Part shown: piece by piece, positions 1 through 64,000 of the stretch
How the letters are laid out: the number at the start of each line of letters is the position of its first letter
Position numbering within the stretch: the stretch's first letter is position 1
NCBI GenBank assembly: GCA_018650795.1
Contig: JABIFG010000058.1
Location: 9,497 to 73,496, forward strand
Origin: Fidelibacterota bacterium
GTDB taxonomy: Bacteria > Fidelibacterota > UBA8477 > JABMPR01
DNA: 64,000 bases
Direction of reading: 5' to 3'
The notes under the pieces: model-generated
Database searches by the model: none
The model's input: the letters and a program-made list of their open reading frames with translations, nothing else
Told to the model about the DNA's origin: nothing
Program-made: the position numbers and the translations under genes

Positions 1-596
1 CGGCTTTTCGCGCTATCCGGGATAATCGTTGTTGAAGCCCAGATAAGTGATTCTGCAGATTTTTCCAATTGAGTTACGATTTGATCCAGATTGCTGGCGT
101 ATTGATCAAGCACTACTCGGTGTGGTGTAGTTGCGTCAGATTCAGTTTTCTTTTTCCTTTTAAGGTCATTCATACCCCAGTTAAAATGAATAACTTCCCA
201 CTGCGTACCAGCCAGCCATTTTTGGAGATTTTTGAGAGCTGATTTTGTATCCCCACCATTGGCTGGAATACGGTAAACATTTGCTATATCAGCTAATTCT
301 TCTCGTACTGCATGTGTGTATCCAACTGAGATTGCACCTCCCATTAGCAGGACATTGGGCAGGGATGGATCTGTATTCACAAATGCGAATGCGGGTTGTT
401 TGAGCTGTTTCTCCTTCAAGCCAGCGACCCACAGTTCCTGATCTGTATATATTGTCTTTCTGATTGAGGCAACTGCTACCGATTTTTGTTTGACTGACTC
501 AGGGGCAACTTTCACTGTGTTGGCTGTGGTTTCCAAACAGGCAACCAGATTAAATGAAAGGACCATAATTGTGGATAGGAGCAATCCTTTACCCAT
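1..596 (-). CDS. SGNH/GDSL-family hydrolase lipoprotein (putative carbohydrate esterase); the 3' end runs off the window start
   Basis: My own reverse-complement translation from the ATG at 596 gives MGKGLLLSTIMVLSFNLVAC LETT... This has a lipoprotein-type signal and a FNWGMND block typical of SGNH hydrolases. The frame stays open to position 1. It is absent from the ORF track because there is no stop codon in the window. Confidence 0.5.
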   Translation of the reverse strand, partial: MGKGLLLSTIMVLSFNLVACLETTANTVKVAPESVKQKSVAVASIRKTIYTDQELWVAGLKEKQLKQPAFAFVNTDPSLPNVLLMGGAISVGYTHAVREELADIANVYRIPANGGDTKSALKNLQKWLAGTQWEVIHFNWGMNDLKRKKKTESDATTPHRVVLDQYASNLDQIVTQLEKSAESLIWASTTIIPDSAKS

Positions 597-650
597 TTTA
601 GCATTTATTTTCTTTGACATGTTTCTCTCTTCCCTCTTGATGATAGTTTT

Positions 651-2201
651 CTATTTGAATTCAATCTTGTAAGCAAAGGCGTGTTGCCCCATTTGATTTT
701 TGGGGAGCTGGACAGTCAGGTGGTCAGCCGTGTTTTCCCAGCTGAGATTCCCCTCATATCCTAACAAGGACACTTTGCTTATGGGTCTGAAGTGCTCAGA
801 ACTCTCACCCAATGCATTAATCATGAGTTGTCCAGAATCGTCCCATCCCAGAGCTATTACATAGAGCACACCGTCATTGGCAGTAAAGCGGATATCCTGA
901 GGCACATAGCTCACCTTGTTTTTACGCTCGCTGAAAGCACCACCGATTTCCTTTGTAGGACCTTCGCCATACTTTAGCCAAGGTCTCGTATCATAGATGG
1001 CTTCACCGTTGACCTTGAGCCACTCTCCCATGCCCAGAAGCGTTTGCTGAGCACCCTCAGGAATCGATCCATCTGCACTGGGGCCAACGTTTAATAGTAG
1101 ACAACCATTTTTACTCACAATATCAACCAGGACGTCGATGAGTTCATTTACTGACCGATAATCTGAATTTTCTACATGACTCCAGGAAACATTGTCAATT
1201 GAAGTATCTGTCAACCAGGGGAACGGAGCTAAACTATCCATACGTCCGCGTTCAAAATCTAGAATACCTGCTCCAGCCGGGAAATCGTCATGCTTGTACG
1301 CAACACCAACATCCTGGCCTCTTTGAGCAGACTCATTGTAATAATATGCCAGAAACCTTTTTTTATAAGCCTGAAAATCATCTCTGGATTCACGCCAAAA
1401 CTTTTTTCTCTCCAGCCCCGAATCAAACCACAAGAGATCTGGATGATATTTATCGATGACTTCGATAGTTTTCTCTTCCCAGGCTTTCATATAAGCCGGT
1501 GTGGGTGCATCCCCTACCTCATGGATTGGTGGAAACATTCCATAGGGACCCGCCAGATCTGGATTCTGGGTATCAAAGCGGTGATCTTCACGGAAAGACG
1601 GCTCAAAATACCACCATTTACGGGCATGATGAAGGGAAGCCATAAATTTCATATCCTGAGCCCTGATAGCTGTGGCAAGTTCTCCGACTATGTCTCGTTT
1701 GGGACCTTTATCCATAGCATCCCACTCAGTTAGATCGCTATCCCACATGGCGAAACCATCGTGGTGTTCGGCGACTGGACCGGCGAACTGAGCTCCAGCT
1801 TGTTTAAAAAGATCGGCCCATTCCTGAGCATCGAATTTTTCGGCTGTGAAGAGGGGCACAAAATCACTATAGCCAAATTTGGTTTGATCGCCCCAGGTTT
1901 CAGCATGATGGGTAAAATAATTACCTCTTCGATGGTCTTTTTCGATATACATCTTACGGGGATACCATTCATGACCCCATGCAGGAATCGAATAAACGCC
2001 CCAGTGGGTATAGATTCCAAATTTAGCATCACTGAACCATTGGGGATCCTCATGTTTTACCAGAGACTCCCAATTCTCCTCAAAAGGTCCCAGAACTGGC
2101 TCTTGTTCAATGATTTCAGGTTTTGGCTGGCAGTTGATGATGAATAGAATACAACCAATTAGTAACAGCATCATTCTATCTTTGAGTTTGAACATCGCCA
2201 T
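651..2201 (-). CDS. alpha-L-fucosidase, GH29
   Basis: Contains the GH29 hallmarks KFGIYTHWGVYS, HHDGFAMWDS and LLNVGP. The likely start is MAMFKLKDRMMLLLIGCILFIINC, a signal peptide or lipobox. The longest ORF (to 2294) would overlap the upstream gene by 89 nt, so the internal start was chosen. Confidence 0.88.
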   Translation of the reverse strand: MAMFKLKDRMMLLLIGCILFIINCQPKPEIIEQEPVLGPFEENWESLVKHEDPQWFSDAKFGIYTHWGVYSIPAWGHEWYPRKMYIEKDHRRGNYFTHHAETWGDQTKFGYSDFVPLFTAEKFDAQEWADLFKQAGAQFAGPVAEHHDGFAMWDSDLTEWDAMDKGPKRDIVGELATAIRAQDMKFMASLHHARKWWYFEPSFREDHRFDTQNPDLAGPYGMFPPIHEVGDAPTPAYMKAWEEKTIEVIDKYHPDLLWFDSGLERKKFWRESRDDFQAYKKRFLAYYYNESAQRGQDVGVAYKHDDFPAGAGILDFERGRMDSLAPFPWLTDTSIDNVSWSHVENSDYRSVNELIDVLVDIVSKNGCLLLNVGPSADGSIPEGAQQTLLGMGEWLKVNGEAIYDTRPWLKYGEGPTKEIGGAFSERKNKVSYVPQDIRFTANDGVLYVIALGWDDSGQLMINALGESSEHFRPISKVSLLGYEGNLSWENTADHLTVQLPKNQMGQHAFAYKIEFK

Positions 2202-2205
2202 AATC

Positions 2206-4443
2206 CTATTTGACCAGTTGGAGGTTTTCACCAGAGTGATCTTCCAATGTTTCAGCACTCCAGAGTTCAATATTATTCTTCCAGATCCTCTCAAAACTCG
2301 GCTGGCTAAGCAATCCGATCTTCATGATGTCAATGGATTCAATCCCCATTGCTAGTGCGGGAGAGCCTTCTTCAAGTCGGACATCACCCCTGGCCATATC
2401 TTTGAATAGTGGATCGGCATATACTCCATGAGCCTCGTGCCCCAAGGCCTGAATCTGCTCTAAGGACTTCTTTCCGGCTTCCTGCATATCAGAATAAAAT
2501 AAATTGTAATCAGGATTTGCCAGATCCAGTAATCCTTTGAGCTTCTTTTCAACATTCGTGTTGTAAAATCTAACAGGAGTACCAATACCGTAGATAATGT
2601 TTTTATTTACTTTAGCACCTACAACGGTCTCAGGTCTAATAGATATTCCACCTCCAATGACGATGTTGTTTAGGATATAATTTGTGTGCTTTAGTTTGAT
2701 GCCATTGCCAAAAACAATATTCTGTTCCACATAGGATTCTTCCTGGTCGTCATCAAAGCGAATTTCGTTTGAAGCTTTGGTGGTCTTGTAAATCAGATTC
2801 CGTTTGATAATATTGCCTTTGCCTGCACATGACAGATAGATAGCATTTCCATCACCCAATACTTCCATGACATTATGAAATTCATTATCCTGGACCACAT
2901 TGTTGCGAGCATGTGCAAATTTTAAGGCTTCCTCTGCAGTCTGAGGATCATCCGTTTCTTCCCAGCGAATGATCTGCATATTTTCTCGAATTCTCCTTGG
3001 AATTGCGTATCCAGTCCACTTCACAGAATCCATGATCCCAAAATAGCGTGGACGGACACCGCTCAAGACGATGGCATCATAGGGCAAATCATGGATATAA
3101 TTGTTCAGAACTTTATTCTCTCCGCTCTGCCAGATAAAGATTCCAGGACTATGTAGATAGAGTTGACCAATCCTGGACATCTCATTGTCGACAATGCTAT
3201 GGCCGTAATTTACATCCTTAACACCAGGTCCATATCCAGCGAGCAAGATGCCTGTGCCACCGAGATTATCAATCTTGTTGGAGCGAATCTCAATATTCTG
3301 GCCGTAAAGGTCGATGCGGATTCCCCCACTCCCTGCATTTCGAAAATCACAGGCAATAACCCTACAATCCTGTGCTGATCTGAATCTGAGGAGGGTATTG
3401 TCCTTGTCAAACATATCCCAATCATGCTGAATACCACGGTCTTCCTTCGTCCAGGTATCCCGATCAGTGCCTGTGAAAGTCAAGCCCTTGAATTGAATTC
3501 CTCTAACAGGGATATCACCTTTAACTTCGTAGACATTTTTTCCTTCCACGCGTACAAGCGTCGGTAATGTGGGAGCTTGAATATTATCTCCGGGTGTATC
3601 TCCGGTTGGCCACAGGTAAAGCTTACCTGCCTGTGAGTCCAACACCCATTCACCAGGTTGATCCAGAGCTTCCAGAACATTCTCTACCCAGCAGGTCTCT
3701 TTCCAGGGTTTGTTTTTGACCTGACAGAGACGATAGGTTCCAGGAAGTGTTGTTGTAGCCAATAAGTTTTCTTCGTCCACGCTTTCCAGGGTTAAATAAT
3801 TAACCAACCATTGATGGGTCGGTCGGATAAAAATCTCAACATCTGATAGATTTGGCCAATCTTTGATTACGCCTTCCGGATAGTGCAAAATTTGTAGATC
3901 TTCCCATCTGTTGGCCAGGGTTGGGTTGGGACAGGCTGTGGTTGGTTGAAAGCCCTTAGAGCGGGCTCTGGGTAGTAGTGTTTCACCGTCATAGAGGGTT
4001 TTAAAGTTCCATTTGTCAGGTCCTTGATTGTTCAAGTCGAGGACATAAACATTTCCGTGCGCGATGGCGGGTAAAGCTTCCGGTGGGGAAGCAAGTTTTT
4101 GCCATCCGCTGAGTACTTTGGTGGATGTGATGATGGGTTCTGCGCCTTCTGCTGCTTCCCAACTGATTGTCTGACCTTCACCTGCACCATCCTTCAATCC
4201 CAGAACCAGCGTTTCATCCAGACGATAGACACCTCCACTTAGAACTACAGAGATATCACCGGTGTACTCATTACCCAGTGCTTCGCGAACCAATGTTTGA
4301 GCTTTTGTAAGGGTTGCAACAGGAGCATCCATGGTGCCCATGTTGGCGTCAGCGCCAGTTGGTGAGACGTGGATGGACATAGATTTCTCATCACATCTAT
4401 TGAACAGGATGGCTAGTGCTAGAATTAAAACTTTAAATTTCAT
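2206..4443 (-). CDS. secreted right-handed parallel beta-helix protein (pectin-lyase fold), candidate glycoside hydrolase or lyase for sulfated fucan
   Basis: 745 aa with an N-terminal signal (MKFKVLILALAILFNRC). The start SIHVSPTGADANMGTMDAPVATLTKAQ is typical of DUF1565/beta-helix proteins. Repetitive G/N-rich rungs are present (NAGSGGIRIDLYGQNIEIRSNKIDNLGGTGILL). There is no T9SS CTD. Confidence 0.6.
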   Translation of the reverse strand: MKFKVLILALAILFNRCDEKSMSIHVSPTGADANMGTMDAPVATLTKAQTLVREALGNEYTGDISVVLSGGVYRLDETLVLGLKDGAGEGQTISWEAAEGAEPIITSTKVLSGWQKLASPPEALPAIAHGNVYVLDLNNQGPDKWNFKTLYDGETLLPRARSKGFQPTTACPNPTLANRWEDLQILHYPEGVIKDWPNLSDVEIFIRPTHQWLVNYLTLESVDEENLLATTTLPGTYRLCQVKNKPWKETCWVENVLEALDQPGEWVLDSQAGKLYLWPTGDTPGDNIQAPTLPTLVRVEGKNVYEVKGDIPVRGIQFKGLTFTGTDRDTWTKEDRGIQHDWDMFDKDNTLLRFRSAQDCRVIACDFRNAGSGGIRIDLYGQNIEIRSNKIDNLGGTGILLAGYGPGVKDVNYGHSIVDNEMSRIGQLYLHSPGIFIWQSGENKVLNNYIHDLPYDAIVLSGVRPRYFGIMDSVKWTGYAIPRRIRENMQIIRWEETDDPQTAEEALKFAHARNNVVQDNEFHNVMEVLGDGNAIYLSCAGKGNIIKRNLIYKTTKASNEIRFDDDQEESYVEQNIVFGNGIKLKHTNYILNNIVIGGGISIRPETVVGAKVNKNIIYGIGTPVRFYNTNVEKKLKGLLDLANPDYNLFYSDMQEAGKKSLEQIQALGHEAHGVYADPLFKDMARGDVRLEEGSPALAMGIESIDIMKIGLLSQPSFERIWKNNIELWSAETLEDHSGENLQLVK

Positions 4444-4473
4444 GTTCTTTCCTTCATTGATTCAAATTACGAT

Positions 4474-6114
4474 CTAATCCCAGGCTTGTTCTCTGACTCG
4501 CATCAGGTCTGGATATTTCTCATCGGTGTCACCATATTGCTCTTTCAACTTCAGCAACTCCAACTTGAGTTTTTTAATCACTGCTGAGTATTCAGGATCT
4601 TCGTATACATTTTTCAATTCGCCTGGATCATTTTCCAGGTCATAAAGTTCCCAACCTGGAGGAGATGGACGATAATGATCCAATGCTTCAGTTGTTTTAT
4701 CCATGGTTTCGGAGGTTTTTTCCCCAACCAGACCCAAACCCAAACCATAAAAGAAGATGAGCTTATATTTATAAGTCCTGATACCGTAATGAGCGGGGAC
4801 ATTATGATGGGCCATGTGCATCCAGTATCGATAGTACATTGATATCCGCCAGGTCTCTGGGATATCACCACTTAACTGAGGAAGAAATGATGCTCCTTGC
4901 ATGCTGGAGGTTTTTTCTCCACCGGCTATATCCAGAAACAAGGGGGCAAAATCGATATTGAGGACCAGGCTGTCGTCAACACTTCCTGGTTCAGTAATAC
5001 CGGGGTATCTGGCGATGAAGGGCATTCTCAAGGAATCCTCATACATCCAGCGTTTATCATAGTAGTCGTGCTCTCCCAGAAACTGGCCTTGATCTGAGGT
5101 ATAGATAACCACTGTATTTTCAGCCAGACCACTTTGATCCAGATAATCCAACACTCGACCGACATTTTCGTCAATGGCTGCTACACAGCGCAGATAGTCC
5201 TTTATGTATTTCTGGTATCCAGACCGCTTTATTTGATCCGCGTCCATTCCTATGGCATCCAGAGCACCAGTTGGCCATTCTTTGCCAGCGCTCCCCTTCT
5301 CCATTCGTTTACCCAGCTTATAAAGATTGGAGCCGTAGCCCTGGGTAGATTCAGAACGATGAGACTTATCTTCCCAAAAACTGGGGGGTTCAGGAACCTC
5401 AATGCCATCAAGTAGATGTTCATAGCGGGGTGGATATTCCCAGAGACCGTGAGGTGCTTTATGTTGACACAGGAGAAAAAATGGTTTCTCATCATCTCGT
5501 GCCTCAAGCCATTTCAGCGTTTCTTCGGTAACCACGTCAGTGGCATAGCCTGGATAAACTTTCTCATCACCCTCTTGATTTTTCATGACGGGATCAAAAT
5601 AGGTACCTTGCCCCAGTACGCCGGTCAAGACATTCCAGTGATCAAATCCCTGGGGATCACCATGGAGATGGTATTTCCCAATAATTGCGGTTTCATAACC
5701 AGATTTCTGCAACTCATGGGCCACATGCTTGGTACCCGTCGGTAATGGATCATCAAGAGTTCTCACACCATTGATATGACCATACTGTCCTGTAAGGATA
5801 CTGGCACGACTGGGAGTACAGATGGAATTGGTGCAGAAGCAATTATCAAAACGCATCCCCTCCTTGGCGATCCGATCAATATTTGGTGTGGGCAGTGTTT
5901 CTGCCAGCCAGCCCTTGTATGCGCTAATGGCGTTGGCAGCATGATCATCTGACATGATGTAAAGAATATTTGGTTTCTTCTGGGTGGACTTTTTACTGGA
6001 TAGGCAGGATAGCAATGAGGATGAGCCTGCTAGAGCTAGACCTCCAACTGCAATCTGTTGCATGAATTTTCTACGGGATAGGGGTGTTGATTTAGTATTC
6101 ATCATAGCTCTCAT
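4474..6114 (-). CDS. S1-family sulfatase (formylglycine-dependent), Tat-secreted
   Basis: Tat motif SRRKFMQQIAVGG; sulfatase signature MSDDH...CTPSRASILTGQYGH (C-x-P-x-R). Confidence 0.9.
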   Translation of the reverse strand: MRAMMNTKSTPLSRRKFMQQIAVGGLALAGSSSLLSCLSSKKSTQKKPNILYIMSDDHAANAISAYKGWLAETLPTPNIDRIAKEGMRFDNCFCTNSICTPSRASILTGQYGHINGVRTLDDPLPTGTKHVAHELQKSGYETAIIGKYHLHGDPQGFDHWNVLTGVLGQGTYFDPVMKNQEGDEKVYPGYATDVVTEETLKWLEARDDEKPFFLLCQHKAPHGLWEYPPRYEHLLDGIEVPEPPSFWEDKSHRSESTQGYGSNLYKLGKRMEKGSAGKEWPTGALDAIGMDADQIKRSGYQKYIKDYLRCVAAIDENVGRVLDYLDQSGLAENTVVIYTSDQGQFLGEHDYYDKRWMYEDSLRMPFIARYPGITEPGSVDDSLVLNIDFAPLFLDIAGGEKTSSMQGASFLPQLSGDIPETWRISMYYRYWMHMAHHNVPAHYGIRTYKYKLIFFYGLGLGLVGEKTSETMDKTTEALDHYRPSPPGWELYDLENDPGELKNVYEDPEYSAVIKKLKLELLKLKEQYGDTDEKYPDLMRVREQAWD

Positions 6115-6155
6115 TCAATTTATTCCATTTACCAAACTGTGTGCTTGATTCGTCC

Positions 6156-6310
6156 GTCATCCTGAGGCTCTCGAAGGATGATAGTCCAAATCCGCTTCCC
6201 CCTTCGACGAAGCTCAGGGTGACACTCCTGAGTGCGCGATTGGGAGAGGGTGACACTTCGACCAGCCTTCGTTTTCAGCTTCGGCTGGCAGGCAAGCTCA
6301 GTGTCCGGTA
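6156..6310. repeat. Intergenic dispersed element with inverted-repeat ends (GTCATCCTGAGG ... GCTCAGGGTGAC), followed by a degenerate second copy
   Basis: gtcatcctgaggctctcgaaggatgatagtcc ... cttcgacgaagctcagggtgac at 6156-6223, then gggtgacacttcgacc ... agctcagtgtcc. Related copies occur at about 18535, 38886 and 57978. Confidence 0.5.
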
Positions 6311-6315
6311 AACAA

Positions 6316-8490
6316 TTATTCAGCAGTGAAGCTCCAGACTGGTCCTTTGATGACCTTTCCGCCAACGATGTTGTCTATTCTCCAGTAGTATGTTTTGCCT
6401 GTTTGAAGATTCCCGGGTGCAAAGATATTGTTCTTCTGTTTCCCTTTATACTCAATTGATTTGGGTGAAGCCTTGCTAACTGCCTTATTCGAATTCCCAA
6501 AGTAGATCAGGTTTGTTTCAGATTTGTAGGCTGACAGCCATATGAGATCAGTATTTTGTTTCGCCGCAGTGTTTTTATTCCTAGGAATAGGAATGCTACT
6601 GGTGGCTTCCTTTCTGCCTGGAATCCAATACTCCTTTGCTCCAAATTCATATGCACCAATATCTGGAGCGTTCCCCAGATATTTTTCCGAGCGATCTGAA
6701 ATAACCTTACCCGCGTCCACAATTTCAGCGCCTACTATCGGTCTGAAGTCCCAGTTATCAGGATCTCTTAGCTGAGTTCGGTAATCACCCTCGTTTTCAT
6801 AGGCGTTCCAGTTGTGATCTGCAATTCCGGGTACCGGTGTGAATTTTTTGCGATGGCCGGAGAGTTTACCAGCAAGGTTGTTGCGAGTTATCGTACCCTT
6901 ATTCGCCCCTCCATTTACATCAGAATCATCCAGGATGATGAGTCCATTCAAGCCCATTGCAAATGTGGTATTGTTGAAGCAGAAATGTCGCTCGCCTTTG
7001 ATCATGATGCCGCGCTCAGATTCCCACATGACGTTATTATTCATCTGTCCCCCATTCCCCCAACGTACTGGCGGAATTGGCGAATCGAACCGAGCACCGC
7101 TTTTAACCGTATTGCGGAACCAATTATTACGAATGATTGATCCTGTCTGTCCGGTGATCTTCACCTGGGTGATAGATCCGTCACTCTGTAGAAAACCTGT
7201 ATTCCACACGTGATTCAATTCTACTAACGGAATGCCACCGGCACTGATGGTTGAAGAGGCAGCGCAGGAGTGAACTGTATTTCTCCGAAAAATGTTATGC
7301 TTACCATTTAACATGATTGAAACCTGCAGGCCGGGAATACTGGATACCGAATAATCGATGTCATGAAAGAGAGAGTTTTCGACTCGATTGTGGGTACCCT
7401 CCATATAAAGTGCATGCCCATCTGTATAAGCAAATGAGCAATTCAGAATGGTACTATTTGATGCTTTTTTGGGACTCTTTTGTAGAAATACTGTGGATTC
7501 ATCATGCTGCTCATCACCAAGTAATCTCTGGGTATAGCTTGGATAAAGAAAATTACAATCTTCAAGTTGAATGTAGGTACAATTTTCAAATTTCAAGGTT
7601 GTCCCATAAAAGTCAATACCTCTAATGGTGATAAAATGACTATTAGCGAATGCTGCGGCATAGGTCTGGACTTTACCACGTAGATCTGCTTTAGGTTTTC
7701 CACCATCAGGCTGCCACAGGTAAATCGTTTTGGATTTCTTATCAAAAAACCATTCATTCTGAGAATCCAGGAAATCCAGTAATCCTTCGAGGTAGTAAAA
7801 ATGATGTTTGGGGCGGTAACCTTTGACTCTTTTAAAGGAAAATGCCTCTTCACCCTTTTTATGGGATTGAACCTGGCGTGTGGTTGAAGTGAATGAACCC
7901 ACATTAAGGATGGCCATAGCTCCTTTTATGGAAAAATCGAGGCTTTTTAGCTGATGGGGGGTTTCAGGATCATTATATAGTTTTTCTCTGGTGTCCTGCT
8001 TATGGAGCCCCCTGGCCCAGGTTTTCTTCTGATCCCAGACTGTATTATCTGAATATTGGGCATTGGGCCATCGGGCTGGAACAACCATTTCATTGTTCCA
8101 GAAGAGCTGCCACACATCCTGCTTCATTTTTAATTTATAAATGTTTCCGCTATGTTTTTTCCAACGTCCCTTGACATCAATCGTACCATCAAAAACAACT
8201 TTCTCATCGGGGTAAGCTAAAACTACCAGGGGTTTATCTTTTGAACCCTCAATGTTTTTCAGTTGATTCTCAAAGTGGTAGTTGCCCTCTCTTACAAAAC
8301 AGGTATCGCCGGGCTGCATCCCCGATAATGCTTTTTTGAGGCTTGCGAAGGGTGCCTTCATATCGCCCATATTACGATCACTACCATCCACTGCCAGAAA
8401 GACATTTTCGGCTAGGACTGGTTGTGCTAGAGCCAATATTAACAGGACTATACGGATATTGGTTATAATCATCGTATCATTTTTTTTCAT
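6316..8490 (-). CDS. DUF1565-like right-handed beta-helix protein with a C-terminal FN3-like domain (paralog family A)
   Basis: Signal peptide. NVFLAVDGSDRNMGDMKAPFASLKKAL matches the YYVSPxGSDxNxGTxxxPF type of start. Family motif DVWQLFWNNEMVVPARWPN. The C-terminal about 75 aa (YFGNS...TYYWRIDNIVGG...WSF) recur in the paralogs at 52942-55404 and 55386-57905. Confidence 0.65.
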   Translation of the reverse strand: MKKNDTMIITNIRIVLLILALAQPVLAENVFLAVDGSDRNMGDMKAPFASLKKALSGMQPGDTCFVREGNYHFENQLKNIEGSKDKPLVVLAYPDEKVVFDGTIDVKGRWKKHSGNIYKLKMKQDVWQLFWNNEMVVPARWPNAQYSDNTVWDQKKTWARGLHKQDTREKLYNDPETPHQLKSLDFSIKGAMAILNVGSFTSTTRQVQSHKKGEEAFSFKRVKGYRPKHHFYYLEGLLDFLDSQNEWFFDKKSKTIYLWQPDGGKPKADLRGKVQTYAAAFANSHFITIRGIDFYGTTLKFENCTYIQLEDCNFLYPSYTQRLLGDEQHDESTVFLQKSPKKASNSTILNCSFAYTDGHALYMEGTHNRVENSLFHDIDYSVSSIPGLQVSIMLNGKHNIFRRNTVHSCAASSTISAGGIPLVELNHVWNTGFLQSDGSITQVKITGQTGSIIRNNWFRNTVKSGARFDSPIPPVRWGNGGQMNNNVMWESERGIMIKGERHFCFNNTTFAMGLNGLIILDDSDVNGGANKGTITRNNLAGKLSGHRKKFTPVPGIADHNWNAYENEGDYRTQLRDPDNWDFRPIVGAEIVDAGKVISDRSEKYLGNAPDIGAYEFGAKEYWIPGRKEATSSIPIPRNKNTAAKQNTDLIWLSAYKSETNLIYFGNSNKAVSKASPKSIEYKGKQKNNIFAPGNLQTGKTYYWRIDNIVGGKVIKGPVWSFTAE

Positions 8491-10900
8491 TTTTCTTCCA
8501 CTGGTTGTTGAACGAATAAGATATGGACATTATAAATCGTTTTGAATCATACTCAGAAATGTTTCTTGCGAAGAAATCTGTTCGATAATCAATTTCCTTT
8601 TCATCTCTGAGTGTGTCAAACACATCGGATACTTTCATACTTAAATTCACTTTGCGATCCCACAGATAAGTCTTGAGAGAGACATCAGTGAATTGTCTGG
8701 TGGCATTACTCCCCTGCCAGGTAATACGGGGTGATTCATACTTGTGAATGATTTGAAAGTAGTGTTGCTTTTTCAGGTTCAGGTCAAGTTTGATTTTTGC
8801 CGAAGTAGTAACCTTCTGGCGTTTCTTAAGTGATTCATCCCCTTCACTCAACAGCATACTATTAAAGTGTACAATACTGCCTGATATTTTCATGAAAGTA
8901 GCAGTCTTGTAAACCCAGTTTATATCTCCTCCTATTGCTTCACCAGAGGAAAGATTATCTGGATAAATGTGGGTAATACTATCTGATACAATTTCAATCT
9001 GATTGCCAATTATATCATCGATTTCCCTGTAAAATAGTGAGCTGCTGATAGTGTGTTTTTCGTTTCTCCATATGTACTGTAATTCATAGTTATCAATTTG
9101 CTCAGGTTTCAAATAGGGGTTACCTGTTTTCAAAAAATAGGTTGAGGTATTTATGACCTGCGGATTCAACCTGTTGTAGGCTGGTGGTGATATTCTACGG
9201 GAATAACTGAATTGCAGCGTTTGCAGCGGTGTAATCATCCTGATGAATTGAAGTGAGGGCAGGACCTGATCATATCTATTATTGACACTCCCTGTATCAT
9301 TATGGACCGACTCATTGGTGATTGATTCCAGACGTGTTCCCAGGTTCAATTGGTAGTGTTCAGTTGAATAGCGATAAGAGATATAGGATCCATGCATGAT
9401 TTCGTTGTATGAAAAGGGTCCTCCCCTAAAACTATCCTGACTCCAGCCCGATTCATCCACCAACAACGAAAAATAATCATTCCGGAGTAGATTGTTGTCG
9501 GAGCGAAATTGATATCCCAGATCGATTTCATGTTGACCCAGCGCAGGTAAAGACCAATCTATTTTAATTGTTGTTTGATCGCGATCATCATCGCTATGGA
9601 GAGAGTCGCTTTTCAGATTGCCTGAGACAAACCCCTGAGGATCAAAATTCTGTTTTTGATCATTTCCATCACGCGCTGAGGCTGTCAGTGATTGAGTGAA
9701 GAGTACATTCAAATTGGATCTGGATGTTTTTGCATCAAAGTTATAGATCAGGGATATTTCATCTCGTTCCCTTAGATCTGATGATTCCTTTTCCTTCTCA
9801 GTAAATCGCTGTAGCATCTGCGTACTATCCAATCGATCTGAGTGCGTTGATCCAGTTAGATCCTTCAAGCGAATATTTATTAAATAAGTAAGCCTGAAGG
9901 CGTGTCTTTTTGAGGCTGACCATCTTGTGCCCATTCTGTATTGTCTTGTCAGACTCTGTTTATCATTTTCCCCTGTAAGATTTAAAAACCATGGGTTGTC
10001 GGAATAGGTTTCTCTCCAATACCGGGTGTCGCTTGATCGTGTAAACAGTCTATCTGAGAACTCACCAAAGGCATTAAACCCTTTCACATTGGTAGATGCA
10101 TTTGCAGATATCTGATAGTCACCGGAGTCATGATATCCAAGACGAAGTCGGCCGCTACTGCCCTTCTTTTTGTGCTTTTTGAGCTTGATATCGATAACTC
10201 CACCTGATGAAGATTCATATTTAGCAGAAGGATTAGGAATGACTTCGATGGATTGGATTGAGCCAGCTGGAATTTGAGAGAGCATATCTTCTAAATTGGT
10301 TTTGACACCATCAATATAAATGGCTGCTTTCTGACCCCGAATGGCTGCAGATTCGTCCTCATCAAAGGTAACGCTGGGGGCATTTTCTAACAGGTCTACT
10401 GCTGTCTCCCCTTCCACGGATGCAGAATCACCAACTGTGATTACAGTTTTGCCAGGCTCAAATCGAACATCGGGAGCTTGAGCGGCTGCAATTATCTCTG
10501 GACTTTCCAGGTTTGCCTGAAGCAGGTAGAGGTCCCCAAGGTCAACCAGGGAGTTTGGAATGGATATATCTTTGATTTGATGTGTTTCATAGCCGATATA
10601 TTGAATTTCAAGATCGTATGTCTCAGGTAGTAACAAATCAATCGTAAACACACCCATCTGATCTGATGTTGTACCAGTTACCAGTCCAGAATCTGAACTT
10701 TGAAATATCAAAATATTTGCACCCAGGATAGGATTGTGAGTTTCAGCATCAAGGAGTTTTCCCTTCAATATGGCATTGGACCTTGTTGATGGATTTTGTG
10801 ATAGAACCAATATAGGTATGAGAACAGTGATAAGAATACGGGTCGTGGTTCTCAAAGACAAACCGAGCTGTGAAGATTTTTGTTTAGATTGTGATACCAC
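8477..10900 (-). CDS. outer-membrane beta-barrel, TonB-dependent-receptor-like protein with an N-terminal carboxypeptidase-regulatory-like domain
   Basis: CarbopepD_reg-like region ILKGKLLDAETHNPILGANILIFQ...GVFTIDL. Plug-like region AVDLLENAPSVTFDEDESAAIRGQKAAIYIDGV...GSIQSIEVIPNPSAKYESSSGGVIDIKLK. A long barrel ends ...ISYSF, then a basic extension NNQWKKNEKK. Confidence 0.7.
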   Translation of the reverse strand: MVSQSKQKSSQLGLSLRTTTRILITVLIPILVLSQNPSTRSNAILKGKLLDAETHNPILGANILIFQSSDSGLVTGTTSDQMGVFTIDLLLPETYDLEIQYIGYETHQIKDISIPNSLVDLGDLYLLQANLESPEIIAAAQAPDVRFEPGKTVITVGDSASVEGETAVDLLENAPSVTFDEDESAAIRGQKAAIYIDGVKTNLEDMLSQIPAGSIQSIEVIPNPSAKYESSSGGVIDIKLKKHKKKGSSGRLRLGYHDSGDYQISANASTNVKGFNAFGEFSDRLFTRSSDTRYWRETYSDNPWFLNLTGENDKQSLTRQYRMGTRWSASKRHAFRLTYLINIRLKDLTGSTHSDRLDSTQMLQRFTEKEKESSDLRERDEISLIYNFDAKTSRSNLNVLFTQSLTASARDGNDQKQNFDPQGFVSGNLKSDSLHSDDDRDQTTIKIDWSLPALGQHEIDLGYQFRSDNNLLRNDYFSLLVDESGWSQDSFRGGPFSYNEIMHGSYISYRYSTEHYQLNLGTRLESITNESVHNDTGSVNNRYDQVLPSLQFIRMITPLQTLQFSYSRRISPPAYNRLNPQVINTSTYFLKTGNPYLKPEQIDNYELQYIWRNEKHTISSSLFYREIDDIIGNQIEIVSDSITHIYPDNLSSGEAIGGDINWVYKTATFMKISGSIVHFNSMLLSEGDESLKKRQKVTTSAKIKLDLNLKKQHYFQIIHKYESPRITWQGSNATRQFTDVSLKTYLWDRKVNLSMKVSDVFDTLRDEKEIDYRTDFFARNISEYDSKRFIMSISYSFNNQWKKNEKK

Positions 10901-11014
10901 TAGCGAGTGCTTGCTTATCTTTTCATTTAATATTTATGGACTTAAAACATCCTCCAGCGAAAGGGCGCGCTTATTCACCCTTTCGCTTTTGTTTGTGGAG
11001 GAGTGTGTGAGACT

Positions 11015-13606
11015 CTATTTCATTAACACCATCTTTTTACTTACTGAGGAACCATTAGCTGACAAGGTGTATAGGTAGACTCCACTGGGAACATGCTGAC
11101 CTAAGTCATTTGTCGCATCCCAGCTTACCGTATAGTTGCCACCACTCAGATAGCTTGAGGACAAGGTTTTAACTTCCTGCCCTAAGGCATTGTATACCGT
11201 TAAGACAGCATAACCTGATTCAGCCATTGAGAATCCAATCTCTGTATTAGGATTGAAGGGGTTGGGATAGTTCTGGCTCAGAGCATAGGATGTTGGAATC
11301 CCTGGCAATGAGGCAACAGAAAGCGGTTCACAAGACTGTGGGAATGGTAGGTTAGTATCAGTATTGTGCTCACCAAAACAATGCTCATCCAACACGAATG
11401 TTGCAGCAGCATCATCTATCATGAAATCACGATTCTGGGCAAAACCCGATTCGTTATCAAGAGAGTTGATACCATATTTGCATTGCTGTGCCTTTGCCTG
11501 ACCAGCTGTGTAGAGATATGAATAGGTATATTTCAGACCTTCAGTGTCAGTCTGGGTCATTGCCCATTCACCAACACAGGTTACATCATTACCCCAATCC
11601 CACCATTGGCTAAGAACACCATTAATGGTCACACCATTCACTTCAGACCACATTGTGATATCATCAGAACCAGTCTGAGTGTCTATCAGTGTGTCACCTG
11701 CATCCAAAGCGCGGTAAGCAGATGAGATGTCCAGGTTGAATGTCACGCTAACATCCTGAGTGATAATATCATCAGGAGTGACATCAGCGAAATACGCTAC
11801 GGCTTGGAAAATTTCGCCATAGCCATTTTCATCTGAATCAGTTTCATCCCCGGTTGCTGTGAATGAGCGGTTTGGTGAACCTTCCCAGATAGCTTGATCA
11901 ACATCGCCACCAGTAAGGATTACGAATTTGTATTCGAATCCTGAACCAATAGGCACTGCATCAAAGCTGGAAAGATGGGTATAGACATTGGTCTGCTCTG
12001 GATCCAGAGTCATCTGGATAGCGCCACCCCAGTTGCCATAGTTGTCATGGCCACCACGGATAACAATCAAATCACCATTACCTGGATCAAAGTTACCATT
12101 CAGTAACTGAACCGTCATATCTGCCTGAATAAAGACTTCAACATCAGCAGTTCCCACAGGCTCCTGGTTACCATACCATACTGTTGGGAGGATATTTTCG
12201 CCAGCCACTACAGTATACATACGGTTGTCAATACCTTCTGAGGTATCCCAGTTGCTGTTAATCCGGAACTTGTACTCCATTGGACCTGCAGGAACACTAA
12301 AAGTACCTTCATAGATACCGTCAGCATCGCCATCAGTCAACATGTCACCGCCACCCCATTCATTCAGGGTACCAGCTACATCGAGAACATCCGTACCAGG
12401 TACAAATGTACCGAGAGTTGTCTGGAAACTCATGTCAACACTAAATGTGACAGGATTGCCTGGTGTAACCGCAGGTGCCCAACGGGGATCACCAATAGAT
12501 GAGCCACCTTCTCCTGCTCCAATTAAAGGCGATCCCGCCTGTAGGGTTAAATCACCAATGGCGGAATCCACAAAGAGCGGATCAACCTGAATATTATTCG
12601 CACCATGAGTACCGCCTACGGGTGTATCCCCCGCAGCACCATTGTTATACCAATTACAATAATCTACGGCAACAGCCGATGTCGTTGTTCCACCTGTTGT
12701 TTTACAAGGCTCGTCCGCCACGTTTGTGAATGTTGTGTTATTAACATAGGAATCAGTAGCTGCAAATTTGACAACAAAACCATCATGATTCTCACCTGGA
12801 ATCCCGATGTGGTCAAAGGTACTATGATCTATGACCACCTTACCATCTGAAATACCATCCGGATCCTGCATTTTGAGGAATATTGCTGAGTTGGTTGTAT
12901 TCCAGATCGAACTATTTGTAAACTGAAATAAATTCCTGAGTCCCCTATTATTGGCGGAGTGATTAATTTTCCGGCCACCGGTCCCATCAAGATCGTAAAT
13001 GTAACAACCATCAAAAATTAAAGTATCCAGGACACCTGGGAGACCATCTGTAGCGACTTGAACACCATCAATAAAAACACCAGCATTATCGACATAGTCG
13101 ATACCATCAAAGACCATGGAGCCATCGGCCAGGATAAGTGTATCTGGAACTCCGGTGATGCTCATTGTTAGCTGATGGGCATGGTGCATATCTGTGTTAT
13201 AGAACTTCCAGTTCACTCCAATATCGGCCCGGTTACGAAACATGCGTGTTGTTTTTGCTTCCGGTTCTCCATCCATGGTTAGCTCAATATCAGCAATGGT
13301 TAAGGAAGCATAAGTGAAAAATTGAGTTGCCTCCTGAGTTTGTGCTACTGCTGTGTCAGCATTCCAGAGAAAAGAAATCACTGGTTTACTGGCTAGACCT
13401 TCAGCCGCTTTTATGGTGAGTGGTACATAAATGAACAGCGGATCATTGGCGTAGACACCCTCCTGCTCTAGGATCAACCTATCACCTGCTGCTGCTGTGG
13501 CCAGCGCAGCTTTAATGGTATTCTCTCCTGGCTGGACCATAATGTCCGTAGCCATTATTGGTAGCGTCATCGCTATCAACAAAATGCACATTAACATCTT
13601 CTTCAT
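11015..13606 (-). CDS. large secreted multidomain protein: beta-helix-like region, two CBM20-like beta-sandwich modules, type-A T9SS C-terminal sorting domain
   Basis: Signal MKKMLMCILLIAMTLPIMA. CBM20-like blocks VTFSVDM...EYKFRINSNWD...NRMYTV and EYKFVILTGG...GSPNRSF. CTD LSQNYPNPFNPNTEIGF...GVYLYTL...KKMVLMK. Confidence 0.6.
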   Translation of the reverse strand: MKKMLMCILLIAMTLPIMATDIMVQPGENTIKAALATAAAGDRLILEQEGVYANDPLFIYVPLTIKAAEGLASKPVISFLWNADTAVAQTQEATQFFTYASLTIADIELTMDGEPEAKTTRMFRNRADIGVNWKFYNTDMHHAHQLTMSITGVPDTLILADGSMVFDGIDYVDNAGVFIDGVQVATDGLPGVLDTLIFDGCYIYDLDGTGGRKINHSANNRGLRNLFQFTNSSIWNTTNSAIFLKMQDPDGISDGKVVIDHSTFDHIGIPGENHDGFVVKFAATDSYVNNTTFTNVADEPCKTTGGTTTSAVAVDYCNWYNNGAAGDTPVGGTHGANNIQVDPLFVDSAIGDLTLQAGSPLIGAGEGGSSIGDPRWAPAVTPGNPVTFSVDMSFQTTLGTFVPGTDVLDVAGTLNEWGGGDMLTDGDADGIYEGTFSVPAGPMEYKFRINSNWDTSEGIDNRMYTVVAGENILPTVWYGNQEPVGTADVEVFIQADMTVQLLNGNFDPGNGDLIVIRGGHDNYGNWGGAIQMTLDPEQTNVYTHLSSFDAVPIGSGFEYKFVILTGGDVDQAIWEGSPNRSFTATGDETDSDENGYGEIFQAVAYFADVTPDDIITQDVSVTFNLDISSAYRALDAGDTLIDTQTGSDDITMWSEVNGVTINGVLSQWWDWGNDVTCVGEWAMTQTDTEGLKYTYSYLYTAGQAKAQQCKYGINSLDNESGFAQNRDFMIDDAAATFVLDEHCFGEHNTDTNLPFPQSCEPLSVASLPGIPTSYALSQNYPNPFNPNTEIGFSMAESGYAVLTVYNALGQEVKTLSSSYLSGGNYTVSWDATNDLGQHVPSGVYLYTLSANGSSVSKKMVLMK

Positions 13607-13644
13607 ACCTCACTCCTTTGTTTTATTAAAGCTATCATCCGATT

Positions 13645-15252
13645 TTATTGAATTTTAAATGCATAGGCGATGTCACAAGGCTTTTCATCAGGGAAACTAA
13701 TTTCGAGACCTGCGGCTGTTCTTTTCCATTCAATTTTACCAGTATTTCCTAACATCTCAACACTGCTGATTTCCCCTGGAAAATAATCGGACCCCTCGTT
13801 TAATGAATGGACTATAATTTTTCCACTTTCTGGCCAGTTAAGAGTTGTAGCATACAGCGTTTTCCCATCCTTGGATTGGGTAAATCTGATATCCTGGGGT
13901 GAAAATTCCTGGCGATAATTCCAGCCTGGTTTCATCACTCCTTTTTGGGTGGCCTTCATTGTGGCTAGTTTTGTGGGACCTTCTCCGAAGATCTTCCAGG
14001 GTCTGGTACTATAAATAGCTTCCCCATTCACTCGTAGCCATGCACCAATTCCCTGCATAATTTCCTTTTCCTCTTCAGGGATAGATCCATCTCCCTTGGG
14101 GGTCAAGGAAAGCAGGAACACGCCACCACGACTGACCAGATCAATAAGGCTGCGTGTGTGATAATCGGCCTTATCTTTATAAATTTTATTGTGTTCATAG
14201 GCCCAGGGATAGGCAATCGCTCGATCGATGAGAAACCAGGGTTCCACATCCTCGAGCATATCTCGGCCATTTTCATAACTCAAAAGACCAAACTCATCTG
14301 GAAAGTTAAATTTTCCGGCATGCTTGTTTGCCACAACAACTTCCTGTCCGCGGGCATCTGCCTTGTTAAAAAAATGTGCTATGGCTTCCTGGACATAGGA
14401 AACGGGTGGTGTATCATTCTTCATAGACGTGTTGAGACCGTCAAACCAGATAAAGTCGGGTTGATAATTATCAACCACTTCAATAATCTTTGCCCGCCAC
14501 TGGTTTGAGAAATCCTCGCGCGTCGAATGACCATCATGCCAGTAAAAATCGCTGTACTGTGGATCGAAGAGATCAAATTTTTCTCTATCCTCTTCAGTCC
14601 ATTTTTCCATTTTGCCACCAGTAGCAAAACCATAGGTACGTCCATGATGGAATGTAGCAGCAAGTTTCATATCTCCCCTTGCCCTCACTGCCTTCGTTAT
14701 TTCCCCAAAAATATCCCGTTTGGGACCCATATTTTTTGAATTCCAGCGGTTTACCTTACTGTCCCACAATAGAAAACCATCATGATGGACCACGCAGATG
14801 CCCCCAAATTTTGCTCCGGCATCGGCCATGACCTCAACCCACTCCTCAGCATCAAATTTATCAGCAGTGAATTGCGGGATAAGATCGATATAGCCAAAGT
14901 CTTCCGGTTTCCCATAGGTCTCGGTCATGTAGTCATGTATTTCCGGCTTGTTAAACTCGCGTTTGTACATGGATTTGAGAGGTGCAGCGGGACCGCCATT
15001 GGCAACCACAGAATAGATACCCCAATGGGTGTAAACACCAAATTTGGCATCTTTCATCCACTCCGGAATTTCATCTTTAGAAAGAGATTCCCAATTTGCT
15101 TCATAAGGTCCAGTAACCTGTTTTTGGGCAAGCACTGGTTCAGGAATGATGCTCTGTTCCACTTTTTCTGGCGCACAAGATGCAATGATGGCCAGAGACA
15201 AAACAGCTAGAAGCAGGTAGGTGAAGTTATTTTTGATGGACTGCATGATCAC
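13645..15252 (-). CDS. alpha-L-fucosidase, GH29 (tandem paralog 1)
   Basis: KFGVYTHWGIYSV, HHDGFLLWDS, LLSLTPKGDG. Signal-peptide or lipoprotein N-terminus. The start appears to be GTG at 15252 (or ATG at 15246), preceded by AAGAGG. Confidence 0.88.
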   Translation of the reverse strand: MIMQSIKNNFTYLLLAVLSLAIIASCAPEKVEQSIIPEPVLAQKQVTGPYEANWESLSKDEIPEWMKDAKFGVYTHWGIYSVVANGGPAAPLKSMYKREFNKPEIHDYMTETYGKPEDFGYIDLIPQFTADKFDAEEWVEVMADAGAKFGGICVVHHDGFLLWDSKVNRWNSKNMGPKRDIFGEITKAVRARGDMKLAATFHHGRTYGFATGGKMEKWTEEDREKFDLFDPQYSDFYWHDGHSTREDFSNQWRAKIIEVVDNYQPDFIWFDGLNTSMKNDTPPVSYVQEAIAHFFNKADARGQEVVVANKHAGKFNFPDEFGLLSYENGRDMLEDVEPWFLIDRAIAYPWAYEHNKIYKDKADYHTRSLIDLVSRGGVFLLSLTPKGDGSIPEEEKEIMQGIGAWLRVNGEAIYSTRPWKIFGEGPTKLATMKATQKGVMKPGWNYRQEFSPQDIRFTQSKDGKTLYATTLNWPESGKIIVHSLNEGSDYFPGEISSVEMLGNTGKIEWKRTAAGLEISFPDEKPCDIAYAFKIQ

Positions 15253-15261
15253 TTCGACCTC

Positions 15262-16863
15262 TTATTTAATTCTAAACGCGTAAGCTGTGGTGCATGGCTT
15301 TTGCTGAGGAAATATTATTTCCAGACCTTCTGATGTCCTGGACCACTCAATTTTTTCAGAACTGGCCAGCATTTCAACCGAGTTGATCTTTCCAGTGTAG
15401 AGTTCAGAACCTTCTCTGAGCGACGTGACAACAATCTTACCATCTTCAGGCCATTCCAGAGCCGTTGCATAAAGGGTTTTGCCATCTTTTGACTGAGTAA
15501 ATCTAATATCCTGGGAGGTGAGCTTTTTGCGGTAATTCCATCCAGGTTTCAGGGTACCCTTGCCGGTTTTTTTCATGGCTGTCAAATCTGTAGGTCCTTC
15601 ACCATATAATTTCCAGGGGCGGGTATTATATATAGCCTCTCCATTAATTTTTAACCAATTACCAATTCCGGCCATGATCTCTTTTTCCCTCGCAGGGATT
15701 GAGCCATCACCTTTGGGGGTCAGTGACAGCAGGAATATTCCACCGCGACTTACGAGATCGATGAGACTACGTGTATGATATTCTGGTCCATCTCTATATT
15801 TTTTATCGGCTTCATAAGCCCAGGGATAACCAATAGCACGATCGATGAGGAACCAGGGTTGCACATCACCGGCCATATCACGACCATTTTCATAGCTCAA
15901 CAAGCCGAAATCATCTGGGAAATTGAATTTACCACCAGCATTCTTATTGGCGACCACAACTTCTTTGCTCGATGCATCAGCTTTATTGAAAAAATGGGCA
16001 ATTGCATCCTGAACATGTGAAACGGGAGGTGTATCATTTTTCATTGATGTATTCAGACCATCAAACCATAGAAAATCTGGATCGTAATTATCTACCACTT
16101 CTATAACCTTGGCACGCCACTGGTCAGAAAACTCCTCACGGCTAGAATGACCATCATGCCAGTAAAAATCTTTGTATTGGGGATCGAAAAGATCAAACTT
16201 GGATCTTTCCTCTTCGGTCCAGATATCCAGTTTACCGCCTGTGGCAAATCCATAGGTACGACCATGGTGGAAGGTGGCTGCTAATTTCATATCTCCACGG
16301 GCGCGGACTGCTTTGGTAATTTCACCAAAGATGTCTCGCTTTGGTCCCATATTCATTGAGTTCCAACGATTCACTTTTGAATCCCATAGCAGAAAACCAT
16401 CATGATGCACGACGCAGATGCCACCAAATTTGGCTCCGCCATCAGCCATAACATCTACCCATTCCTCTGCATCAAATTTTTCAGCCGTAAACATGGGAAT
16501 GATATCTACATATCCAACATCTTCAGCTTTACCAAAATTTTCGAGATAATGATCGTAGGTTTCCTTTTTACCCTGACCTTCTTTGTAGATTGACTTCAAA
16601 GGAGCACCGGCACCACCTTTGGCGATGACTGAGTAAACACCCCAATGTGTATAGACTCCAAATTTGGCATCTTTGATCCATTCAGGAATGTCATTTTTAG
16701 CCAGTGATTCCCAATTCGGCTCATACCCAACCATAGAAACACTCGAAGGGGTTGCTGGAGCTACTGGAGCCGGTTCTGGGGTAGTTTTAGGGGGCATACA
16801 GGCTGTTAGCAATATCAGGGCTAGAATAGATGCAATAGCGACTCTGGCGATTGTTGATCTCAT
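15262..16863 (-). CDS. alpha-L-fucosidase, GH29 (tandem paralog 2)
   Basis: About 75% identical to the product of 13645-15252 along the whole length (DAKFGVYTHWGVYSV..., HHDGFLLWDSKVNRWNS...). Lipoprotein-type signal ...LLTAC. Confidence 0.88.
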   Translation of the reverse strand: MRSTIARVAIASILALILLTACMPPKTTPEPAPVAPATPSSVSMVGYEPNWESLAKNDIPEWIKDAKFGVYTHWGVYSVIAKGGAGAPLKSIYKEGQGKKETYDHYLENFGKAEDVGYVDIIPMFTAEKFDAEEWVDVMADGGAKFGGICVVHHDGFLLWDSKVNRWNSMNMGPKRDIFGEITKAVRARGDMKLAATFHHGRTYGFATGGKLDIWTEEERSKFDLFDPQYKDFYWHDGHSSREEFSDQWRAKVIEVVDNYDPDFLWFDGLNTSMKNDTPPVSHVQDAIAHFFNKADASSKEVVVANKNAGGKFNFPDDFGLLSYENGRDMAGDVQPWFLIDRAIGYPWAYEADKKYRDGPEYHTRSLIDLVSRGGIFLLSLTPKGDGSIPAREKEIMAGIGNWLKINGEAIYNTRPWKLYGEGPTDLTAMKKTGKGTLKPGWNYRKKLTSQDIRFTQSKDGKTLYATALEWPEDGKIVVTSLREGSELYTGKINSVEMLASSEKIEWSRTSEGLEIIFPQQKPCTTAYAFRIK

Positions 16864-16897
16864 TTCATTTCCTCAATTTCATAATTGGTTTCAGTAT

Positions 16898-18442
16898 TTA
16901 TTTCTTTTTTTTCTTAATTCTTTGCTTGTTGCTGACTTTCCACCCTCCAAGAGTGGGGCTCCACTTGCTCAGGGGTTCAAAATCAGGATCACCATAGTCT
17001 CCCCCACTATGGCTTTTCTCAGCGGAGGCTAAAAAGCGTTTCAATTCAGTTTTCAATTTTTGGGCATGGTCCGGATGATCGGCTATGATATTGTTTTCTT
17101 CATATCGATCCTCGTACAGATCGAATAGCATATCTTCTTCACCCGTATCGGAGTAGTTCGTTAGAAATTTATATCGATCATCAATCATTCCTGCGGTTGG
17201 AGAACCGTACATAGAACCTTTTCCCGACTGAAATCGAAAGGGGATTGGTTTGCTACGTTTGGATTCATCCCCAGACAGAAGCGGCATAATGTTTAGTCCA
17301 TCAAGGGCTCGGTGGTCTGGAAGATCAACTTCAAGCGTCTCCATAATGGTTGGGAAATAATCCAGTGTGGAAGCAGGTCTTTCCATGATGCTTCCCTGCT
17401 TAGCTGGACCAGCTGGCCAATGCAGAAAGGCAGGTGAGCCGACTCCCCCTGAAAAGAGGCTCCGTTTTCTACCTCTGTGTCCCCCAGTAACTCCGGGTCT
17501 ACCCTTTTCAGGACCATTATCACTGCAGAACCACAACATGGTGTCATCCAGGACTCCCAGGTTGGTAAGTTCAGTTTTTAATCTGCCGACTTGATCATCA
17601 AGTGCTGTAATGCAGCCATAATAATTCTGCTCAAGTTCTGTGTACTGAGAGTACATCGCCTGGTAGTCAGGACCGGCTTTGACGGGTGCATGTGGTGCGT
17701 GGAACCAGATCACGGTAAAAAATGGTTTCTCTGCCTCAACTGACTGATTAACAAAAGGCAGGATGCGATCCATCATGATGCGACTGTCATCACCGTTAAC
17801 GTTATCTATAACGCGCTCGCCATTGTGCCAGTACGGATTTTCTGTCGTTGCAGCTTTCTCCCCTGTTGGTCCGTAAGGATCCCAGGTGGCTACAGCATGA
17901 TGTGTGACAAAATGTTCATCGTACCCAAACCATTCTGGTAGGGCGAGATGTTTATCCCCTGAATTTTTACCGGTGTATTTGCGATTCGGGCTACCCAAAT
18001 GCCACTTCCCAAAGTGGCCGGTAGTATAGCCAGCCTGTTTGAGCATTTCAGGAAGCGTAACTTCCTGTGTTGGCAAGGCTCCCTGATTGGCTTTCCATAT
18101 CCCGTATCTAAAATAATGACGTCCGGTGAGACAGGTTGCTCGAGTTGGAGAACACACTGGAGCTCCTGAATAAAAACGGTCCAGACGAACACCTGAGTTG
18201 GCAAGATTATCCAGATGAGGTGTTTTGATAATGGTATTTCCATTCCAGCCAACATCACCCCAGCCCATATCATCTGTCATCATTAAAATTATGTTTGGGC
18301 GCTGCTTTTTTTGTGGAGATGTTATTGTGCTGGTGAGCGCAGAGCTACCACCACAGGCTACAAGACTGCCAGCCGCGATAATTCCTGCCATAAATTCTCG
18401 GCGAGTCATTGATTTGTGTTCAGTTTTTAGATGGCGTGACAT
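16898..18442 (-). CDS. S1-family sulfatase, Tat-secreted, with a C-terminal poly-lysine tail
   Basis: Tat motif MTRREFMAGIIAAG; MMTDDMGWGD...CSPTRATCLTGRHY; ends ...SNKQRIKKKKK. Alternative start at M12 (position 18409). Confidence 0.88.
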   Translation of the reverse strand: MSRHLKTEHKSMTRREFMAGIIAAGSLVACGGSSALTSTITSPQKKQRPNIILMMTDDMGWGDVGWNGNTIIKTPHLDNLANSGVRLDRFYSGAPVCSPTRATCLTGRHYFRYGIWKANQGALPTQEVTLPEMLKQAGYTTGHFGKWHLGSPNRKYTGKNSGDKHLALPEWFGYDEHFVTHHAVATWDPYGPTGEKAATTENPYWHNGERVIDNVNGDDSRIMMDRILPFVNQSVEAEKPFFTVIWFHAPHAPVKAGPDYQAMYSQYTELEQNYYGCITALDDQVGRLKTELTNLGVLDDTMLWFCSDNGPEKGRPGVTGGHRGRKRSLFSGGVGSPAFLHWPAGPAKQGSIMERPASTLDYFPTIMETLEVDLPDHRALDGLNIMPLLSGDESKRSKPIPFRFQSGKGSMYGSPTAGMIDDRYKFLTNYSDTGEEDMLFDLYEDRYEENNIIADHPDHAQKLKTELKRFLASAEKSHSGGDYGDPDFEPLSKWSPTLGGWKVSNKQRIKKKKK

Positions 18443-18477
18443 GGAATAATCTTATCCCTCATTCACTTTAGGTATAA

Positions 18478-18498
18478 TTGGTATACTAATATATACCA
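18478..18498. promoter_or_regulatory. Inverted repeat TGGTATA-N6-TATACCA about 40 bp upstream of the sulfatase start; instance of the recurring GTATA/TATAC operator-like motif
   Basis: ttggtatactaatatatacca. Related palindromes at 31148-31165, 38811-38820 (TAGTATACTA), 42731-42739 and 52869-52887 (AAGTATActtaaTATACTT), all upstream of transcription-unit starts. Confidence 0.3.
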
Positions 18499-18534
18499 TA
18501 ACAAGGTGTATTCAAGGGAATTCGGGGGGTTTCA

Positions 18535-18650
18535 GGTAAGGAGACTGAGCTTGTCGAAGTCGGTTGGTTATCACCCTATGGTAATGGACATTTCGTCCTT
18601 CGACTCCGCTCAGTATGACAGCTCAATGTCCGAGGAATCTTATAGCTTCA
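18535..18650. repeat. Copy of the dispersed intergenic element (CTGAGCTTGTCGAAG ... CGACTCCGCTCAGTATGAC)
   Basis: Shares the CTGAGCTYGTCGAAGT core and a CTCAG(G/T)ATGAC end with the copies at 6156, 38886 and 57978. Confidence 0.4.
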
Positions 18651-20157
18651 GGGTATATCCTAGCATAATGCGATCGTTTCTATCAGTGATATAATGCATG
18701 CTGGTTGCGAAGTAATCCAGATATTTTAGTTGTTGCCAGCTATAAGCAATATCAAAAGTACCCCAGAGCATGTCGATGGCTATCCCACCTGAATAGATAT
18801 CCTGTTCCGGTCCTCGATCGATAAATGGCGATCGCCAGCCATGAAATTCACGGCTACCTGTTTGATAACCACCCGCAAGCTTTACCCTGCTATGGATTTT
18901 GTAAACAATTCCTAATTTCATGGTCAATACGTCAACCCAGGGTTGGTAACCATCTAGTGTTTGACTGGTATCACCCAGGCTGATTTTTGCTTCCGATAAC
19001 GGATTCCAAATCAAATCGAAGTAAACCTCCAATTGATCTTTTGGTTTTACAGCTATGCCAAAACTGGATTTTACCGGTAACGCGATATCCATTGATATTC
19101 CGCTTGTATCCAGCACAAAAGCTGAATCATCAGGTTGAATAAACCAATCTGCATCAGAATATTTACGAGTCATCGTGGCAGGTAAATCAAACTGAAATCC
19201 TGCCGAAAAATCAGGGGTATGAAACTGTAGTGACAAATCTAGAATATTTGCCGACCAATCACTATCCGCAGTATTAACTTTAGCAGCAGTTGTGTCATCA
19301 TAATAAAAGGCAAAACCACCATTGGGACGCCACTTATAATCTCCATAGTGTGCCCATGATATATTGTCATTTGTTGTGCCGGACAGTGATTTCATGCCAA
19401 TACCAACATTCGCCCATTCAAAAACTTCGACAGCCAGTGCTGCCTGAAGCACAGCCATATCGCCTTTCCGCTCTCGGACATATGTAAACTGGTGCAAATC
19501 CAGGGTATCGCCATCAGTATTCAGACCTGGATCAGCCCAATCCCCGATAACAGGATCGAGATAGGCTTCATTCTGATCATAATCGTATATATTCTGGTTT
19601 CGATAAGCCAGGGCTAATGCAATCGTCCGTCCACCAAAAATCGCAAGGGGTAAACCTAGACTCACATTTGAAATACCTGAGAGTTCCAACTTCTGTTCCC
19701 AGTCCCGTGCTTTATAATCCCAGAAATTCAAACCAGTATCATTCACCTTGATATCATCAGGTGTGAGCAAATTAAATAGGGAATCCACCCAAATACCGTT
19801 GTTACTATGTACAGGTTGGTAAGTTTTATCTATAATACGCAGAATAAGGGGGTCAACCCTATCTTCCATCATGACCATATTTTCAAATTGATTTCGATTC
19901 GAGATATGACCATTAAATTGAAATTGAATTCCTTCCAAACCGACTAAACCGGCTGGATTACGAAAGATATCATTCAGAGTTCCATCACCTGCCACTCCCG
20001 CGCCAGCTTTTGCCAGAGTCCAGGGGGTTTCGGTTTCAAGGTTTGCCATCCCATGCAAGAGAATCACCTCTCCATTCCCCTGCCCCAAAAGCGAGAGAGG
20101 GAAAAAGGCAATGCTTGCCAGAGTTAATATTACAGTGATTGATTTAAATTTATTCAT
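18640..20157 (-). CDS. long PorV/PorQ-like (FadL-like) T9SS-associated outer-membrane beta-barrel, 505 aa
   Basis: Signal peptide. N-terminal block AKAGAGVAGDGTLNDIFRNPAGLVGLEGIQFQF shares the xxA(R/K)xxxxGxxxxxxxxxNPAGL signature with the shorter PorV-like proteins and with its 514-aa paralog at 44802-46346. Ends in alternating barrel-type strands ...LGYTLKL. Confidence 0.5.
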   Translation of the reverse strand: MNKFKSITVILTLASIAFFPLSLLGQGNGEVILLHGMANLETETPWTLAKAGAGVAGDGTLNDIFRNPAGLVGLEGIQFQFNGHISNRNQFENMVMMEDRVDPLILRIIDKTYQPVHSNNGIWVDSLFNLLTPDDIKVNDTGLNFWDYKARDWEQKLELSGISNVSLGLPLAIFGGRTIALALAYRNQNIYDYDQNEAYLDPVIGDWADPGLNTDGDTLDLHQFTYVRERKGDMAVLQAALAVEVFEWANVGIGMKSLSGTTNDNISWAHYGDYKWRPNGGFAFYYDDTTAAKVNTADSDWSANILDLSLQFHTPDFSAGFQFDLPATMTRKYSDADWFIQPDDSAFVLDTSGISMDIALPVKSSFGIAVKPKDQLEVYFDLIWNPLSEAKISLGDTSQTLDGYQPWVDVLTMKLGIVYKIHSRVKLAGGYQTGSREFHGWRSPFIDRGPEQDIYSGGIAIDMLWGTFDIAYSWQQLKYLDYFATSMHYITDRNDRIMLGYTLKL

Positions 20158-20170
20158 ACTTATATCCAGC

Positions 20171-21163
20171 CTATCTCATCACATAGCTCAGACTAAAACG
20201 CTGAACGTATTGCAAGAAGTCATCATAATCATTATATGCATAATCGAATTTAAAATTTCCCAGGGCTACCCCAGCTCCCAGACTGAGTCCCTCAGTGAGA
20301 TAATTGATTTTATATCCTCCCCGCAAGAACAGTCTTTCTTTCAAAGCCCATTCTGCACCCACGTTATACTGTTGATCATAATCCCTGGGGGCTAGCAGAT
20401 CTGCTGCCAGAGTGAGTCTTTGAAACGAATTTGTCCCCATCAAGCCACCTTCTGGACCAAAGCATTCAGTGGCGAATCCTAAAATAAGTACCTGAGGTGC
20501 TGAAAATCCCTTCTCTTCAAATACGATGTCATCTCCAAAATGACGAACAACTGCACTGGTTCGTAGTGTTCTCCAGCCGGAGCGATAGAGCACACCACCA
20601 TCAAAAAGGATTTGATCGTCCTTGGAATAAATGAGGTCTTCCTGCACAAATTTGGCAGTGATACCAAAACTGAATTTATCTGTTACAGCTCGGGCATAAG
20701 TCAGACCCAACATGAGATGATTAGGAGAAAAGTAATCTTGAGAAGTGGCAAATGCCTGGTATTCCGCCAGACTGGAGACATTGGTTGTATGGAGTATTTT
20801 ACCAATATCATTGTATTGATACTGTATGGCAAACGTGCCTAACCGGGTTCCGAAGAGTGCAACACCTCCCATATTTCGGACATCTGCAAAATAGTTATAC
20901 ATAGACATAGACAATTCATATTTCCCTGCGTCAGTTAGCCCGGCAGGATTGTAATATACGCCATCAGCATTATCAGCCACTGCCGTAAAAGCTTCGCCCA
21001 TACCGTTGGCTCTGGCATCCGGTTTTACCTTCAGGAATTGAAATGCAGTTGTCCCCTCTTTAGTCGTCTGAGCATCAATTGTTGAGAGTGCTAACAGCAG
21101 ACACAAGGGCAAGACTATTGATTTGATTCTCTTCAATTTCATCATTCTTTCTCCTTGGGTCAC
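20171..21163 (-). CDS. PorV-like T9SS-associated outer-membrane beta-barrel (PorV/PorQ family), about 325 aa
   Basis: TAFQFLKVKPDARANGMGEAFTAVADNADGVYYNPAGLTD is the characteristic PorV-type N-terminal motif. C-terminal aromatic-rich beta-strands ...QRFSLSYVMR. Paralog at 46348-47433. Likely start MMKLKRIK (21145). Confidence 0.55.
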   Translation of the reverse strand: MTQGERMMKLKRIKSIVLPLCLLLALSTIDAQTTKEGTTAFQFLKVKPDARANGMGEAFTAVADNADGVYYNPAGLTDAGKYELSMSMYNYFADVRNMGGVALFGTRLGTFAIQYQYNDIGKILHTTNVSSLAEYQAFATSQDYFSPNHLMLGLTYARAVTDKFSFGITAKFVQEDLIYSKDDQILFDGGVLYRSGWRTLRTSAVVRHFGDDIVFEEKGFSAPQVLILGFATECFGPEGGLMGTNSFQRLTLAADLLAPRDYDQQYNVGAEWALKERLFLRGGYKINYLTEGLSLGAGVALGNFKFDYAYNDYDDFLQYVQRFSLSYVMR

Positions 21164-21165
21164 AG

Positions 21166-23445
21166 CTAGCGAATAATTACAAACTTTGTCATGGTCTGCT
21201 GTCCATCTGGTGTCTGAATGGCAACAAAATACACACCTGGAGCCAGGAGCATGTTATTCTCATTCACGAGATTAAAAGTGAGCGATCCACTCTCAGAGTT
21301 TTCATGCTCAATGCTTTGTACTTTCTGACCTGCAAAACTATAGACACGAATTGAGCATTTTTCAGGAAGTCCAAAAATACTGACTGCATTTGCAAGTGAG
21401 ACATTTTGAAAGCCACTTTCCAGAATAAAGGGATTTGGGACAATAAAAATGTTCTCAAGATCCCCTTCGGGACCAATATCCCTGCGATGTTGAGTCATAT
21501 TTGTTTTACCACTCTGAAAACCATTTACATCCCGCGTAGTAACTGAATAAAAGGCCACATCTGAAAAGGCGAAATCGATGTCATCATCTATATATTCGTA
21601 GATATTTTCAGAATTGACCTCCCCCGCTGAAATGGCGACTAATCGTTTCCAGGGACCAAGACGATTAAAACTTCTCCAGATATAAAATGAGTCCAAGGCA
21701 GCAGAGGAATGAGTAAAATCTTCAACTGCTCTTGACCAGGTAATATGGATATTGGCATCCTCATCGTTACTCACCTTAAGACCTGGTGCAGGAACTGGAA
21801 CATAGACATCATACACGCCATCTGGCTCCGTCCAATCCGGCCAACAGACGACTGAATCCTCCGCCCAGAGTGAATCATGTTCGATGTCCCATCCGGTATA
21901 GGCTTTCCAAGCCTCTCGAGCAACGTCCTGAACTGAGATAACCCCAGTTTCTGCATTGACATAATCGGGATATCCAAAAGTATCCAAATATCTGAAGGTG
22001 CTATCTCCTACTGTGAGTTCAGCATTAATATCAGGCGCTACACCCCAAAGGTCTGATTTCTGACCACCTCCAAATACCCTTTTACCTGGATCTGAACCAT
22101 ATCCAACGACCTGGGCAAAACTGAAATGAAGAATATCACCCCTGTTAATAGTATAGGGACCACAAACAAATGACGAGGCAGGCGCTTCTGCACTTTTAGG
22201 TTTATACTTGGGTCTTCCAACCCAAAACATTGGATGCTCATTTGGATCCGGTGCGTCAAGTTCTGGAAATTTACCTTGGGCCCGGCTATGTGTCTTATAA
22301 TGTGGTTTGTTGATGAGCGATGTAGAAACAAACCAACCAGCATTCTGGATAATCCCCCAGGGCTGCTTGATAGTTAAATTCTCATCCCATTCAAAGTCAG
22401 CTGCATGTTGAGCATATTCCATTGTTGTCAGATGAAAGGTCGTATCATTTGTATCAAGAACTGTCAGATGCTCCCTATCCCAATGAAGCGCTGTATGCCC
22501 CGCAGCCTGTGGTGCCAGCAATCCACCACCATTCAAACCAGTAGACGAAAACTCCCAAAAAAGATCCTCATCCGGTTCAGGATGATATGGCTTGGAGTGA
22601 TCCTGCTGGGTGCTAATGCTCTGGCAATAAAACATGGTGTAGTCTGTATCGAAACTGTTGTATACATCACCCCTGAAAATTCCTGGTTTCCAGTACCAGG
22701 AACCAAAGGTTCTCTGAAAGCTCATCATGTTAGGTGGTATAGCCGTATGGAATGCAAACAAGGCATCTACATAGGTATCTACTGAGTCCTGCTCTATAGT
22801 GTTTTCATCATAGTCCGTATTGCCCGTAAATTCCAGTTCATACTCATGGAAAATGATATCATCCAGCATTGGATAGCTGTATTGACGAGTGACCCTCGTA
22901 ACTGTCATACCCACACTGGTAGCAAATCGAGTGTGAATGAGCTGTTCAGCCTCATTTGGATCGAAATCAGGATTGAGACTACCATCTTCAAGCAGAGGAT
23001 AGTTGGTTTCTTTCCAGAATTCAAGTGGCCAGCACCAAACTTCATATTCCATCTCTGGACCGCCCGAGCCCACCATTCCAGCGAATGAAAAGTGTTTTTG
23101 ATCAACTCCCAGTTTTCCTGGATGGTTCACACCAATATGGATACCACCTCCCAGACCGTTGTGTTGACCATAATATTCAATATTATCAATAACAGTCCTT
23201 GACCAGGCTGGCCATTCGGTCATAGGTGTATTGGTTGATTCAATTCCATTATTTTTGTAGGGGGCTACGAAGACTCCCGTGTTATAAAAAGTCTCATGGA
23301 GGGTACCGCGATCATGGACCAAACGCTCACGTTGAGCCCATAAGCCAGAAGTAATACTCATCAGCAATATGACATATAATACCAATTTTAAGCGATTTGA
23401 CATAGCAGTCTCAGTTGAACTTTCCTGATATATATAGTTCATCAT
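21166..23445 (-). CDS. large secreted protein of unknown function with a type-A T9SS CTD (unrecognised family; paralog of 47430-49793)
   Basis: Signal (MSNRLKLVLYVILLMSITSGLWAQ, probable start 23403). Conserved blocks shared with the paralog: EWPxxSxTVxxxIxYxGQHNxxGGGIHIGxNxxxK, HFSFxGxVGxGGPE and GGLLAPQAAG. CTD IFIVPNPF...GVYFVAIQT...KFVIIR. Confidence 0.6.
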   Translation of the reverse strand: MMNYIYQESSTETAMSNRLKLVLYVILLMSITSGLWAQRERLVHDRGTLHETFYNTGVFVAPYKNNGIESTNTPMTEWPAWSRTVIDNIEYYGQHNGLGGGIHIGVNHPGKLGVDQKHFSFAGMVGSGGPEMEYEVWCWPLEFWKETNYPLLEDGSLNPDFDPNEAEQLIHTRFATSVGMTVTRVTRQYSYPMLDDIIFHEYELEFTGNTDYDENTIEQDSVDTYVDALFAFHTAIPPNMMSFQRTFGSWYWKPGIFRGDVYNSFDTDYTMFYCQSISTQQDHSKPYHPEPDEDLFWEFSSTGLNGGGLLAPQAAGHTALHWDREHLTVLDTNDTTFHLTTMEYAQHAADFEWDENLTIKQPWGIIQNAGWFVSTSLINKPHYKTHSRAQGKFPELDAPDPNEHPMFWVGRPKYKPKSAEAPASSFVCGPYTINRGDILHFSFAQVVGYGSDPGKRVFGGGQKSDLWGVAPDINAELTVGDSTFRYLDTFGYPDYVNAETGVISVQDVAREAWKAYTGWDIEHDSLWAEDSVVCWPDWTEPDGVYDVYVPVPAPGLKVSNDEDANIHITWSRAVEDFTHSSAALDSFYIWRSFNRLGPWKRLVAISAGEVNSENIYEYIDDDIDFAFSDVAFYSVTTRDVNGFQSGKTNMTQHRRDIGPEGDLENIFIVPNPFILESGFQNVSLANAVSIFGLPEKCSIRVYSFAGQKVQSIEHENSESGSLTFNLVNENNMLLAPGVYFVAIQTPDGQQTMTKFVIIR

Positions 23446-23454
23446 AGTAGTCCC

Positions 23455-26379
23455 TTAAAAAGTCCACTGAACGCCAAGGCGAAAATAGCGAGGAGCGTTT
23501 TGATAGTAGCGAATGTGCTGGGGGAAATCCATGGGAGAATAATCACTTTCCACCATAACAGCATCGATGTCGCCTGCCTCATATTCTTCAATTGCTTCAA
23601 AGTCCTTAAATAAGGAATAGGCATAAACCTTTTCGTTCAAGACATTAAAGATAGTGAGGTTAAGGTTGAGTTTCTGTTTCCCAAAACGCATGTTCTTAGC
23701 AATTTTCATCTGAAGATTATTCTCGTCAGGACCGACTTTATTGAATTTTGTTCCAATTGCTTCTTCAGGACCATAGTACGTATAGGGTCTTCCCTCTTGA
23801 AAAGTGAATTTCGTATTGACTGAGATACCAGAGATAGGTTGTACTCCAAAGATCTGGGGTCCGAACCCGCTGGGAGTTTTATAGCCGATATTTGTGATAA
23901 TCCTGTTTCGGCGATTATAGTTCATGATCACATCTTCAGGTTCCGGCGCGCGATTATTCTCATGATCAAAATCATAGCGCCCATCTGAACCTTCCTTGTA
24001 TGATAGGGTAGCGTCAAAGGGTGTGGGGTTCTTGCCAATTGCTTTCTGGAAATTATAGCGAACGCTCATATTAAAGTTGCCCTGTTTTCTAACAAGACTC
24101 AAACTGAAGCCCTTGATATTGGCATAATCAAGATTGGCAAATCCCTTATAATCAGATCCGGTTGAATCCTCATAGAAGACCGTCTGCACCAGATTTTTCA
24201 CATCCTTATAATAGGTCGAAATATTTAACCTGAAACCAAAGGGTAGTCCCTGAACCAGACCAAAATCATAGGCATTGGTTCGTTCTGGTTTCAATCGGGC
24301 ATTACCCAATTCATCAACCTCATTGCCTGTAATATCATAATAGCGACGATAGATTTTGTCAAAATTGGGACGCTGAGTAAAACTTCCATAGTTAACATGA
24401 ATCACCGAGCGATCATTGACCGGATAAGAAAAGCCCAACCTGGGTTGCAGGTGGTAAACCAACTCGGTTTTGGCAGTTTCTGCTAATTCAGGATCGTTAA
24501 AAGGTCCACGTAAACCTGGTGGTAAACTCGCATCATAATTCGGATTAGCAGTCGGATGGAAAAGATTTGTAAAATATTCATAGTTATAATTATAAAAGTC
24601 AAAACGTAGACCAATATTTGCAACCAGACCCTCGAATTCCATCTTGTCCTGGACATAGAAAGCTCCCTCGTAGGGTTTCTCATGATATGTCAGGATTTGA
24701 GCATTTGGTGAACTCGCCGATGCAGACCGCTCCGTACGCAGATCATAGCTAAATAGTTGCCATCCAGCTTTTATCAAATTTCCCATGTTGAGTTGTTTAT
24801 TCCAGGATCCATAAAAGCGCAGGGTGCTGGTCTCCTCAGTAGTATAGCTATTTTCCAGGACCTTATTATTCAGATCACCAGGTAACCAGATGGGCGTATT
24901 AAAATCGCTCCCAAAATTTGAACCCATCCATTCAGGATCACGTACAGGATATCTGTGAGCATAGTCCGTGGTAAAACTCCTCAGGTTCATCTCCATATAG
25001 GACTTTTTACTAAATATGTGCTCCCAGCGAAGACCATAATCTGCTGCCTGGTTTCTATCACGGTGAGGGCCATAATCAGGATTGAAAATTTTAACATACC
25101 TATTCCCAACACTCCAATTGAGCTTATCGGAGGCAAAGTAATTCAGGGAAATGATTAGTTTGTTTGAGAAATCCGGTGCCCATGAAAAATTGGACATGAG
25201 CTGTCTTGATTTATTTGGAAAAGCGGTCAAGACTTTGGTTCCATCTACCTGCTGTCTGACTGCCAGAAAGATTCTGGTCTTGTCAGACACGGGTCCACCA
25301 GTTGAAAGATCAATGCGGTAATCCGTCACTTCATCATACGACAATCCTATTTGTCTGGCAAAAGCCAGGTATTGAGCCCGAGCAAACTGAGCCACTTTAA
25401 GACTGTCCTCATGGGTGGCATTTTCGAGATCCACATAATTAGCGTAGGAGCCATTGCTATTCCAGTTAATCAATGATTGACTGGAATCCTGCTGACTGAC
25501 CTGAAGCCAATTCTCTGCGTCCCCTCCAAACAGATTGTGAGGTCTGACATCTTCGCTCCAGGCAGATCCACCCCAGTGATTATAGTGCGGTAATGTTCCG
25601 GAGTAATTCACCTTGGTACTCCAACGCTTTCCGCCTGTTTTGGGGACCATATTGATTACCCCTGACTGAGCATTTCCATACTCAGCCGAGAAACCTGAGG
25701 TAAACACTTCCACCGCCTGAAGACCAGAGGTCATCGGCTTAAAGGAAGCTTTATTGGATAATGGGTTTACTATACTAGCTCCACCGATCAGATATTGAGT
25801 TTCGGCTTCACGACCTCCACGAACATTATCTTCAACAATATCAGCATTGAGATCAATAATATCCTGGACATCGTAGATTCCAGCCACTTCCTCAAGTTCT
25901 GACATGATATAGTTCTGTTTAGTAGCGGTGAGATCTTTTTGAATCATGTCAGATCGGAAGGCGGTTACCAGAATATCATCCAGGAGTAATGATTCGGAAC
26001 TCAAGTCAAAAAATATTTCAGTAGTTTTGTCTACGTCTATGCGCACCATTTCAATCTTTTTTGACTGGTAGCCCATCATGTGGGCTTCGACATTGTAAAA
26101 ACCAGGCTCAAGATTAAGGATATAGAAACGACCATCAAGATCTGTGGCAGCTCCAAGAGGTCTACTCAATGGTTCGATTTCTCCACCGACCCAGCGCTCA
26201 TTAATAATAACGTTGGCACCAATCAGTCCCTTATCAGTTCCAGTATCACGAACAGCTCCAGAAATTTTACCCGTTTGATCTGCCATTACTGAGGATTGAA
26301 TGATCAGAGCCATCAGTATGGCGCTTTTTATTCGTTTTATCATTTTTGGGGATTGTGGCATAAAGCCTCTCCTTAGCAT
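23455..26379 (-). CDS. TonB-dependent receptor (carboxypeptidase-regulatory-like N-domain, plug, 22-strand-type barrel)
   Basis: GKISGAVRDTGTDKGLIGANVIINE...DGRFYILNLEPGFYNVEAHMMGYQ; plug ...TSGFSAEYGNAQSGVINMVPKTGG; terminal YFRLGVQWTF. Paralog at 49828-52746. Confidence 0.8.
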   Translation of the reverse strand: MLRRGFMPQSPKMIKRIKSAILMALIIQSSVMADQTGKISGAVRDTGTDKGLIGANVIINERWVGGEIEPLSRPLGAATDLDGRFYILNLEPGFYNVEAHMMGYQSKKIEMVRIDVDKTTEIFFDLSSESLLLDDILVTAFRSDMIQKDLTATKQNYIMSELEEVAGIYDVQDIIDLNADIVEDNVRGGREAETQYLIGGASIVNPLSNKASFKPMTSGLQAVEVFTSGFSAEYGNAQSGVINMVPKTGGKRWSTKVNYSGTLPHYNHWGGSAWSEDVRPHNLFGGDAENWLQVSQQDSSQSLINWNSNGSYANYVDLENATHEDSLKVAQFARAQYLAFARQIGLSYDEVTDYRIDLSTGGPVSDKTRIFLAVRQQVDGTKVLTAFPNKSRQLMSNFSWAPDFSNKLIISLNYFASDKLNWSVGNRYVKIFNPDYGPHRDRNQAADYGLRWEHIFSKKSYMEMNLRSFTTDYAHRYPVRDPEWMGSNFGSDFNTPIWLPGDLNNKVLENSYTTEETSTLRFYGSWNKQLNMGNLIKAGWQLFSYDLRTERSASASSPNAQILTYHEKPYEGAFYVQDKMEFEGLVANIGLRFDFYNYNYEYFTNLFHPTANPNYDASLPPGLRGPFNDPELAETAKTELVYHLQPRLGFSYPVNDRSVIHVNYGSFTQRPNFDKIYRRYYDITGNEVDELGNARLKPERTNAYDFGLVQGLPFGFRLNISTYYKDVKNLVQTVFYEDSTGSDYKGFANLDYANIKGFSLSLVRKQGNFNMSVRYNFQKAIGKNPTPFDATLSYKEGSDGRYDFDHENNRAPEPEDVIMNYNRRNRIITNIGYKTPSGFGPQIFGVQPISGISVNTKFTFQEGRPYTYYGPEEAIGTKFNKVGPDENNLQMKIAKNMRFGKQKLNLNLTIFNVLNEKVYAYSLFKDFEAIEEYEAGDIDAVMVESDYSPMDFPQHIRYYQNAPRYFRLGVQWTF

Positions 26380-26510
26380 AACGGTGTCAATCTTTTGAAG
26401 CCGTGCCTCCAGGGATTTTCAGATTTCGTTGGCAAAAACCCGCCTGGTCAAAAAATCCCAACTCAGTTCCAGTTAGCCCGCACGGGCATTAGATATTTAA
26501 ACATTTTTTT

Positions 26511-26547
26511 CAAAAAAGAGGGCAGTCCGTATACCAGACTACCCCCT
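26511..26547 (-). terminator. Rho-independent terminator downstream of the 1500-aa gene
   Basis: Minus-strand reading AGGGGGTAGTCtggtatacgGACTGCCCTCTTTTTTG: 8-bp stem (one G·U), 9-nt loop, T-run. A second hairpin GCCCGcaCGGGC lies at 26477-26488. Confidence 0.55.
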
Positions 26548-26572
26548 ATTTAATCTAGAACCTCATCTCAAG

Positions 26573-29500
26573 TTACTTGAGTAAGATCATTTTTCTAGCT
26601 TGACCGTAGCTGCCAGCCTGGATACGATATATATACATACCGGCGCCAACGGGTCGACCATTTTGATCAGTACCATTCCAGATAGCCGTATGATAACCAG
26701 CATCTCTGGACTCGTTCACGAGCGTTGATACCAATCGACCCTTGAGATCATAGATACTCAAAACAACCTGTGAAGCTTCTGGAAGTCCATAGCTTAAAGT
26801 GGTTGCAGGATTAAACGGATTGGGATAGTTATTTTCCAAAACATAGTCATCGGGAATGATACCTTCAGCATGAAGACCTACTGCTGTAGCATCTACAGTC
26901 AGTGTAAATGGGCCATTAGAAGCTGATACAGGATCAGCAACACCGTCTGATATGGACATCGTCCATGATCCAGCGGCTGTTCCATCATCCGGCAGGGCGT
27001 CTGCAAGTGCAGCATAGGTGATATAGGCCATAGAACTTCCCTCAAGAATAAGATCGTTTGCAAGGAATCCTAAATCATCTGATCCCTCCAAAGTTATCTC
27101 AAGTTCATCACCATCCACATCAATCAGATCGGACCATGTAAACCATAGTGTATCACCGAGTGTTGTGGAAGTAATCGTAACTGTTGTGGCATCTGCTGGT
27201 GTATTCAATGCAAAGTCCGTTGGTGCATCGTTAACTGCATTCACAGTCACCATCATGGTATCGCTGACTGTGGCTCTGGTAGTTGGATTGCTGGCGGTAA
27301 AGACGATTTCAGTGCTACCATTGGCATCAGGCAAGAATTGCAGGGTAACCACGTTGTCTGTAACCGATGCAAAGACCAGTGATTCATCACCAATCACATG
27401 ACTGTAAATCAGTTCTTGATCAATATCAATAAAGACTGTATCCAGATCGACCAGCAGCAGATCCGCAGCATCCTCATCTACCATGACATCGGCAATTGGA
27501 TTGATGACGACTGGCAAATCATCAACTGGACCAACGACGAGTACAAAACTGGTTGTAGCATCCAATAGGCCATCGCTGACTACAACATCAATGTTTGCTG
27601 TACCGCTCCAGTTGGCAGCAGGTGTCAAAGTCAGCATAGCATCAACCAGGAAGGAAGGCACCACGTTGGCTTCATCTGAAGTTGCCGAATACGTCAAGGC
27701 ATCCTCTTCAGCATCAACAGCGATGATGGGCACCACCAGGATTGTATCTTCACCAGTAAACTGTGCTGGAATGTCTGTAATCACAGGTGCAGTGTTGGGC
27801 ACAAAGGTTCCCCAGTTACGGTCACCAATATTGTCCCCATCGCTAGCAGCGCCCACATAGGCAGATGTTGAAGCGAGGCGAAAATCACTGGCTGCGACAT
27901 CAGCAAACATAGGATCGGCCACACCGATGCAGTTCGTTGATGCTGGAACTTTGTCATTATTGCGTGAATCAAAGTTAAACCAACCACTATAATACAATGA
28001 ATCTGGATAGGCATCGATTGGTTCAGCAGTATTTTTTGTCACATTCCATCTCTGAACATTTGAGAATATGTTATTCCCAACAAATGTCCCTGCTTCACTA
28101 CCGAACAACTTGATTGTGTGGTTATTAGCAATACTATAAAATGTACAATGGTTTATAGTTACGATTGAAGGATCTGATCCATCATCGTAATTTGATATTC
28201 TAATGGGAAGGATCAGATTTGAGAAAGTACAATCTTCGATCAGGATGACAGAAGCAGCTGGAATGGTATCGACATCGCTGGGGTTATTTGCATCACCCAT
28301 AAAATCAAGCGGTCTGGCAAACAGCAAATTTGAAAATTTGCTGTTCGTGATACTTAAAGTATCCAGACTAGAACCATCTGAAGTGCTTTCCAAAAATTCT
28401 TGTCTGACGGCTTTCTCACCATTTCTGAAATCACAATTGTCAACCACAAGGTTATTGATACCGGGTTGGCCATAATCCATCAGCGTATCACTGTATACTA
28501 CAAATACGCCAATCGTATCTGTGGCCATTGCCAGATCTTCTTGACCAAAAACCAGACCTTGCAGGCTTATATCAGCCCAGGCTCGAATAAGATTTTCGGT
28601 AATATCTCCTTGTCCATAGGCAAACTCTATTACAGGTTTTTCGGTGAGCCCATCAGCTGCTTTGATTGTTATTGGCTTATCCACAATGAAAGTCGTGTCT
28701 GTGTACATTCCTCCATCTGTGGTGAGCACAATAATATCACGAGCATTTGCCGTGGCGATGGCATTTGATATGGCATACATACCTGCTGCCACTTCAATTT
28801 CATTACCGCCTGGTCCCATGTCGACCATATCATATCGCAGGGTTCCCATTATCTGATAGCCATCGTCGCGTGGATCTGATGAATCATACTGGGTGACAAC
28901 ACCCTTGAGATCCATGAGTACCTGAGGAGGATACCAACCGTCTAAATCGGTATCACTATCAATCCTGAGTGTAACTGTATTGGTGCCATCTGTCAGATCG
29001 ACACTGGCACTGTTTCCGTCAGTTGGCCAGGTAGATGGGTCAACGAGATAAACATCATCAACTTTGATAAATGAACCTTCATTGGCCTCACCCAGTAGAT
29101 CCAGGGTGATTAATGTTGGTACTCTTGCGTTTTCCGTACTCAGGACAGAAACACTGGCAGCGGTCACCTCAAGTTGGGTCAGACCGTTATACTGACTCAC
29201 CTCACCAAAGACCTCTACTTCATCTCCAATATTTAGAACTAAGTCCGTTCCGTCTGCATGTAATACAATTCCGGCTGTGGCATCCTGAATGTGATAGGCA
29301 CGATAGTAACCACCATAGTCAGGAGAAGTTACAATACCCATAACATGAACCAGATCCCCGAGTTTGTCTGGAACTAAATTAGCATCGGAGTCTAAACGAG
29401 CATCAGCAATGGAGATTACTGGTAGTACAATAGAGAAGGCTGCGTCACTCACATCTGAAACAGCTCCATCCTCCACTACGGTTAGACGGACACTGCAAAG

Positions 29501-31075
29501 CGTGGAGAGTTCATTTGGAATAGTCCAGGTATAGGTACCCAGGGTTGCATCCACACTGGCTGCTAATTCAGTCCAGGTAGTGCCATCGCTGGTATACTCA
29601 ATCTGTACATTGGAAATAAATCCAGAATCCCACGTAATTTCATAGTCTTCACCAACTTGCCATTCTTCGCCACCGTTTGGAGCAGTGAGCGTAACATAAG
29701 GAGATACAATTGAGAAGGTAGCATCTGACACATCAAAGGCTGTTGCATCTGCAGCATCTGAAATCTTTACCAAGCATGTGGGTGAATCAGCAACTGGTAG
29801 TGTCCAGGCGTAGGTCCCCAGAGTAGCATCCACAGAGGCAGCAATTTCAACCCATGTGGCACCGTCATCTGTCGTATAATCCAATTTGACATTTGTAACA
29901 TTGTCGGTTACCCAGGTGATATCATGACTTGTGCCCTGCAACCAGATTTCTCCACCGTTGGGTGCCCCAACGACGATAACGGCTGCACCGTCAGCTCCGT
30001 ATTCAAAAGCACCAATATCAAAAGGAGTCAGGCGAGCATAGCCGCGTGCATCATTCAGAGGGATATCTATACTATTAATAGCGGTTGCATCACCAGCATC
30101 AATGGCAACTGATCCCGGATTCAAAGCTATAGTTGGCACACCAAGAGTAGTATTGTTAGCCGCTACATCCGAAGCCAAATTTAATGCTGAAATATCATAG
30201 ATATTATTCGTTCCGAGCAAAGTACCCGATATTCCGACAGTGTCGCCGACAACGTTATAGTCGCCATCAATAGCCTGAGTCGCTGGATCAAAAAGTGAAA
30301 TATCATATGCTGAATTGTTGGCAATAATATTATTTTGTAAATAATAGGTGCCAGTATTCCCTGAATTATTGGGACGCATGACGATACCACCATCATTATC
30401 AACAATAGTACAGTTGATGATAGTCATCTTATACGTGTCCTTATTCCATAATTCGACAACACCTTCGAAACCGGTATTATTGGATATGGTACTATTCAGC
30501 ATCACGGCGCCATCTTTTTTTACGATACAAACCGCAGCACCAGTTTGAGCAGATTGGCCTTGGTTATAGTCTATGGTGCAATTATCAATCATTAGCCTGG
30601 ATCCAGCTCCACCGATTCCAGCCCCTTTTTTAGCATTCACCATTTTGTTTCTGGTAACATGCAGGTTTACTAGAAAGACATCGTCTTTTCCACTTGCGAT
30701 CTCAATTCCGGCACCATGGCTCGATCCATTTTTCTGAGCGTGCTGCACAGTCATGTCACGAATCACAACATTTGGTTCAGCATTTACTAAAAACACAGGA
30801 TCAGTATCTACACCTGTCTCAGTGGTAGGATCAACAGCCTGGGCCTGGACAATCGTCTGGTCTGCGCCCTGTCCCATAATCACTACTGCAGCGCCGACAG
30901 TAACTGTCTCGGTAAAAGTTCCTGCAGCAAGACTGACAGTATCACCTGCAGCTGCACCCAGAATTGCTGTATTAATACTTTCCCCTACAGCGACGTTATG
31001 AGTTATTGCCTGACCCAGACTACAAAAAACAGTCATTGCCAGAATCAAACTAAAAATGGTTAGCTTTCTAAACAT
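26573..31075 (-). CDS. giant (1500 aa) secreted multidomain protein: N-terminal beta-helix, three tandem ~55-aa beta-sandwich repeats, second beta-helix region, cadherin/Ig-like repeats, type-A T9SS CTD
   Basis: Signal MFRKLTIFSLILAMTVFCSLGQA. Beta-helix rungs NCTIDYNQG.../NNTGFEG.../NCTIVDNDGG. Repeats GGEIWLQGTSHDITWVTDNVTNVKLDYTTDDGATWVEIAASVDATLGTYAWTLP (three copies). VNAVNDAPT and VTDNVVTLQFLPDANGSTEIVFTASN are cadherin-like. CTD ENNYPNPFNPATTLSYGL...GMYIYRIQ...RKMILLK. Strong SD AAGGAGAGAGCACC-ATG. Confidence 0.75.
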   Translation of the reverse strand: MFRKLTIFSLILAMTVFCSLGQAITHNVAVGESINTAILGAAAGDTVSLAAGTFTETVTVGAAVVIMGQGADQTIVQAQAVDPTTETGVDTDPVFLVNAEPNVVIRDMTVQHAQKNGSSHGAGIEIASGKDDVFLVNLHVTRNKMVNAKKGAGIGGAGSRLMIDNCTIDYNQGQSAQTGAAVCIVKKDGAVMLNSTISNNTGFEGVVELWNKDTYKMTIINCTIVDNDGGIVMRPNNSGNTGTYYLQNNIIANNSAYDISLFDPATQAIDGDYNVVGDTVGISGTLLGTNNIYDISALNLASDVAANNTTLGVPTIALNPGSVAIDAGDATAINSIDIPLNDARGYARLTPFDIGAFEYGADGAAVIVVGAPNGGEIWLQGTSHDITWVTDNVTNVKLDYTTDDGATWVEIAASVDATLGTYAWTLPVADSPTCLVKISDAADATAFDVSDATFSIVSPYVTLTAPNGGEEWQVGEDYEITWDSGFISNVQIEYTSDGTTWTELAASVDATLGTYTWTIPNELSTLCSVRLTVVEDGAVSDVSDAAFSIVLPVISIADARLDSDANLVPDKLGDLVHVMGIVTSPDYGGYYRAYHIQDATAGIVLHADGTDLVLNIGDEVEVFGEVSQYNGLTQLEVTAASVSVLSTENARVPTLITLDLLGEANEGSFIKVDDVYLVDPSTWPTDGNSASVDLTDGTNTVTLRIDSDTDLDGWYPPQVLMDLKGVVTQYDSSDPRDDGYQIMGTLRYDMVDMGPGGNEIEVAAGMYAISNAIATANARDIIVLTTDGGMYTDTTFIVDKPITIKAADGLTEKPVIEFAYGQGDITENLIRAWADISLQGLVFGQEDLAMATDTIGVFVVYSDTLMDYGQPGINNLVVDNCDFRNGEKAVRQEFLESTSDGSSLDTLSITNSKFSNLLFARPLDFMGDANNPSDVDTIPAASVILIEDCTFSNLILPIRISNYDDGSDPSIVTINHCTFYSIANNHTIKLFGSEAGTFVGNNIFSNVQRWNVTKNTAEPIDAYPDSLYYSGWFNFDSRNNDKVPASTNCIGVADPMFADVAASDFRLASTSAYVGAASDGDNIGDRNWGTFVPNTAPVITDIPAQFTGEDTILVVPIIAVDAEEDALTYSATSDEANVVPSFLVDAMLTLTPAANWSGTANIDVVVSDGLLDATTSFVLVVGPVDDLPVVINPIADVMVDEDAADLLLVDLDTVFIDIDQELIYSHVIGDESLVFASVTDNVVTLQFLPDANGSTEIVFTASNPTTRATVSDTMMVTVNAVNDAPTDFALNTPADATTVTITSTTLGDTLWFTWSDLIDVDGDELEITLEGSDDLGFLANDLILEGSSMAYITYAALADALPDDGTAAGSWTMSISDGVADPVSASNGPFTLTVDATAVGLHAEGIIPDDYVLENNYPNPFNPATTLSYGLPEASQVVLSIYDLKGRLVSTLVNESRDAGYHTAIWNGTDQNGRPVGAGMYIYRIQAGSYGQARKMILLK

Positions 31076-31147
31076 GGTGCTCTCTCCTTCGAATTAAATT
31101 CTTGAACAGATACTATAAAATGTTGCTACATATAATTAATGGTAATA

Positions 31148-31165
31148 GTATACTAATTATACCCA
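31148..31165. promoter_or_regulatory. GTATA-N5-TATAC palindrome about 80 bp upstream of the 1500-aa gene
   Basis: agtatactaattataccc in the 290-bp AT-rich leader region 31076-31362. Confidence 0.3.
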
Positions 31166-31362
31166 CCCAGACAAATACTATTCTACTTTTTTCCTCCCCG
31201 AAAAGCCTTTTGTTATAGGGTTAGGCTAATGTATGTTGAAAAACTGGGTGGAAATAGTGGAAATTTATTGATGATAATTTTTATCAACTTATGAACTGTT
31301 TTCCCCAGTTTCACCGTCCATACCTTAGATACTCTCATTGAGTTCTATTGTCATTAAATGCG

Positions 31363-31698
31363 TTACAAACTTATACCAAAGTACTGCAACACCAACTGGT
31401 CTAATCCCGTATTCTCAAGCGCATGCCGTTCCCCTGCCTCAACAACCACGGTTATACCCGTCATGAGATCGTAATGACTGCCCTCTATGGTGATAACTCC
31501 AGATCCACTCTGCACAATGAATATCTCAATCAGGTCCTTATGAACATGCTCCTCCACCTTTTCACCTGGGGGATATGCCGATTGTGCCAGGGTAGAAATA
31601 TTCCCGATCTCATGATATTTCAATATGACCTGCTTCTTAATTCTTGGATTGTGAGAAACAGAATCTTGAGGCAATTCTTTAAGATTAACAAGCTTCAT
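31363..31698 (-). CDS. cupin-domain protein
   Basis: 111 aa; GEKVEEHVHKD...EIFIVQSGSGVITIEG...VVVEAGERHALENTG is the two-motif cupin_2 signature. Confidence 0.7.
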   Translation of the reverse strand: MKLVNLKELPQDSVSHNPRIKKQVILKYHEIGNISTLAQSAYPPGEKVEEHVHKDLIEIFIVQSGSGVITIEGSHYDLMTGITVVVEAGERHALENTGLDQLVLQYFGISL

Positions 31699-31713
31699 AT
31701 TATTTATGCCTGG

Positions 31714-33222
31714 TTATCCCTCGTCATAAAACTGATAGTCCCGGTGATTGTGCAGGTGCTTCCTGGCATATTTTTCATTGGAGAAATACTTCCAGACTTT
31801 CTTGCCCTTTTTAGTTTTGAAAAATGGATCGGCTGCCTGTATCGGTGGATACTGTTCCAGAACCTTCTCAAAATATTTTCTGGCTTTCAATACATCAGGA
31901 TCGGAGGAATCCGACACATTTTTATATCCATGTCCGTCTCTACTATCCCCACAATCGTAAAAACGCCCCTGTGGCATATCCAGAATTGGATTCAGGGCTT
32001 CAAGCAAATAACGTCTGGTACGCATGAGCTGCGTTGTGCCAACTGCACTATAAATCCAGTCCCTGTGCGCGTCTGAATCACCATTAAAAAATGGTTTCAG
32101 GCTCTTGCCGTCGACTTCATAGCCACGGGGTAAGTCACCACCAGCATATTCAACCACCGTTGGCAGGATGTCTGAGAGATCTGTCATTTCTGCAGTGAGT
32201 CCACGCTGTTTCACCGGACCACCAAAGGCTACAAAAGGAACGCGACAGCCCCTCTCAACTCCTCGAGATTTTGCGGTGGAACCTGTTCCATTGTCTGAAC
32301 AATAAATAATGATGGTGTTATCAAGAATATCCAGATCTTCCGCTTTTTTGATAATTTGCCCAACCAAAACATCGATATACTCATTCATAGCGGCAAAACG
32401 AGCCTGTTTCTCGCCTGATTCCAATCCGCCACCGATTTCACCCTGTTTACCGCGCAGCGGTGTGGTGGCTGGTCCCTTTCGAGTACCATGTGGTGCGACC
32501 ATGGGGTAGTATGCCAAGAAAGGTCCCTTTTTATTTCTCTCCATAAAATCACAAACAAAATCTGTAAATATCTGTGGTCCATAATCATCAGGTTTGGTAT
32601 CTAGCAATTTATGATTCTGGATAATCCCGGGGTGCCAATAGCGAGCAGTCGTAGCTTCATCTTCCCAGGCGCCTTTGTGTTTGGGTGATCCCTGTAGCTT
32701 TTTGATTTCACCTTTTGATTCCCAGAGGCAGTATTCTTCAAATCCACCCGTTTCAGAGTAGGGTGTACCTCTACCAAGATGCCATTTCCCTGCAATAGCC
32801 GTGGCATATCCAGCCTGTTTGGCCAGTTTCCCAAAACTATGATGATGGGCATGCAGATCTTCACTATTTTTTGCAACAGGATATTTGAAATTATTATGAT
32901 AAAATCCGGTACGATTCGCATATCGGCCTGTCATGATCATCGCTCGTGTCGGGCTACAAATGGCGCTGGACCAGGCGGTATCAAACTGAACTCCCTCCCT
33001 GGCTATTCTATCGATATGGGGAGTTTTTACCTCGCTATTTCCATAACAACCATACAGATCGGGACTCACGTCATCTGACATGATCAGAACAATATTCGGA
33101 CGATCCCCCGATTTGCTTTTCTTACCAAAGATTCCTGAATGTGCTAGTTGTGGTAGCGATATAGCAGCAAGTCCAACACCTGCTTTGCTTAAGAATTGAC
33201 GTCTATTCAGGTTATTTGTCAT
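31714..33222 (-). CDS. S1-family sulfatase, Tat-secreted
   Basis: NRRQFLSKAGVGLAA; MSDDVSPD...CSPTRAMIMTGRYANRTG. Confidence 0.9.
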   Translation of the reverse strand: MTNNLNRRQFLSKAGVGLAAISLPQLAHSGIFGKKSKSGDRPNIVLIMSDDVSPDLYGCYGNSEVKTPHIDRIAREGVQFDTAWSSAICSPTRAMIMTGRYANRTGFYHNNFKYPVAKNSEDLHAHHHSFGKLAKQAGYATAIAGKWHLGRGTPYSETGGFEEYCLWESKGEIKKLQGSPKHKGAWEDEATTARYWHPGIIQNHKLLDTKPDDYGPQIFTDFVCDFMERNKKGPFLAYYPMVAPHGTRKGPATTPLRGKQGEIGGGLESGEKQARFAAMNEYIDVLVGQIIKKAEDLDILDNTIIIYCSDNGTGSTAKSRGVERGCRVPFVAFGGPVKQRGLTAEMTDLSDILPTVVEYAGGDLPRGYEVDGKSLKPFFNGDSDAHRDWIYSAVGTTQLMRTRRYLLEALNPILDMPQGRFYDCGDSRDGHGYKNVSDSSDPDVLKARKYFEKVLEQYPPIQAADPFFKTKKGKKVWKYFSNEKYARKHLHNHRDYQFYDEG

Positions 33223-33255
33223 AAATCTTGCCCCATCATTAAAACCTATTTTTCA

Positions 33256-35400
33256 CTATTTGACCAATAAACACTTTTTGACCAATGTTCTCGACCGCGA
33301 TCGAAGCTGAATCATATACACTCCAGAACTAATATTCTGTGGATTCCAGCGAATTGAGTGTTCTCCTTTGGTGTAAGATTGATTAATTAACTCTGCAACA
33401 TGTTGTCCGCTTAGTGAGTAAACATTCAATCTAATTCTATCCACCTCACCTAGTCTGAATTTGATCAGCGTGGTTCCATTAAAAGGATTTGGGAAATTCT
33501 GCTCCAGTGAAAAATCGTGGGGTGAATTTATATTGGTACCCCTCGAATCAATAGCGACTGGGAAAGTCTGCGGCTCCCAGGAAATACCAGCCGTCCAATG
33601 CTCTCCACCATATTCATAAGCCCCCAGGTCAGGAGCCTCCCCTAGATAGCCATCGGTAATTCCTACGATCTCAAGACCAGCATCGATAAAAGGAGAATCC
33701 TCAATGGGTCGAAAATCATAATTCTCAGGATCAACCAAATAGTCTTCAACAGAATCCTCTGTGATCCAGCCATTCCAGTTATGATCATAGATTCCAGGAA
33801 CAGGATAGGCGTCATAATTACTTGAACGATGTCCCGAAATTTTATCTGCAGCATTATTACGCGTAATGGTGCCCTCATTGCCACCCAGATCAATGAGAAC
33901 AATGATTCCAGTATTTGAGGTGTTAAAGCAAGTATTGTTCAGAACACGATGATCATGTCCTTTGAGCATATGTCCTGACTTTATATCCCAGGATACATTA
34001 TGATGCATGGTGCCACTGTGGCCGTCGCCATCTCCATCAAAGCGAATCCCATACTTTGGACTATCGTGAACCCAATTGTAAGCTGTTTCTGAATCGATCT
34101 GCTGATTTTCCATATAATGAATGATGGCACCATCACTCTGCAGATAACCTGTATCATACATGTCATTGTACTCAACCAGGGCCATATTACCGGGATTAAG
34201 TCCGGATGAGGCACCCGTTTTGTGAACAGTGTTTTGGCGAAAAATATTATCATTGCCGCCCATCTTTAAAGTAGTCATGACCGAGGACAAGTCGGTAACG
34301 GTGTAGTCGATATGGTAAAAGTAGCAATCCTGGATGGTGTTATTCCCACCATCGGTTTCAATTGCACTTCCATCCGTGTATTGGAAGGAACAGCGTTTCA
34401 CTATGCAATCACTGCTACTGTTAATGCGGGACATTTCAGGTTCTACCCCAGTCACACCCAACATTCGCTTATAGCAGCTGGGATACATAAAATTGCAACT
34501 ATCCACTTCAGAATAGTTGGAATTATGAATATTGAAGGTCGTCCCAAAAAAATTGAGACCTTTAATTTTAAAGACATTGGAATTGCTCACATCAAAAAAA
34601 TAGGACTGGGTTTTCCCACGAATATTCAAGCCCGTCGGATTCGCATTTTCTGGAGCCCAAAAATAGAGTTCCATAGATTCATGATCATAGAACCACTCCC
34701 CTGGCTGATCAAGAAATTCCAGCTTATTCTCAAAAAAGTAATAATGATGTTTTGTACGATAGGCAGATTCAGGTATAGGGTCGAAGCTGAAGGAATTACT
34801 CCCCTGAGTATGACCGGTAACTTCTTTGGTGTAAGAACGAAACGATCCGGTATTAAGAATAGCGAGTGCTCCTTCCACGCTGAATATAAGATCAGCCAAC
34901 ACTATATCACCATGCGGGTCATCCACTTCGGCCCCATTGGTACTCGCATTCTCATCTCCATGTGCCCAATTCTCCTCCTGGTTCCAGATCGTTCCATCAT
35001 CAAAACGGGCATTGGGCCACCGGGCCATGATCATTTCATTCTGATCGACAAAGAGTTGCCAGATATCTTCATTCAGGGTTGTTTTGTAAATCGATCCCTG
35101 ATGAATGGTCCAGGTAGAGTTTATTGGGGCGGTCCCATCAAGAATTACAATCTCATCTTGATAAGGACGAAATGTGAGTTGTGGTTTACCGGACACCACA
35201 ACCTCTTCATGGTAGGTACCTCCACGAATGATACATACATCCCCAAATTGCATTGAATTGGCAGCGAATTGTATCGAAGCATAAGGTGCCTCAAGCGTAC
35301 CAGAATTTGTGTTGGAGCCTGATGGTGCAACAAAGTATTCTGTAGCATTCAAACATGAGAGTCCCAACAGACAGGGTATTATGTAATCAAGAATTCTCAT
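33256..35400 (-). CDS. DUF1565-like right-handed beta-helix protein with a type-A T9SS CTD (paralog family A)
   Basis: TEYFVAPSGSNTNSGTLEAPYASIQFAANSM; DIWQLFVDQNEMIMARWPN; CTD LEQNFPNPFNGTTLIKF...GVYMIQL...KKCLLVK. Confidence 0.7.
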   Translation of the reverse strand: MRILDYIIPCLLGLSCLNATEYFVAPSGSNTNSGTLEAPYASIQFAANSMQFGDVCIIRGGTYHEEVVVSGKPQLTFRPYQDEIVILDGTAPINSTWTIHQGSIYKTTLNEDIWQLFVDQNEMIMARWPNARFDDGTIWNQEENWAHGDENASTNGAEVDDPHGDIVLADLIFSVEGALAILNTGSFRSYTKEVTGHTQGSNSFSFDPIPESAYRTKHHYYFFENKLEFLDQPGEWFYDHESMELYFWAPENANPTGLNIRGKTQSYFFDVSNSNVFKIKGLNFFGTTFNIHNSNYSEVDSCNFMYPSCYKRMLGVTGVEPEMSRINSSSDCIVKRCSFQYTDGSAIETDGGNNTIQDCYFYHIDYTVTDLSSVMTTLKMGGNDNIFRQNTVHKTGASSGLNPGNMALVEYNDMYDTGYLQSDGAIIHYMENQQIDSETAYNWVHDSPKYGIRFDGDGDGHSGTMHHNVSWDIKSGHMLKGHDHRVLNNTCFNTSNTGIIVLIDLGGNEGTITRNNAADKISGHRSSNYDAYPVPGIYDHNWNGWITEDSVEDYLVDPENYDFRPIEDSPFIDAGLEIVGITDGYLGEAPDLGAYEYGGEHWTAGISWEPQTFPVAIDSRGTNINSPHDFSLEQNFPNPFNGTTLIKFRLGEVDRIRLNVYSLSGQHVAELINQSYTKGEHSIRWNPQNISSGVYMIQLRSRSRTLVKKCLLVK

Positions 35401-35447
35401 TTTCTCAAGTCCCTGGATTTCCTGGTACGCTGCTATTAATCATCGAT

Positions 35448-36932
35448 TTACTTTAAGTATACCAGTTTTTGACTGAGTGTCTGCGTACCTACCCGCAGTC
35501 GATAGAAATACATGCCAGTAGAAACATTGTCTGGAACAAACATAACTTCATGATACCCAGCGTCCATTGAAGCATTCACCAATGTTTCGATATGTTTTCC
35601 ACTCATATCAAATACGGCTAGTTCCACTCTGGTATTCTCATACAATTCAAACGGGATAATTGTGGATGGATTGAAAGGATTGGGATAATTGGTCAGCAGC
35701 CTGAAACTCTCAGGAATTGTGTGACTTTGATCAACAGCCGATGGATCCCCCATGGACTTAAATCGCACCCCATCTACATAGGCCGTGGCATCTCCATCGT
35801 AGCCATCATCCGTGATGAATCGGATTTTAATACTGGCGAACGTTGCTCCTTCAGGAGCTGTTTGTAGTCCAGTGGATATGGTTTGCCAGATGGGTAAATC
35901 ACTGGTGAAGGATGTATTTAGGGCGGATCCAACAGTCACCGAATCAATATCATCCCAGCGCAACAACATTTTTATCTTTACGCCAGGATCGCTGTCATAA
36001 AACCAACTTGAGAATTCGTACTCCTCACCAACAACTACGGGTATGAAGTTTTGATTCATTTCACGATTACCATCATTTGAGGTCCAATTTGCAACGGCCG
36101 AGAACTCACCTTCCAGCACTTGTTCGGATTCTTTGGAAATTGTAAAGGCTTCAGAATTGTTTATCGCCCAGAAATCGGGAGGTCCAGTGTCGCCTGAATC
36201 AGCCCAGGTCTCAAACCCGCCATTTTGCTCGATGAAGGTGCAGGTGTAGAAACAACTCCCATCATCTTCTGTTGCACGCGGATCATAATTACATGCTGTT
36301 ACATCAGTACAACCGGGAATCCCTGTTGCGCCGGGGATGATCACAGAGGCTTTATCGACATGGACATATCCAGTTCCCGTCCAGGAGGAATCAACATCTA
36401 CCGTCCTGATTTTAAATTGGATATTGGTGGCACAATCTGGTGCAGCCAATACTCCTGAGGTTATTTCCTGCCATTCCAGGGAGTCTCGACTGGCGGGGGA
36501 ATTATAGGCACTCCCAGCACAATCATTACCATCAGCATCAAACCATTTGAGGAGAAATTTGGTAAACATGGTTGAATCCGTATCCAGAGCCCACATGGAG
36601 AATATATATTCCTGACCACCGGTAATAGGGATATCATCCTGAATCAATTCACCATTTGCTGTATTAAAATAGTCCAGCCGAATACTGTAATCACCTTCAT
36701 AGACGAGCTCCGTCTCTTGACTGGCGCTCACGCGTGCTGTATTGTTAATTCTCCAATAGTCCGGTGGTCCATTCACCCCACTTATATCCCAGGATTCAAA
36801 GCTATTGTTGAGTAGTAGTTCTGCTTGACTCAATGCCAAAACTGGCAAAATCAGCGATAAACATAATGCACTCAGGTTTAGGTGTAATTTTGTCTTCATA
36901 GTTCCTCCTGAATATTTGCTTGAATCAATCAA
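35448..36932 (-). CDS. secreted protein with two tandem CBM4/9-like carbohydrate-binding modules and a type-A T9SS CTD
   Basis: Two ~200-aa repeats starting NNSFESWD...GPPDYWRINN and QNGGFETWADSGDTGPPDFWAINN (NGGFE is the CBM4/9 hallmark). CTD LLTNYPNPFNPSTIIPF...GMYFYRL...QKLVYLK. The same module type is at the C-terminus of the 58065-59867 product. Confidence 0.6.
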   Translation of the reverse strand: MIDSSKYSGGTMKTKLHLNLSALCLSLILPVLALSQAELLLNNSFESWDISGVNGPPDYWRINNTARVSASQETELVYEGDYSIRLDYFNTANGELIQDDIPITGGQEYIFSMWALDTDSTMFTKFLLKWFDADGNDCAGSAYNSPASRDSLEWQEITSGVLAAPDCATNIQFKIRTVDVDSSWTGTGYVHVDKASVIIPGATGIPGCTDVTACNYDPRATEDDGSCFYTCTFIEQNGGFETWADSGDTGPPDFWAINNSEAFTISKESEQVLEGEFSAVANWTSNDGNREMNQNFIPVVVGEEYEFSSWFYDSDPGVKIKMLLRWDDIDSVTVGSALNTSFTSDLPIWQTISTGLQTAPEGATFASIKIRFITDDGYDGDATAYVDGVRFKSMGDPSAVDQSHTIPESFRLLTNYPNPFNPSTIIPFELYENTRVELAVFDMSGKHIETLVNASMDAGYHEVMFVPDNVSTGMYFYRLRVGTQTLSQKLVYLK

Positions 36933-36959
36933 ACAGGTCTTAAGATAAAACGTTGGGGA

Positions 36960-37307
36960 TTAATCATTATGATAAACTTCTTCCATACGTGCCCATTGCT
37001 CACCCGTTTGTCGATTCCTGATGGGTATCTGGCAAGGATCGGTTAGCTGCCACCAGGCTTGATTTTCTGGTTCCTCGCTGAGGAGTTGCATATCTGCTGC
37101 AAAATCATTTCCTGAATATTCGAAATGGCTAAACAGATAGTATTTCCCATCATCCAATTGATGCAGATAGATTGTATAGTTATGAATATTGTATTTCGAT
37201 AGAAGGTGTCGGACGCCAGTATGAGAATCGGCGTGTAAGGATTTGTACTCTACGATCTTTTCCTCTCGCAGTTCGACAACTTTTCCATACCGTTCTCTAT
37301 TGGTCAT
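36960..37307 (-). CDS. rhaM: RhaM-family mutarotase (L-rhamnose mutarotase-like; plausibly 6-deoxyhexose/L-fucose mutarotase here)
   Basis: 115 aa. HNYTIYL...YYLFSHFEY...QAWWQLTDPCQ...MEEVYH aligns with the E. coli RhaM blocks HNYAIYL...LFATVEI...QRWWKYMTDVM...LQEVFYL. Confidence 0.65.
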   Translation of the reverse strand: MTNRERYGKVVELREEKIVEYKSLHADSHTGVRHLLSKYNIHNYTIYLHQLDDGKYYLFSHFEYSGNDFAADMQLLSEEPENQAWWQLTDPCQIPIRNRQTGEQWARMEEVYHND

Positions 37308-37335
37308 TGTTCGTCTCCAGTGCTTAAATGCTCAA

Positions 37336-38703
37336 TTAAATGTTGAATTTCCTGAGCCGATTAGCAAATATTCTTTTCATTCGATGACCTTTTGTCTGAC
37401 TCACTGAATACCCATTGTGGCTACTCGCATCGCTATAAGTAGATCCAACTGAGTTCGATGATCGTGACGTACTATCAGGAGACTCATTGAAATCCATCAC
37501 AGCTTCAACTAATAATACAGCATCCAGGACATCATATGAGAGATCTCGGTTCATATCAATAATCAGAAGTTCGTCTTCATTTGCGGGAATTCCTGATTGA
37601 GATACGATCTCCATCAACCGCTGCAAATCCAGAACATCTAATAGGCTATCCGCATTCACATCGCCGAAAAAAATGTGCTGACCCAGCAGGAATACTTTAG
37701 CTCCGGGATTGGCGTCACCAATAGCAATCGCCAGACCTGGTTCATACATATAGATATCCCTGATTGAGAATCCATAGATATCATTGCCGCCAAAACTTTC
37801 ATCCTCCCAGGTTTGCCCGCCATCGCTGCTTGAGTGTATTACTCCGTAGCCACTACTGGATACTGTAATCCCTCCAATCATAATATTGGAACTATCTGCA
37901 TAGCTCACTGCCTGATATTTTGCTGAATTATTTGGATCCAGGTTTAGATCGATGAAGTTTTGACCACCATTATGTGTCATCAAGGCAGTGCCATTGGTTC
38001 CCACAACAGTCCAGTTATTCACATCAAATGCATCAATATCCTGAAAGACGGGTGTACCGGCTGAGTGGATGAGGACACCCCAACTCTGACCGCCATTGGA
38101 TGTTGATACAAGAGCCCCCTTCTTCCCCGCTGCGATCCAATTATATTCATCGATAATTTCAAGCGCCATGGTGCTAGCATTATTGTGGATACTAGGAAGA
38201 ATGTCATTCAGAGCTGAATTCATTTCCCAGGTTTCACCTGTATTACGAGACGTAAAGAGCTTACCTTTTTTATCCATCACGATGGCGGTGCTATCATTCA
38301 ACCATCTGACCCGACGAATAGATTCAGGTGTATCGAAGCTGTTGTAGGTCCAGCTCGTCCCACCATCGAGGGTTCGCATGTTCATCACATTGGATCCACC
38401 AACAAAACCGGTGAACTGATCTCGAAAACTTGTTGTGACCATCGAAATACCATTGTCAGCGGCTGGACAGGTCAAAAGTTGCCATGACTGTCCATAATCC
38501 AGTGTTTTCAGGACACCACCTTCAGGAATTGAATTTAGAGCACCACCGACGGCAACGTAAGCCACACCATCTTCAAGTATAGAGATTTCATTCAATTTGA
38601 TAATGCTGTCATCGACAGAAACTTCATTCCATTGAGTAAAGCCTTGTGATAAAATCAAAAAGCCAAGTATAAGCCATTGGAAGTGAATATTTTTTTTCAT
38701 CAT
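37336..38703 (-). CDS. BNR/Ycf48-like beta-propeller protein with a C-terminal dockerin-like module (no T9SS CTD)
   Basis: Signal peptide. Six Asp-box/BNR-like repeats (TLDYGQSW, TLDGGTSW, SRNTGETW, STSNGGQSW, THNGGQNF, SSDGGQTW). Dockerin-like duplicated Ca-loop GDVNADSLLDVLDL...IDMNRDLSYDVLDAVLL (D-x-N-x-D-x3-D-x2-D twice). Ser-rich tail. Confidence 0.65.
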   Translation of the reverse strand: MMKKNIHFQWLILGFLILSQGFTQWNEVSVDDSIIKLNEISILEDGVAYVAVGGALNSIPEGGVLKTLDYGQSWQLLTCPAADNGISMVTTSFRDQFTGFVGGSNVMNMRTLDGGTSWTYNSFDTPESIRRVRWLNDSTAIVMDKKGKLFTSRNTGETWEMNSALNDILPSIHNNASTMALEIIDEYNWIAAGKKGALVSTSNGGQSWGVLIHSAGTPVFQDIDAFDVNNWTVVGTNGTALMTHNGGQNFIDLNLDPNNSAKYQAVSYADSSNIMIGGITVSSSGYGVIHSSSDGGQTWEDESFGGNDIYGFSIRDIYMYEPGLAIAIGDANPGAKVFLLGQHIFFGDVNADSLLDVLDLQRLMEIVSQSGIPANEDELLIIDMNRDLSYDVLDAVLLVEAVMDFNESPDSTSRSSNSVGSTYSDASSHNGYSVSQTKGHRMKRIFANRLRKFNI

Positions 38704-38810
38704 CCTGGATTCACAGTCCTATCATATTGTATATATAACACTAACAGAAGCAGTCCTATTTTTAATGTATTTATATAGTAACATCAATCTATTGTGTCTT
38801 TATGTATATT

Positions 38811-38820
38811 TAGTATACTA
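38811..38820. promoter_or_regulatory. 10-bp perfect palindrome TAGTATACTA inside the shared block TCAATCT..TATGTATATTTAGTATAC, about 110 bp upstream of the gene start
   Basis: The same block (tcaatct...tatgtatatttagtatac) recurs at 42716-42739 upstream of the paralog that starts at 42611. Confidence 0.35.
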
Positions 38821-38885
38821 TATATTTTAATCATTCCAAGGAATACCTAAACAGTTATTTAGTGACACCAGAAAGTGAGAATTGT

Positions 38886-38978
38886 GTCATTCTGATGGAG
38901 CGCAGTGATAGAAGAATCTTGGTCCTTTTGATGGAATCCTTCTTATGGATCAAGATCCTACGCGGTGCTCAGGATGAC
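38886..38978. repeat. Copy of the dispersed intergenic element with clear terminal inverted repeats (GTCATTCTGATGG ... GCTCAGGATGAC)
   Basis: gtcattctgatggagcgcagtgatagaagaatc...cgcggtgctcaggatgac. The internal sequence resembles 6156-6190 (gtcatcctgaggctctcgaaggatgatagtcc). Confidence 0.5.
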
Positions 38979-39003
38979 GGGGAGAAATGACATTTCGATG
39001 GAC

Positions 39004-39041
39004 AAATAAAAAGAGGCTGATAGCCTTTCAGCAATCAGCCC
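39004..39041 (-). terminator. Rho-independent terminator downstream of the 39070-40908 gene
   Basis: Minus-strand reading GGCTGATtgctgaaaggctATCAGCC followed by TCTTTTTATTT: perfect 7-bp stem plus T-run. Confidence 0.6.
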
Positions 39042-39069
39042 CTGATAAGTCAAAATCAATGACTCTATA

Positions 39070-40908
39070 CTATTTCATCAGGATCATTTTCCGGGTCAGG
39101 CTATGCATCCCCGATGATAATCTGGCAACATAGATACCAGACGGCATATTGGTCGCACTGAAGGTCAAGGTATATGAACCTGCAGTTTGATAGCCCTGTA
39201 CAAGTTTGCTGATCTCATTACCATTGACATCGTAAATCGTAAGTTCAACCACTCCACTCTCAGCTAAATCATAGCTCAATTGAGTCGAGGGATTGAATGG
39301 ATTGGGATAGTTTGTATGTAGAGCAAATGTCTGTGGACTCAGTCGACCATCGATTGAGACAGGACTAACCAGAATATAATCAGCCTTTGTCACAGTCACC
39401 GAAGCACCTGCCAAATCTCGTACAGTCAAACTCACTGAATAAGTTCCTGCCTCACTGAAAGTATAGCTCGGATTCTGAACATCTGAATCCTCAGTACCAT
39501 CATTATTAAAATCCCAACTCCAACCGATAATGCTAGATGCACCAGCTGTGGAAAGATCAGTAAATGATACTTCCAGAGGAGCTAGACCTTCAGTTACTGA
39601 AGCACTAAAATCTGCTGTAGGTGCATTATATGGATTGATTGTGATGATGACGTCATCGGTATCCGTAGCGCTACTGTCATCTGTAACCGTTAGTGTGACA
39701 GTATAGGTTCCAACCTCAAATGCGCTGGAGGCAGAAACACCTGAAGCACTGCCACCCTCCCAGGCCCAGTCATAACTGACAATCGAGCCATCACTATCCG
39801 ATGAGCCTGATCCATCCAATGTCACAAAGACGGATTGATTTGGTGCGGCAACATCAAAAGTTTGATCAGCTCCGGCGTTAGCGACTGGAGCATTGTTGCC
39901 ACCGCCGCCTCCGGAGGGATCACCCAGTTGATAAATTCTCCCACCTGGATTGAGATCTCCCAGAGCAATAACTGTGGTCGCATCATACATGTGAATCTCT
40001 CGTACCGTACAAGAGGTTGTACTGGGTATATCTGCTTCTGTCCAGGTAGCACCACCATCTGTGGTTTGATAAATTACTCCAGGACTTCCTGATCCCAGAT
40101 TACCACCTGCCATGGCATTATTTGCATCTAGATAATCTAAGGATTCAAATCTTGCCGCAGAGTTTAAAGTCATAGTTGTAAAATTTGCTCCCCCATCAGT
40201 TGTCTTGAGGGCAGAGCCATTAGTCCCAACAATCATCCAGTTATCCACATCAATAGCATCAATACCCAGAAAGACTGGCGTACCCAGACCCTGTGGCAGA
40301 ATAGTCCATGTGGCACCAGCATCCGTAGTTTTTGCGATAGCTCCCTTTTTCCCAACACTGACCCAGGTATTGTCATCAAGGAATTCCATATCATAACAGC
40401 CTGCTTTGCTGTGAATCGTTTGGAGTACATTTACAAGTGCACGACTCGAAGTCCAGTTCACACCTGCATCTTCGCTGATAAATACCTTACCACTATCGCC
40501 AACAGTGATTACTGTAGTAGCGCTCAACCATTTTGAGACCCAGAATGAATTTACTGCCTCAAAAGCTGGTGTTTCCCAGGTGGCACCACCATCACGAGTT
40601 ATCATGACGACATGGTCTTTGCCAGTGACGATTCCCAGGTTTACATCCCAGAAGTCTACTGAAAGCATCCCGGTCGGTGTCGTTGCTGCCGGGCAATCCA
40701 ATTCAGTCCAGGACGTTCCCCAGTCAGTGGTTTTTAAAACACCACCATAGGGTATATCTGTCTGATTGCCGATGGCGATATAGGCGGTCCCGTCATCCAG
40801 GATACTTATCTCCTGCAGTCGACCATCTGGTACAATTTCAGTCTCGGTCCATTGGGCAAACACAATTGATATTAGCAATAGTGCTGATACCCCTATTCGT
40901 TTAAGCAT
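39070..40908 (-). CDS. BNR/Ycf48-like beta-propeller protein with two PKD domains and a type-A T9SS CTD
   Basis: Propeller repeats (TTDWGTSW, TRDGGATW, EDAGVNW, TTDAGATW, TTDGGANF, TTDGGATW). Gly-rich linker. PKD regions ...VTLDGSGSSDSDGSIVSYDWAW... and SWDFNNDGTEDSDVQNPSYTFSEAGTYSVSLTVRD. CTD LHTNYPNPFNPSTQLSYDL...GIYVARL...RKMILMK. Confidence 0.7.
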   Translation of the reverse strand: MLKRIGVSALLLISIVFAQWTETEIVPDGRLQEISILDDGTAYIAIGNQTDIPYGGVLKTTDWGTSWTELDCPAATTPTGMLSVDFWDVNLGIVTGKDHVVMITRDGGATWETPAFEAVNSFWVSKWLSATTVITVGDSGKVFISEDAGVNWTSSRALVNVLQTIHSKAGCYDMEFLDDNTWVSVGKKGAIAKTTDAGATWTILPQGLGTPVFLGIDAIDVDNWMIVGTNGSALKTTDGGANFTTMTLNSAARFESLDYLDANNAMAGGNLGSGSPGVIYQTTDGGATWTEADIPSTTSCTVREIHMYDATTVIALGDLNPGGRIYQLGDPSGGGGGNNAPVANAGADQTFDVAAPNQSVFVTLDGSGSSDSDGSIVSYDWAWEGGSASGVSASSAFEVGTYTVTLTVTDDSSATDTDDVIITINPYNAPTADFSASVTEGLAPLEVSFTDLSTAGASSIIGWSWDFNNDGTEDSDVQNPSYTFSEAGTYSVSLTVRDLAGASVTVTKADYILVSPVSIDGRLSPQTFALHTNYPNPFNPSTQLSYDLAESGVVELTIYDVNGNEISKLVQGYQTAGSYTLTFSATNMPSGIYVARLSSGMHSLTRKMILMK

Positions 40909-40960
40909 ACTTCCTCCCCTGTCGCGTTTTAATCTGTTTCAAATAATGCCACGCTTCTTA

Positions 40961-41009
40961 CTTATAAATAAAGTGAGGAGATAAAGCCTGGAAGACCCTA
41001 TCCCCTCAC
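40961..41009 (-). terminator. Probable Rho-independent terminator downstream of the 41037-42611 gene
   Basis: Minus-strand reading GTGAGGGGAtagggtcttccaggctttaTCTCCTCAC followed by TTTATTTATAAG. The stem is imperfect. Confidence 0.35.
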
Positions 41010-41036
41010 CATCAAACTTTAGAACGATTGATCATA

Positions 41037-42611
41037 TTATTTCATCAGGATCATTTTCCTGGTCGTGCTATTCATACCTGAAGTTAATCTGGCAACATAG
41101 ACACCTGATGGCAGGTTGTTCGCACTGAAGGTCAGTGAATGTGATCCAGCGGATTGGTAGCCTTTTACCAGATTACTGATTTCATTCCCGTTCACATCAT
41201 AAACCGTCAATTCAACCATTCCACTCTCAGCGAGATCATAGCTGATCTGAGTCGACGGATTGAAGGGATTGGGAAAATTAGCATGGAGATCAAATGTCTT
41301 TGGACTCATACGGCCATCAACAGATACGACTGCATTGACTATAATAATCACTTCATCAGTAGCTGTTTCACCACCATCATCAGTTACTGTAAGTGTGATT
41401 GAATAAGTACCAGCTGCAAATTCTACATCAGCTGTCTCACCGGATGCTGTTCCACCGTCCCAGGACCATTCCCAGGCAGCTACGGTTCCATCGGAATCTG
41501 AAGATCCAGATCCATCAAGTGTAACGGTTACTCCCAGACCAGGTCCAGTTTCATCCATAGTTTGATCAGCACCTGCATCGGCTGTAGGGGCAACATTGCC
41601 AGTTCCAGATCCTGGATCACCAAGGATGTAGACATAACCATCAGTAGTCCCAACATCACCAACAACGATAACGTCTGTGGCACTGAACATATGTACATCA
41701 CGGACGCTATAGTTGTACAAATCTGCACCTGCAAATGTTTCAGCAACCCAGGTTGATCCACCATCAGCGGAAGACATCATGACACCATTACCATCGATAT
41801 ACTTACCGCCGACAATAAGATTATCAGCGCCAAAATTATCGATACAGTACCAATCAATTGTGGCTTCAGGATTAGCACCTAAATCGGCAATATTTGGGCC
41901 ACCATCACTGGTAAACAATACTTTACCCTGTTTACTCACAGCATACCAGGAATTAGCATCAACGGCTGTTATATCCTGGAAAAAGACCGTCCCAGCTGTA
42001 TGGGTAACTGCTGTCCAGGAAACACCCCCATCTGTGGATTTCAAGATCGCACCCTTTTTGCCACAGGCCAGCCAATTATTTTCATCAACGATTTCCAGAG
42101 CAGTAATATTCGCACTGCCATGAACACCAAGAAGCGCTGTATTCAAGGCAAAATCCTCGGTCCAACTCGCTCCGTTATCTTCTGTATAATAAAGAATACC
42201 TTTAAAATCCACTGCCACAAATCTGGTATCTGTGATCCACCGGACTTTATTGGTCTTATTGGGACCACCTGGACTTACACCGGAGGTCCAGGTTTCTCCA
42301 CCATCCAAAGTGACCACCATGTAACCGATGGGTCCAGTAGCAAATCCGACACCAGTGTTGTTAAAAGCAACCGTCAGAAGGGAGCTAGCACCTTCACCAG
42401 CATAATACATCAGTGTATCCCAGGTCGTTCCATAATCAGTAGTTTTCAAAACCCCGGAATAGCCAGTTCCACCTAAAGCGACATATGCCAGACCATCATC
42501 CAGTACCTGAATTTGATTTAGTTTTCCCATCGTTTCAACGACCACTTCTGTCCACTGTCCAAAACCAAGCGACATGCAGATAATTGTCAATACGAGTAAC
42601 TTTTTAAGCAT
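41037..42611 (-). CDS. BNR/Ycf48-like beta-propeller protein with a PKD/Ig-like domain and a type-A T9SS CTD
   Basis: Paralog of the 39070-40908 product. The CTD and the last ~250 nt are about 80% identical at nucleotide level to 39070-39320. PKD-like ...VTVTLDGSGSSDSDGTVAAWEWSWDGG...TYSITLTVTDDGGE. Confidence 0.7.
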   Translation of the reverse strand: MLKKLLVLTIICMSLGFGQWTEVVVETMGKLNQIQVLDDGLAYVALGGTGYSGVLKTTDYGTTWDTLMYYAGEGASSLLTVAFNNTGVGFATGPIGYMVVTLDGGETWTSGVSPGGPNKTNKVRWITDTRFVAVDFKGILYYTEDNGASWTEDFALNTALLGVHGSANITALEIVDENNWLACGKKGAILKSTDGGVSWTAVTHTAGTVFFQDITAVDANSWYAVSKQGKVLFTSDGGPNIADLGANPEATIDWYCIDNFGADNLIVGGKYIDGNGVMMSSADGGSTWVAETFAGADLYNYSVRDVHMFSATDVIVVGDVGTTDGYVYILGDPGSGTGNVAPTADAGADQTMDETGPGLGVTVTLDGSGSSDSDGTVAAWEWSWDGGTASGETADVEFAAGTYSITLTVTDDGGETATDEVIIIVNAVVSVDGRMSPKTFDLHANFPNPFNPSTQISYDLAESGMVELTVYDVNGNEISNLVKGYQSAGSHSLTFSANNLPSGVYVARLTSGMNSTTRKMILMK

Positions 42612-42849
42612 ACACCTTCTCCTTTAATGTTAAATAAATATGAAACCTCGAGTTGCCTTCCTAAGACACTCTCATTTTCCAATAATTATATACTGTAAAA
42701 ACCATTATGTTATTCAATCTTATGTATATTTAGTATACCTATTTTTTATAAAAAAGCAAGTCTAACATTCTAACATTCTGTGTAAATCTTGTGACCCTAA
42801 AGCTTTACAAATTAGAGTGGAGGAATCTATCGATCCTTCAGAATTATTA

Positions 42850-44763
42850 CTACCTAACCAACAACATTTTTATGGTATCAGACCGATTTCCCAAAATCAT
42901 CCTACAAAAATATATGCCTGTATGTACAGATAATCCTGCGTCGTTTAAACCATCCCAACTTGCTACATGTTGACCAGCAGGCATATTCTCGTTCTGTAGA
43001 ATTGCAACTTGCTTTCCCCTGGTATCGAAGACCACAAGGGAAACCGGACCAGCCTGTGAAATACCATATTGAATGCTGGTACTGGGATTAAAAGGATTAG
43101 GAAAATTTTGATGCAACATGATATCCTCTGGATTAACCGGATCATATTCATCCACGCTCAATAATATCTCGGCCTGGATTTCGGAGCCCCCCGGTCCTGC
43201 CAGGATCAAATTATCAATGCTGAATTCCACTGGTCCCGTAAATGCAACGTCAATAACCTGCATGGGAAGTTGTATCAGGAGTCCAGATTCAACATTGATC
43301 TGACCACCCCCAATATTTACACCCAGAAGACGCGTGTTTCCCGCTCCTGTGCTAGTAAATGTGGATGCTGATTCATTTCCCGGTGCTAATTCTGGTGTTC
43401 CAATTTCAAAAACGGATGGATCAAAATTAATATCTGCCTGAAACCCGGAAATCATCCCATTATATGAAATGTGAACAGGGACATTTTGCCATTCCAGAGT
43501 ATTATGAACTCGAGTCATTGATTGCGATGAAAGCGTCGTACCAGAAACAATCGACCTGGCAAGTGCAGAATCGTCAAGGATGGCTTCAATCAGCATAACC
43601 ACATCCAGGATATCGTTTGAATTATCACCATTCATATCCATAACCCGTAATTCGGTTTCCAGACCAGGATCACCGGTGGAAGTGATGATCTCAACCATGC
43701 GAGTTAAATCTGTTACATCGAGTTGTCCATCTCCAGTGATATCACCAAAGAACAGGGCTTCACCATAAAGGTATATACGTGAATCGGCACTTTGGGAATC
43801 ATGGTTGTAGTCCCCCACAGCTAGCGCATGGTCGTATCGATACATATGAATATCATTAATCATGATGGTGTTTTCATTGCCAGCGGTAAAGGGTTCATCG
43901 ATCCAATTCATTCCACCATCAGAACTGTAATGAATAACACCTGAAGAGGATCCATCCTGACCGCCGATCATCACATGATTCTCGTCGAAACAACTCACTG
44001 CATTATAATCAAAAGTATTTGAAGGATCGGGATAGAGCCTGGTAAAACTGTTACCCCCATCTGTGGTCTTCAGCACCCTCCCATTATTTCCAACAATAAA
44101 CCAATTATCAATATTTAATACTGAAATATCCTGGAAGACTGGCTTGCCAGCTGAATGTGAACATTCGCTCCACGTCAATCCATGATCCATCGTTTTGAGC
44201 ACCGCACCTTTCTTACCTACTACCACCCAATTGTCGTGATCGATGATCTCAAGGGCATAGGCTTTGGCTCTGCTGTTAACAAGATTTAACGCGGCTTCAA
44301 GACTAGTAGTTACCACCCAGCCCGCGCCAATATATTCAGTAGACCATATGATTCCATTTTCCGTTAACATTATTAACTCAGAAGAACCTATCCACCTGAC
44401 TGAGGAAATATCGTCTGAACTGCCAAACTGATCTAGTTGCCAGTTGGCTCCACCATCTTGAGTCCAGATATATTTCCCGTTTGAACCACCTACAACACCA
44501 TAATTCTCATTTTTAAACGCAATGGTTGATGCATCGTCAAGCCAGTCAACTGGACCAGAGGTTATAGTTATCCAATTTTCACCGTAATCCGTTGATTTGA
44601 TTAGCTCTGAACCATCTGAGCTGTGAACCACCGCAAATGCCAAGCCATCATTGAGGGTGCAGATTTCTATAATTTCACCCTCGTTTGGCACTTCAACTTC
44701 AACCCACTGTGGAAATCCAATTGTGAGACAAATAGTGATCAGTAAAAGCAGATGCTTAGACAT
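42850..44763 (-). CDS. BNR/Ycf48-like beta-propeller protein with a dockerin-like module, a cohesin-like module and a type-A T9SS CTD (scaffoldin-like)
   Basis: Dockerin-like GDITGDGQLDVTDLTRMVEIITS...MDMNGDNSNDILDVVMLIEAIL. The following ~140 aa (ISGFQADINFDPSVFEIGTPELAPG...LLGVNIGGGQINVESGLLIQLPMQVIDVAFTGPVEFSIDN) resemble a cohesin (core motif like CDFVFRYDPNVLEI). CTD LHQNFPNPFNPSTSIQYGI...GIYFCRM...KMLLVR. Confidence 0.6.
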   Translation of the reverse strand: MSKHLLLLITICLTIGFPQWVEVEVPNEGEIIEICTLNDGLAFAVVHSSDGSELIKSTDYGENWITITSGPVDWLDDASTIAFKNENYGVVGGSNGKYIWTQDGGANWQLDQFGSSDDISSVRWIGSSELIMLTENGIIWSTEYIGAGWVVTTSLEAALNLVNSRAKAYALEIIDHDNWVVVGKKGAVLKTMDHGLTWSECSHSAGKPVFQDISVLNIDNWFIVGNNGRVLKTTDGGNSFTRLYPDPSNTFDYNAVSCFDENHVMIGGQDGSSSGVIHYSSDGGMNWIDEPFTAGNENTIMINDIHMYRYDHALAVGDYNHDSQSADSRIYLYGEALFFGDITGDGQLDVTDLTRMVEIITSTGDPGLETELRVMDMNGDNSNDILDVVMLIEAILDDSALARSIVSGTTLSSQSMTRVHNTLEWQNVPVHISYNGMISGFQADINFDPSVFEIGTPELAPGNESASTFTSTGAGNTRLLGVNIGGGQINVESGLLIQLPMQVIDVAFTGPVEFSIDNLILAGPGGSEIQAEILLSVDEYDPVNPEDIMLHQNFPNPFNPSTSIQYGISQAGPVSLVVFDTRGKQVAILQNENMPAGQHVASWDGLNDAGLSVHTGIYFCRMILGNRSDTIKMLLVR

Positions 44764-44801
44764 TTATTGGATCCTTCTAACTATTTATGCAACATTCTGA
44801 T

Positions 44802-46346
44802 TTAAAAACCATATTTCAGACCTATCAGTACAGTACTACTATGCTGCGATACAAAATTAAGATAGGCATAAGCAGGTTCTAAATACTTTATATGCTGGTA
44901 TTCATAAGCTATGTCTAACTGAACCTTTATGATGGAGATGGATACCCCCGTTGTAAGGCTGGTGGATCGAGGACCTTCAGATTTATCTGCAACTCCCCAG
45001 GGTACATATGCCAGGGGTGTTGAACGATAACCACCCATCAGGGTCAAAAAATCTGCTAGATCATAAGATAGACCTAATTGATAATTCATTACATCCGCCC
45101 ATTGATATTGAGTCGAGTCAGAGACAATATCCCCATAGCCAAAATCTGCATATTGAAATGTCGCAGACTCGTATGGATTGAAGCCCATGTCAAAGGCGAT
45201 ACTCAAATCTTCTGTTGCCTGAATATTTACCCCAACTGTATAAGAAGCAGGTATATCAGCATAATCCTGGCCACTAAGTGGGATTGATGAGACTGAATCA
45301 GGGGCAGAGACATGCCGGGTATAGATCCAGTCCCTTTTAAGTCGATAGGGCAACTTGACCTGAAAACCGAAGTCGATAGTTTCATAATCCAGGATCAAAC
45401 CCAGATCCATATTCAGACCACTAAAACTTGACGTCCCACTTGTCCGGGTCACTAGTGAATCATGTGAAAAAACAAAACTTTTTGACCATAGATCCAGATC
45501 CGCTATTTTATCGAGAACTAACTCATCCTCAGTATCACCAGACAGACTATTCACACCCAATCCAAGTTGAATGACTTCGCCAGGACTATAACCGAGGGCA
45601 AATCGTAGAGAATTGACTACCCCTTGACGACTCCTGGTGAATTGTGACCATACCACATGGGCTGTATCATCACTGTTATCAAAAGTATAGTGCATATACG
45701 GTCGGTGTGCCAGGAAGGGATCAGTATGACTGTCATTTCGATCGTAGTCATCCACATTGTACTGACGTGAAAAGGATCCGCCCAGGACAATATCCTGTTC
45801 AAATAGCGTGATCGGTAAAACCGCGGAGATGGCGTTTAGGGGCAATCTTTTGGAGCGCTCCTCGATCCAGCTCGCAGCACTACGCTCGTAATGATAAACA
45901 CCCTGCTCAGGGATGCCAATGTCTTCAATATCCATCAGTAACCAGAGTGAATCGTCTGTAACACCATATTGTCCAGGATCAATTTCAAAACGATAGTCCA
46001 AAATCATACTTAGCATGGGTGTGGATTCTTGATCTCCCCACATTTTATTTTCCCATAGGGTGGTCTCGGTCGCTTTAGCAGAGAATGAAATTTGAAATTC
46101 CTCAATGCCATTCAAACCGGCTGGATTAAAATAAATCGATTCAATTTCACCTGATTTTGCTGCATAAGCATTTCCAGTCGCAAGCCCTCTAACGCTCAGG
46201 GGACTGATCTGCCCCAGACCCTGAAATCCGAGATCCGCACCATTCCCCTGTGCATAAACGCTGGTGACACACATCATCCAAAGCAAGCCTGCGCTGAATA
46301 AAACTGGAAGTCCACTTCTTTTCATTTTGTATCCTAAAGAATCCAT
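44802..46346 (-). CDS. long PorV/PorQ-like (FadL-like) T9SS-associated outer-membrane beta-barrel, ~507-514 aa (paralog of 18640-20157)
   Basis: SVRGLATGNAYAAKSGEIESIYFNPAGLNGIEEFQISF; C-terminal ...STVLIGLKYGF (terminal Phe). Probable start MKRSGLPVLFSAGLLWMMC... at 46325. Confidence 0.5.
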   Translation of the reverse strand: MDSLGYKMKRSGLPVLFSAGLLWMMCVTSVYAQGNGADLGFQGLGQISPLSVRGLATGNAYAAKSGEIESIYFNPAGLNGIEEFQISFSAKATETTLWENKMWGDQESTPMLSMILDYRFEIDPGQYGVTDDSLWLLMDIEDIGIPEQGVYHYERSAASWIEERSKRLPLNAISAVLPITLFEQDIVLGGSFSRQYNVDDYDRNDSHTDPFLAHRPYMHYTFDNSDDTAHVVWSQFTRSRQGVVNSLRFALGYSPGEVIQLGLGVNSLSGDTEDELVLDKIADLDLWSKSFVFSHDSLVTRTSGTSSFSGLNMDLGLILDYETIDFGFQVKLPYRLKRDWIYTRHVSAPDSVSSIPLSGQDYADIPASYTVGVNIQATEDLSIAFDMGFNPYESATFQYADFGYGDIVSDSTQYQWADVMNYQLGLSYDLADFLTLMGGYRSTPLAYVPWGVADKSEGPRSTSLTTGVSISIIKVQLDIAYEYQHIKYLEPAYAYLNFVSQHSSTVLIGLKYGF

Positions 46347-46347
46347 T

Positions 46348-47433
46348 TTAAAGAGTCATTCCGAGTGAAAATCTATTGATGGCTCCCAGATAGGAATCAT
46401 AATTGTTGAATGAATAATCCACTTGCACACCTTTAAAATGCAGACCAAAACCAAGGCTCCAGTTCTCTGTATCATAATTCAGTTTGTAGCCAGATCTCAC
46501 AAAAAGCAGCTCATCGTAAGCATATTCCAATCCAAAATTAAACTGCTGATCGTAATCACGGGGAGCCAACATATCCACCGCAAAGAGCAGACTGGATTTC
46601 GAGTTCGGTGAAGTGAGAATCGCATCTTTTGGACCAAAAACATAGCCAGAAATACCCATGACTAGAATCTGTGGTAAGGGATACTGTTTACCTGTAACTG
46701 TTTTGATTTCATCCGTATAAGTACTGTCATGGAAGATTCGCAGGGTGTCTTCATATTCAATAAAACTTACATCCTTACCAAAATGTCTCAGGACCATAGA
46801 TATTTTTACAGATTCATAACCCGTTTTGTATTGCAGACCTGTATCAAAGGCGATGAGGGAAGCTGACATCTCACTACCATTATAGGAATAATCCGCATTT
46901 TCCTTGATCTGCTTCGCTGTCAAACCGAATGCAAATTTGTTCGTAAGGGATGCGGCATAGGACAAGCCGATAATCTGATGTCCAGGGTTAAAAGTCTCGC
47001 CGGTAAGACCTGGATTAAAATCTCCGTTTTGATATCCCATTGCATCTACAGAAGTGACATTCATTTCGCCATAATCGGTGAATTGAGCCATCATACCAAC
47101 AGTTCCAAAATTTGGAAAGTTGTAGGCGGCTGAAAAGGCAGAGGTTTTTACATCAAAGAAATAGTTGAAATGAGAAGCCGAAAGATCAAGCTTATCAATA
47201 TCCGTCAGACCTGCAGGATTGATAAACATTGCAGATGCACCATCAACAAAGGATGATATGGCATCACCCATAGCCGCCGATCTGGCGGTGGGATTGACCT
47301 TAAGGAATTGAAATGCAGTCGTCCCAACCTTTTCCTGAGCCATCACGGAGGAAAGGAAAATTGCAGCACAGATGATGACCTGTCTTGCCCTGCCTGATCT
47401 TCTTTTCATAATTTTCTCTTCACTCCATATCAT
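46348..47433 (-). CDS. PorV-like T9SS-associated outer-membrane beta-barrel (paralog of 20171-21163)
   Basis: TTAFQFLKVNPTARSAAMGDAISSFVDGASAMFINPAGLTD; ends ...NRFSLGMTL. One-bp gap to the next gene and a 4-bp overlap with the previous one, so they are co-transcribed. Confidence 0.55.
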   Translation of the reverse strand: MIWSEEKIMKRRSGRARQVIICAAIFLSSVMAQEKVGTTAFQFLKVNPTARSAAMGDAISSFVDGASAMFINPAGLTDIDKLDLSASHFNYFFDVKTSAFSAAYNFPNFGTVGMMAQFTDYGEMNVTSVDAMGYQNGDFNPGLTGETFNPGHQIIGLSYAASLTNKFAFGLTAKQIKENADYSYNGSEMSASLIAFDTGLQYKTGYESVKISMVLRHFGKDVSFIEYEDTLRIFHDSTYTDEIKTVTGKQYPLPQILVMGISGYVFGPKDAILTSPNSKSSLLFAVDMLAPRDYDQQFNFGLEYAYDELLFVRSGYKLNYDTENWSLGFGLHFKGVQVDYSFNNYDSYLGAINRFSLGMTL

Positions 47434-49793
47434 TTGATAATGAAAAATTTGCCACCGGTGGTTTGACCATCGGGGGTTGAGACCGAATAGAAATAGAGAC
47501 CTGCTGCAATAATTTGGTCATTTCGACTGACCTGGAAATACTGATGAGAATATGCATCAGAATCATGTTCCAGTGTTTCCACCAGTTGTCCGGCATATGA
47601 ATAGATGCGGATAGTACATACTGCAGGTAATCCATAAAATCCGATCATGTTGTCTTCACCCGTACCGGAGAAACCTGATTTTTCAAAGAAGGGATTTGGT
47701 GTCACCACGATTTCACCCAATTCTTCCACTGCCCCTTGACTCCTTCTAAATGCTGGTAGGTCGGCATTATCGGGATCAGGAAAGATGTTGGATTTTCCAG
47801 ACTCAAAGCCCTCAGTATCAAAACTTGTAGCTGCATAGAATACGGCTTCGCCCATCTTCAGGGTCGAGTCTTCATCAAAGAATTCGTAGGTATTGTCTGA
47901 GTTCACATCTCCAACGCCCTTAGATATGAGTAATTTCCATGGCCCCAGAGGATTGTAGGCCCTATATAAATTGAATCCACCAAGATCGTTCACCGTATGA
48001 GGAAAATTTTCCACCGCCCGATTCCAGCGTACTCGCACTCCCTGCAGAGCAGTATTAGCCACTTCCACAATGGGTGCAGGCCATGGAATATCTTGAACTG
48101 AATAGTTCCCATCTCTCGCATTATTCTCAGGCCAATAGCGGAACTCACCGGCACCCCAGCTTTCAACAGGAGCCAGTGAATCGCCAGTGTACATCTCGTA
48201 AGCTTTGCGGGAAACATCCTGCACTGTGATTACATCTGAGTTCACATAGTCAGGATATCCATAGTCTGAGATGTAATGGCTGGTCATGACCACATCATTC
48301 CCCTCATCATTTTTAAGAATGACATCAAAGGAGTCGATGTTGACGGGCTTCATAAATAATACATTCGCATCGTGTGATCCCCCACCCATAATCTCGCGGG
48401 AATCAGTGCCATATCCCACTACTTGAGCCATACTAAATTCGATGGTGTCGCCCCGATGAATTGTATAGGGACCAAATGCAAACGCCTGAAGCGGCATAGC
48501 ATTGGCTTTTTTAGACGAGAAAGATCCCCTGCCGACCCAGGTCTCACCGACTCGTGGATCTGTCAAATAGCTAGTTCCGAAAGGGTTCCCTCGCCTCTCG
48601 GTTTCACTAGAGGCACCTTCGTAAAGCTTATTCAGACCAAACCAACCTTTGTTCTTGTAAATTTCCCAGGGTTGTCTGATTCGAAATACATTGGTATCTG
48701 GTTCATCAGGAAACTGAAACAGCTCATGATCATTCGCTTTCCAGGCATAGGAGGTTTCACCATCATAAACTGTCGTATCAGTGGCGATGTTGATTGCTGA
48801 GAGATGTTTTGTATCATAATAGAGCATACTCATGCCTGCAGCCTGAGGAGCCAATAGCCCGCCACCATTTTTACCGGTTCTGGCCCATTCTTCAAAAAGA
48901 TCCAGATTTGGTTCTGGTTTGGCCTTACGGTTTAAGGAACCATTTGTTTGTGTATCAAAATTAAAAAGGGTCCATAATTTGTGATCAAAACTCTGATGGT
49001 TTCCATCGCTTATGAGTCCAGGCTTCCAGTTCCAGATGCCACCATATTCAGGTTGACGCTGATAGGCAAACATGTTGGGACCCCAAGCCTGACCGAAAAA
49101 AACAACAAAATCTTCCCAGACTTGAACCGTGTCTAGTGTAGTAATACCACCGGAGCTACGCTCTATAGTAACCTCTTCAATGGTAGTAGGATCACTATCA
49201 GTATTTCCATCGAAAACCAGTTCATATTCATGAATGATCATGTCATCATAATCAGGATAACTCCAGGCTCGCGATACGCGGGTTATTGTGACACCCATAC
49301 TGGTTGCCCATTTGGCATAGATAATTTCTTCGGCTTCTTCAGGATCATACTCGGGGTTAAGACTTCCATCTGAAAGAATGGGATAATTCTCAGTTCGATA
49401 AAATTCGACAGGAAAATTCCAGATACCAATGGTTTCCTCGGGTCCACCACCTCCGACGAGTCCACAAAATGAGAAATGACGATCGGTCTGAAACGGTTTA
49501 TCATGAACATTTCCTGATATATGAATCCCACCGCCCATAGTGTTGTGCTGTCCATCATAAATGATGGTACCCTCAACCGTGCTGGAGTACTTGGGCCATT
49601 CCATCTGAGGGTGATCAACGATATCCATACCGTCATTGTGAAAGGGTGTGCTGATGATTCCATTATTATAGAGAGATTCACGCATCATTCCTCTGCGCAT
49701 TACTTTGTATTCTCGGCGTTGACCCCAGACAGACGTCAAAGTGAGCAAAAGCATGATGATCAGCGCAATCCAGGTCTTTTCATTTTTAAACAT
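47430..49793 (-). CDS. large secreted protein of unknown function with a type-A T9SS CTD (paralog of 21166-23445)
   Basis: Signal MFKNEKTWIALIIMLLLTLTSVWGQ. Shared blocks EWPKYSSTVEGTIIYDGQHNTMGGGIHISGNVHDKP, HFSFCGLVGGGGPEE and GGLLAPQAAG. CTD ...IVVTPNPF...GLYFYSVST...KFFIIK. Confidence 0.6.
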   Translation of the reverse strand: MFKNEKTWIALIIMLLLTLTSVWGQRREYKVMRRGMMRESLYNNGIISTPFHNDGMDIVDHPQMEWPKYSSTVEGTIIYDGQHNTMGGGIHISGNVHDKPFQTDRHFSFCGLVGGGGPEETIGIWNFPVEFYRTENYPILSDGSLNPEYDPEEAEEIIYAKWATSMGVTITRVSRAWSYPDYDDMIIHEYELVFDGNTDSDPTTIEEVTIERSSGGITTLDTVQVWEDFVVFFGQAWGPNMFAYQRQPEYGGIWNWKPGLISDGNHQSFDHKLWTLFNFDTQTNGSLNRKAKPEPNLDLFEEWARTGKNGGGLLAPQAAGMSMLYYDTKHLSAINIATDTTVYDGETSYAWKANDHELFQFPDEPDTNVFRIRQPWEIYKNKGWFGLNKLYEGASSETERRGNPFGTSYLTDPRVGETWVGRGSFSSKKANAMPLQAFAFGPYTIHRGDTIEFSMAQVVGYGTDSREIMGGGSHDANVLFMKPVNIDSFDVILKNDEGNDVVMTSHYISDYGYPDYVNSDVITVQDVSRKAYEMYTGDSLAPVESWGAGEFRYWPENNARDGNYSVQDIPWPAPIVEVANTALQGVRVRWNRAVENFPHTVNDLGGFNLYRAYNPLGPWKLLISKGVGDVNSDNTYEFFDEDSTLKMGEAVFYAATSFDTEGFESGKSNIFPDPDNADLPAFRRSQGAVEELGEIVVTPNPFFEKSGFSGTGEDNMIGFYGLPAVCTIRIYSYAGQLVETLEHDSDAYSHQYFQVSRNDQIIAAGLYFYSVSTPDGQTTGGKFFIIK

Positions 49794-49827
49794 GATGTAT
49801 CTTACCCTTCTACAGCAACTGATCGCT

Positions 49828-52746
49828 CTAAAACTTGATATTCACACCCATCCTGTAATAGGCTGGTGTGTTTTTATAAATTATTGCTTCTTCGATGTAT
49901 GGAAAATCCACATTTAATGTGTATACTCGAGCTCCATCATGCCAGATTTGCTCAAGCAATTCGCCATTTTCATCATAAATATTTTCCCATTCACCTTCAA
50001 CTCCATAGTCATGGAGATCTGATTTACGCTCACTGTCCCCACGGAAGACGGAATAATTGAAAACCTTATCATTCAGCAGGTTCATACCCTCGAAATAGAC
50101 AGTATACTCGTATGCTCTCAGATGGAATGTCTTCTGGAGACGTGCCTGAAGCTTGTTTTCCTCTGGTGTTCGTCGATTATAACGCTGACCTGCAACTTCG
50201 GGATCGAATGTGTAGGGACGCCCTGTCATCCAGTCATTGCGAATATTCAAGTTCCAACTTCCCATAGGTCGTGATCCAAATACTTGGGGACCAAATTTTT
50301 TGGGGCTTCTAATATTGAAACTGGTGACCAAACGGTGGGTGCGCTCATAGTCCATAGGGATGTCTTCGGGATCAGGTAATTCAATATCTATGCGCCCCGA
50401 TAATCTGTCCAATTCAAGATAGGTTACGGGTGCATCAAAGGGAGTGGCTGACTTTCCAGTAGCTTTCTGATATCGATAGCGGACAATTGCTGTGAATAAT
50501 TTGCTGCGCTTTTCAATACTGGCATGAAAACCTTTAATATTGGCATAGTCCCGATTGTCATAGGTGCGATAAACGTTGGTCTCTTCATCGATATAGGTCA
50601 CAGCCTGGATCAGATCTTTCACATCCTTATAATAGAGACTCACATCCATCCTGATACCAAATGGAAAGCCCTGGACCACACCAATATCATATGAGTTGGT
50701 TTTTTCAGGACGAAGCTGTGGATTACCCAGGCTATTAACACGACCCGTTTCTTCGATACGACGTTCATAGACATACTTCAAACCAGGTCGCTGGACGAAT
50801 TGGCCATAATTCATATGTACTACTGAAGCCAGATTGATGGGAAATGCTATTCCCAGACGGGGTTGCAGTCGGGAGAATGGCTTGGTGTCTTCACGCAAAG
50901 CATTATCTATATCCAAATAATCTGTTTGCTCAAAGTAAGGTAGGTCAGGATTAAAATCCGGATTGCGTGTCGGTGAGAAACGATCGCTGAAATAACTCGT
51001 GTTAAAATCGTAAAAATCCCACCGCAAACCAAGATTGGCGATCATTCCCTCAAACTCGAGTTTGTCTTCCAGGTAGAGAGCACCTTCAATTGGTGTTACT
51101 TTATACTCATTCAACTCATAATTGGTCTGACTTGTTACATTATTTTCAGCATAATTTTTGATATCGTAGGCGAAGACCTGAAGACCGAATTTGAGAAGAT
51201 TGTAATTTGTTAGTTGATTTGAAACTTGACTCAACAGAGAATAGGTTGTGTTTTGATTGCGATTTCTGGAATTAGCGAATTCATCACTATACATACCGTT
51301 CAATCCCAGTCTGGAGAAAAAAGGCAATGCATTGGAAGGTCCATATTGGGGAATTTGTTGATTTGGGTCACGAATGGGTGCAAGCTGCCATGAGCGGTTA
51401 TAGAGAATCCGGAAGTTTAGATCCATAAAAGCAGCTTTTGAAAAAACGTGTTCCCAGCGAAAGCGTAAATTTTGGGTTGTCCGCATCTTTTTAGAGTTAC
51501 CCTCTTCCCTGAAGAAAAGATCTCTCGAATTATTCACACCAATCGTATTACTAAAATTATAATTATAATCATAACCCATCACCAGTTTGTTAGTACTGCT
51601 CATATCATGGGTAAGATTTACCATTAAATCTCGACGAGTATCAGGCACTTCTGAGGGTATTATATTTGGTTTTGAATGATTGCCCAGGGCGAAAAAGATA
51701 CGTGTATTATCAGTAATAGGACCACCACTGCTAAAGTTCACCCGCAGATCTTGCCAGAGGTCATTATAATTTCCATCCAGCAGTCGCGAAAAACTTCGAA
51801 ATTGGGCATAAGCAAACATAGCTTGCTTTAAGGTATCATCGTAGGTGTGGGCAGCATATTTGCCACCACCCGTTTCCTCGAAATAAGGATTCTCTGAGTC
51901 TGTAGTCGAGGTCAACCAAAACTCTGGACCGCCAGCAAAGAGGTTCCAAGGGGTTTTGGAGGTGTCAAAAACACTGCCACCCCAGTACAAATCATGAGGG
52001 GCTGTATAAGCAATCTGTACATTCGTACGCCACTTATTTTTACCCTGTTTTGGAATCATGTTCACAACACCAGATTGAGTGTTACCATATTCTGCGCTAA
52101 ATCCACTTGTCACGACCTGAACTTGTTCCATACTGATCACCAGCGGAGTGTAGGCTTTGCCATTTTCCATGGGATCTACAATGGTTCCACCATCAACCAG
52201 ATACAGGGTTTCATTTTCGCGGCCACCACGAAAATGATCATCAACGACATCGGCTTGTAAAGCGATCACATCGTCAATTTCGTACATGGCTGTATTGTTT
52301 TCCATTTCCGACATGGCGTAATTTTGACGTGTGGCTGTGAGATCAACCTGTATGTCATCAGCCCGATAGGCTGTAACCACAACATCTTCACCTAGAATGG
52401 CTTTTGGTTCGAGCTCAAAATTCACCCAGGTTGTGCGGTCCGCATCCACACGTACTCTGGTTCTTAGTTCAGTACCATACCCCATCATCATGACTTTTAT
52501 ATCATAATCACCCGGTTCGAGGTTCAGAATAAAATATTGACCTTTGTCATTGGCTGCAGCACCAGCTGGATGGAGCATTTCTACCTGAAATTCATCAACC
52601 CAAGTGGTAGGGACCACGATGGAAGCACCAATCAGAGGTTCTTTCGTTTCCAGATTACGAATCACCCCAGCTATTTTGCCTGTTACACCTGCAAAGCACC
52701 AGCTTGTCATCATTATGATCAGGAAGAAAGCTTTTGTGCCTCTCAT
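49828..52746 (-). CDS. TonB-dependent receptor (paralog of 23455-26379)
   Basis: GKIAGVIRNLETKEPLIGASIVVP...GQYFILNLEPGDYDIKVMMMGY; TSGFSAEYGNTQSGVVNMIPKQG; terminal YYRMGVNIKF. Confidence 0.8.
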   Translation of the reverse strand: MRGTKAFFLIIMMTSWCFAGVTGKIAGVIRNLETKEPLIGASIVVPTTWVDEFQVEMLHPAGAAANDKGQYFILNLEPGDYDIKVMMMGYGTELRTRVRVDADRTTWVNFELEPKAILGEDVVVTAYRADDIQVDLTATRQNYAMSEMENNTAMYEIDDVIALQADVVDDHFRGGRENETLYLVDGGTIVDPMENGKAYTPLVISMEQVQVVTSGFSAEYGNTQSGVVNMIPKQGKNKWRTNVQIAYTAPHDLYWGGSVFDTSKTPWNLFAGGPEFWLTSTTDSENPYFEETGGGKYAAHTYDDTLKQAMFAYAQFRSFSRLLDGNYNDLWQDLRVNFSSGGPITDNTRIFFALGNHSKPNIIPSEVPDTRRDLMVNLTHDMSSTNKLVMGYDYNYNFSNTIGVNNSRDLFFREEGNSKKMRTTQNLRFRWEHVFSKAAFMDLNFRILYNRSWQLAPIRDPNQQIPQYGPSNALPFFSRLGLNGMYSDEFANSRNRNQNTTYSLLSQVSNQLTNYNLLKFGLQVFAYDIKNYAENNVTSQTNYELNEYKVTPIEGALYLEDKLEFEGMIANLGLRWDFYDFNTSYFSDRFSPTRNPDFNPDLPYFEQTDYLDIDNALREDTKPFSRLQPRLGIAFPINLASVVHMNYGQFVQRPGLKYVYERRIEETGRVNSLGNPQLRPEKTNSYDIGVVQGFPFGIRMDVSLYYKDVKDLIQAVTYIDEETNVYRTYDNRDYANIKGFHASIEKRSKLFTAIVRYRYQKATGKSATPFDAPVTYLELDRLSGRIDIELPDPEDIPMDYERTHRLVTSFNIRSPKKFGPQVFGSRPMGSWNLNIRNDWMTGRPYTFDPEVAGQRYNRRTPEENKLQARLQKTFHLRAYEYTVYFEGMNLLNDKVFNYSVFRGDSERKSDLHDYGVEGEWENIYDENGELLEQIWHDGARVYTLNVDFPYIEEAIIYKNTPAYYRMGVNIKF

Positions 52747-52868
52747 TAAGACCTCACTTATACCGCTTATTGGTTTACCAATAAAGCCTGAATCTTCTTA
52801 TCGACGAAGACAGCTGGTTTAAATGTTCTTTTGCGTCCAATTTTTCATATCAGTGCATTACACTTTAT

Positions 52869-52887
52869 TAAGTATACTTAATATACT
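52869..52887. promoter_or_regulatory. Inverted repeat AAGTATA-N5-TATACTT about 130 bp upstream of the TonB-dependent receptor gene
   Basis: aagtatacttaatatactt in the intergenic region 52747-52941. Confidence 0.3.
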
Positions 52888-52941
52888 TTTAACATGACTA
52901 ATAACAAGCACGACTCATGCAATAAGTAGCCCAAATAATGT

Positions 52942-55404
52942 CTATTTGATTAAGACGAGTTTCTTTGTCTGAGAAAATCCTTTGCCACTCAGGCGGTACA
53001 AGTACACCCCTGATGCCAGCAGATCTGCCTGAAAATCAACACTGTGATGTCCCTTCACCATAGAACGGTCAACCAGGGTTAACTCTAGTCCACCCAATAG
53101 GTTAAACAACTGCATTTTCACCTGTGATGCGTATGGTAAGGTGAATTTTATTGTCGTCTGCGCATTAAATGGATTTGGATAATTATCACTCAAATGAAAT
53201 TTGAATGGAGATTCCCTGTCATTATTCAGCCCTGATGCAGCGGAACCTACCAGAAAATTCCACTCATCACCCGTTACCCAGCCGGCAGGTGTATTGCAAT
53301 TAACTCTCCAATAATAAAGTTGACCCGGAATTAACGAACCCGGATCATAAATATTATTGACCTGCGTGCCCATTTCCGTGAGCTGACCAGATTCAGTCCC
53401 GAAGTAAACCTGAAAACTTGTGGCTTCCAGCCCCTTCAGCCACATCAGATCGGCGTCTGTCATAACATTGACTGCATCATGAGGTGGAACAGGTGTTGAT
53501 GCCTTTGATACGAGTCGTCCAGGAATCCAGTAGTTATCATCACCAAATTCATAAGCCCCAATATCCGGTGCCTCCCCGACATATCCTTCAGTGATTCCTG
53601 GAATGATCACACCGGCATCGATGAGTTCGGATCCCGCTTTGGGTCGAAAATCAAAATTATAGGGATCACGTAGCTCTTCCCGTAAATCAGTCCCCGTTTC
53701 ATAACCGTTCCAATTATGATCGTGGAAGCCAGGTATAGCGGTAAAACCATTATTACTTCCCGATAACTTGGTCGCCGCATTATTCATGGTGTAGGTGCTG
53801 TCATTTCCACCTTTATCGATTGAGATCTGGATATCATTCCGAGGTACACAGCCAAAGGCAGTATTATTATAGATAAAATGAGCGGTTCCCTTAACTCTGA
53901 GACCGCGATTCCCATTCATGGAAATACAATGATGAATCGTGCCATCATAAGCGCCTGGATCCCCATCAAACCGGATCACATTGTGGCTATTAGTATCATA
54001 ACACCAATTATAACCGATAATCATACCGGGTTGTTGACCTGGGGCAATCTGGATGTTGGATCCATCTATGCTATAATGAATGTTGTAAATATTGTTTAAC
54101 TCAATCAGATCCGCTTTACCGCCTTTGAGACCATTCCCCTTCCCGATGGTATGAATGGTGTTTCGTCTAAATATGTCGTCTTCCGATTTGCGACCATAAA
54201 CAGCCCCCTGTCGTCCCTGAGCCCACAGGATATGATGAAACAGACTATTCTCGATACGCCATCTACGGGTTCCGGCGCTATGAAAGGTAATGGCACAATT
54301 CTCTGAATATTCAAACACGCAATCATAGAATGTATCATCCTGACCTCCATCCAAATCAATATTGAGTGGCTGCTCGCGCACACCCAGCATGCGTTTGGAG
54401 TATGATGGATAACTAAAATTACAATGGTTAAATGTTCGATGGTCTCCCTGGAGAATGAGGAAATTTCCTGCATAGAAGGTTAAATTCTCAAAAAGAATAT
54501 TTGACGAATTATGAAGTTCCATAATCCTGTCTATGGTCCTTCCGCGTATGTCATGCAAAGAGGGATTTGCATTATCTTCGCACCACAAATACAATTCCAT
54601 AGTGGATTGATCAAAAAACCATTCTCCCGGACTGTCCAGCAAATCCAGCTTCCCCTCAAACCAGTATCGAGATTCAGAGCCGTCAGAATCTCGACTGACA
54701 TCCAGATATTCAGCCGTACACTCAAAGCTGCTAGAACCAGGTATGTGATTGGTAATTTCTTCCACAATAATGTGCTCTGAAGTGGTCAGTTTACCCACTG
54801 CCAGACCACCTGTTAAATCAACATTTAGACTTGCCAGGCTATGCACACTCTCATTATTCACGATATTGCCACCAACACCCTGCACAAAGATTGATTCATC
54901 CGTACAGTGAGCCCAGGAATTAATATCCCAAAAACTTCCTGGTTCAGGGAAATTTGGGTTGGGATGACCCCCACTGGAATAGTCGGGGTTGGTTGGATTG
55001 GCTAGATTTGGCCAACGTGCCATCTGCATCATGCGATCATTGACAAATAACTGCCAGATGGTATCAGTAACAGTTGTTTTGTAGATACTACCCTGATATT
55101 GAACCCAGTCAGATGTAATGAGCTTGGTCCCATCAATGACGCCCTCTTCACCTGGATAGCTTTTAAAGCTAAGGTTGGATTTATTCTCCATATTGATGAA
55201 TCCATAATGCCTTCCGTCACGTAGTTGGCAGATATCCCCGCTGGACATTTCATCGACAGCCCGCTGAATTGTCAGGAATGGAGAATTAATGGAACCATCA
55301 GATTCATCATCACCATACTCAGAGACAAAATACTCTGTAGCGTTCAGACATGACAGCAGCCATAAAAGAGCGACTACTCCTCGAATTATTTTATAAGCAT
55401 ACAC
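52942..55404 (-). CDS. DUF1565-like right-handed beta-helix protein with an FN3-like domain and a type-A T9SS CTD (paralog family A)
   Basis: TEYFVSEYGDDESDGSINSPFLTIQRAVDEM; TIWQLFVNDRMMQMARWPN; FN3-like MTDADLMWLKGLEATSFQVYFG...LYYWRVNCNTPAGWVTGDEWNF; CTD LSDNYPNPFNAQTTIKF...GVYLYRL...KKLVLIK. Confidence 0.7.
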   Translation of the reverse strand: MYAYKIIRGVVALLWLLSCLNATEYFVSEYGDDESDGSINSPFLTIQRAVDEMSSGDICQLRDGRHYGFINMENKSNLSFKSYPGEEGVIDGTKLITSDWVQYQGSIYKTTVTDTIWQLFVNDRMMQMARWPNLANPTNPDYSSGGHPNPNFPEPGSFWDINSWAHCTDESIFVQGVGGNIVNNESVHSLASLNVDLTGGLAVGKLTTSEHIIVEEITNHIPGSSSFECTAEYLDVSRDSDGSESRYWFEGKLDLLDSPGEWFFDQSTMELYLWCEDNANPSLHDIRGRTIDRIMELHNSSNILFENLTFYAGNFLILQGDHRTFNHCNFSYPSYSKRMLGVREQPLNIDLDGGQDDTFYDCVFEYSENCAITFHSAGTRRWRIENSLFHHILWAQGRQGAVYGRKSEDDIFRRNTIHTIGKGNGLKGGKADLIELNNIYNIHYSIDGSNIQIAPGQQPGMIIGYNWCYDTNSHNVIRFDGDPGAYDGTIHHCISMNGNRGLRVKGTAHFIYNNTAFGCVPRNDIQISIDKGGNDSTYTMNNAATKLSGSNNGFTAIPGFHDHNWNGYETGTDLREELRDPYNFDFRPKAGSELIDAGVIIPGITEGYVGEAPDIGAYEFGDDNYWIPGRLVSKASTPVPPHDAVNVMTDADLMWLKGLEATSFQVYFGTESGQLTEMGTQVNNIYDPGSLIPGQLYYWRVNCNTPAGWVTGDEWNFLVGSAASGLNNDRESPFKFHLSDNYPNPFNAQTTIKFTLPYASQVKMQLFNLLGGLELTLVDRSMVKGHHSVDFQADLLASGVYLYRLSGKGFSQTKKLVLIK

Positions 55405-57905
55405 TTTTGGACCGCCCTTGAATCACCGCTTTCCAACTGAATAAAGTAGACACCTGATGCCAGATCTTCTGCGTACAAATCAAATTTATGTTCCCCCCGA
55501 CCAAGCTCCTCACTTATCAGGGTACGAATATATCGTCCTTGAATATTGAACAGGGTCAAGCTGGTCATATCCATCTCAGGGATAGAAAATGAAATCCTGG
55601 TTTTGGGATTAAAGGGATTTGGATAATTGTTCTGCAATTTGAATCTGAATGGTAGAATCCCGCTGTCACCAGTACCAGTTGAAGGTTCACCGACTAGGAA
55701 ACTCCATGTCTCTCCAGTCACAACACCGGCTGGCGTCACACAATCCACTCGCCAGAAATATTCGCTCTCCTCCAACAAACCGGGCTCATAGATATTATTA
55801 GCCTGTGTACTCACTTGAACCAGATTGCTGGGACTTAGCCCAAAATAGACCCTATAACTGGTTGCTTCCCTCCCCTTCAACCACATCAGATCTGCATCCG
55901 TCATGACCATGTTAGATTCATGTGGTGGGATGGGTGTAGAGGCGTGGGAATATTGATAACCTGGAATCCAGTAATTGACATCCCCGTATTCATAGGCTCC
56001 AATGTCTGGTGCATCACCTACAAACCCGGCCGTAATGCTATCATACATAACACCTGCATCGATCAGATCACTGTCGAAGCGCGGTCTGAAATCAAAATTG
56101 TGAACATCTCGTACCTGCAAACTGGCATTTTCTTCTGTTACATATCCATTCCAGTTATGGCTCTCATTTCCAGTGAGGGGGACATATATCTGTCGATCGG
56201 AGGAAATCGCTTGTGCCAAATTGTTATGTACATTTGAATGAGAATTGTTATCAGTCCCAGCGGGAGTCAGCACTTTTATACCCGGTTCTCCATCAGATTG
56301 AATCTCCAGTGATGTATTATTGATTACATGATGATAATCACCTTTGATCTGCATAGAAGCAGGCACCTTCCATGAGACAAAATGATGGTCAGTGCCATTA
56401 ACACCGCTGCTCCCATCCCATCTACAACCGGTTTTGAAAGCCTGGAAATGCCAGTTGTAGCTGCGAATTCTTCCATCGCTGCCACCCCCGGGTCCATCCC
56501 CACCGGCACATTGCATGGCGCAACCATCATACTGAAAGTATCCAAATTTGGAAAAGCGACACATCGTTACATCCATGGAGGTATGTTTGACCATGACCTT
56601 CGAGCCATTCGTGTGGAAAGTACAATTCGTCATTAAGCTATTTTTATTTGAATTTGCCATGAGAGCCATTTGAGCCATCCCGGTAAAGCTGAAATGATGA
56701 AACAGACAATTATCAATCAGAATTCCATAACCCGATTTCATCCAGACCATACCATCCGAATATTCGAAAACGCAGTTGCGTAGCGTGGTAAATGTACCTG
56801 ACGAGGTACTAGTCGATCCATCCAGAACAGTAGTACCTTCATGGATTGCGGAAGCTGCAGCTTGCTCAGGTTCTCCCGCATAACTGTGTTCACCAAGCAT
56901 ACGTCGATACCAGGTCGGATAGGAAAAATTGCAGTCTTCAACGGTCACATGATGTCCATTGGGAGAATTGACGGTACAACCGAAGAAATTGATACCCCTG
57001 ATGGTGATAAAATCCATTTCATTCACACTGATGGCATATGATATGGTTTTGCCCCTGATATTTCGACCCTCAGGAGAAGCACCGTCTTCACACCAGACCC
57101 TGACAACGCCTGTCGTGTTGTCATAATACCACTCACCAGGGATATCCAGAGCACTGTTGGCTTCAATCATGAACTGACCCTGCCGCTGGTCGTGGGGATT
57201 CATAACAGGTTCATGGATCAAATCGTTACTTCCGGCTGAATGACTGAGAATATTGCGGGAAAAGGTTGACTCAGAATGAAAGTTCAAAATGATGGAACCA
57301 CCTTCAAAACTGACGCCTTCTGCTGCAAGATTGTGAAAGTTTGAGTTATTTGTAAGATTCCCACCTGCATTCCAGGTATTCACCATATGTCCCCAGGTAC
57401 CTTCCCAATCCCACCATGAGCCAGCTATGGGGGTATATTCATCTTCTTGAAACTGAATTGGATCGCAGGGATGTCCGACTAAGACATTGGGCCAACGAGC
57501 CGGTATCATCATGCGTCCATCAACCCAGAGCTGCCAGACATCCTGATCGAGGGTGGTCTGATAGATATTCGTTCCTGGCTCCTGAGTCCAGGTTACTCCA
57601 CCCAGATCTGAGAGCGCTCTGGAACCATCGAGGGTCACCTCTTCATCAGCGTAGTTTGAAATGGTTATGGGACCTGTTTTTGAACTAGTCACCACCTCTT
57701 CATGATAGACACCCTCCCGGATATAGATGTGATCCCCGGGTCCAGCCACATCAATAAAGGCATGCTCAAGCGTGGCAAAAGGGGCTGATATTGTTCCTGG
57801 ATTCGTATCGTCTCCATCAGTCGCCACATAATATTCTGTAGCCAGGAGCATGGGAGCCATGACCAAAAGGGATATGATGACGTATTTCACTTTATTAAGA
57901 CACAT
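55386..57905 (-). CDS. DUF1565-like right-handed beta-helix protein with an FN3-like domain and a type-A T9SS CTD (paralog family A)
   Basis: TEYYVATDGDDTNPGTISAPFATLEHAF; DVWQLWVDGRMMIPARWPN; FN3-like MTDADLMWLKGREATSYRVYFG...EYFWRVDCVTPAGVVTGETWSF; CTD LQNNYPNPFNPKTRISF...GVYFIQL...QKCMLIK. Its 3' end overlaps the start of the downstream paralog by 19 nt. Confidence 0.7.
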   Translation of the reverse strand: MCLNKVKYVIISLLVMAPMLLATEYYVATDGDDTNPGTISAPFATLEHAFIDVAGPGDHIYIREGVYHEEVVTSSKTGPITISNYADEEVTLDGSRALSDLGGVTWTQEPGTNIYQTTLDQDVWQLWVDGRMMIPARWPNVLVGHPCDPIQFQEDEYTPIAGSWWDWEGTWGHMVNTWNAGGNLTNNSNFHNLAAEGVSFEGGSIILNFHSESTFSRNILSHSAGSNDLIHEPVMNPHDQRQGQFMIEANSALDIPGEWYYDNTTGVVRVWCEDGASPEGRNIRGKTISYAISVNEMDFITIRGINFFGCTVNSPNGHHVTVEDCNFSYPTWYRRMLGEHSYAGEPEQAAASAIHEGTTVLDGSTSTSSGTFTTLRNCVFEYSDGMVWMKSGYGILIDNCLFHHFSFTGMAQMALMANSNKNSLMTNCTFHTNGSKVMVKHTSMDVTMCRFSKFGYFQYDGCAMQCAGGDGPGGGSDGRIRSYNWHFQAFKTGCRWDGSSGVNGTDHHFVSWKVPASMQIKGDYHHVINNTSLEIQSDGEPGIKVLTPAGTDNNSHSNVHNNLAQAISSDRQIYVPLTGNESHNWNGYVTEENASLQVRDVHNFDFRPRFDSDLIDAGVMYDSITAGFVGDAPDIGAYEYGDVNYWIPGYQYSHASTPIPPHESNMVMTDADLMWLKGREATSYRVYFGLSPSNLVQVSTQANNIYEPGLLEESEYFWRVDCVTPAGVVTGETWSFLVGEPSTGTGDSGILPFRFKLQNNYPNPFNPKTRISFSIPEMDMTSLTLFNIQGRYIRTLISEELGRGEHKFDLYAEDLASGVYFIQLESGDSRAVQKCMLIK

Positions 57906-57977
57906 TTGGCTACATCTTTCTGTTTGTCACTATTGATCTGATTCATAATTCGACGATGTGATGAAAAAATCAAGTAC

Positions 57978-58023
57978 GTCATCCCGAGCGCGATGTACTG
58001 AGCTCGTCGAAGTGGAGTCGAGG
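57978..58023. repeat. Partial copy of the dispersed intergenic element (GTCATCCCGAGCG...CTGAGCTCGTCGAAGTGGAGTCGAGG)
   Basis: Shares the GTCATCCYGAG and CTGAGCTYGTCGAAGT cores with the copies at 6156, 18535 and 38886. Confidence 0.45.
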
Positions 58024-58064
58024 AATAACACATAACACTTCATCACCAGTTCATTATCTCAAGT

Positions 58065-59867
58065 CTATTTCACAAGGATCATTTTTCTGACTTGACTCAC
58101 TCCCTCACTTTCTAAACGATAGAGATAGAGACCTGCCGGAAGTTTGCTGGCATCCAGTTTTACAGTATGGGATCCAGCGGTATAGTCCCCAGATGCAATC
58201 GAGTGAACCCAGCGTCCCTTGATATCAAACAACTCGAGGCTTATGTACTGATTATCCTCCAATTCAAATTGGATATTGGTACTTGGATTGAACGGATTAG
58301 GAAAATTTTGTGATAAACTAAAGCTCCTGGGTGCCCGACGAACCTGATCAATGCCAACAACCCCGCCGGGTCCGACCATAGACACATCATCGACATAGAT
58401 GGTTCCATCTCCATCCCAACTGGCATTGACATCTACTGTCCGCAATTTGAAGTCACAAAAAGCCACGCTATCCGGGGCGGTGACAAATCCGGTTGAAATA
58501 TGCTGCCAGCCCCCCTCATTAGCAGTGATGCCTGATTCGACATCAGAACCAACTCGGTCGTGCTCAGCGTTCTCCCATCTGATTAAAACGCGTCCTACTA
58601 CTGCTGAATCATTGTCAAAAAACCAGGCTGAGAATTTGTAATCATCTCCTGCAACTACCGGGATATCCTGTTGAGTGAACAGGCGGGGACTCTTAATGGT
58701 TTGTTCAATGCGAACACTCCTGGTTCCCCAATGAACTATAGATTCTTCTATGGAAGCTGTCACGGCGCTGTCTTTATCGAATGCCCAAAACTCAGGCATG
58801 GTATCGTTCCAGGTCTCGAAACCTACATTACTAAGGTGCTCACCTAAGCCAGCATAAATCAGGTCTGAAGAAAGTTTGGTACTAGGCAAACCATTTTCAT
58901 CTTGAATGTATAAGCTTACGCTGTAATGACCTGGATTTTCATAAATATGACTGGGAGACTGCTCAGTACTAGAATTTCCATCTCCAAAATCCCATTGATA
59001 TTGATTGATAGGACTATTGCCTGGCACTGAAAGATCAGTAAAATTAACCATAAGCGGAGCATCACCTGATGTGGGTGAAGCCGTAAAGTCAGCACTTGGT
59101 GCACCCGTCACTTCAGCTACCGGAGAATCATCGTCCCAGAGTGGATCGCCCACGATCGTACCATTGTTTCCGCTGGTACTGTAGTCCTGGGTTGAGGTTC
59201 CACTTCCTTCATTAAATTTCCAATATCCCTGAAGTGTAGCTGAGGAATTGTAATTCCCACCATCCGCTAAAACATCAAGAACATTTCCTTCGGCATAAAT
59301 AGCTGCAGCCTCTTCTGGATTCAAAGCTGAATTCCAGAAAGCAATTTCGTCCAGCTTACCACCATAATAACCATTGTTCTTGCGGGCGAATCTTAACTTT
59401 CCCGTATTATCAAGTGATAAGGTAGAGAAGGTATTGATAATGACAGAATCAGAGGCAGAACCATTAATATAAATATAGGCTGTGTCCAATAAGGTTCGAT
59501 CTACTGCCAGAATAATATTTACCCAGGCATTGGTTTCAACTTCAGTCATAATATCTGGTTCGGAACGCAGGGAAATTTCCTCCACACCAGCTACTTTCCC
59601 GAGAAAAGTAATGGCTCCCGTCCCGCCATTTAAGTTGAATTGCCAGAGGTTAGCGCCGTTTTGCTTTTTGGCCATGAACATCTTTCCATCTGCCCAGGAG
59701 TCTACCTTGGCCCATACAGAAATGCTAAAATCGCCTTCAATTAGATCAAGGGCAGGTGAATCCTCGAATTCTACAAAATCATTTACACCATCAAAATTCA
59801 AAGAATAATCCTCGGCATGGCTGATGCCGTATAATAGAATTAATACTATTACACTTATCTTTTTCAT
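58065..59867 (-). CDS. secreted protein with LamG/concanavalin-A-like lectin, PKD, CBM4/9-like and type-A T9SS CTD modules
   Basis: LamG-like LNFDGVNDFVEFEDSPALDL...FSISVWAKVDSW...GKLDEIAFWNSALNPEEAAAIY. PKD ...NFTDLS...YQWDFGDGNSSTEQSPSHIYENPGHYSVSLYIQDENG. CBM4/9-like LSNVGFETWND...EFWAFDKD. CTD LSQNFPNPFNPSTNIQF...GLYLYRL...RKMILVK. Confidence 0.7.
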   Translation of the reverse strand: MKKISVIVLILLYGISHAEDYSLNFDGVNDFVEFEDSPALDLIEGDFSISVWAKVDSWADGKMFMAKKQNGANLWQFNLNGGTGAITFLGKVAGVEEISLRSEPDIMTEVETNAWVNIILAVDRTLLDTAYIYINGSASDSVIINTFSTLSLDNTGKLRFARKNNGYYGGKLDEIAFWNSALNPEEAAAIYAEGNVLDVLADGGNYNSSATLQGYWKFNEGSGTSTQDYSTSGNNGTIVGDPLWDDDSPVAEVTGAPSADFTASPTSGDAPLMVNFTDLSVPGNSPINQYQWDFGDGNSSTEQSPSHIYENPGHYSVSLYIQDENGLPSTKLSSDLIYAGLGEHLSNVGFETWNDTMPEFWAFDKDSAVTASIEESIVHWGTRSVRIEQTIKSPRLFTQQDIPVVAGDDYKFSAWFFDNDSAVVGRVLIRWENAEHDRVGSDVESGITANEGGWQHISTGFVTAPDSVAFCDFKLRTVDVNASWDGDGTIYVDDVSMVGPGGVVGIDQVRRAPRSFSLSQNFPNPFNPSTNIQFELEDNQYISLELFDIKGRWVHSIASGDYTAGSHTVKLDASKLPAGLYLYRLESEGVSQVRKMILVK

Positions 59868-59894
59868 CTTACACTCCCCAGTGTTACAAAACGG

Positions 59895-61283
59895 TTAATG
59901 CTTCTTTATTTCTTTGGCCATTTCAGCTAAAACTGATCCAAAACGTTTGCGTCTCACTTCAGCCGTTGAAGCTAGATCCCCTACCGGCAGTGGCGATTTT
60001 TCGTCTGGATCGGTAATGACGTCATAGAAATTGCCATTGTTATAGAGTTTCCAACGTTCATCGCGAACCCATCTTGTAAATTCAGGCTTATCTGATTTCT
60101 TCTTTTTGGGTTTTTTATTTTTCTTATTCTTCTTTTTCTTCTTTTCGATCCCGCTGTCTTCAACGGCATATTTTCCTTTTTCAAAATGACAGAAAATATA
60201 TTCCTTGGGGTGACCCTGCTTGCCCTTGAGCTGAGGTACAAAGCTGACACCATCCACGATGAAATCTTTTGAAATTTTAGCTCCACCAATTTCTGCTACA
60301 GTTGGGAGAATATCTGAAAAATCAATGAGATCGGTATTGAGCTTATTGGCAGGTGCAGTCCCCTCCCAATAGGCAATTAAGGGTACATGAGTACCGGCAT
60401 CAATACTGCGGCCCTTTCCTCCACGGATCTTTTTACCATTAAATTTGGATGTGACCTTCTTATCTGTCCCATTATCACCTGTGAACAGGAGAAGTGTATC
60501 ATCTGCAATCCCAAGTTCCTCCAGATGATCAACCATTTTTCCCACGATTTTATCGGTATAGGCTACCATATCGGGGAAGTATTTGGTGTTGCGCTTGGAT
60601 TTTGAATCCCCTTCCTTGCTATCCGGTGTGGGGACATGGGGGCCATGTGTCAAAGCCATGGGATAATAGATGAAGAAGGGGTTTTTCTTATTCCGGGTCA
60701 TAAAATCCATGAGGAATTGTGAATAGATATCGGGGCCATATTTCCCATCAGTATCCTTAAGCACTTTCCCATTTTGGGTAATATTTGGATTCCAATAACG
60801 CGAGCCCTTGGATTCACGATCTACCTGCCAGAGACAGTATTCATCAAAGCCAGAATCTTCGGGTCGTGTGCCAGGAAATTCTTTGCCACGTCCTGAAAGC
60901 TGCCATTTGCCAGCGATAGCCGTAGCATACCCTGCAGTACCCATAATGTGTCCGAAGGTCTTCTCGCCCTTGTTGAGGGTTTCGAAAGCCACATAATTGC
61001 GGGCATTAGTTTTCCCAGTCATGATTTTCACCCTGGTGGGCGTGCAAACCGGTTGTGAGTGACAGTTCGTAAACCTGATCCCGCGTTTGGCCAGATCATC
61101 AATTCGTGGAGTAGAATATGATTGTCCACCATTGGCTGTTACGCATTCATAGCCAAAATCATCAGGCATGATGAGGATAATATTCGGTTTCTTTTTACCA
61201 AACGCTGCCTGAGCCAGCCCGCTTGGTATTGATAATGCCAGAGTACCTATTCCAGCGGATTTAAGAAATTCCCGTCGCTTCAT
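59895..61283 (-). CDS. S1-family sulfatase, Tat-secreted, with an internal lysine-rich insert
   Basis: MKRREFLKSAGIGTLALS; MPDDFGYE...CTPTRVKIMTGK; an insert EKKKKKNKKNKKPKKKKSDKPE lies near the C-terminus. Confidence 0.88.
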   Translation of the reverse strand: MKRREFLKSAGIGTLALSIPSGLAQAAFGKKKPNIILIMPDDFGYECVTANGGQSYSTPRIDDLAKRGIRFTNCHSQPVCTPTRVKIMTGKTNARNYVAFETLNKGEKTFGHIMGTAGYATAIAGKWQLSGRGKEFPGTRPEDSGFDEYCLWQVDRESKGSRYWNPNITQNGKVLKDTDGKYGPDIYSQFLMDFMTRNKKNPFFIYYPMALTHGPHVPTPDSKEGDSKSKRNTKYFPDMVAYTDKIVGKMVDHLEELGIADDTLLLFTGDNGTDKKVTSKFNGKKIRGGKGRSIDAGTHVPLIAYWEGTAPANKLNTDLIDFSDILPTVAEIGGAKISKDFIVDGVSFVPQLKGKQGHPKEYIFCHFEKGKYAVEDSGIEKKKKKNKKNKKPKKKKSDKPEFTRWVRDERWKLYNNGNFYDVITDPDEKSPLPVGDLASTAEVRRKRFGSVLAEMAKEIKKH

Positions 61284-61284
61284 T

Positions 61285-62802
61285 TTATTTCACCAGTTCA
61301 CATTTTAGAACAAAGGCATGTTCACAGGGTTTGGACTGGGGAAAAGTGACTTTCAACTCGGTCTCACTGAGAAACCAATCATTGATGGGTCCACTGCCCA
61401 GCATTTCAATTCTATTGATTTCTGTGGAATTTTTCTGTAATTCGCTCCAGATATCTTTTACCGTAGCTACTCCATTCTCAGGCCAATCCATGACGATAAT
61501 ATATAAGTCGTTATCTCTAGTAGTGTATCGAATATCACCTGCTGTGAATTCACCTTTACGGCGATTATGTCCACCACCCTCAACAAAAGTGGGTCCCTCA
61601 CCATAGCTAGTCCAGGGTCTGGTCCCATAAATGGCCTCGCCATTCATTTCAAGCCATTTGCCAATATCCAGGAGGCGTTTTTTTGATTCATCATCGATTT
61701 TGCCGTGCCGATCGGGACCTACATTCAACAGCATACTTCCATTTTTGCTGACAACGTCAATCAATTCATCAATGAGCCAGTTGGATGTGAAGTATTTGGG
61801 ATTTTTAATATATCCCCAGGAATTTGACATGACTGAGTTGTCAGTTAGCCAAGCCTCTGGACTCAATTCAGCCATTGAGCCTCTTTCATTATCCTTGATG
61901 CCAACACCTTCTGGCAGATTGTCCTTTTTGTAGGTAATGCCCACTTCTTTACCGGCAGCTTGAGCCTTGTTATAATAGTTGTGGATAAAGTCCTTCTTAT
62001 AGGGTTCAAAGGCTCCCTTCCCCCAGGCTCCGTCAAACCAGAGTAAATCAGGATCGTATTTTTCAATCACCTCTTCAATCTTGTGCTGCCAGTCCAGCAG
62101 ATATTCCTCGCTGTGAGGAGCTCTTTTTTCGTGGATAGGACCATACATACTTCCTACATAAGCATATTGGGGATCACCGGTATCATAACTGGAGTCATGA
62201 TCATAAAGGGACCAGTTACGGGCATGGTGAAAGGAGGTGACAAAATGCATGGAGCGTTTACGGATGGCGATTTCCAATTCCCCAACAATATCCCGCTTGG
62301 GACCCATTTCTTTGGCATCCCATTTGGTCAGATCACTATCCCACATGACAAACCCATCATGATGGACTGCTACGGGACCGGCAAAACGAGCTCCAGATTT
62401 TTGAAAAAGATCTGCCCATTCCTCAGCATCAAATTGAGCACCATCAAACATGGGTAGAAAATCCTTATAACCAAATTCAGACGGATGTCCCCAGGTCTTG
62501 GTGTGATGACCAAAAAAATCTTTCTTGCGGAAACCGTCTTTCTCATACATGCCATGGGGATACCATTCGGTATAGTAGGCTGGTACACTATATGGACCCC
62601 AATGGGTATAGATTCCAAATTTTGCATCCCTAAACCATTCAGGGGTCTGATGTTGCTTCAAGGATTCCCAGTCAGCAGTAAATGGTAAAGTAATTTCCTG
62701 TTTAGCCTCAGGCGTGATTTCAGTTGCAACCCGCTCATTAGCACAGCCATAAAGACATCCCATAATTATGGGAATCAGCAGCAATTCCTTATATTGCATC
62801 AT
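61285..62802 (-). CDS. alpha-L-fucosidase, GH29
   Basis: Lipoprotein-type signal ...IMGCLYGCAN; KFGIYTHWGPYSV, HHDGFVMWDSDL, LLNVGPDRHG. Confidence 0.88.
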   Translation of the reverse strand: MMQYKELLLIPIIMGCLYGCANERVATEITPEAKQEITLPFTADWESLKQHQTPEWFRDAKFGIYTHWGPYSVPAYYTEWYPHGMYEKDGFRKKDFFGHHTKTWGHPSEFGYKDFLPMFDGAQFDAEEWADLFQKSGARFAGPVAVHHDGFVMWDSDLTKWDAKEMGPKRDIVGELEIAIRKRSMHFVTSFHHARNWSLYDHDSSYDTGDPQYAYVGSMYGPIHEKRAPHSEEYLLDWQHKIEEVIEKYDPDLLWFDGAWGKGAFEPYKKDFIHNYYNKAQAAGKEVGITYKKDNLPEGVGIKDNERGSMAELSPEAWLTDNSVMSNSWGYIKNPKYFTSNWLIDELIDVVSKNGSMLLNVGPDRHGKIDDESKKRLLDIGKWLEMNGEAIYGTRPWTSYGEGPTFVEGGGHNRRKGEFTAGDIRYTTRDNDLYIIVMDWPENGVATVKDIWSELQKNSTEINRIEMLGSGPINDWFLSETELKVTFPQSKPCEHAFVLKCELVK

Positions 62803-64000
62803 TTCTTTTTCCTACTCTTCTTTATACTCAATTTGCTTTTTGCTAGTGCTTCTCGATATTTCTTAAATTCCTTTTTAGGAATAAGTCGGATTTTTTCATC
62901 CCATGACACGTGACGATCCATCAACACAGCCCATTCTGGATAGTTATTGCGCTGCACACAATTTTTCTTCCAGCGTTCAACTTCTTGATCGTAATATTTC
63001 TGCATCTGTCGCAAGGTTTTCTGCATTTCAGGCTTATCAACCAGGTTATGCATCTCTAAGGTATCTTCTTTGAGATCATACAATTCCTCTGCTGCCTGCA
63101 TCCCTTCACCAGCAAAAAACCAGTTGATGTACTTATATCTTTCTGTCACAACACCCAGTTCGTGTGTGGGTATAATCCCCCAGACATTCATGATAGGTAG
63201 TGCTTCGCGAAGCTTGTGTTTGGGATTTTCAACCATGGATCGCATGCTGATACCATCAACTGATTTTGGAATTTCCAGCTCAGCGTAGTCCATTATAGTC
63301 GGCATGATGTCTACACTCCCGGTTACTCCCTGACAGCGATATCCTTTGCCTGAATTTCGGTGTCGTGGATCCAGTATGACCATGGGAGCGCGGCTGGCTT
63401 CTTCATAGGGTAAAACCTTGCCACCAAAACCATGAGCACCACAGCTATAGCCATTATCGGTTGTAAAAATGATAACCGTATTATCGGCAATGCCACGTGC
63501 TTCCAGCTTGTCTCTGATCATCTTGACAGCGACATCCACCCCATACACCAATTGATTATATTTGCGCATGGTATCCTGATAGCGCTCACCCCTGAAGTCC
63601 TTATACTGCAGGTACTGCCGGCCACTTTTCGCCTGTTGCGGTAAATGCTCAGCGTTTTTGGTACCATGATTTTTGCGCTCATCCCAAACCGTATCAGCAT
63701 AAACGTGGTCATAGCGGGAATCTGGCGATCTGGGTGAATGGGGAGCTTTGAAACTCACAGAAAGACAAAATGGCTTGTCCTGCTCCATGGCCGTATCAAT
63801 AAAATCTTCAGATGCAGCCCCCAGGGCTCCACTAACATGAGGATACTGTTCTGCGTACATGGCGATGTGTTCATTCTCTTCTGTTTCATACTCACCCTGT
63901 CCGGGCCAACCATGCCAGACATCAAAAGAATCCATGGGCATTTTTTCATTGCTATGGTATCCAGATTTATCCGGTTTATCCGTGACTGCATACCCAAATT
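62799..64000 (-). CDS. S1-family sulfatase; the N-terminal part runs off the window end
   Basis: Sulfatase C-terminal core ...IIFTTDNGYSCGAHGFGGKVLPYEEASRAPMVILDP...DIMPTI; lysine-rich tail ...KSKLSIKKSRKKK. The frame is open to position 64000, and the C-x-P-x-R region must lie beyond the window. Confidence 0.8.
   Translation of the reverse strand, partial: FGYAVTDKPDKSGYHSNEKMPMDSFDVWHGWPGQGEYETEENEHIAMYAEQYPHVSGALGAASEDFIDTAMEQDKPFCLSVSFKAPHSPRSPDSRYDHVYADTVWDERKNHGTKNAEHLPQQAKSGRQYLQYKDFRGERYQDTMRKYNQLVYGVDVAVKMIRDKLEARGIADNTVIIFTTDNGYSCGAHGFGGKVLPYEEASRAPMVILDPRHRNSGKGYRCQGVTGSVDIMPTIMDYAELEIPKSVDGISMRSMVENPKHKLREALPIMNVWGIIPTHELGVVTERYKYINWFFAGEGMQAAEELYDLKEDTLEMHNLVDKPEMQKTLRQMQKYYDQEVERWKKNCVQRNNYPEWAVLMDRHVSWDEKIRLIPKKEFKKYREALAKSKLSIKKSRKKK

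Follow-up and report, generated by a model that had tools for sequence, protein, structure and literature searches.

A SusD-free candidate uptake cassette, present twice in a Marinimicrobia locus that probably serves a sulfated, fucose-rich glycan

How might a locus equipped with fucosidases and sulfatases take up its glycan when it carries no SusD? The question is raised by a 64-kb stretch of DNA, analysed here in full and hereafter called the window. In profile searches of the Pfam/NCBIfam type, no protein in the window matched the SusD, HTCS or sigma/anti-sigma families, in keeping with an earlier note made from the sequence alone, which had reported no SusD, HTCS or ECF sigma/anti-sigma pair. 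SusC/SusD pairs nearby would have spoken against that note; SusD was found neither in the 64 kb nor in the gene calls from about 20 kb of flanking sequence. Instead, a four-gene outer-membrane cassette, T-X-V-F, stands in place of the SusC/SusD pair of Bacteroidetes at this locus and recurs across several related phyla. We judge it fairly probable that the window forms the central part of a polysaccharide-utilisation-type locus exceeding 78 kb, which would serve the use of a sulfated and fucose-rich glycan, probably also acetylated (for example fucoidan, galactofucan or diatom FCSP), with import through a SusD-free T-X-V-F core.

The window matches ENA contig ERZ27246008 k141_25944 over 22.3 kb with 100% identity, and the exact g12 protein is stored at NCBI under Candidatus Marinimicrobia. 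The closest species-representative genome is a Ca. Neomarinimicrobiota MAG sampled at 150 m in the Black Sea, whose g12 counterpart shows 92% amino-acid identity. Its syntenic 206-kb contig has the gene order of the window, with both cassettes present, at about 81-82% nucleotide identity over 13-18 kb. Taken together, these data support an uncultured marine Marinimicrobia (SAR406, Fidelibacterota) bacterium as the source, the assignment being that of NCBI labels on MAGs and not a phylogenomic placement. Marinimicrobia was among the four lineages that the earlier note had suggested.

About 35 genes (31 large ones, a 111-aa cupin, a 115-aa RhaM and two end-cut genes; some 34 had been counted before) lie on the minus strand throughout (Table 1), as does every ORF of at least 150 aa that does not shadow a larger ORF. 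The cluster overruns both window ends, still on the minus strand. Outside lie four further sulfatase genes, one of them the full-length g31, together with a SASA esterase, an ABC sugar importer and two further GH29 genes, giving six GH29 in the extended locus against four in the window. Terminator-like hairpins follow g14, g19, g20 and g6; therefore, the cluster is more than one operon. The sequence AAGGAGAGAGCACC-ATG is indeed present upstream of the 1500-aa gene (g14), with AAGGAG 8 nt ahead of the ATG. However, a Shine-Dalgarno core of at least 5 nt precedes only about 12-15 of 33 starts (~40% of genes), so that the strong sites described earlier hold for a subset that includes g14 and not as a general rule. 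A shared intergenic element, GTATA-N4-5-GTATAC, was matched 6 times against 0.00 expected (100 shuffles); it is kept in the spacers of the Black Sea MAG and is absent from 84 other loci.

Table 1. Genes and intergenic elements of the window, with assignments made from sequence
Feature	Position	Strand	Evidence
Secreted GDSL/SGNH-like protein, 5′ part of gene	1..620	-	Weak PF00657 E=0.003; 274 aa in source contig
g1, GH29 alpha-L-fucosidase, lipoprotein-type N-terminus	651..2195	-	PF01120 E=1e-102, Fucosidase_C; 514 aa in source contig
g2, GH141-like beta-helix without CTD	2206..4443	-	Beta_helix, NosD, weak GH141_M
g3, Tat-exported Cys-type S1 sulfatase, S1_11-like	4474..6114	-	PF00884, SGSH_C; SRRKFM, CTPSR
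g4, beta-helix without CTD	6316..8490	-	Beta_helix 31.5 bits; DUF1565, Chondroitinase_B weak
g5, third TonB-dependent receptor, 807 aa	8477..10900	-	OMP_b-brl_3 E=1e-58, Plug, CarboxypepD_reg
g6, surface protein, DUF5123, CBM20-like and X25-like modules, canonical type-A CTD	11015..13606	-	CTD HMM 110 bits; TIGR04183 36 bits
g7, GH29 fucosidase, tandem with g8, lipobox	13645-15252	-	PF01120 E=1.5e-81
g8, GH29 fucosidase, tandem with g7, lipobox	15262-16863	-	PF01120 E=4e-79
g9, Tat-exported Cys-type S1 sulfatase	16898..18442	-	PF00884 E=4e-56; TRREFM, CSPTR
GTATA-N4-5-GTATAC double site, upstream of g9	18472..18496	.	
g10, F of A, FadL-superfamily outer-membrane barrel, 505 aa	18640..20157	-	Toluene_X 24.7 bits, below cut-off
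g11, V of A, PorV/PorQ-family barrel	20171..21163	-	NF033709 157.8 bits, cut-off 90
g12, X of A	21166..23445	-	Signal peptide, galactose-mutarotase-like supersandwich, FN3-like domain, divergent PorZ-like CTD
g13, T of A, TonB-dependent transporter, 974 aa	23455..26379	-	N-terminal CarboxypepD_reg, TonB box DDILVTAF
g14, 1500-aa surface protein, canonical CTD	26573..31075	-	Beta-helix/NosD-like, DUF5689, DUF5123, Ig-like modules; CTD HMM 109 bits
GTATA-N4-5-GTATAC site, before g14	31148-31162		
Small cupin, 111 aa, no DNA-binding domain	31363..31698	-	PF07883 E=7e-14
g15, Tat-exported Cys-type S1 sulfatase	31714..33222	-	PF00884 E=8e-44; NRRQFL, CSPTR
g16, GH141-like beta-helix, canonical CTD	33256..35400	-	GH141_M 28.7 bits, cut-off 27; Por_Secre_tail
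g17, CBM4_9 protein, canonical CTD	35448..36932	-	CTD HMM 121 bits
RhaM-family 6-deoxy-L-hexose mutarotase, 115 aa, cytoplasmic	36960..37307	-	PF05336 E=4.5e-22, 78.7 bits, cut-off 23.4
g18, BNR/Ycf48-like propeller, no CTD	37336-38703	-	
GTATA-N4-5-GTATAC site, before g18	38804-38818		
g19, BNR/Ycf48-like propeller with CTD	39070-40908	-	
g20, BNR/Ycf48-like propeller with CTD	41037-42611	-	
GTATA-N4-5-GTATAC site, before g20	42724-42738		
g21, BNR/Ycf48-like propeller with CTD	42850-44763	-	
g22, F of B	44802..46346	-	Toluene_X 25 bits; BamG model E=1.8e-8; 24% identical to g10
g23, V of B	46348..47433	-	NF033709 161.8 bits, cut-off 90
g24, X of B	47430..49793	-	40% identical to g12, full length
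g25, T of B, TonB box EDVVVTAY	49828..52746	-	38% identical to g13; Pfam
GTATA-N4-5-GTATAC site, before g25	52872-52886		
g26, Pel9A-like beta-helix, canonical CTD	52942-55404	-	Weak GH141_M
g27, Pel9A-like beta-helix, canonical CTD	55386-57905	-	Weak GH141_M
g28, LamG, PKD and CBM4_9, canonical CTD	58065..59867	-	CTD HMM 123.5 bits
g29, Tat-exported Cys-type S1 sulfatase	59895..61283	-	PF00884 E=2e-45; KRREFL, CTPTR
g30, GH29 alpha-L-fucosidase	61285..62802	-	PF01120 E=1.7e-97
g31, S1 sulfatase, end-cut	62799..64000	-	PF00884 profile positions 153-299 only; frame open to window end; 527 aa in source contig

The enzymes of the window are largely those first read from it. Four genes matched PF01120 (E-values 1e-79 to 1e-102) and were thus confirmed as the four GH29 fucosidases proposed, the lipoboxes of g7 and g8 reading IASC and LTAC. 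The single RhaM-like mutarotase was recovered, as were beta-helix proteins, of which there are five (g2, g4, g16, g26 and g27) besides the two DUF5123 proteins g6 and g14. GH141 members of a fucoidan cluster are endo-1,4-alpha-L-fucanases (PMC12786026); membership of this family is marginal for the window's beta-helix proteins. The g2 protein matched PDB 9RX2 (E=4e-143) and, over its N-terminus only, BT1002 (GH141; E=6e-10). It is a candidate periplasmic fucan-active hydrolase; g16 is a candidate secreted endo-fucanase and the GDSL/SGNH-like protein a candidate esterase. PF00884 identified five S1 sulfatases (g3, g9, g15, g29 and the end-cut g31) where six had been claimed. All four complete ones carry a Cys-type CxPxR motif and a twin-arginine motif, the latter in agreement with the Tat export proposed for them. 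Only g3 has a close solved relative, the exo-L-galactose-6-sulfatase PDB 7LHA (E=1e-149; GlcNAc-6-sulfatases 1e-112). The PDB relatives of g9 are distant only, and the sulfatases other than g3 are as far from carrageenan sulfatases as from GAG or aryl sulfatases.

The recurrent set of fucoidan degraders consists of GH29, GH141 and S1 sulfatases (PMC12786026). With its GH29, GH141-like enzymes, sulfatases, esterases and RhaM, the locus matches this set as the earlier note expected of sulfated-fucan breakdown, and a fucoidan substrate is plausible on the strength of the GH29 and GH141-like enzymes. The resemblance of g3 to an exo-L-galactose-6-sulfatase, however, favours a mixed glycan of the galactofucan type over a pure fucan.

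An HMM built from the window's own CTDs found 12 CTD proteins, not 14 as first counted: ten canonical (77-129 bits) and two divergent (16-22 bits), the latter being the X proteins g12 and g24. No T9SS core genes lie in the window, and we infer the presence of the system from cargo signals and PorV/PorQ paralogues. The g17 protein is a candidate surface glycan binder; g18-g21 are four paralogues, with PKD or dockerin/cohesin-like modules in g19-g21. No X, V or F gene follows the third receptor, g5.

The cassette is duplicated in the window (cassettes A and B); the two copies of T, X and V are 38-40% identical, those of F 24%. The T receptors did not match the SusC/RagA model at E<=0.01. X matched no Pfam family; it has a large supersandwich of carbohydrate-binding type, a confident AF2 model, many invariant polar residues and a C-terminus that matches the PorZ model. 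The CTD of X forms a class apart from the cargo CTDs of the same genome, with a mean pairwise identity over 32 loci of 0.68 against 0.43 for neighbouring cargo CTDs. The V protein g11 scored 93.8 bits with the PorQ model and 67.2 bits with the PorV model, V lying below both equivalog cut-offs, and the V family profile matched PorV 6H3I_F at E=3e-18. For F, the family profile matched the BamG-like outer-membrane protein 9HIV_F (E=4e-7) and TbuX and CymD (about 1e-5), its FadL assignment having scores under the Pfam and NCBIfam cut-offs. An N-terminal motif of g10 is common to F and V (hhalign 97.9%).

In a set of 81 loci, 74 keep all four genes on one strand in the order T-X-V-F, and six of the remaining seven are cut by contig ends. 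Wherever the locus sequence is long enough, T adjoins X with order and strand constant. These loci come from Marinimicrobia, Calditrichota, Ignavibacteria and KSB1, and among GTDB species genomes (Marinimicrobia, Calditrichota, Ignavibacteria/Melioribacteraceae and KSB1) we confirmed 349 X genes, often several per genome. Elsewhere the cassette neighbours alginate lyase, heparinase II/III, chondroitinase-B-like, pectate-type, KduI, GH2 and KDG kinase genes, GntR/FCD regulators and DUF5123 CTD proteins. Between loci for different glycans X retains 35-48% identity, and SusD is not similarly conserved. Because of this unusual conservation, X may act independently of the substrate, as a structural lid, a chaperone-like factor or an enzyme, and may not bind the glycan itself. 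We found no earlier description of the cassette in the literature.

Domain assignments, export signals and gene order can be read directly, and from them we infer the following route. Ten canonical type-A CTD proteins would be exported to the cell surface by a T9SS; among them, the beta-helix enzymes of GH141-like and Pel9A-like type are candidate endo-fucanases, and those with CBM, LamG, DUF5123 or BNR modules may serve as binders. The two paralogous T transporters would carry oligosaccharides across the outer membrane. In the periplasm, four Tat-exported Cys-type sulfatases would strip sulfate and four GH29 enzymes, at least three of them lipoproteins, would release L-fucose, and the ABC importer just outside the window and the RhaM-family mutarotase would supply cytoplasmic catabolism. 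PorZ retains its CTD, to which PorQ binds, and the genes for PorV-like barrels lie next to those of their cognate cargo (PMC10202324). By analogy, V probably anchors X at the surface through a retained CTD, and X could act there with T as an extracellular capture or lid component, a functional counterpart of SusD. The FadL-type barrel BamG tethers a surface protein (PMC12611786), and F may likewise be an adaptor barrel of the same complex, as BamG is in tethering BamH. We propose, on the basis of gene order, that T, X, V and F form one complex, a general glycan-uptake core of non-Bacteroidia FCB lineages of which two copies here would serve a fucan. This supports and sharpens the earlier suggestion of TonB-dependent receptors with T9SS cargo in place of SusC/SusD: each T is followed by a CTD protein, a PorV/PorQ barrel and a FadL-like barrel in an order kept across phyla.

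Other readings have to be weighed. The substrate could be something other than brown-algal fucoidan, such as sulfated galactofucan, diatom FCSP, fucosylated chondroitin sulfate, mucin-like glycans or an L-galactose-containing algal galactan, a possibility that we regard as real but doubtful. Fucose has no O-6 to sulfate, and the nearest relatives of g3 are 6-sulfatases for L-galactose and GlcNAc. Profile searches of the window's proteins detected no established endo-fucanase family (GH107, GH168, GH174, GH187) and no GH95, the RhaM family is named after rhamnose, and a pelagic source, as suggested by the Black Sea relative, makes diatom FCSP likelier than kelp fucoidan. However, the six GH29 of the extended locus agree with the set that recurs in fucoidan degraders (PMC12786026), as do the GH141-like beta-helices, the esterases and the large number of sulfatases. 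Searches of the window found no GH16, GH86, GH117, GH33 or GH20, nor any polysaccharide lyase acting on galactans, mucins or GAGs. Moreover, fucoidan, broadly understood, is not sharply separated from these alternatives.

It is unlikely, in our view, that T-X-V-F is no uptake complex at all, X being a T9SS cargo such as a surface enzyme, V and F barrels dedicated to secreting or anchoring it as SprF is for SprB, and the receptor working alone as in Proteobacterial CAZyme clusters. PorP/SprF and type-B CTD proteins provide known cases of PorV-like barrels encoded beside their own cargo (PMC10202324), the supersandwich fold also occurs in GH174 endo-fucanases and several lyases, and the invariant polar residues of X would suit an enzyme. 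Yet the T-X adjacency is conserved across phyla and substrates, which argues against a substrate-specific enzyme and for a function shared with T, and the example of g5 places receptors that lack X, V and F in a different family. An ordinary Bacteroidota PUL, with SusC/SusD just outside the window and Marinimicrobia labels due to binning errors, we consider very improbable. Some related loci are labelled 'Bacteroidetes' or 'Cytophagia', which we take to reflect the GTDB placement of Ignavibacteria inside Bacteroidota, and the N-terminal CarboxypepD_reg of the receptors is typical of SusC. Against this stand the missing SusD in window and flanks, the failure of the receptors to match the SusC/RagA model, Shine-Dalgarno sites before about 40% of genes, and independent submitters who call the identical protein and the syntenic contig Marinimicrobia/Neomarinimicrobiota.

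The proposed SusD-free core can be compared with several known systems. Bacteroidota SusC/SusD PULs, in particular the fucoidan PULs of Flavobacteriia such as Wenyingzhuangia fucanilytica, likewise cluster enzymes, binders and a large CarboxypepD_reg TonB-dependent transporter, run from surface endo-enzymes through import to periplasmic exo-fucosidases and sulfatases, draw on GH29, GH141-like enzymes and S1 sulfatases, and have several paralogous uptake-gene copies per genome. The window differs in its Marinimicrobia host, in having neither HTCS nor ECF/anti-sigma regulator, and in its receptors, which miss the SusC/RagA model. In place of SusD, an all-alpha TPR lipoprotein, the partner X is an all-beta supersandwich with FN3 and CTD that is presumably T9SS-exported and no lipoprotein, and two extra FadL-superfamily barrels belong to the uptake unit. 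Proteobacterial TonB-receptor CAZyme clusters (Xanthomonas CUT loci; Gammaproteobacteria alginate/fucoidan clusters) share SusD-free receptor uptake followed by an inner-membrane transporter, but have no T9SS cargo, PorV-like barrels or obligatory surface partner beside the receptor.

Within the T9SS, SprB/SprF and PorZ/PorQ offer the parallel of a CTD protein with a PorV-like 14-strand barrel of its own, which is encoded next to it in SprB/SprF and binds it in PorZ/PorQ, the CTD being kept as anchor. In line with the PorZ-PorQ and PorU-PorV pairs of the attachment complex, V passes the PorV/PorQ family model and the CTD of X is nearest that of PorZ. However, V reaches neither equivalog cut-off, X lacks the PorZ beta-propellers, and X-V sits in a nutrient-uptake operon with a TonB-dependent transporter, multiplied per genome, and is no single housekeeping component. 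BamG-BamH of the Bacteroidota/FCB BAM complex resembles the cassette in that a FadL-family adaptor barrel tethers a surface protein to a partner barrel, and the best solved and NCBIfam matches of F are BamG-like. The similarity is weak (E about 1e-7, far under the family cut-off), F exceeds the matched BamG-type proteins in length by about 70-110 residues, and it is found in uptake loci and not in a BAM context.

All substantial ORFs in the window lie on the minus strand, and the gene total is about 35 when small ORFs and the two end-cut genes are included. GC content is even (42-45%) and the plus-strand GC skew is zero or negative everywhere, thus no strand switch is present. The strand monopoly reported in the earlier note is real and continues on the same strand past both window ends in the source contig. 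There, the flanks on the two sides carry four further sulfatase genes (one being the full-length g31), two further GH29 genes, a SASA-type esterase, a LysE protein and a three-gene ABC sugar importer. Scans of the window returned no tRNAs and no Rfam families. A repeat search of the window found no mobile element and no array, the sole signal being similarity between paralogues (CTDs, GH29, sulfatases). The four GH29 fucosidases, the RhaM-like mutarotase and the beta-helix proteins of the earlier note were all recovered in domain scans. All four complete sulfatases have twin-arginine signals, in agreement with the proposed Tat export. Its counts of six sulfatases and 14 CTD proteins were too high: we find five of the former and 12 of the latter, ten canonical and two divergent by an HMM built from the CTDs of the window.

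Features of the window and their positions; domain content of the proteins is from Pfam and NCBIfam scans
Feature	Genes	Position (nt)	Remarks
GH29 fucosidases (4)	g1, g7, g8, g30		
S1 sulfatases (5)	g3, g9, g15, g29, g31	g3: 4474-6114	g31 truncated by window end
RhaM-family mutarotase and small cupin			One each
Beta-helix proteins (5)	g2, g4, g16, g26, g27	g2: 2206-4443	Weak-to-marginal GH141-insertion-domain matches in three
Multidomain CBM / LamG / DUF5123 / DUF5689 proteins	g6, g14, g17, g28		
BNR/Ycf48-like propeller paralogues (4)	g18-g21	g18: 37336-38703; g19-g21: 39070-44763	
TonB-dependent receptors (3)	g5, g13, g25		
PorV/PorQ-family barrels (2)	g11, g23		
FadL-like barrels (2)	g10, g22		
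Proteins of 759 and 787 aa	g12, g24		No Pfam family apart from weak CTD match
GTATA-N4-5-GTATAC sites		18472-18496; 31148-31162; 38804-38818; 42724-42738; 52872-52886	
Stop/start overlaps	g5/g4; g24/g23; g27/g26; g31/g30	8477-8490; 47430-47433; 55386-55404; 62799-62802	
REP-like intergenic hairpins		6115-6315; 18443-18639; 38704-39069; 57906-58064	

Among the BNR-propeller paralogues g18 alone is without a CTD. Dockerin-like modules occur in g18 and g21 and a cohesin-like module in g21, which is unusual for a diderm T9SS setting.

A single operon spanning the window was considered and rejected. Terminator-like structures (hairpin plus T-run) follow g14, g19, g20 and g6, and the element GTATA-N4-5-GTATAC precedes g9, g14, g18, g20 and g25, each time in the intergenic region. 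There are 6 matches to this element in the window, against zero expected from 100 shuffles. One further site lies in the extended locus. Sites outside the window are recorded in L087 (6081-6095), L002 and L005. The element is kept in the orthologous spacers of a Black Sea MAG, is missing from the 84 other loci, and probably serves as operator or promoter for a regulon that spans the locus. GTATAC fits the GT-N2-AC core of GntR-type operators, and the regulator is possibly of GntR type; no regulator gene lies within the 64-kb window, and in other phyla the cassette has GntR/FCD regulators beside it. Stop and start codons of several consecutive genes overlap, suggesting translational coupling inside sub-operons. 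The earlier note had described strong Shine-Dalgarno sites: the one it quoted before the 1500-aa gene is present, but a core of at least 5 nt precedes only about 12-15 of 33 starts. GC-richer intergenic hairpins of the GTCATCCTGAGC...AGGATGAC type are REP-like and account for spurious short ORFs in both orientations.

The degradative enzymes are those of a putative fucoidan-type cluster. The four GH29 proteins score 267-345 bits against PF01120 (cut-off 25.2) with a full-length catalytic domain, and three carry clear lipoboxes. Sulfatases g3, g9, g15 and g29 combine PF00884 with a Cys-type CxPxR maturation motif, which for g31 falls outside the window. The Tat motifs of the complete sulfatases are SRRKFM, TRREFM, NRRQFL and KRREFL. 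The RhaM-type mutarotase covers profile positions 1-104 of 105 of PF05336 (78.7 bits, cut-off 23.4). Only g3 has a close solved relative, the exo-L-galactose-6-sulfatase 7LHA (E=1e-149). It is likewise very close to the GlcNAc-6-sulfatase 5G2V and is nearest to S1_11-type enzymes, with the PDB serving as proxy for SulfAtlas subfamily. The remaining three complete sulfatases have only distant PDB relatives (1e-33 to 1e-50) among S1_16, S1_19 and other entries. A 6-O-sulfatase is unable to act on fucose, and g3 therefore hints that the substrate has branches of galactose or hexosamine. From its resemblance to an exo-L-galactose-6-sulfatase, the substrate may be a hetero-glycan, for example galactofucan or diatom FCSP.

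GH141 membership of the beta-helix proteins is marginal, with g16 at 28.7 bits against GH141_M (cut-off 27) and g2 and g26 below it at 21.9 and 20.8. The match of g2 to BT1002 spans residues 23-117 only, and the protein is nearly full length in its alignment to PDB 9RX2, a 'Parallel beta-helix repeat protein' (E=4e-143). This entry, for which we found no paper, provides a structure for the otherwise unnamed enzyme family of g2. Pfam and NCBIfam scans of the locus gave no match to GH107, GH168, GH174, GH187 or GH95, an absence that is provisional since the coverage of these libraries is incomplete.

A cassette of four genes, in coding-strand order a ~970-aa TonB-dependent transporter (T), a partner protein without a Pfam model (X), a PorV/PorQ-family barrel (V) and a FadL-like barrel (F), occurs twice, as g13-g12-g11-g10 and g25-g24-g23-g22. 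The two copies are old paralogues, with T, X and V 38-40% identical and F 24%. A search with an alignment of X homologues yielded 349 confirmed X genes in species genomes. When the best 80 loci and the source contig were searched with tblastn, 74/81 loci contained T-X-V-F in that order on one strand. Six of the seven exceptions are cut by contig ends, and the last, L063, gave a partial T and X and no further match downstream of them. By record label the carriers are Marinimicrobia/Neomarinimicrobiota/Fidelibacterota, Calditrichota, Ignavibacteria (Melioribacteraceae, Ignavibacteriaceae) and KSB1, and one genome often has two or three cassettes. The labels 'Bacteroidetes' and 'Cytophagia' on a few of the loci are treated here as unreliable.

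Precomputed annotation of three distant loci places the cassette beside KduI, a pectate-lyase-like gene, a sulfatase, heparinase II/III and alginate lyase, together with chondroitinase-B-like genes, KDG kinase and aldolase, TRAP transporters and DUF4957/DUF5123 CTD proteins. In a bulk scan, the first gene downstream of F encoded a T9SS CTD in 49/60 cases, DUF5123 in 40/60 and a beta-helix in 31/60. The first gene upstream of T encoded a GntR/FCD regulator in 17 of 57 cases (loci L006-L081); other genes in this position encode heparinase-like lyases, alginate lyases, chondroitinase B, GH2 enzymes and sugar kinases. Therefore, the cassette accompanies genes for glycan degradation in general, chiefly those directed at acidic polysaccharides, and is not fucan-specific. 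Most of its close relatives sit in uronate-type loci (alginate, heparinase, pectate) and it may thus be biased towards polyanionic glycans. In other phyla (L006-L081) a fifth gene of about 480-550 aa recurs after F in 40 to 49 of 60 loci, encoding DUF5123, a beta-helix and a canonical type-A CTD. The DUF5123 proteins of the window, g6 and g14, are placed elsewhere and not directly after F.

X constitutes an uncharacterised protein family. When 1.84 billion cluster representatives were searched exhaustively with the X profile, roughly two dozen full-length clusters at 50% identity were recovered. At E<=1e-10 the profile reaches about 2,100 such clusters, and since most of these share just the FN3-CTD module, a wider superfamily of X-like partners with differing N-terminal domains is suggested. 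From about rank 40 on, the matches are mostly 600-800 aa and share FN3 and the specialised CTD (profile positions ~530-750). One 1262-aa representative, P0131, carries the full X module at 541-1261 after ~540 unrelated N-terminal residues and is either a fusion or a merged gene call. Conservation of X is highest in the N-terminal supersandwich and the CTD, and residues 330-420 are most variable. Across 32 loci the CTD of X has a mean pairwise identity of 0.68 vs 0.43 for the canonical CTD of neighbouring cargo, and its only specific NCBIfam match is the PorZ C-terminus. By sequence, the CTD of X forms a distinct class. Moreover, X is by far better conserved than SusD across loci for different glycans, and it may therefore not be the specificity determinant. 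Homology of X to SusD was also considered and rejected on fold. The AF2 model is confident (pLDDT 82.6, pTM 0.84) and all-beta, and a Foldseek search with it found no whole-protein relative; thus the X fold is not SusD-like.

V belongs to the PorV/PorQ family, with g11 and g23 scoring 157.8 and 161.8 bits against NF033709 (cut-off 90). Scores are nearer PorQ (NF033711; 93.8 and 89.9 bits) than PorV (NF033710; 67.2 and 53.9 bits), and both pairs lie below the equivalog cut-offs of 220 and 250, respectively. The V family profile matches solved PorV 6H3I_F at E=3e-18. Both copies of F fall below the cut-off of PF03349 (FadL/OmpP1/TodX; 24.7 and 25.0 bits, cut-off 29.7), and the profile has weak PDB matches to TbuX, CymD and a BamG-like outer-membrane protein (1e-5 to 4e-7). 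F and V have an N-terminal hatch motif in common (hhalign 97.9%, 71 columns). With the HMM built from the window, the ten canonical type-A CTDs score 77-129 bits vs 22 and 16 bits for the divergent CTDs of g12 and g24. The curated cut-off of PF18962/TIGR04183 is reached by g6, g14, g16, g17, g19, g20, g26, g27, g28 and g12; the CTDs of g21 and g24 lie under it but are evident from the window HMM or from homology. None of the T9SS core genes gldK/L/M/N, sprA/sov and porU was found in the window or the examined flanks.

The placement in a non-Bacteroidetes FCB lineage, for which the earlier note had listed Marinimicrobia among its candidates, is supported by submitter labels and synteny. Over 22,280 nt the window matches ENA ERZ27246008 contig k141_25944 (115.6 kb) at 100% identity, and the exact g12 protein is found on >100 contigs and carries the NCBI label 'Candidatus Marinimicrobia bacterium'. 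In a search of 185,579 species-representative genomes, the top match was a Ca. Neomarinimicrobiota MAG from the Black Sea (150 m), with 92% amino-acid identity in g12 and ~81-82% nucleotide identity over 13-18 kb. This MAG has both cassettes in the same order, 26 kb apart.

Three precedents shape our model of the cassette. PorZ has an uncleaved CTD that anchors it to PorQ, and cognate PorV-like barrels are encoded beside the cargo that each one holds (PMC10202324). Throughout the FCB superphylum, BamH at the cell surface is tethered to BamA by BamG, a barrel of the FadL type (PMC12611786). The gene order and its conservation, the domain and fold assignments and the export signals are observed; from these we infer that the products associate physically. 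By analogy with PorZ-PorQ, X would be exported by the T9SS and kept on V via its specialised CTD. A binding function is likewise envisaged for X, which at the mouth of T could form a capture or lid element, the part played by SusD in Bacteroidia. F would be an adaptor barrel, as is BamG. Proteins with canonical CTDs would act extracellularly, the beta-helix enzymes as putative endo-fucanases and the proteins with CBM, LamG or DUF5123 modules as binders. The former role is modelled on the GH141 endo-1,4-alpha-L-fucanases known from a fucoidan cluster (PMC12786026). In the periplasm, the Tat-exported sulfatases and GH29 lipoproteins would complete breakdown of the presumed sulfated fucan, and the monosaccharide would be handled by the ABC importer and the RhaM-type mutarotase.

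Our confidence in this overall reading of locus and cassette is moderate. More tentatively, and as a proposal with somewhat less than an even chance of being right, we hypothesise that T-X-V-F is an undescribed multi-phylum glycan-import machine and an independent evolutionary answer to SusC/SusD. Here, X would retain its CTD, dock on a dedicated PorQ-like barrel and cap or feed T, with a FadL-type adaptor barrel. In Marinimicrobia, Calditrichota, Ignavibacteria and KSB1, PUL-type loci would be defined by the cassette much as they are by SusC/SusD in Bacteroidia, and Marinimicrobia of the dark ocean would stand out as degraders of recalcitrant sulfated fucans. Prediction of PULs, like much of marine glycan ecology, relies on SusC/SusD pairs and therefore sees only Bacteroidia. 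If the proposal is true, T-X-V-F offers a comparable PUL-like marker for several abundant, mostly uncultured FCB phyla, and the T9SS and PorV-like barrels gain a new role, the attachment of a nutrient-capture protein to a transporter. Glycans of the fucoidan type count as recalcitrant carbon sinks, and Marinimicrobia (SAR406) are a dominant lineage of the dark and oxygen-poor ocean. A dedicated locus of ~80 kb in this lineage would point to an overlooked fucoidan consumer. The literature searched, in which subscription journals were mostly uncovered, held nothing describing the cassette or tying Marinimicrobia to fucoidan, and a prior description is possible. Vitamin receptors are the only receptors mentioned in the Caldithrix genome paper.

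The locus as a whole is a putative fucoidan-type degradation cluster of known type, in a phylum for which we found no literature link to this substrate. In common with SusC/SusD-type PULs, it clusters CAZymes with a large TonB-dependent transporter that has a carboxypeptidase-regulatory-like N-terminus: T (g13, g25) comprises an N-terminal CarboxypepD_reg domain, a TonB box and a TonB_dep_Rec barrel, and its neighbours are GH29, sulfatase and beta-helix genes. However, T does not match the SusC/RagA transporter family. In NCBIfam scans (E<=0.01), g13, g25 and g5 had no match to the TIGR04056-type model and matched only generic TonB-receptor models. The SusD lipoprotein gene (RagB/SusD, TPR-like) that stands beside the transporter in such PULs is also missing here, with no SusD-type Pfam family in the 35 window proteins and none listed among the flank genes of the source contig. 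The window equally holds no hybrid two-component sensor and no sigma/anti-sigma pair, as the earlier note had observed along with the lack of SusD. Thus, it is in its uptake core that the locus departs from known PULs, through an uncharacterised partner family and its predicted T9SS-type anchoring.

Follow-up and report, generated by a model that had tools for sequence, protein, structure and literature searches.

What are the short inverted repeats that recur in the intergenic spacers of this 64,000-nt stretch of DNA (the window, taken at its full length)? An initial annotation, made from the sequence alone, had recorded four copies and proposed that they could be miniature transposable elements (MITEs), REP-like terminators or insulators, or a structured small RNA.

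Hairpin units in the spacers of the window

All long ORFs of the window lie on the minus strand, and positions 1-64000 form a single co-directional cluster of fucosidases, sulfatases, beta-helix proteins, TonB-dependent receptors and type-9-secretion cargo, probably a locus for using sulfated fucans in an uncultured marine bacterium of the FCB group. Marine metagenome contigs are 100% identical to the window, and one of its proteins has its closest named relative in an 'FCB group bacterium' MAG. The four annotated regions correspond to the spacers at 6115-6315, 18443-18639, 38704-39069 and 57906-58064, which are flanked by genes for sulfatases, beta-helix proteins, BNR/PKD proteins and proteins with type-9-secretion sorting domains, with fucosidases nearby. 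Every copy sits directly 3' of a stop codon in a transcribed spacer. The copies had been placed at operon boundaries, and each does lie between two genes, but the term here means only that the neighbours are co-directional minus-strand genes.

The annotated motifs are present in all four regions, but four copies is an undercount, as the spacers really hold at least 10 units: three pairs plus three nested or interrupted units. The canonical unit, (T/C)GTCATCCTGAGCGNAGCGAAGGATC(T), is an oriented imperfect palindrome of ~25 nt. Its YGTC tag leads into a lower stem of 5 bp, which a TGA/GAA internal loop separates from an upper stem of 2 bp; the cap is usually a GNA loop, and a conserved C follows. 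Tags in the window read cGTCAT, tGTCAT or tGTCAC, and in all three pairs they face outward.

Units were scored with a covariance model (R1) built on an alignment (A1) of 126 distinct units taken only from other genomes and viral contigs, with no window sequence included. Scanning the window with all filters off and a cut-off of E<0.01 gave five matches, all inside three of the four annotated regions (~3% of the window). As a plain pattern, GTCATYCYGAG (≤1 mismatch) occurs 12 times in the window versus 4.4 expected, a count reached by 0 of 100 shuffles.

The copy at 6156-6310 begins with a pair, as had been annotated. Its left arm, Unit A (GTCATCCTGAGGCTCTCGAAGGATGA, 6156..6181, plus strand), has its tag outward and matches R1 at 6153-6182 (27.0 bits, E 1.8e-4), and its right arm, Unit B (GTCACCCTGAGCTTCGTCGAAGGGGG, 6198..6223, minus strand), matches at 6196-6226 (20.4 bits, E 0.007). 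Together they fold as one long hairpin (RNA: -34.6 kcal/mol, z -5.2; DNA: -14.7 kcal/mol, z -2.9). The 6240-6310 part of this copy is not a simple continuation of the pair but a further unit, Unit C (GGACACTGAGCTTG...TCGAAGTGTC, 6252..6306, minus strand), which has the same apical loop on a different stem and whose loop apex is interrupted by an inserted hairpin of 31 nt (6262-6292).

The copy at 18535-18650 is also a pair, with a nested unit in its right arm. The left arm, Unit Y (GGAGACTGAGCTTGTCGAAGTCGG, 18540..18563, plus strand), is without the GTCAT head, and R1 finds its core (18545-18559, plus strand) at E 0.38, which is not significant alone. Y-type arms also occur in the orthologous spacers of L324, a related locus (protein 73% identical). 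The right arm, Unit X (GGACATTGAGCT...GAAATGTCC, 18586..18631, minus strand), holds a canonical unit in its loop (GTCATACTGAGCGGAGTCGAAGGAC, 18595..18619, minus strand; R1 match 18592-18622, 25.6 bits, E 4e-4).

The third pair joins a long-loop unit on the left (GTCATTCTGATGGAGCGCAGTGATAGAAGAATC, 38886..38918, plus strand; R1 match 38883-38920, 23.8 bits, E 0.0011) to a canonical unit on the right (GTCATCCTGAGCACCGCGTAGGATC, 38954..38978, minus strand), which gives the best R1 match of the window (38952-38981, 27.6 bits, E 1.3e-4). This pair folds at -39.6 kcal/mol as RNA (z -3.2) and -17 kcal/mol as DNA (z -3.2). The C after the palindrome is present in both arms (38886 on the plus strand, 38978 on the minus strand) and absent or shifted in the other window units, several of which are degenerate, being without either this C or the GTCAT head. 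Next to the pair, TCGAAATGTC (38989..38998, minus strand) appears to be what is left of the 3' half of an X-type unit, an identity that we infer from its alignment with the X units filling this spacer in L324.

The copy at 57978-58023 is repeat-like, as annotated, and is best described as an outer unit (GTCATCCCGAGCG...GGAGTCGAGGAAT, 57978..58026, plus strand) with a second, inner unit in its loop (GTACTGAGCTCGTCGAAGTG, 57995..58014, plus strand). The intact form of the outer unit, GTCATCCCGAGCGGAGTCGAGGGATC, is seen in L219, and its head has a weak nhmmer match (57977-57991, E 4.4). R1 finds the core of the inner unit (57998-58012, plus strand) at E 0.61, and context supports it. Because this core-level match is not significant alone, the fourth region rests on its context rather than on its own score and is the weakest of the four.

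The same spacers hold other signals. An AT-rich palindromic box, approximately TAGTATAC(T)A, occurs in five spacers (18470-18495, 31125-31160, 38800-38826, 42722-42745 and 52866-52890), upstream of minus-strand genes. It is conserved in L324 and looks like a shared promoter/operator for the fucosidase/sulfatase cluster. A classical intrinsic terminator (AGGGGCTGATTGC...GCTATCAGCCTC then TTTTTATTT, 39012-39043, minus strand) directly follows the gene whose end is at 39070. L324 has it too (1790-1830), and it is distinct from the adjoining hairpin repeat.

Anatomy, spread and turnover of the unit

The hairpin was scored on A1 with the pairs A4-T24, T5-A23, C6-G22, C7-G21, T8-A20, G11-C17 and C12-G16. 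Of the A1 cells at these positions, 90.6% are paired (21-52% in slid controls), and there are 51 double-sided changes versus 10 in shuffles. For example, the C6-G22 pair (columns 9-27) occurs as CG in 89 units, UA in 22, GC in 7 and AU in 2, and alignment columns 11-25 hold UA in 115 and CG in 9. Between the two stems, the G and A of G9.A19 and A10.G18 are invariant and could form tandem G.A pairs. The canonical unit takes the same structure under DNA folding parameters. However, the nearest-neighbour energy of single units is unremarkable (-2.7 kcal/mol, z -0.3), so it is covariation, not energy, that carries the argument for a hairpin. GCGNAGC, a common apex of these units, is described in PMC13037366 as an unusually stable DNA mini-hairpin.

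Two positions that the searches left unconstrained are also conserved. The base before GTC is T or C in 91% and not G in 94% of the 126 external units, and the base after the palindrome is C in 76%. Mismatches in the stem are T.G in 37 cases and C.A in 16, an excess that fits a tagged strand working single-stranded. Subtypes retain the apical TGAGC-YYG-TCGAA and vary the stem, which in the window lineage can be GGACAT...ATGTCC, GGACAC...GTGTC or GGAGAC...GTCGG.

Exact-pattern scans of viral contigs and of one-genome-per-species contigs each gave at least 120 matches, and those listed cover more than 15 phyla. The genome matches listed include Acidobacteriota, Chloroflexota, Bacteroidota, Nitrospirota, Nitrospinota, Gemmatimonadota, Planctomycetota, Verrucomicrobiota, Ignavibacteria, Omnitrophota, Saccharibacteria, Gracilibacteria, Peribacteria, Komeilibacteria, Lachnospiraceae, Oscillospiraceae, Christensenella, Desulfovibrio, Bdellovibrionales, Coxiellaceae and Hyphomicrobiales. 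The initial annotation would have fallen had there been no further copies in the genome and no significant alignment among the four; this objection fails decisively, since many genomes are rich in copies. Nor is the motif general background, as unrelated marine loci totalling 556 kb, fetched via a sulfatase, contained 2 units, both in an orthologous spacer. A blastn search with a canonical 69-nt pair found no match at E 0.01 in PLSDB plasmids or INPHARED phages, and since protein-led searches did find units on plasmids, this means only that near-identical pairs are absent. A full-text literature search for the exact DNA and RNA strings of the repeat returned unrelated primers only.

Units spaced ≤100 nt apart form 70 tags-outward pairs, 16 tags-inward pairs and 47 tandem arrangements. 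By crude ORF-based gene calls, unit density is lowest within genes (0.07 per kb) and highest between convergent genes (1.61), with divergent (0.53) and co-directional (1.04) spacers in between.

Some loci depart from the common layout. In L221 (7194-7400), units lie in frame within a predicted lipoprotein gene, at the signal-peptide region (MKNSFPSVILSVAKNLAML...) and a Ser-rich linker, recalling the intragenic REPs/RPEs of Di Nocera et al. Six Acidobacteriota loci (L133, L147, L153, L210, L223 and L236) have a box, CAGGCTGCGGAAAAAC, ~12-14 nt upstream of the unit, a hint that the acidobacterial copies belong to a longer, composite element. L081 (8598-8969), where a viral contig ends, has five hairpin pairs arranged in tandem with an 87-nt period, and only the central loop varies. 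Small ORFs are called over the repeats in L324 (1907-2173) and elsewhere, giving peptides such as VILSEAKDL, CHPERSEGS and RDSSLRSE.

Comparison with relatives of the window shows how these sets of units change. In L244 (sulfatase 89% identical), pair 1 is kept at 77% identity, and the third unit, on the other side of pair 1, is intact (GGACACTGAGCTTGTCGAAGTGTC), whereas the window's Unit C is split. L324 retains both the terminator and the AT-rich promoter-like box of the spacer at 38.9 kb, but between them the window has one GTCATCC pair and L324 has two X/Y-subtype pairs. The 18.5-kb spacer has an X/Y pair in both the window and L324, with the X loop interrupted by different inserts: the orthologous X of L324 holds a different 38-nt insert at the same apex, and the intact X form (GGACATTGAGCTCGTCGAAATGTCC) also occurs in L324. 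Loop-apex insertions in the window lineage number five. The elements therefore turn over, as orthologous spacers hold different sets of units and some units sit in the loops of others.

Partial copies containing only the head of the unit, mostly together with its short flank, are found within 45 nt upstream of 38 of 353 units, compared with 7 of 353 for the downstream control. Some are in tandem (~8 nt of flank plus GTCATCCTGAGC, with a period of 16-27 nt) upstream of full units, as in L077, L105, L190, L064, L341 and others.

A single-domain GIY-YIG gene beside the repeat

When the small ORFs adjoining units were listed, GIY-YIG-like proteins were seen among them. Among 120 motif-selected genome loci, tblastn located a GIY-YIG gene close to units, at 22-101 nt, in four (L139, L156, L231 and L234), and all four match PF01541. 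A protein homology search found thousands of single-domain GIY-YIG proteins of 92-110 aa in many phyla. The reciprocal test used six homologues that were picked by protein only and chosen for their long contigs; they come from Pseudomonadota, Clostridia, Patescibacteria and Nitrospirota MAGs and two metagenome assemblies. Units lie within ~50 nt of the gene ends in 6/6 and on both sides in 5/6.

Where such a gene lies between the arms of a pair in other genomes, it encodes a single-domain protein of 92-109 aa. In L329, L330, L335 and L338, the GIY-YIG gene occupies the spacer of a tags-outward pair, with a long-loop arm (GTCATTCTGAATGGAGCG.TAGCGGAATGAAGAATCTC) directly upstream of the RBS and a canonical arm directly after the stop. 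The long-loop unit at 38886..38918 in the window is of the same type as the arm upstream of such genes (compare GTCATTCTGAATGGAGCGTTAGCGGAATGAAGAATCTC in L330 and L335), and pair 3 as a whole combines both arm types in that order, with the gene absent. Short pairs such as this one would thus be gene-less derivatives of the longer arrangement.

This arrangement is that of a known system. Ssn is a family of single-domain GIY-YIG proteins (cd10448-type, about 94 aa) whose genes are flanked by hairpin repeats termed SRM (Chenal et al. 2025, PMC11893778). SsnA of Neisseria binds its site, the NTS (CGTCATTCCCGCGMAVGCGGGAATCYRG), solely in single-stranded form and on the tagged strand alone, and its cut falls a few nt upstream. 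It is inactive on dsDNA and on RNA, and DNA that carries the NTS transforms less well in its presence. Cutting depends on the three bases ahead of the palindrome, and binding depends on the C behind it (PMC11893778). These two determinants correspond to the most conserved unconstrained positions of the window-type unit. The head-only duplications described above lie where SsnA would cut, though any connection between the two is speculation.

A N. gonorrhoeae homologue is 40% identical to our GIY-YIG query (E 2e-11), and its gene has canonical NTS copies on both sides. The two systems share this neighbouring protein, homologous to that of an NTS-flanked Neisseria gene, along with the motif/small single-domain GIY-YIG gene/motif layout, an oriented hairpin that starts with a (C/T)GTC-A-T head and has a C behind its palindrome, and hundreds of intergenic copies. 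GIY-YIG homologues on Spirosoma and Planktothrix plasmids are flanked by window-type units as well. On the Planktothrix agardhii plasmid (L341, NZ_LR882964.1, 18150-19813), the Ssn-like gene and its units are inside a defence island, between an MmeI-type restriction-modification gene and DISARM drmA.

Negative results set bounds on this association. No ssn gene was found by tblastn in the 64-kb window, nor in the ~115 kb of flanking and relative loci examined. Searches of viral contigs found only 2 Ssn homologues, neither flanked by a window-type unit. One viral homologue (L342, 1330-1889) is flanked by a different CCTC-tagged hairpin (CCTCATCCCGAGGAGCG...CTCGAGGGACGAGG), which is another motif class of the same superfamily. 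Many Ssn homologues are on contigs of 0.5-2 kb, suggesting that the repeats break assemblies.

Measured against the description of SRMs, window and external units have an H-G-T-C-W-Y tag directly before the palindrome, the imperfect palindrome of 20-50 nt is able to form a hairpin, as shown by covariation, and a C directly follows it in the 76% of external units given above. The window-type unit differs in that its stem is broken by the TGA/GAA internal loop and usually has a GCGNAGC cap, and in where we find it: Acidobacteriota, Chloroflexota, Bacteroidota, candidate-phyla-radiation groups, Firmicutes and viral contigs. The search string published for SRMs, HGTCWYN(0-2)YYVSBRHN(0-5)WNVSBRGN(0-2)RNCYNB, matches the Neisseria NTS but nothing in the window, 0/126 seed units and 0/396 nhmmer units. 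We therefore call the repeat a variant class rather than a plain member.

The repeat also belongs with a wider group. Di Nocera, De Gregorio and Rocco 2013 (PMC3733652) grouped CGTC/TGTC-tagged REPs, including Neisseria dRS3 and Rickettsia RPE-4 and RPE-6, and reported CGTC-tagged REPs in Bacteroidetes, Chlorobi, Thermotogae and Proteobacteria. Like these, for which CCTC is a further permitted tag, our units have an unpaired CGTC or TGTC tag at one end, a stem that begins A-T, T-A and a short unpaired tail. They are intergenic, mostly in co-directional or convergent spacers, with inverted pairs predominating (70 outward versus 16 inward) and occasional in-frame intragenic copies. In the text of that paper, CGTC-tagged REPs are described as having perfect stems of 8-9 bp, loops of 4-5 nt and a tail reading CCA, and no enzyme is associated with them, whereas the window-type stem has 9 positions, two of them G.A, with a loop of 3-6 nt, a C-T-C tail and an associated nuclease gene. 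The REP-like label of the initial annotation is thereby borne out, as the (C/T)GTC tag, imperfect palindrome and inverted-pair layout are those of the CGTC-tagged REP superfamily.

Because the repeat elsewhere flanks a tiny Ssn-family GIY-YIG gene, we regard it as a variant of a known system and not as a new kind of element. With good confidence, we interpret the window elements as gene-less copies of the cognate hairpin site of an Ssn-type GIY-YIG nuclease, forming a variant SRM (NTS-like) class within the (C/T)GTC-tagged REP superfamily. When the tagged strand became single-stranded (during replication, DNA uptake or conjugation, or in phage DNA), it would fold into the hairpin and be bound and nicked by a putative cognate Ssn encoded elsewhere in the genome. 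Copies may have entered the spacers by a copy-and-insert process favouring the non-coding 3' ends of genes and the loop apex of existing units, and any effects of the hairpins on mRNAs would be secondary.

Competing explanations and what the repeat means

A more ambitious version of this interpretation is possible, though we hold it tentatively and consider it the less probable one. It treats the units as a separate, near-pan-bacterial Ssn-site class that escapes the published search pattern. Here unit/ssn/unit would be a selfish element that is still active, and the short pairs would ride along without a gene, copies spreading via loop-apex insertion and junction duplication at the cut site, and reaching phage genomes as well.

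Among explanations that do without the nuclease, a role at the RNA level is the strongest, but we consider it unlikely. It proposes that the hairpins are 3'-end barriers which stabilise the upstream mRNA or attenuate read-through in the polysaccharide-utilisation cluster, with sequence conservation being secondary. The position of all window copies, just 3' of a stop codon in transcribed spacers, is what this explanation expects, and so is the enrichment of units between convergent and between co-directional genes. In the folding check suggested at the outset, both strands of the inverted pairs fold well, whether treated as RNA or as DNA, and the transcribed strand gives stable folds of -29 to -34 kcal/mol (z -1.8 to -3.6). 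Such effects have also been reported for E. coli REPs. However, single units show no orientation preference, with 42 sense and 40 antisense to transcription, which argues against a strand-specific RNA function. No T-run follows any pair on the minus strand (as read from the sequence), and pair 3 has a separate classical terminator beside it (39012-39043), so termination is not supported as the primary role. A generic RNA hairpin has no need for a tag and loop conserved across phyla, and SsnA does not bind RNA (PMC11893778). An RNA-level effect at gene 3' ends could still coexist with the nuclease-site reading as a side effect.

The suggestion of a structured small RNA fares no better. The window has 0 matches to Rfam 15 at gathering score and chance-level matches only at E up to 10, and the even strand split of single units counts against it too. 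One Rfam family does resemble the repeat: RF02901 (AaHKsRNA41, Aggregatibacter sRNA 41) has a consensus hairpin, GCUGAGCUUGCCGAAGCAUC ..., that pairs with an inverted copy, and it aligns to a GTCATGCTGAGCGGAGCGAAGCATC inverted pair in L071 (3007-3132) with 50.9 bits, below the gathering score of 97. It differs in being annotated as an sRNA, not a DNA repeat, and in having no match in the window. This Rfam 'sRNA' may itself be a repeat of the same superfamily. Four other ideas were discarded: a hammerhead-like reading of CUGA...GAA leaves no room for stem I, has a core that is not CUGANGA and has no counterpart in Rfam, and there was no support for SD/anti-SD sequestration, a primosome or single-strand origin signal, or a universal RNA-derived retro-copy.

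It is decidedly improbable that the units are REPs or REPINs whose mobility depends on a tyrosine transposase (Y1, HUH) of the REP-associated type known from E. coli and Pseudomonas. There are real similarities to the REP/REPIN-RAYT systems of Proteobacteria: short hairpins in inverted pairs, as in REPINs, are enriched at gene 3' ends, and the repeats flank a gene, present once, whose product cuts ssDNA. A Coxiella RAYT-associated REP (GTAGGTTGGGCTGAGCTTGCGAAGCCCAAC) has nearly the same apical loop, and TnpA-Y1 subclasses with atypical hairpins exist in Bacteroidetes, Acidobacteria and Planctomycetes. But the tag is YGTC, with GTCA at the hairpin foot where a GT[AG]G tag is not present, and the enzyme is a GIY-YIG and not an HUH/Y1 protein. 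Using E. coli RayT and IS608 TnpA as tblastn queries, no Y1 gene, RAYT included, was found in the window or in 3.6 Mb of motif-bearing loci, while GIY-YIG genes were beside units in every test. Di Nocera et al. likewise found no tyrosine transposase beside CGTC repeats (PMC3733652).

Classical MITEs, i.e., deletion derivatives of DDE-transposase insertion sequences with terminal inverted repeats and target-site duplications, are very improbable. The pairs are short and intergenic with inverted ends, and orthologous spacers differ in content, as MITEs would have it. However, no direct repeats flank the three pairs (flanks read by eye), each 'terminal repeat' is itself a hairpin with internal covariation, and single and tandem units are common. 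Clustering of neighbouring ORFs in viral loci gave no shared protein and no recurrent transposase, and the ORFs between distant inverted units included no transposase. The MITE label holds only loosely, in that the pairs resemble a unit/GIY-YIG gene/unit element without its gene, with neither target-site duplications nor a DDE/Y1 transposase.

Chance resemblance among four AT/GC-mixed spacers is scarcely credible: the 57978-58023 copy and the core-only matches are individually not significant, but five E<0.01 matches to an external model in ~3% of the window, and a pattern count that no shuffle reaches, refute it for three of the four regions.

The repeat is thus a real and well-defined example of a recently characterised kind, in a variant form which existing search rules miss. 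Within the window, the repeats are passengers in the spacers of a polysaccharide-degradation gene cluster, so the result is modest for the window itself, where the repeat is ordinary, and moderately interesting for the Ssn field. For annotation, the units yield spurious small ORFs and probably break metagenome assemblies. Ssn nucleases were described in 2025 and are of interest as site-specific ssDNA cutters, and each new motif class implies enzymes with new specificity. Since this class is very widespread and the published search string misses it, Ssn sites have probably been undercounted so far. Nested insertions, junction duplications and differing orthologous spacers bear on whether Ssn moves these repeats or merely cuts them. 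If the selfish-element reading is true, it would mean GIY-YIG-driven, ssDNA-based transposition in bacteria, parallel to that of IS200/IS605 and RAYT but with a different protein fold.

Follow-up and report, generated by a model that had tools for sequence, protein, structure and literature searches.

Four paralogous beta-helix proteins (W1-W4) are encoded in a 64-kb window, the whole stretch of DNA that we analysed, from a Fidelibacterota genome. With moderate confidence, we read their sequences as those of glycoside hydrolases that are related to GH141, use a pair of aspartates, are exported in three of the four cases by the type IX secretion system (T9SS), and act on a fucose-rich sulfated polysaccharide. 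Going by gene context only, the substrate is probably a polymer such as brown-algal fucoidan or the fucose-containing sulfated polysaccharide (FCSP) of diatoms. We take the source lineage, Fidelibacterota, to be marine SAR406 (Marinimicrobia), and the window to be a sugar-degradation locus.

Four paralogs and their neighbours

All four open reading frames are on the minus strand, exactly where an earlier sequence-only reading of this DNA had placed them (Table 1), and they form the four-member family that it proposed. Pairwise BLASTP gives 30-40% identity over about 620-850 aligned residues, with E-values of 1e-97 to 1e-163, far beyond chance. A family HMM run against the window finds exactly W1-W4 plus one weak cross-match to ORF 2206-4443. 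Judged by sequence, W1-W4 are true, ancient paralogs belonging to one large clade. Each has closer orthologs elsewhere than its sister copies which, together with the 30-40% identity among the paralogs, suggests differing linkage or sulfation specificities. W3 and W4 lie in tandem with a 19 nt overlap between the two genes, and the start of W1 shares 14 nt with the 3' end of the TonB-dependent receptor gene that precedes it.

The proximity of W1-W4 to fucosidases and sulfatases, also noted in the sequence-only reading, is borne out: the window holds four GH29 fucosidases (Pfam Alpha_L_fucos, E 1e-79 to 1e-102), five S1 sulfatases and three TonB-dependent receptors. The sulfatase next to W1 is most similar to an exo-L-galactose-6-sulfatase. 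Since fucose has no O-6, this resemblance suggests that the target is not a pure fucan.

Table 1. Coordinates of W1-W4, of mapped segments of W1 and of neighbouring genes (positions within the window).
Feature	Position	Strand	Remarks
W1	6316..8490	-	724 aa, ATG start; family paralog
W2	33256..35400	-	714 aa; family paralog
W3	52942..55404	-	820 aa, GTG start; family paralog
W4	55386..57905	-	839 aa; family paralog, most divergent copy
Fifth beta-helix gene, canonical GH141-type protein	2206..4443	-	745 aa; phmmer E 4e-143 to PDB 9rx2
WQLFWNNEMVVPARWPN block of W1, residues 127-143	8062..8112	-	
Putative catalytic segment of W1, SDGSITQV…NNW…ARFD	7084..7185	-	D437, N456/W457, R467, D469
W1 D437	7180-7182	-	putative catalytic
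W1 D469	7084-7086	-	putative catalytic
FN3-like C-terminal domain of W1, YYWRID motif	6319..6603	-	local Foldseek matches to FN3 domains, ranks 43 and 49
GH29 alpha-L-fucosidase	651..2294	-	Pfam Alpha_L_fucos
Further GH29 copies	13645-15252, 15262-16863, 61285-62802		Pfam Alpha_L_fucos
S1 sulfatase directly downstream of W1	4474..6114	-	
Further S1 sulfatases	16898-18442, 31714-33222, 59895-61283, 62799-63941		
TonB-dependent receptor directly upstream of W1	8477..10900	-	context: product uptake
PorV-like gene	20171-21163		

Domain architecture and export

Each protein opens with a signal peptide and a cap common to GH141, GH120 and PL9. Next come an inserted beta-sandwich of the GH141 type, the beta-helix core and a C-terminal cap that is conserved; the proteins end in an FN3-like domain, a T9SS sorting domain (CTD) or both. 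An AF2 model (pLDDT 91.5) has the right-handed beta-helix, the N-terminal cap and the GH141-type insert. An FN3-like domain and/or a CTD had been assigned to three of the four proteins; in fact, all four carry one or both. W1 consists of a signal peptide, the putative catalytic module (about residues 28-625) and an FN3-like domain (about residues 630-724), W2 has the putative module and a CTD without the FN3-like domain, and W3 and W4 each have all three parts. The FN3-like domain of W1, W3 and W4 is marked by a YYWR(V/I)D motif, and the W1 copy has no match among Pfam models. The CTDs of W2-W4 score 32.5-38.4 bits against PF18962 (cut-off 27) and 33.9-39.1 bits against TIGR04183 (cut-off 23), which places these three proteins among T9SS type A cargo; neither model finds a CTD in W1. 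The putative catalytic modules of W2-W4 are acidic overall (pI 4.5-4.8), a point against our reading, and W1 has a basic pI.

The N-terminal lead-in is less uniform than had been described, as W2-W4 have the pattern (T)EYFV…G.D…G….PF and W1 only a degenerate form of it (ENVFLAVDGSD…). Similarly, the label "DUF1565-like" fits only the N-terminal 40-70 residues, and there below the Pfam gathering cut-off: PF07602 scores 19.4 bits in W1 and 19.0 bits in W4 against a cut-off of 20.3, spanning only positions 1-41 and 2-65 of the 257-position model, and a Pfam search finds no match to it in W2 and W3.

Relation to GH141

The window contains a fifth beta-helix gene (ORF 2206-4443), overlooked in the sequence-only reading, which bridges the W1-W4 family to GH141. 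A family profile of this ORF matches BT_1002 at E 2.4e-41; we found no literature on its PDB match, 9rx2.

Using hhalign, the W1-W4 family (35 sequences) aligns with the clade of ORF 2206-4443 and 9rx2 over 545 columns (99.9%, E 1e-32). The GH141_M model (PF21231) matches all four paralogs, one of them above the cut-off (W2, 28.7 bits against 27; the others 13-21 bits), and also matches many family homologs. When run against PDB sequences, the family profile finds only weak matches, led by 9rx2, GH120 and GH141. The closest solved structure is BT_1002 (PDB 5mqp), which the family profile matches at 51.5 bits by hmmsearch, over profile positions 17-259 only. The family and GH141 (BT_1002, 9rx2 clade) have in common the N-terminal cap, the inserted beta-sandwich (GH141_M) and the beta-helix, as well as the motifs LD.(P)GEW, (W/F)..L…RAR and, going by the alignment with the 9rx2 clade, the DG…RxD acidic pair, and they keep similar genomic company in the form of GH29, sulfatases and fucoidan-type loci. 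However, identity is only about 19-20%, the Asp pair is spaced by 32 residues in the family and 41 in BT_1002, and WQL, ARWPN, NW and HNWN are an invariant set of the family's own. HMM scores reach 504 bits or more within the family and 46-141 bits across to the GH141-type clade, which sets W1-W4 apart as a separate clade. We read this clade as a remote sister, or else a deep branch, of GH141.

Putative catalytic residues

The motif block shared by the four paralogs reads DVWQLFWNNEMVVPARWPN, DIWQLFVDQNEMIMARWPN, TIWQLFVNDRMMQMARWPN and DVWQLWVDGRMMIPARWPN, with WQL and ARWPN invariant; the block proposed earlier does occur in all four copies, and its consensus is slightly over-strict (W3 has T for D, and W1 has W for V). 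The W1 block, WQLFWNNEMVVPARWPN, is the family version of a motif also found in the GH141-type clade (…LYDG…LPRARS), and its counterpart in BT_1002 is …RQLWVNGKKAVRARD. We counted conservation over 235 family members drawn from 50%-identity clusters (W1 numbering). R140 is kept in 100% and W127 in 92% of these members, H210 is invariant and K498 is kept in 94%. D437, R467 and D469 are conserved in 235/235 members, D437 and D469 being the sole invariant acidic residues within the helix core. Every invariant residue is kept in W1-W4: the putative catalytic pair is D423/D455 in W2 and D447/D480 in W3, and W4, despite its divergence, retains D460, R495 and D497. The sequence-only reading had made its case dependent on catalytic acids conserved among the paralogs, and this putative pair is kept in all four.

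D437 and D469 align with D531-G532 and R562-x-D564 of the GH141-type clade (9rx2, ORF 2206-4443). In turn, the Asp in the DG motif of this clade is matched to the "MYDVAG" stretch of BT_1002 at SEQRES D528, which we equate with the essential D523 (PMC12786026) by assuming a 5-residue tag offset. The second Asp maps onto BT_1002 D564 only indirectly, as HMMER did not align that stretch; a direct attempt, with only the catalytic segment of the GH141-type clade as profile, gave an alignment that ended at residue 550.

Proposed function and mechanism

By homology, we propose that the glycosidic bond would be hydrolysed by D437 and D469, which would lie on neighbouring coils and correspond to the DG and RxD aspartates of GH141. 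Transglycosylation suggests retention for GH141 (PMC12786026), and by analogy the family probably uses a retaining mechanism too. Substrate contacts, perhaps with sulfate esters, would be made by R140, R467, H210 and K498, and W127, W141 and W457 would provide stacking surfaces for sugar rings. After export via the T9SS, W2-W4 would attack the polymer at the cell surface, with endo cleavage the most likely mode, and the fragments would be taken up through the adjacent TonB-dependent receptors. Finishing in the periplasm would fall to the GH29 fucosidases, the sulfatases and possibly W1, which has no CTD and a basic pI. The four paralogs may differ in the linkage or sulfation pattern that they attack.

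Exo-acting glycosidases, for example alpha-L-fucosidases like BT_1002 that trim terminal or branch residues and leave the backbone uncut, are an unlikely alternative. The closest solved structure belongs to the founding GH141 member, the exo-alpha-L-fucosidase BT_1002 (PMC10154630), GH141 enzymes in fucoidan loci were long presumed to be exo-acting (PMC11685898), and W1, lacking a CTD, may be periplasmic. However, sorting domains in three of the four copies point to action outside the cell, where the polymer is met, and the locus already has four GH29 exo-fucosidases. In addition, assays of the GH141 enzymes encoded in a fucoidan locus of Wenyingzhuangia fucanilytica showed them to be endo-1,4-alpha-L-fucanases (PMC12786026, Dec 2025).

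Family distribution and gene context

At E<=1e-30, the family counts 3,494 clusters at 50% identity; as GH141-type relatives are likely among them, this figure is an upper bound. The clade is encoded in SAR406, marine group II/III archaea, SAR202, Marinoscillum, Verrucomicrobiota, Planctomycetota and Kiritimatiellota. Members are named in databases as "hypothetical protein" or "T9SS type A sorting domain-containing protein", with one carbohydrate-binding-module label. We found no functional name and no characterised member, and literature searches on Marinimicrobia and fucoidan and on Pontiella and GH141 gave no mention of the clade.

The link to fucosidase and sulfatase loci seen in the window is confirmed and extends to six phyla. 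In 14/82 family loci, a GH29 gene is found at a distance of up to 8 kb; these loci belong to Kiritimatiellota (including both fucoidan-growing Pontiella species), Planctomycetota, Verrucomicrobiota, Bacteroidota, Calditrichota and Marinimicrobia. Where a polysaccharide locus is present, GH29 is the recurrent partner, often multicopy and directly adjacent. For instance, Bacteroidota PULs have tandem family genes together with SusC/D, a hybrid two-component regulator, 4-5 sulfatases and GH29. The W1, W3 and W4 subclades are nearly always in such GH29/sulfatase-type contexts. The W2 subclade (SAR406, marine group II/III archaea) is mostly stand-alone among housekeeping genes in pelagic genomes, the Marinoscillum/Flavobacteriales clade of the family is likewise found amid housekeeping genes, and one archaeal member is a fusion with cupredoxin and cyclophilin domains. 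Given that 68/82 family loci have neither GH29 nor a sulfatase within 8 kb, some of them being stand-alone, the family is probably polyspecific, as is GH141 (fucosidase, xylanase, endo-fucanase).

An apparent co-occurrence with BNR-repeat proteins was an artefact: the query included a T9SS CTD, which had matched the CTDs of the family proteins. Next to the Pontiella homologs are unannotated genes of 698 and 360 aa, for which we found no similarity to the unannotated 787/361-aa pair of the window.

These contexts bear on the possibility that W1-W4 are GH141-like hydrolases of a non-fucan substrate (sulfated galactan, xylan, rhamnan or glycoprotein glycans), with neighbours that reflect a complex mixed substrate. 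The many loci without fucosidase or sulfatase, the stand-alone genes amid housekeeping genes and the archaeal fusion would all fit, as would the L-galactose-6-sulfatase likeness of the W1-adjacent sulfatase. GH141 itself includes the alpha-L-fucosidase BT_1002 (PDB 5mqp), the xylanase Xyn141E and the endo-1,4-alpha-L-fucanases Wf141_1/2/4 (PMC12786026), and "GH120 xylosidases" annotated by dbCAN have been reported from fucoidan PULs (bioRxiv 10.1101/2025.08.13.670036). We nevertheless doubt that the substrate is non-fucan, as the recurrence of GH29 in six phyla and the near-constant company kept by the W1, W3 and W4 subclades argue against it.

Comparison with lyases and other fucan-active enzymes

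W1-W4 had been put forward as candidate endo-fucoidanases or lyases. Gene context favours a fucan-active hydrolase, and the lyase option, in which a uronate-containing fucoidan (for example, fucoglucuronomannan) is cleaved by beta-elimination as by FdlA or PL6/PL9, is highly improbable. Its attraction is that the N-terminal lead-in matches Pel9A/PL9, PL6 and PelN models, that the family has invariant Arg and Lys residues, and that a beta-helix fucoidan lyase exists, namely FdlA of Flavobacterium sp. SA-0082, which acts on sulfated fucoglucuronomannan (PMC9410043, 2022). Like W1-W4, FdlA is a right-handed beta-helix and it acts endo-wise on a fucoidan; unlike them, it uses lyase chemistry, with a proposed Tyr and Lys instead of an Asp pair, and has no GH141-type inserted domain. 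PDB sequence and fold searches gave no detectable sequence match or top-ranked structural match between FdlA and the family. The likeness to PL6, PL9 and Pel9A is limited to about 50-100 residues of the N-terminal cap, and we found no helix similarity to PL6, PL9, PL31 or FdlA that includes the lyase catalytic and Ca-binding residues. Moreover, the two invariant acidic residues line up with motifs that serve catalysis in a hydrolase family, and no uronate-processing genes (GH88, GH105 or Kdu-type) were seen in the 64-kb window. Non-catalytic, T9SS-exported surface beta-helix proteins (adhesins or glycan-binding proteins) are very improbable: the CTD and FN3-like domains are typical for surface proteins, but the Asp-Gly…Arg-x-Asp pattern homologous to GH141 catalytic motifs is absolute in 235 members, W1 has no CTD, and the genes are embedded among those for catabolic enzymes.

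Among hydrolases, GH120 (XylC beta-xylosidase, PDB 3vst) is very similar to the family in its N-terminal 95 residues (72 bits, E 2e-19) and is likewise a beta-helix bearing an inserted beta-sandwich, but the sequence likeness ends after the N-terminal cap. The sole core alignment to XylC, a weak one, sets the family DG opposite "YGH" and therefore does not recover the GH120 Asp/Glu pair; we found no GH120 core similarity that includes Asp382/Glu405 of XylC. The endo-fucanases of GH107, GH168, GH174 and GH187 have the same role as proposed here, extracellular depolymerisation upstream of GH29 and sulfatases; their folds and sequences are unrelated, and none is among the PDB sequence or fold matches of the family. 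NCBIfam has no family-level model, and its matches are only N-terminal PelN/LIC10774 fragments and the CTD.

The sequence-only reading had further reasoned that known endo-fucoidanases are not beta-helix proteins, so that W1-W4 could represent a new activity family. This argument fails, as both GH141 endo-fucanases (PMC12786026) and FdlA (PMC9410043) are beta-helix enzymes and the family is remotely homologous to GH141.

Possible implications for marine fucan degradation

Fucoidans and the fucose-rich sulfated polysaccharides of diatoms are among the most recalcitrant marine glycans and are relevant to carbon sequestration. To our knowledge, surveys of degraders count only GH29, GH95, GH141, GH107, GH168 and a few sulfatase subfamilies. 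The W1-W4 clade is large, is without functional annotation and is found in uncultured lineages that are abundant among pelagic microbes (SAR406, marine group II/III archaea), such that, if it is fucan-active, present censuses undercount degraders. Only tentatively do we raise the further idea, which we think unlikely, that the clade is distinct enough for a new GH family (in a clan with GH141 and GH120) of endo-hydrolases of fucose-containing sulfated polysaccharides and forms a major uncounted route for pelagic microbes to attack recalcitrant fucoidan and diatom FCSP; were this true, the clade would be a marker absent from current "fucoidanase" gene censuses. Lastly, the four diverged paralogs are ready candidates for enzymes of differing linkage or sulfation specificity, which would be useful for producing defined fucoidan oligosaccharides.

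A separate and large clade of beta-helix proteins

The minus strand carries all large ORFs of the window, and the translations of W1-W4, the four beta-helix paralogs that a sequence-only reading had singled out by a shared WQLF…ARWPN block, match the description given there. The four proteins are 30-40% identical in pairs across 620-850 residues (E 1e-97 to 1e-163), and the family HMM picks out precisely W1-W4 among the ORFs of the window. WQL and ARWPN are indeed invariant in W1-W4, but the flanking consensus was a little over-strict, and the 'DUF1565' match is sub-threshold and confined to the N-terminal 40-70 residues. An FN3-like YYWR(V/I)D domain is present in W1, W3, and W4; T9SS C-terminal sorting domains, scoring above the Pfam and TIGRFAM cut-offs, are carried by W2, W3, and W4. 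The calculated pI of the catalytic module is 8.8 in W1, which lacks the T9SS signal, versus 4.5-4.8 in the tagged W2-W4, suggesting different compartments or different partners. The window copies are old paralogs, and closer relatives of each are found elsewhere (for example, 63% identity between W2 and the database homolog P0007 and 53% between W4 and P0183). The FN3-like domain is itself widespread, has no match to any Pfam model, and occurs in 28 copies in one database protein of 2,953 aa (P0160).

Features of the window and of two database loci
Feature	Location	Strand	Length or content
GH29 ORF	651-2294		547 aa (TTG start, mechanical call)
Fifth beta-helix gene	2206-4443	minus	
Sulfatase	4474-6114	minus	directly downstream of W1
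W1	6316-8490	minus	724 aa
FN3-like domain	6319-6603		
Outer-membrane module, copy 1	18640-26379	minus	four genes
W2	33256-35400	minus	714 aa
BNR/sortilin-like proteins	37336-44763	minus	four, consecutive
Outer-membrane module, copy 2	44802-52746	minus	four genes
W3	52942-55404	minus	820 aa; FN3-like domain C-terminal
W4	55386-57905	minus	839 aa; FN3-like domain C-terminal
Sulfatase-GH29 fusion	L086 (CAZURA010000001.1) 13436-16336		966 aa
Archaeal fusion gene	L060 7824-11543		1,239 aa

The family is a large clade, separate from the GH141-type proteins. Its HMM scores its own members at 504-990 bits and 120 GH141-type proteins at 46-141 bits; conversely, the GH141-type HMM scores family members at 16-83 bits. 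A word-indexed search returned 353 homologs, none with a functional name among its source labels, which read 'hypothetical protein' or 'T9SS type A sorting domain-containing protein' apart from a carbohydrate-binding-module label on one Pontiella member. At E≤1e-30, an exhaustive search of 50%-identity representatives gave 3,494 clusters. The figure should be taken as a ceiling for the size of the family because only the best 150 (all ≥599 bits) were inspected, the query profile contains FN3-like columns, and many GH141-type proteins would, at their scores, also pass this threshold. Taking one genome per species, we find the family in Neomarinimicrobiota, Phycisphaerae, Pirellulales, Verrucomicrobiota, Calditrichaceae, both species of Pontiella (Kiritimatiellota), Bacteroidales, Marinoscillum, Flavobacteriales, Anaerolineales, Dehalococcoidia, and marine group II/III archaea, single-cell genomes included.

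Fold and relationship to GH141

The Pfam matches of W1-W4 are a weak Beta_helix, a Pel9A-like cap, and the insertion domain of GH141, which passes its cut-off only in W2; an NCBIfam search of the four gave no family-level match. Matches of the family profile to PDB chains are weak only: 9rx2, a 'parallel beta-helix repeat protein' (E 5e-21); 3vst, GH120 XylC (E 2e-19, N-terminal 95 residues only); and 5mqp, the founding GH141 member BT_1002 (E 4e-13, N-terminal 260 residues). For W1, AlphaFold2 gave a confident model from 35 homologs (pLDDT 91.5, pTM 0.90), whose best Foldseek match is BT_1002 (E 8e-19), followed by GH120. The architecture is a GH141-like beta-helix. An exo-acting fucosidase like BT_1002 is the strongest of the alternatives to the mechanism proposed below for W1-W4, albeit an unlikely one.

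Between a GH29 gene and a sulfatase gene lies a fifth beta-helix gene, ORF 2206-4443, absent from the earlier list. It matches the unpublished entry 9rx2 at E 4e-143 (a literature search found no paper mentioning the entry), and the profile of its clade matches BT_1002 at E 2.4e-41, which makes it GH141-type. Its product is 100% identical to an NCBI protein assigned to a Candidatus Marinimicrobia MAG; it occurs on contigs of up to 438 kb, and 214 collection blocks list it. Among the genomes of the species collection, a Black Sea Neomarinimicrobiota MAG comes closest (85% identity). In a profile-profile comparison, the four-member family and this clade align with 99.9% probability (E 1e-32, 545 columns, 19% identity), the match beginning in the N-terminal cap and ending in the C-terminal DFRP…DAG cap. 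Judged by these alignments, the hallmark block of the sequence-only reading is the family's form of a motif found across the superfamily: the family has …WQLF…ARWPN, the GH141-type clade …LYDG…LPRARS, and BT_1002 …RQLWVNGKKAVRARD.

Gene context and substrate

W1-W4 have as neighbors four GH29 fucosidases, five S1 sulfatases, three TonB-dependent receptors, a PorV-like gene, and several CBM/PKD/BNR T9SS cargo proteins. The packing with receptor, sulfatase, and GH29 genes is operon-like, and the start of W1 overlaps a receptor gene by 14 nt. Two copies of an outer-membrane module each encode a TonB-dependent receptor (974/972 aa, 38% identity between copies), a protein without Pfam match (759/787 aa, 40%), a PorV-like protein (330/361 aa, 39%), and a FadL-like barrel (505/514 aa, 26%). 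No SusD-like gene was seen, so the module could be the SAR406 (Marinimicrobia) counterpart of the SusC/D uptake unit. Of the BNR/sortilin-like beta-propeller proteins, two combine PKD domains with T9SS sorting domains, and one matches dockerin and, weakly, cohesin. The GH29 ORF at 651-2294 shares 89 nt with the end of the fifth beta-helix gene. On public contigs the GH29 gene is called with a later start (514 or 535 aa), and its true start is therefore probably downstream.

Elsewhere, GH29 genes occur within 8 kb of a family gene at 14 of 82 loci and sulfatases at 15 of 82, the positive loci covering six phyla. In Pontiella desulfatans, an isolate that grows on fucoidan (PMC7356697), a GH29 gene is flanked by three family genes with more GH29 and sulfatase genes nearby, and a related metagenomic locus has the same arrangement. 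In Bacteroidota PULs, two or three family genes with T9SS tags stand in tandem and are accompanied by SusC/D, a hybrid two-component regulator, four to five sulfatases, and GH29s; a fusion of sulfatase and GH29 also occurs. In one Bacteroidota MAG (L086), such a fusion of an S1 sulfatase with a GH29 fucosidase is found immediately downstream of a tandem of three family genes.

Clustering the 109 family ORFs from all loci shows that the W1, W3, and W4 subclades are nearly always in GH29/sulfatase-type surroundings. The W2 subclade (37 ORFs; SAR406 and archaea) is mostly stand-alone amid housekeeping genes, as is, for the most part, a Marinoscillum/Flavobacteriales clade (23 ORFs). In a marine group III euryarchaeote single-cell genome (L060), a family member is fused to cupredoxin-like and cyclophilin domains; its neighbors are housekeeping genes and a 1,268-aa protein with FG-GAP repeats, and neither a fucosidase nor a sulfatase is near it. 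Given these split contexts, the family is probably polyspecific. The sulfatase downstream of W1 is closest to exo-L-galactose-6-sulfatase (PDB 7lha, E 1e-149) rather than to known fucoidan sulfatases, implying a heteropolysaccharide with 6-sulfated hexose and not a pure fucan; this hints that the target glycan may carry 6-sulfated L-galactose or another hexose. That W1-W4 are GH141-like hydrolases of a non-fucan substrate we rate slightly below the exo-acting alternative.

Putative catalytic residues and mode of action

Conservation was assessed in 235 full-length members that represent clusters at 90% and 50% identity. In these, D437, D469, R467, and R140 (W1 numbering) are 100% conserved and H210, N456, W457, and N537 at least 96%; the helix core has no invariant acidic residue besides D437 and D469. 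Both hmmsearch against 9rx2 and hhalign align D437-G438 with the invariant D531-G532 of the GH141-type clade and R467-x-D469 with its likewise invariant R562-x-D564, the Asp spacing being 32 and 33 residues, respectively. The conserved Asp…Arg-x-Asp constellation is homologous to GH141 motifs. The DG aspartate of the clade falls on 'MYDVAG' of BT_1002, SEQRES residue 528; assuming a five-residue tag offset, this is D523, one of two aspartates reported essential in work cited by PMC12786026. For the second aspartate, no direct alignment to BT_1002 D564 was obtained. Signature motifs that the same paper lists for the fucoidan-associated GH141 branch include xDG… and xRxDx; it also reports transglycosylation for GH141, suggesting a retaining mechanism. 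Each of the four paralogs retains the full set of invariant residues, and thus none has the look of a decayed gene. Non-catalytic adhesins are scarcely credible as a reading. A lyase is a little less improbable but still very unlikely; the family has no similarity to FdlA, a beta-helix fucoidan lyase (PMC9410043).

We propose that an Asp/Asp pair would hydrolyze glycosidic bonds, probably with retention. W2-W4 would cut a fucose-rich sulfated polymer endo-wise at the cell surface, fragments would enter through TonB-dependent receptors, and GH29 enzymes, sulfatases, and perhaps W1, with no sorting domain and a basic pI, would trim them in the periplasm.

The sequence-only reading saw a beta-helix endo-enzyme on fucoidan as a new kind, a view overtaken by FdlA and by GH141 endo-1,4-alpha-L-fucanases (PMC12786026). 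The family has the fold and the insertion domain of GH141, and it conserves an acidic pair that aligns with motifs of the GH141-type clade; however, its distance from this clade equals or exceeds the distance between the clade and BT_1002. It is a GH141 homolog with a predicted GH141-like mode of action. While fold and chemistry are unsurprising, the enzyme clade is large, ocean-wide, uncharacterised, and tied to a recalcitrant carbon pool, and one locus supplies four candidates ready for testing.
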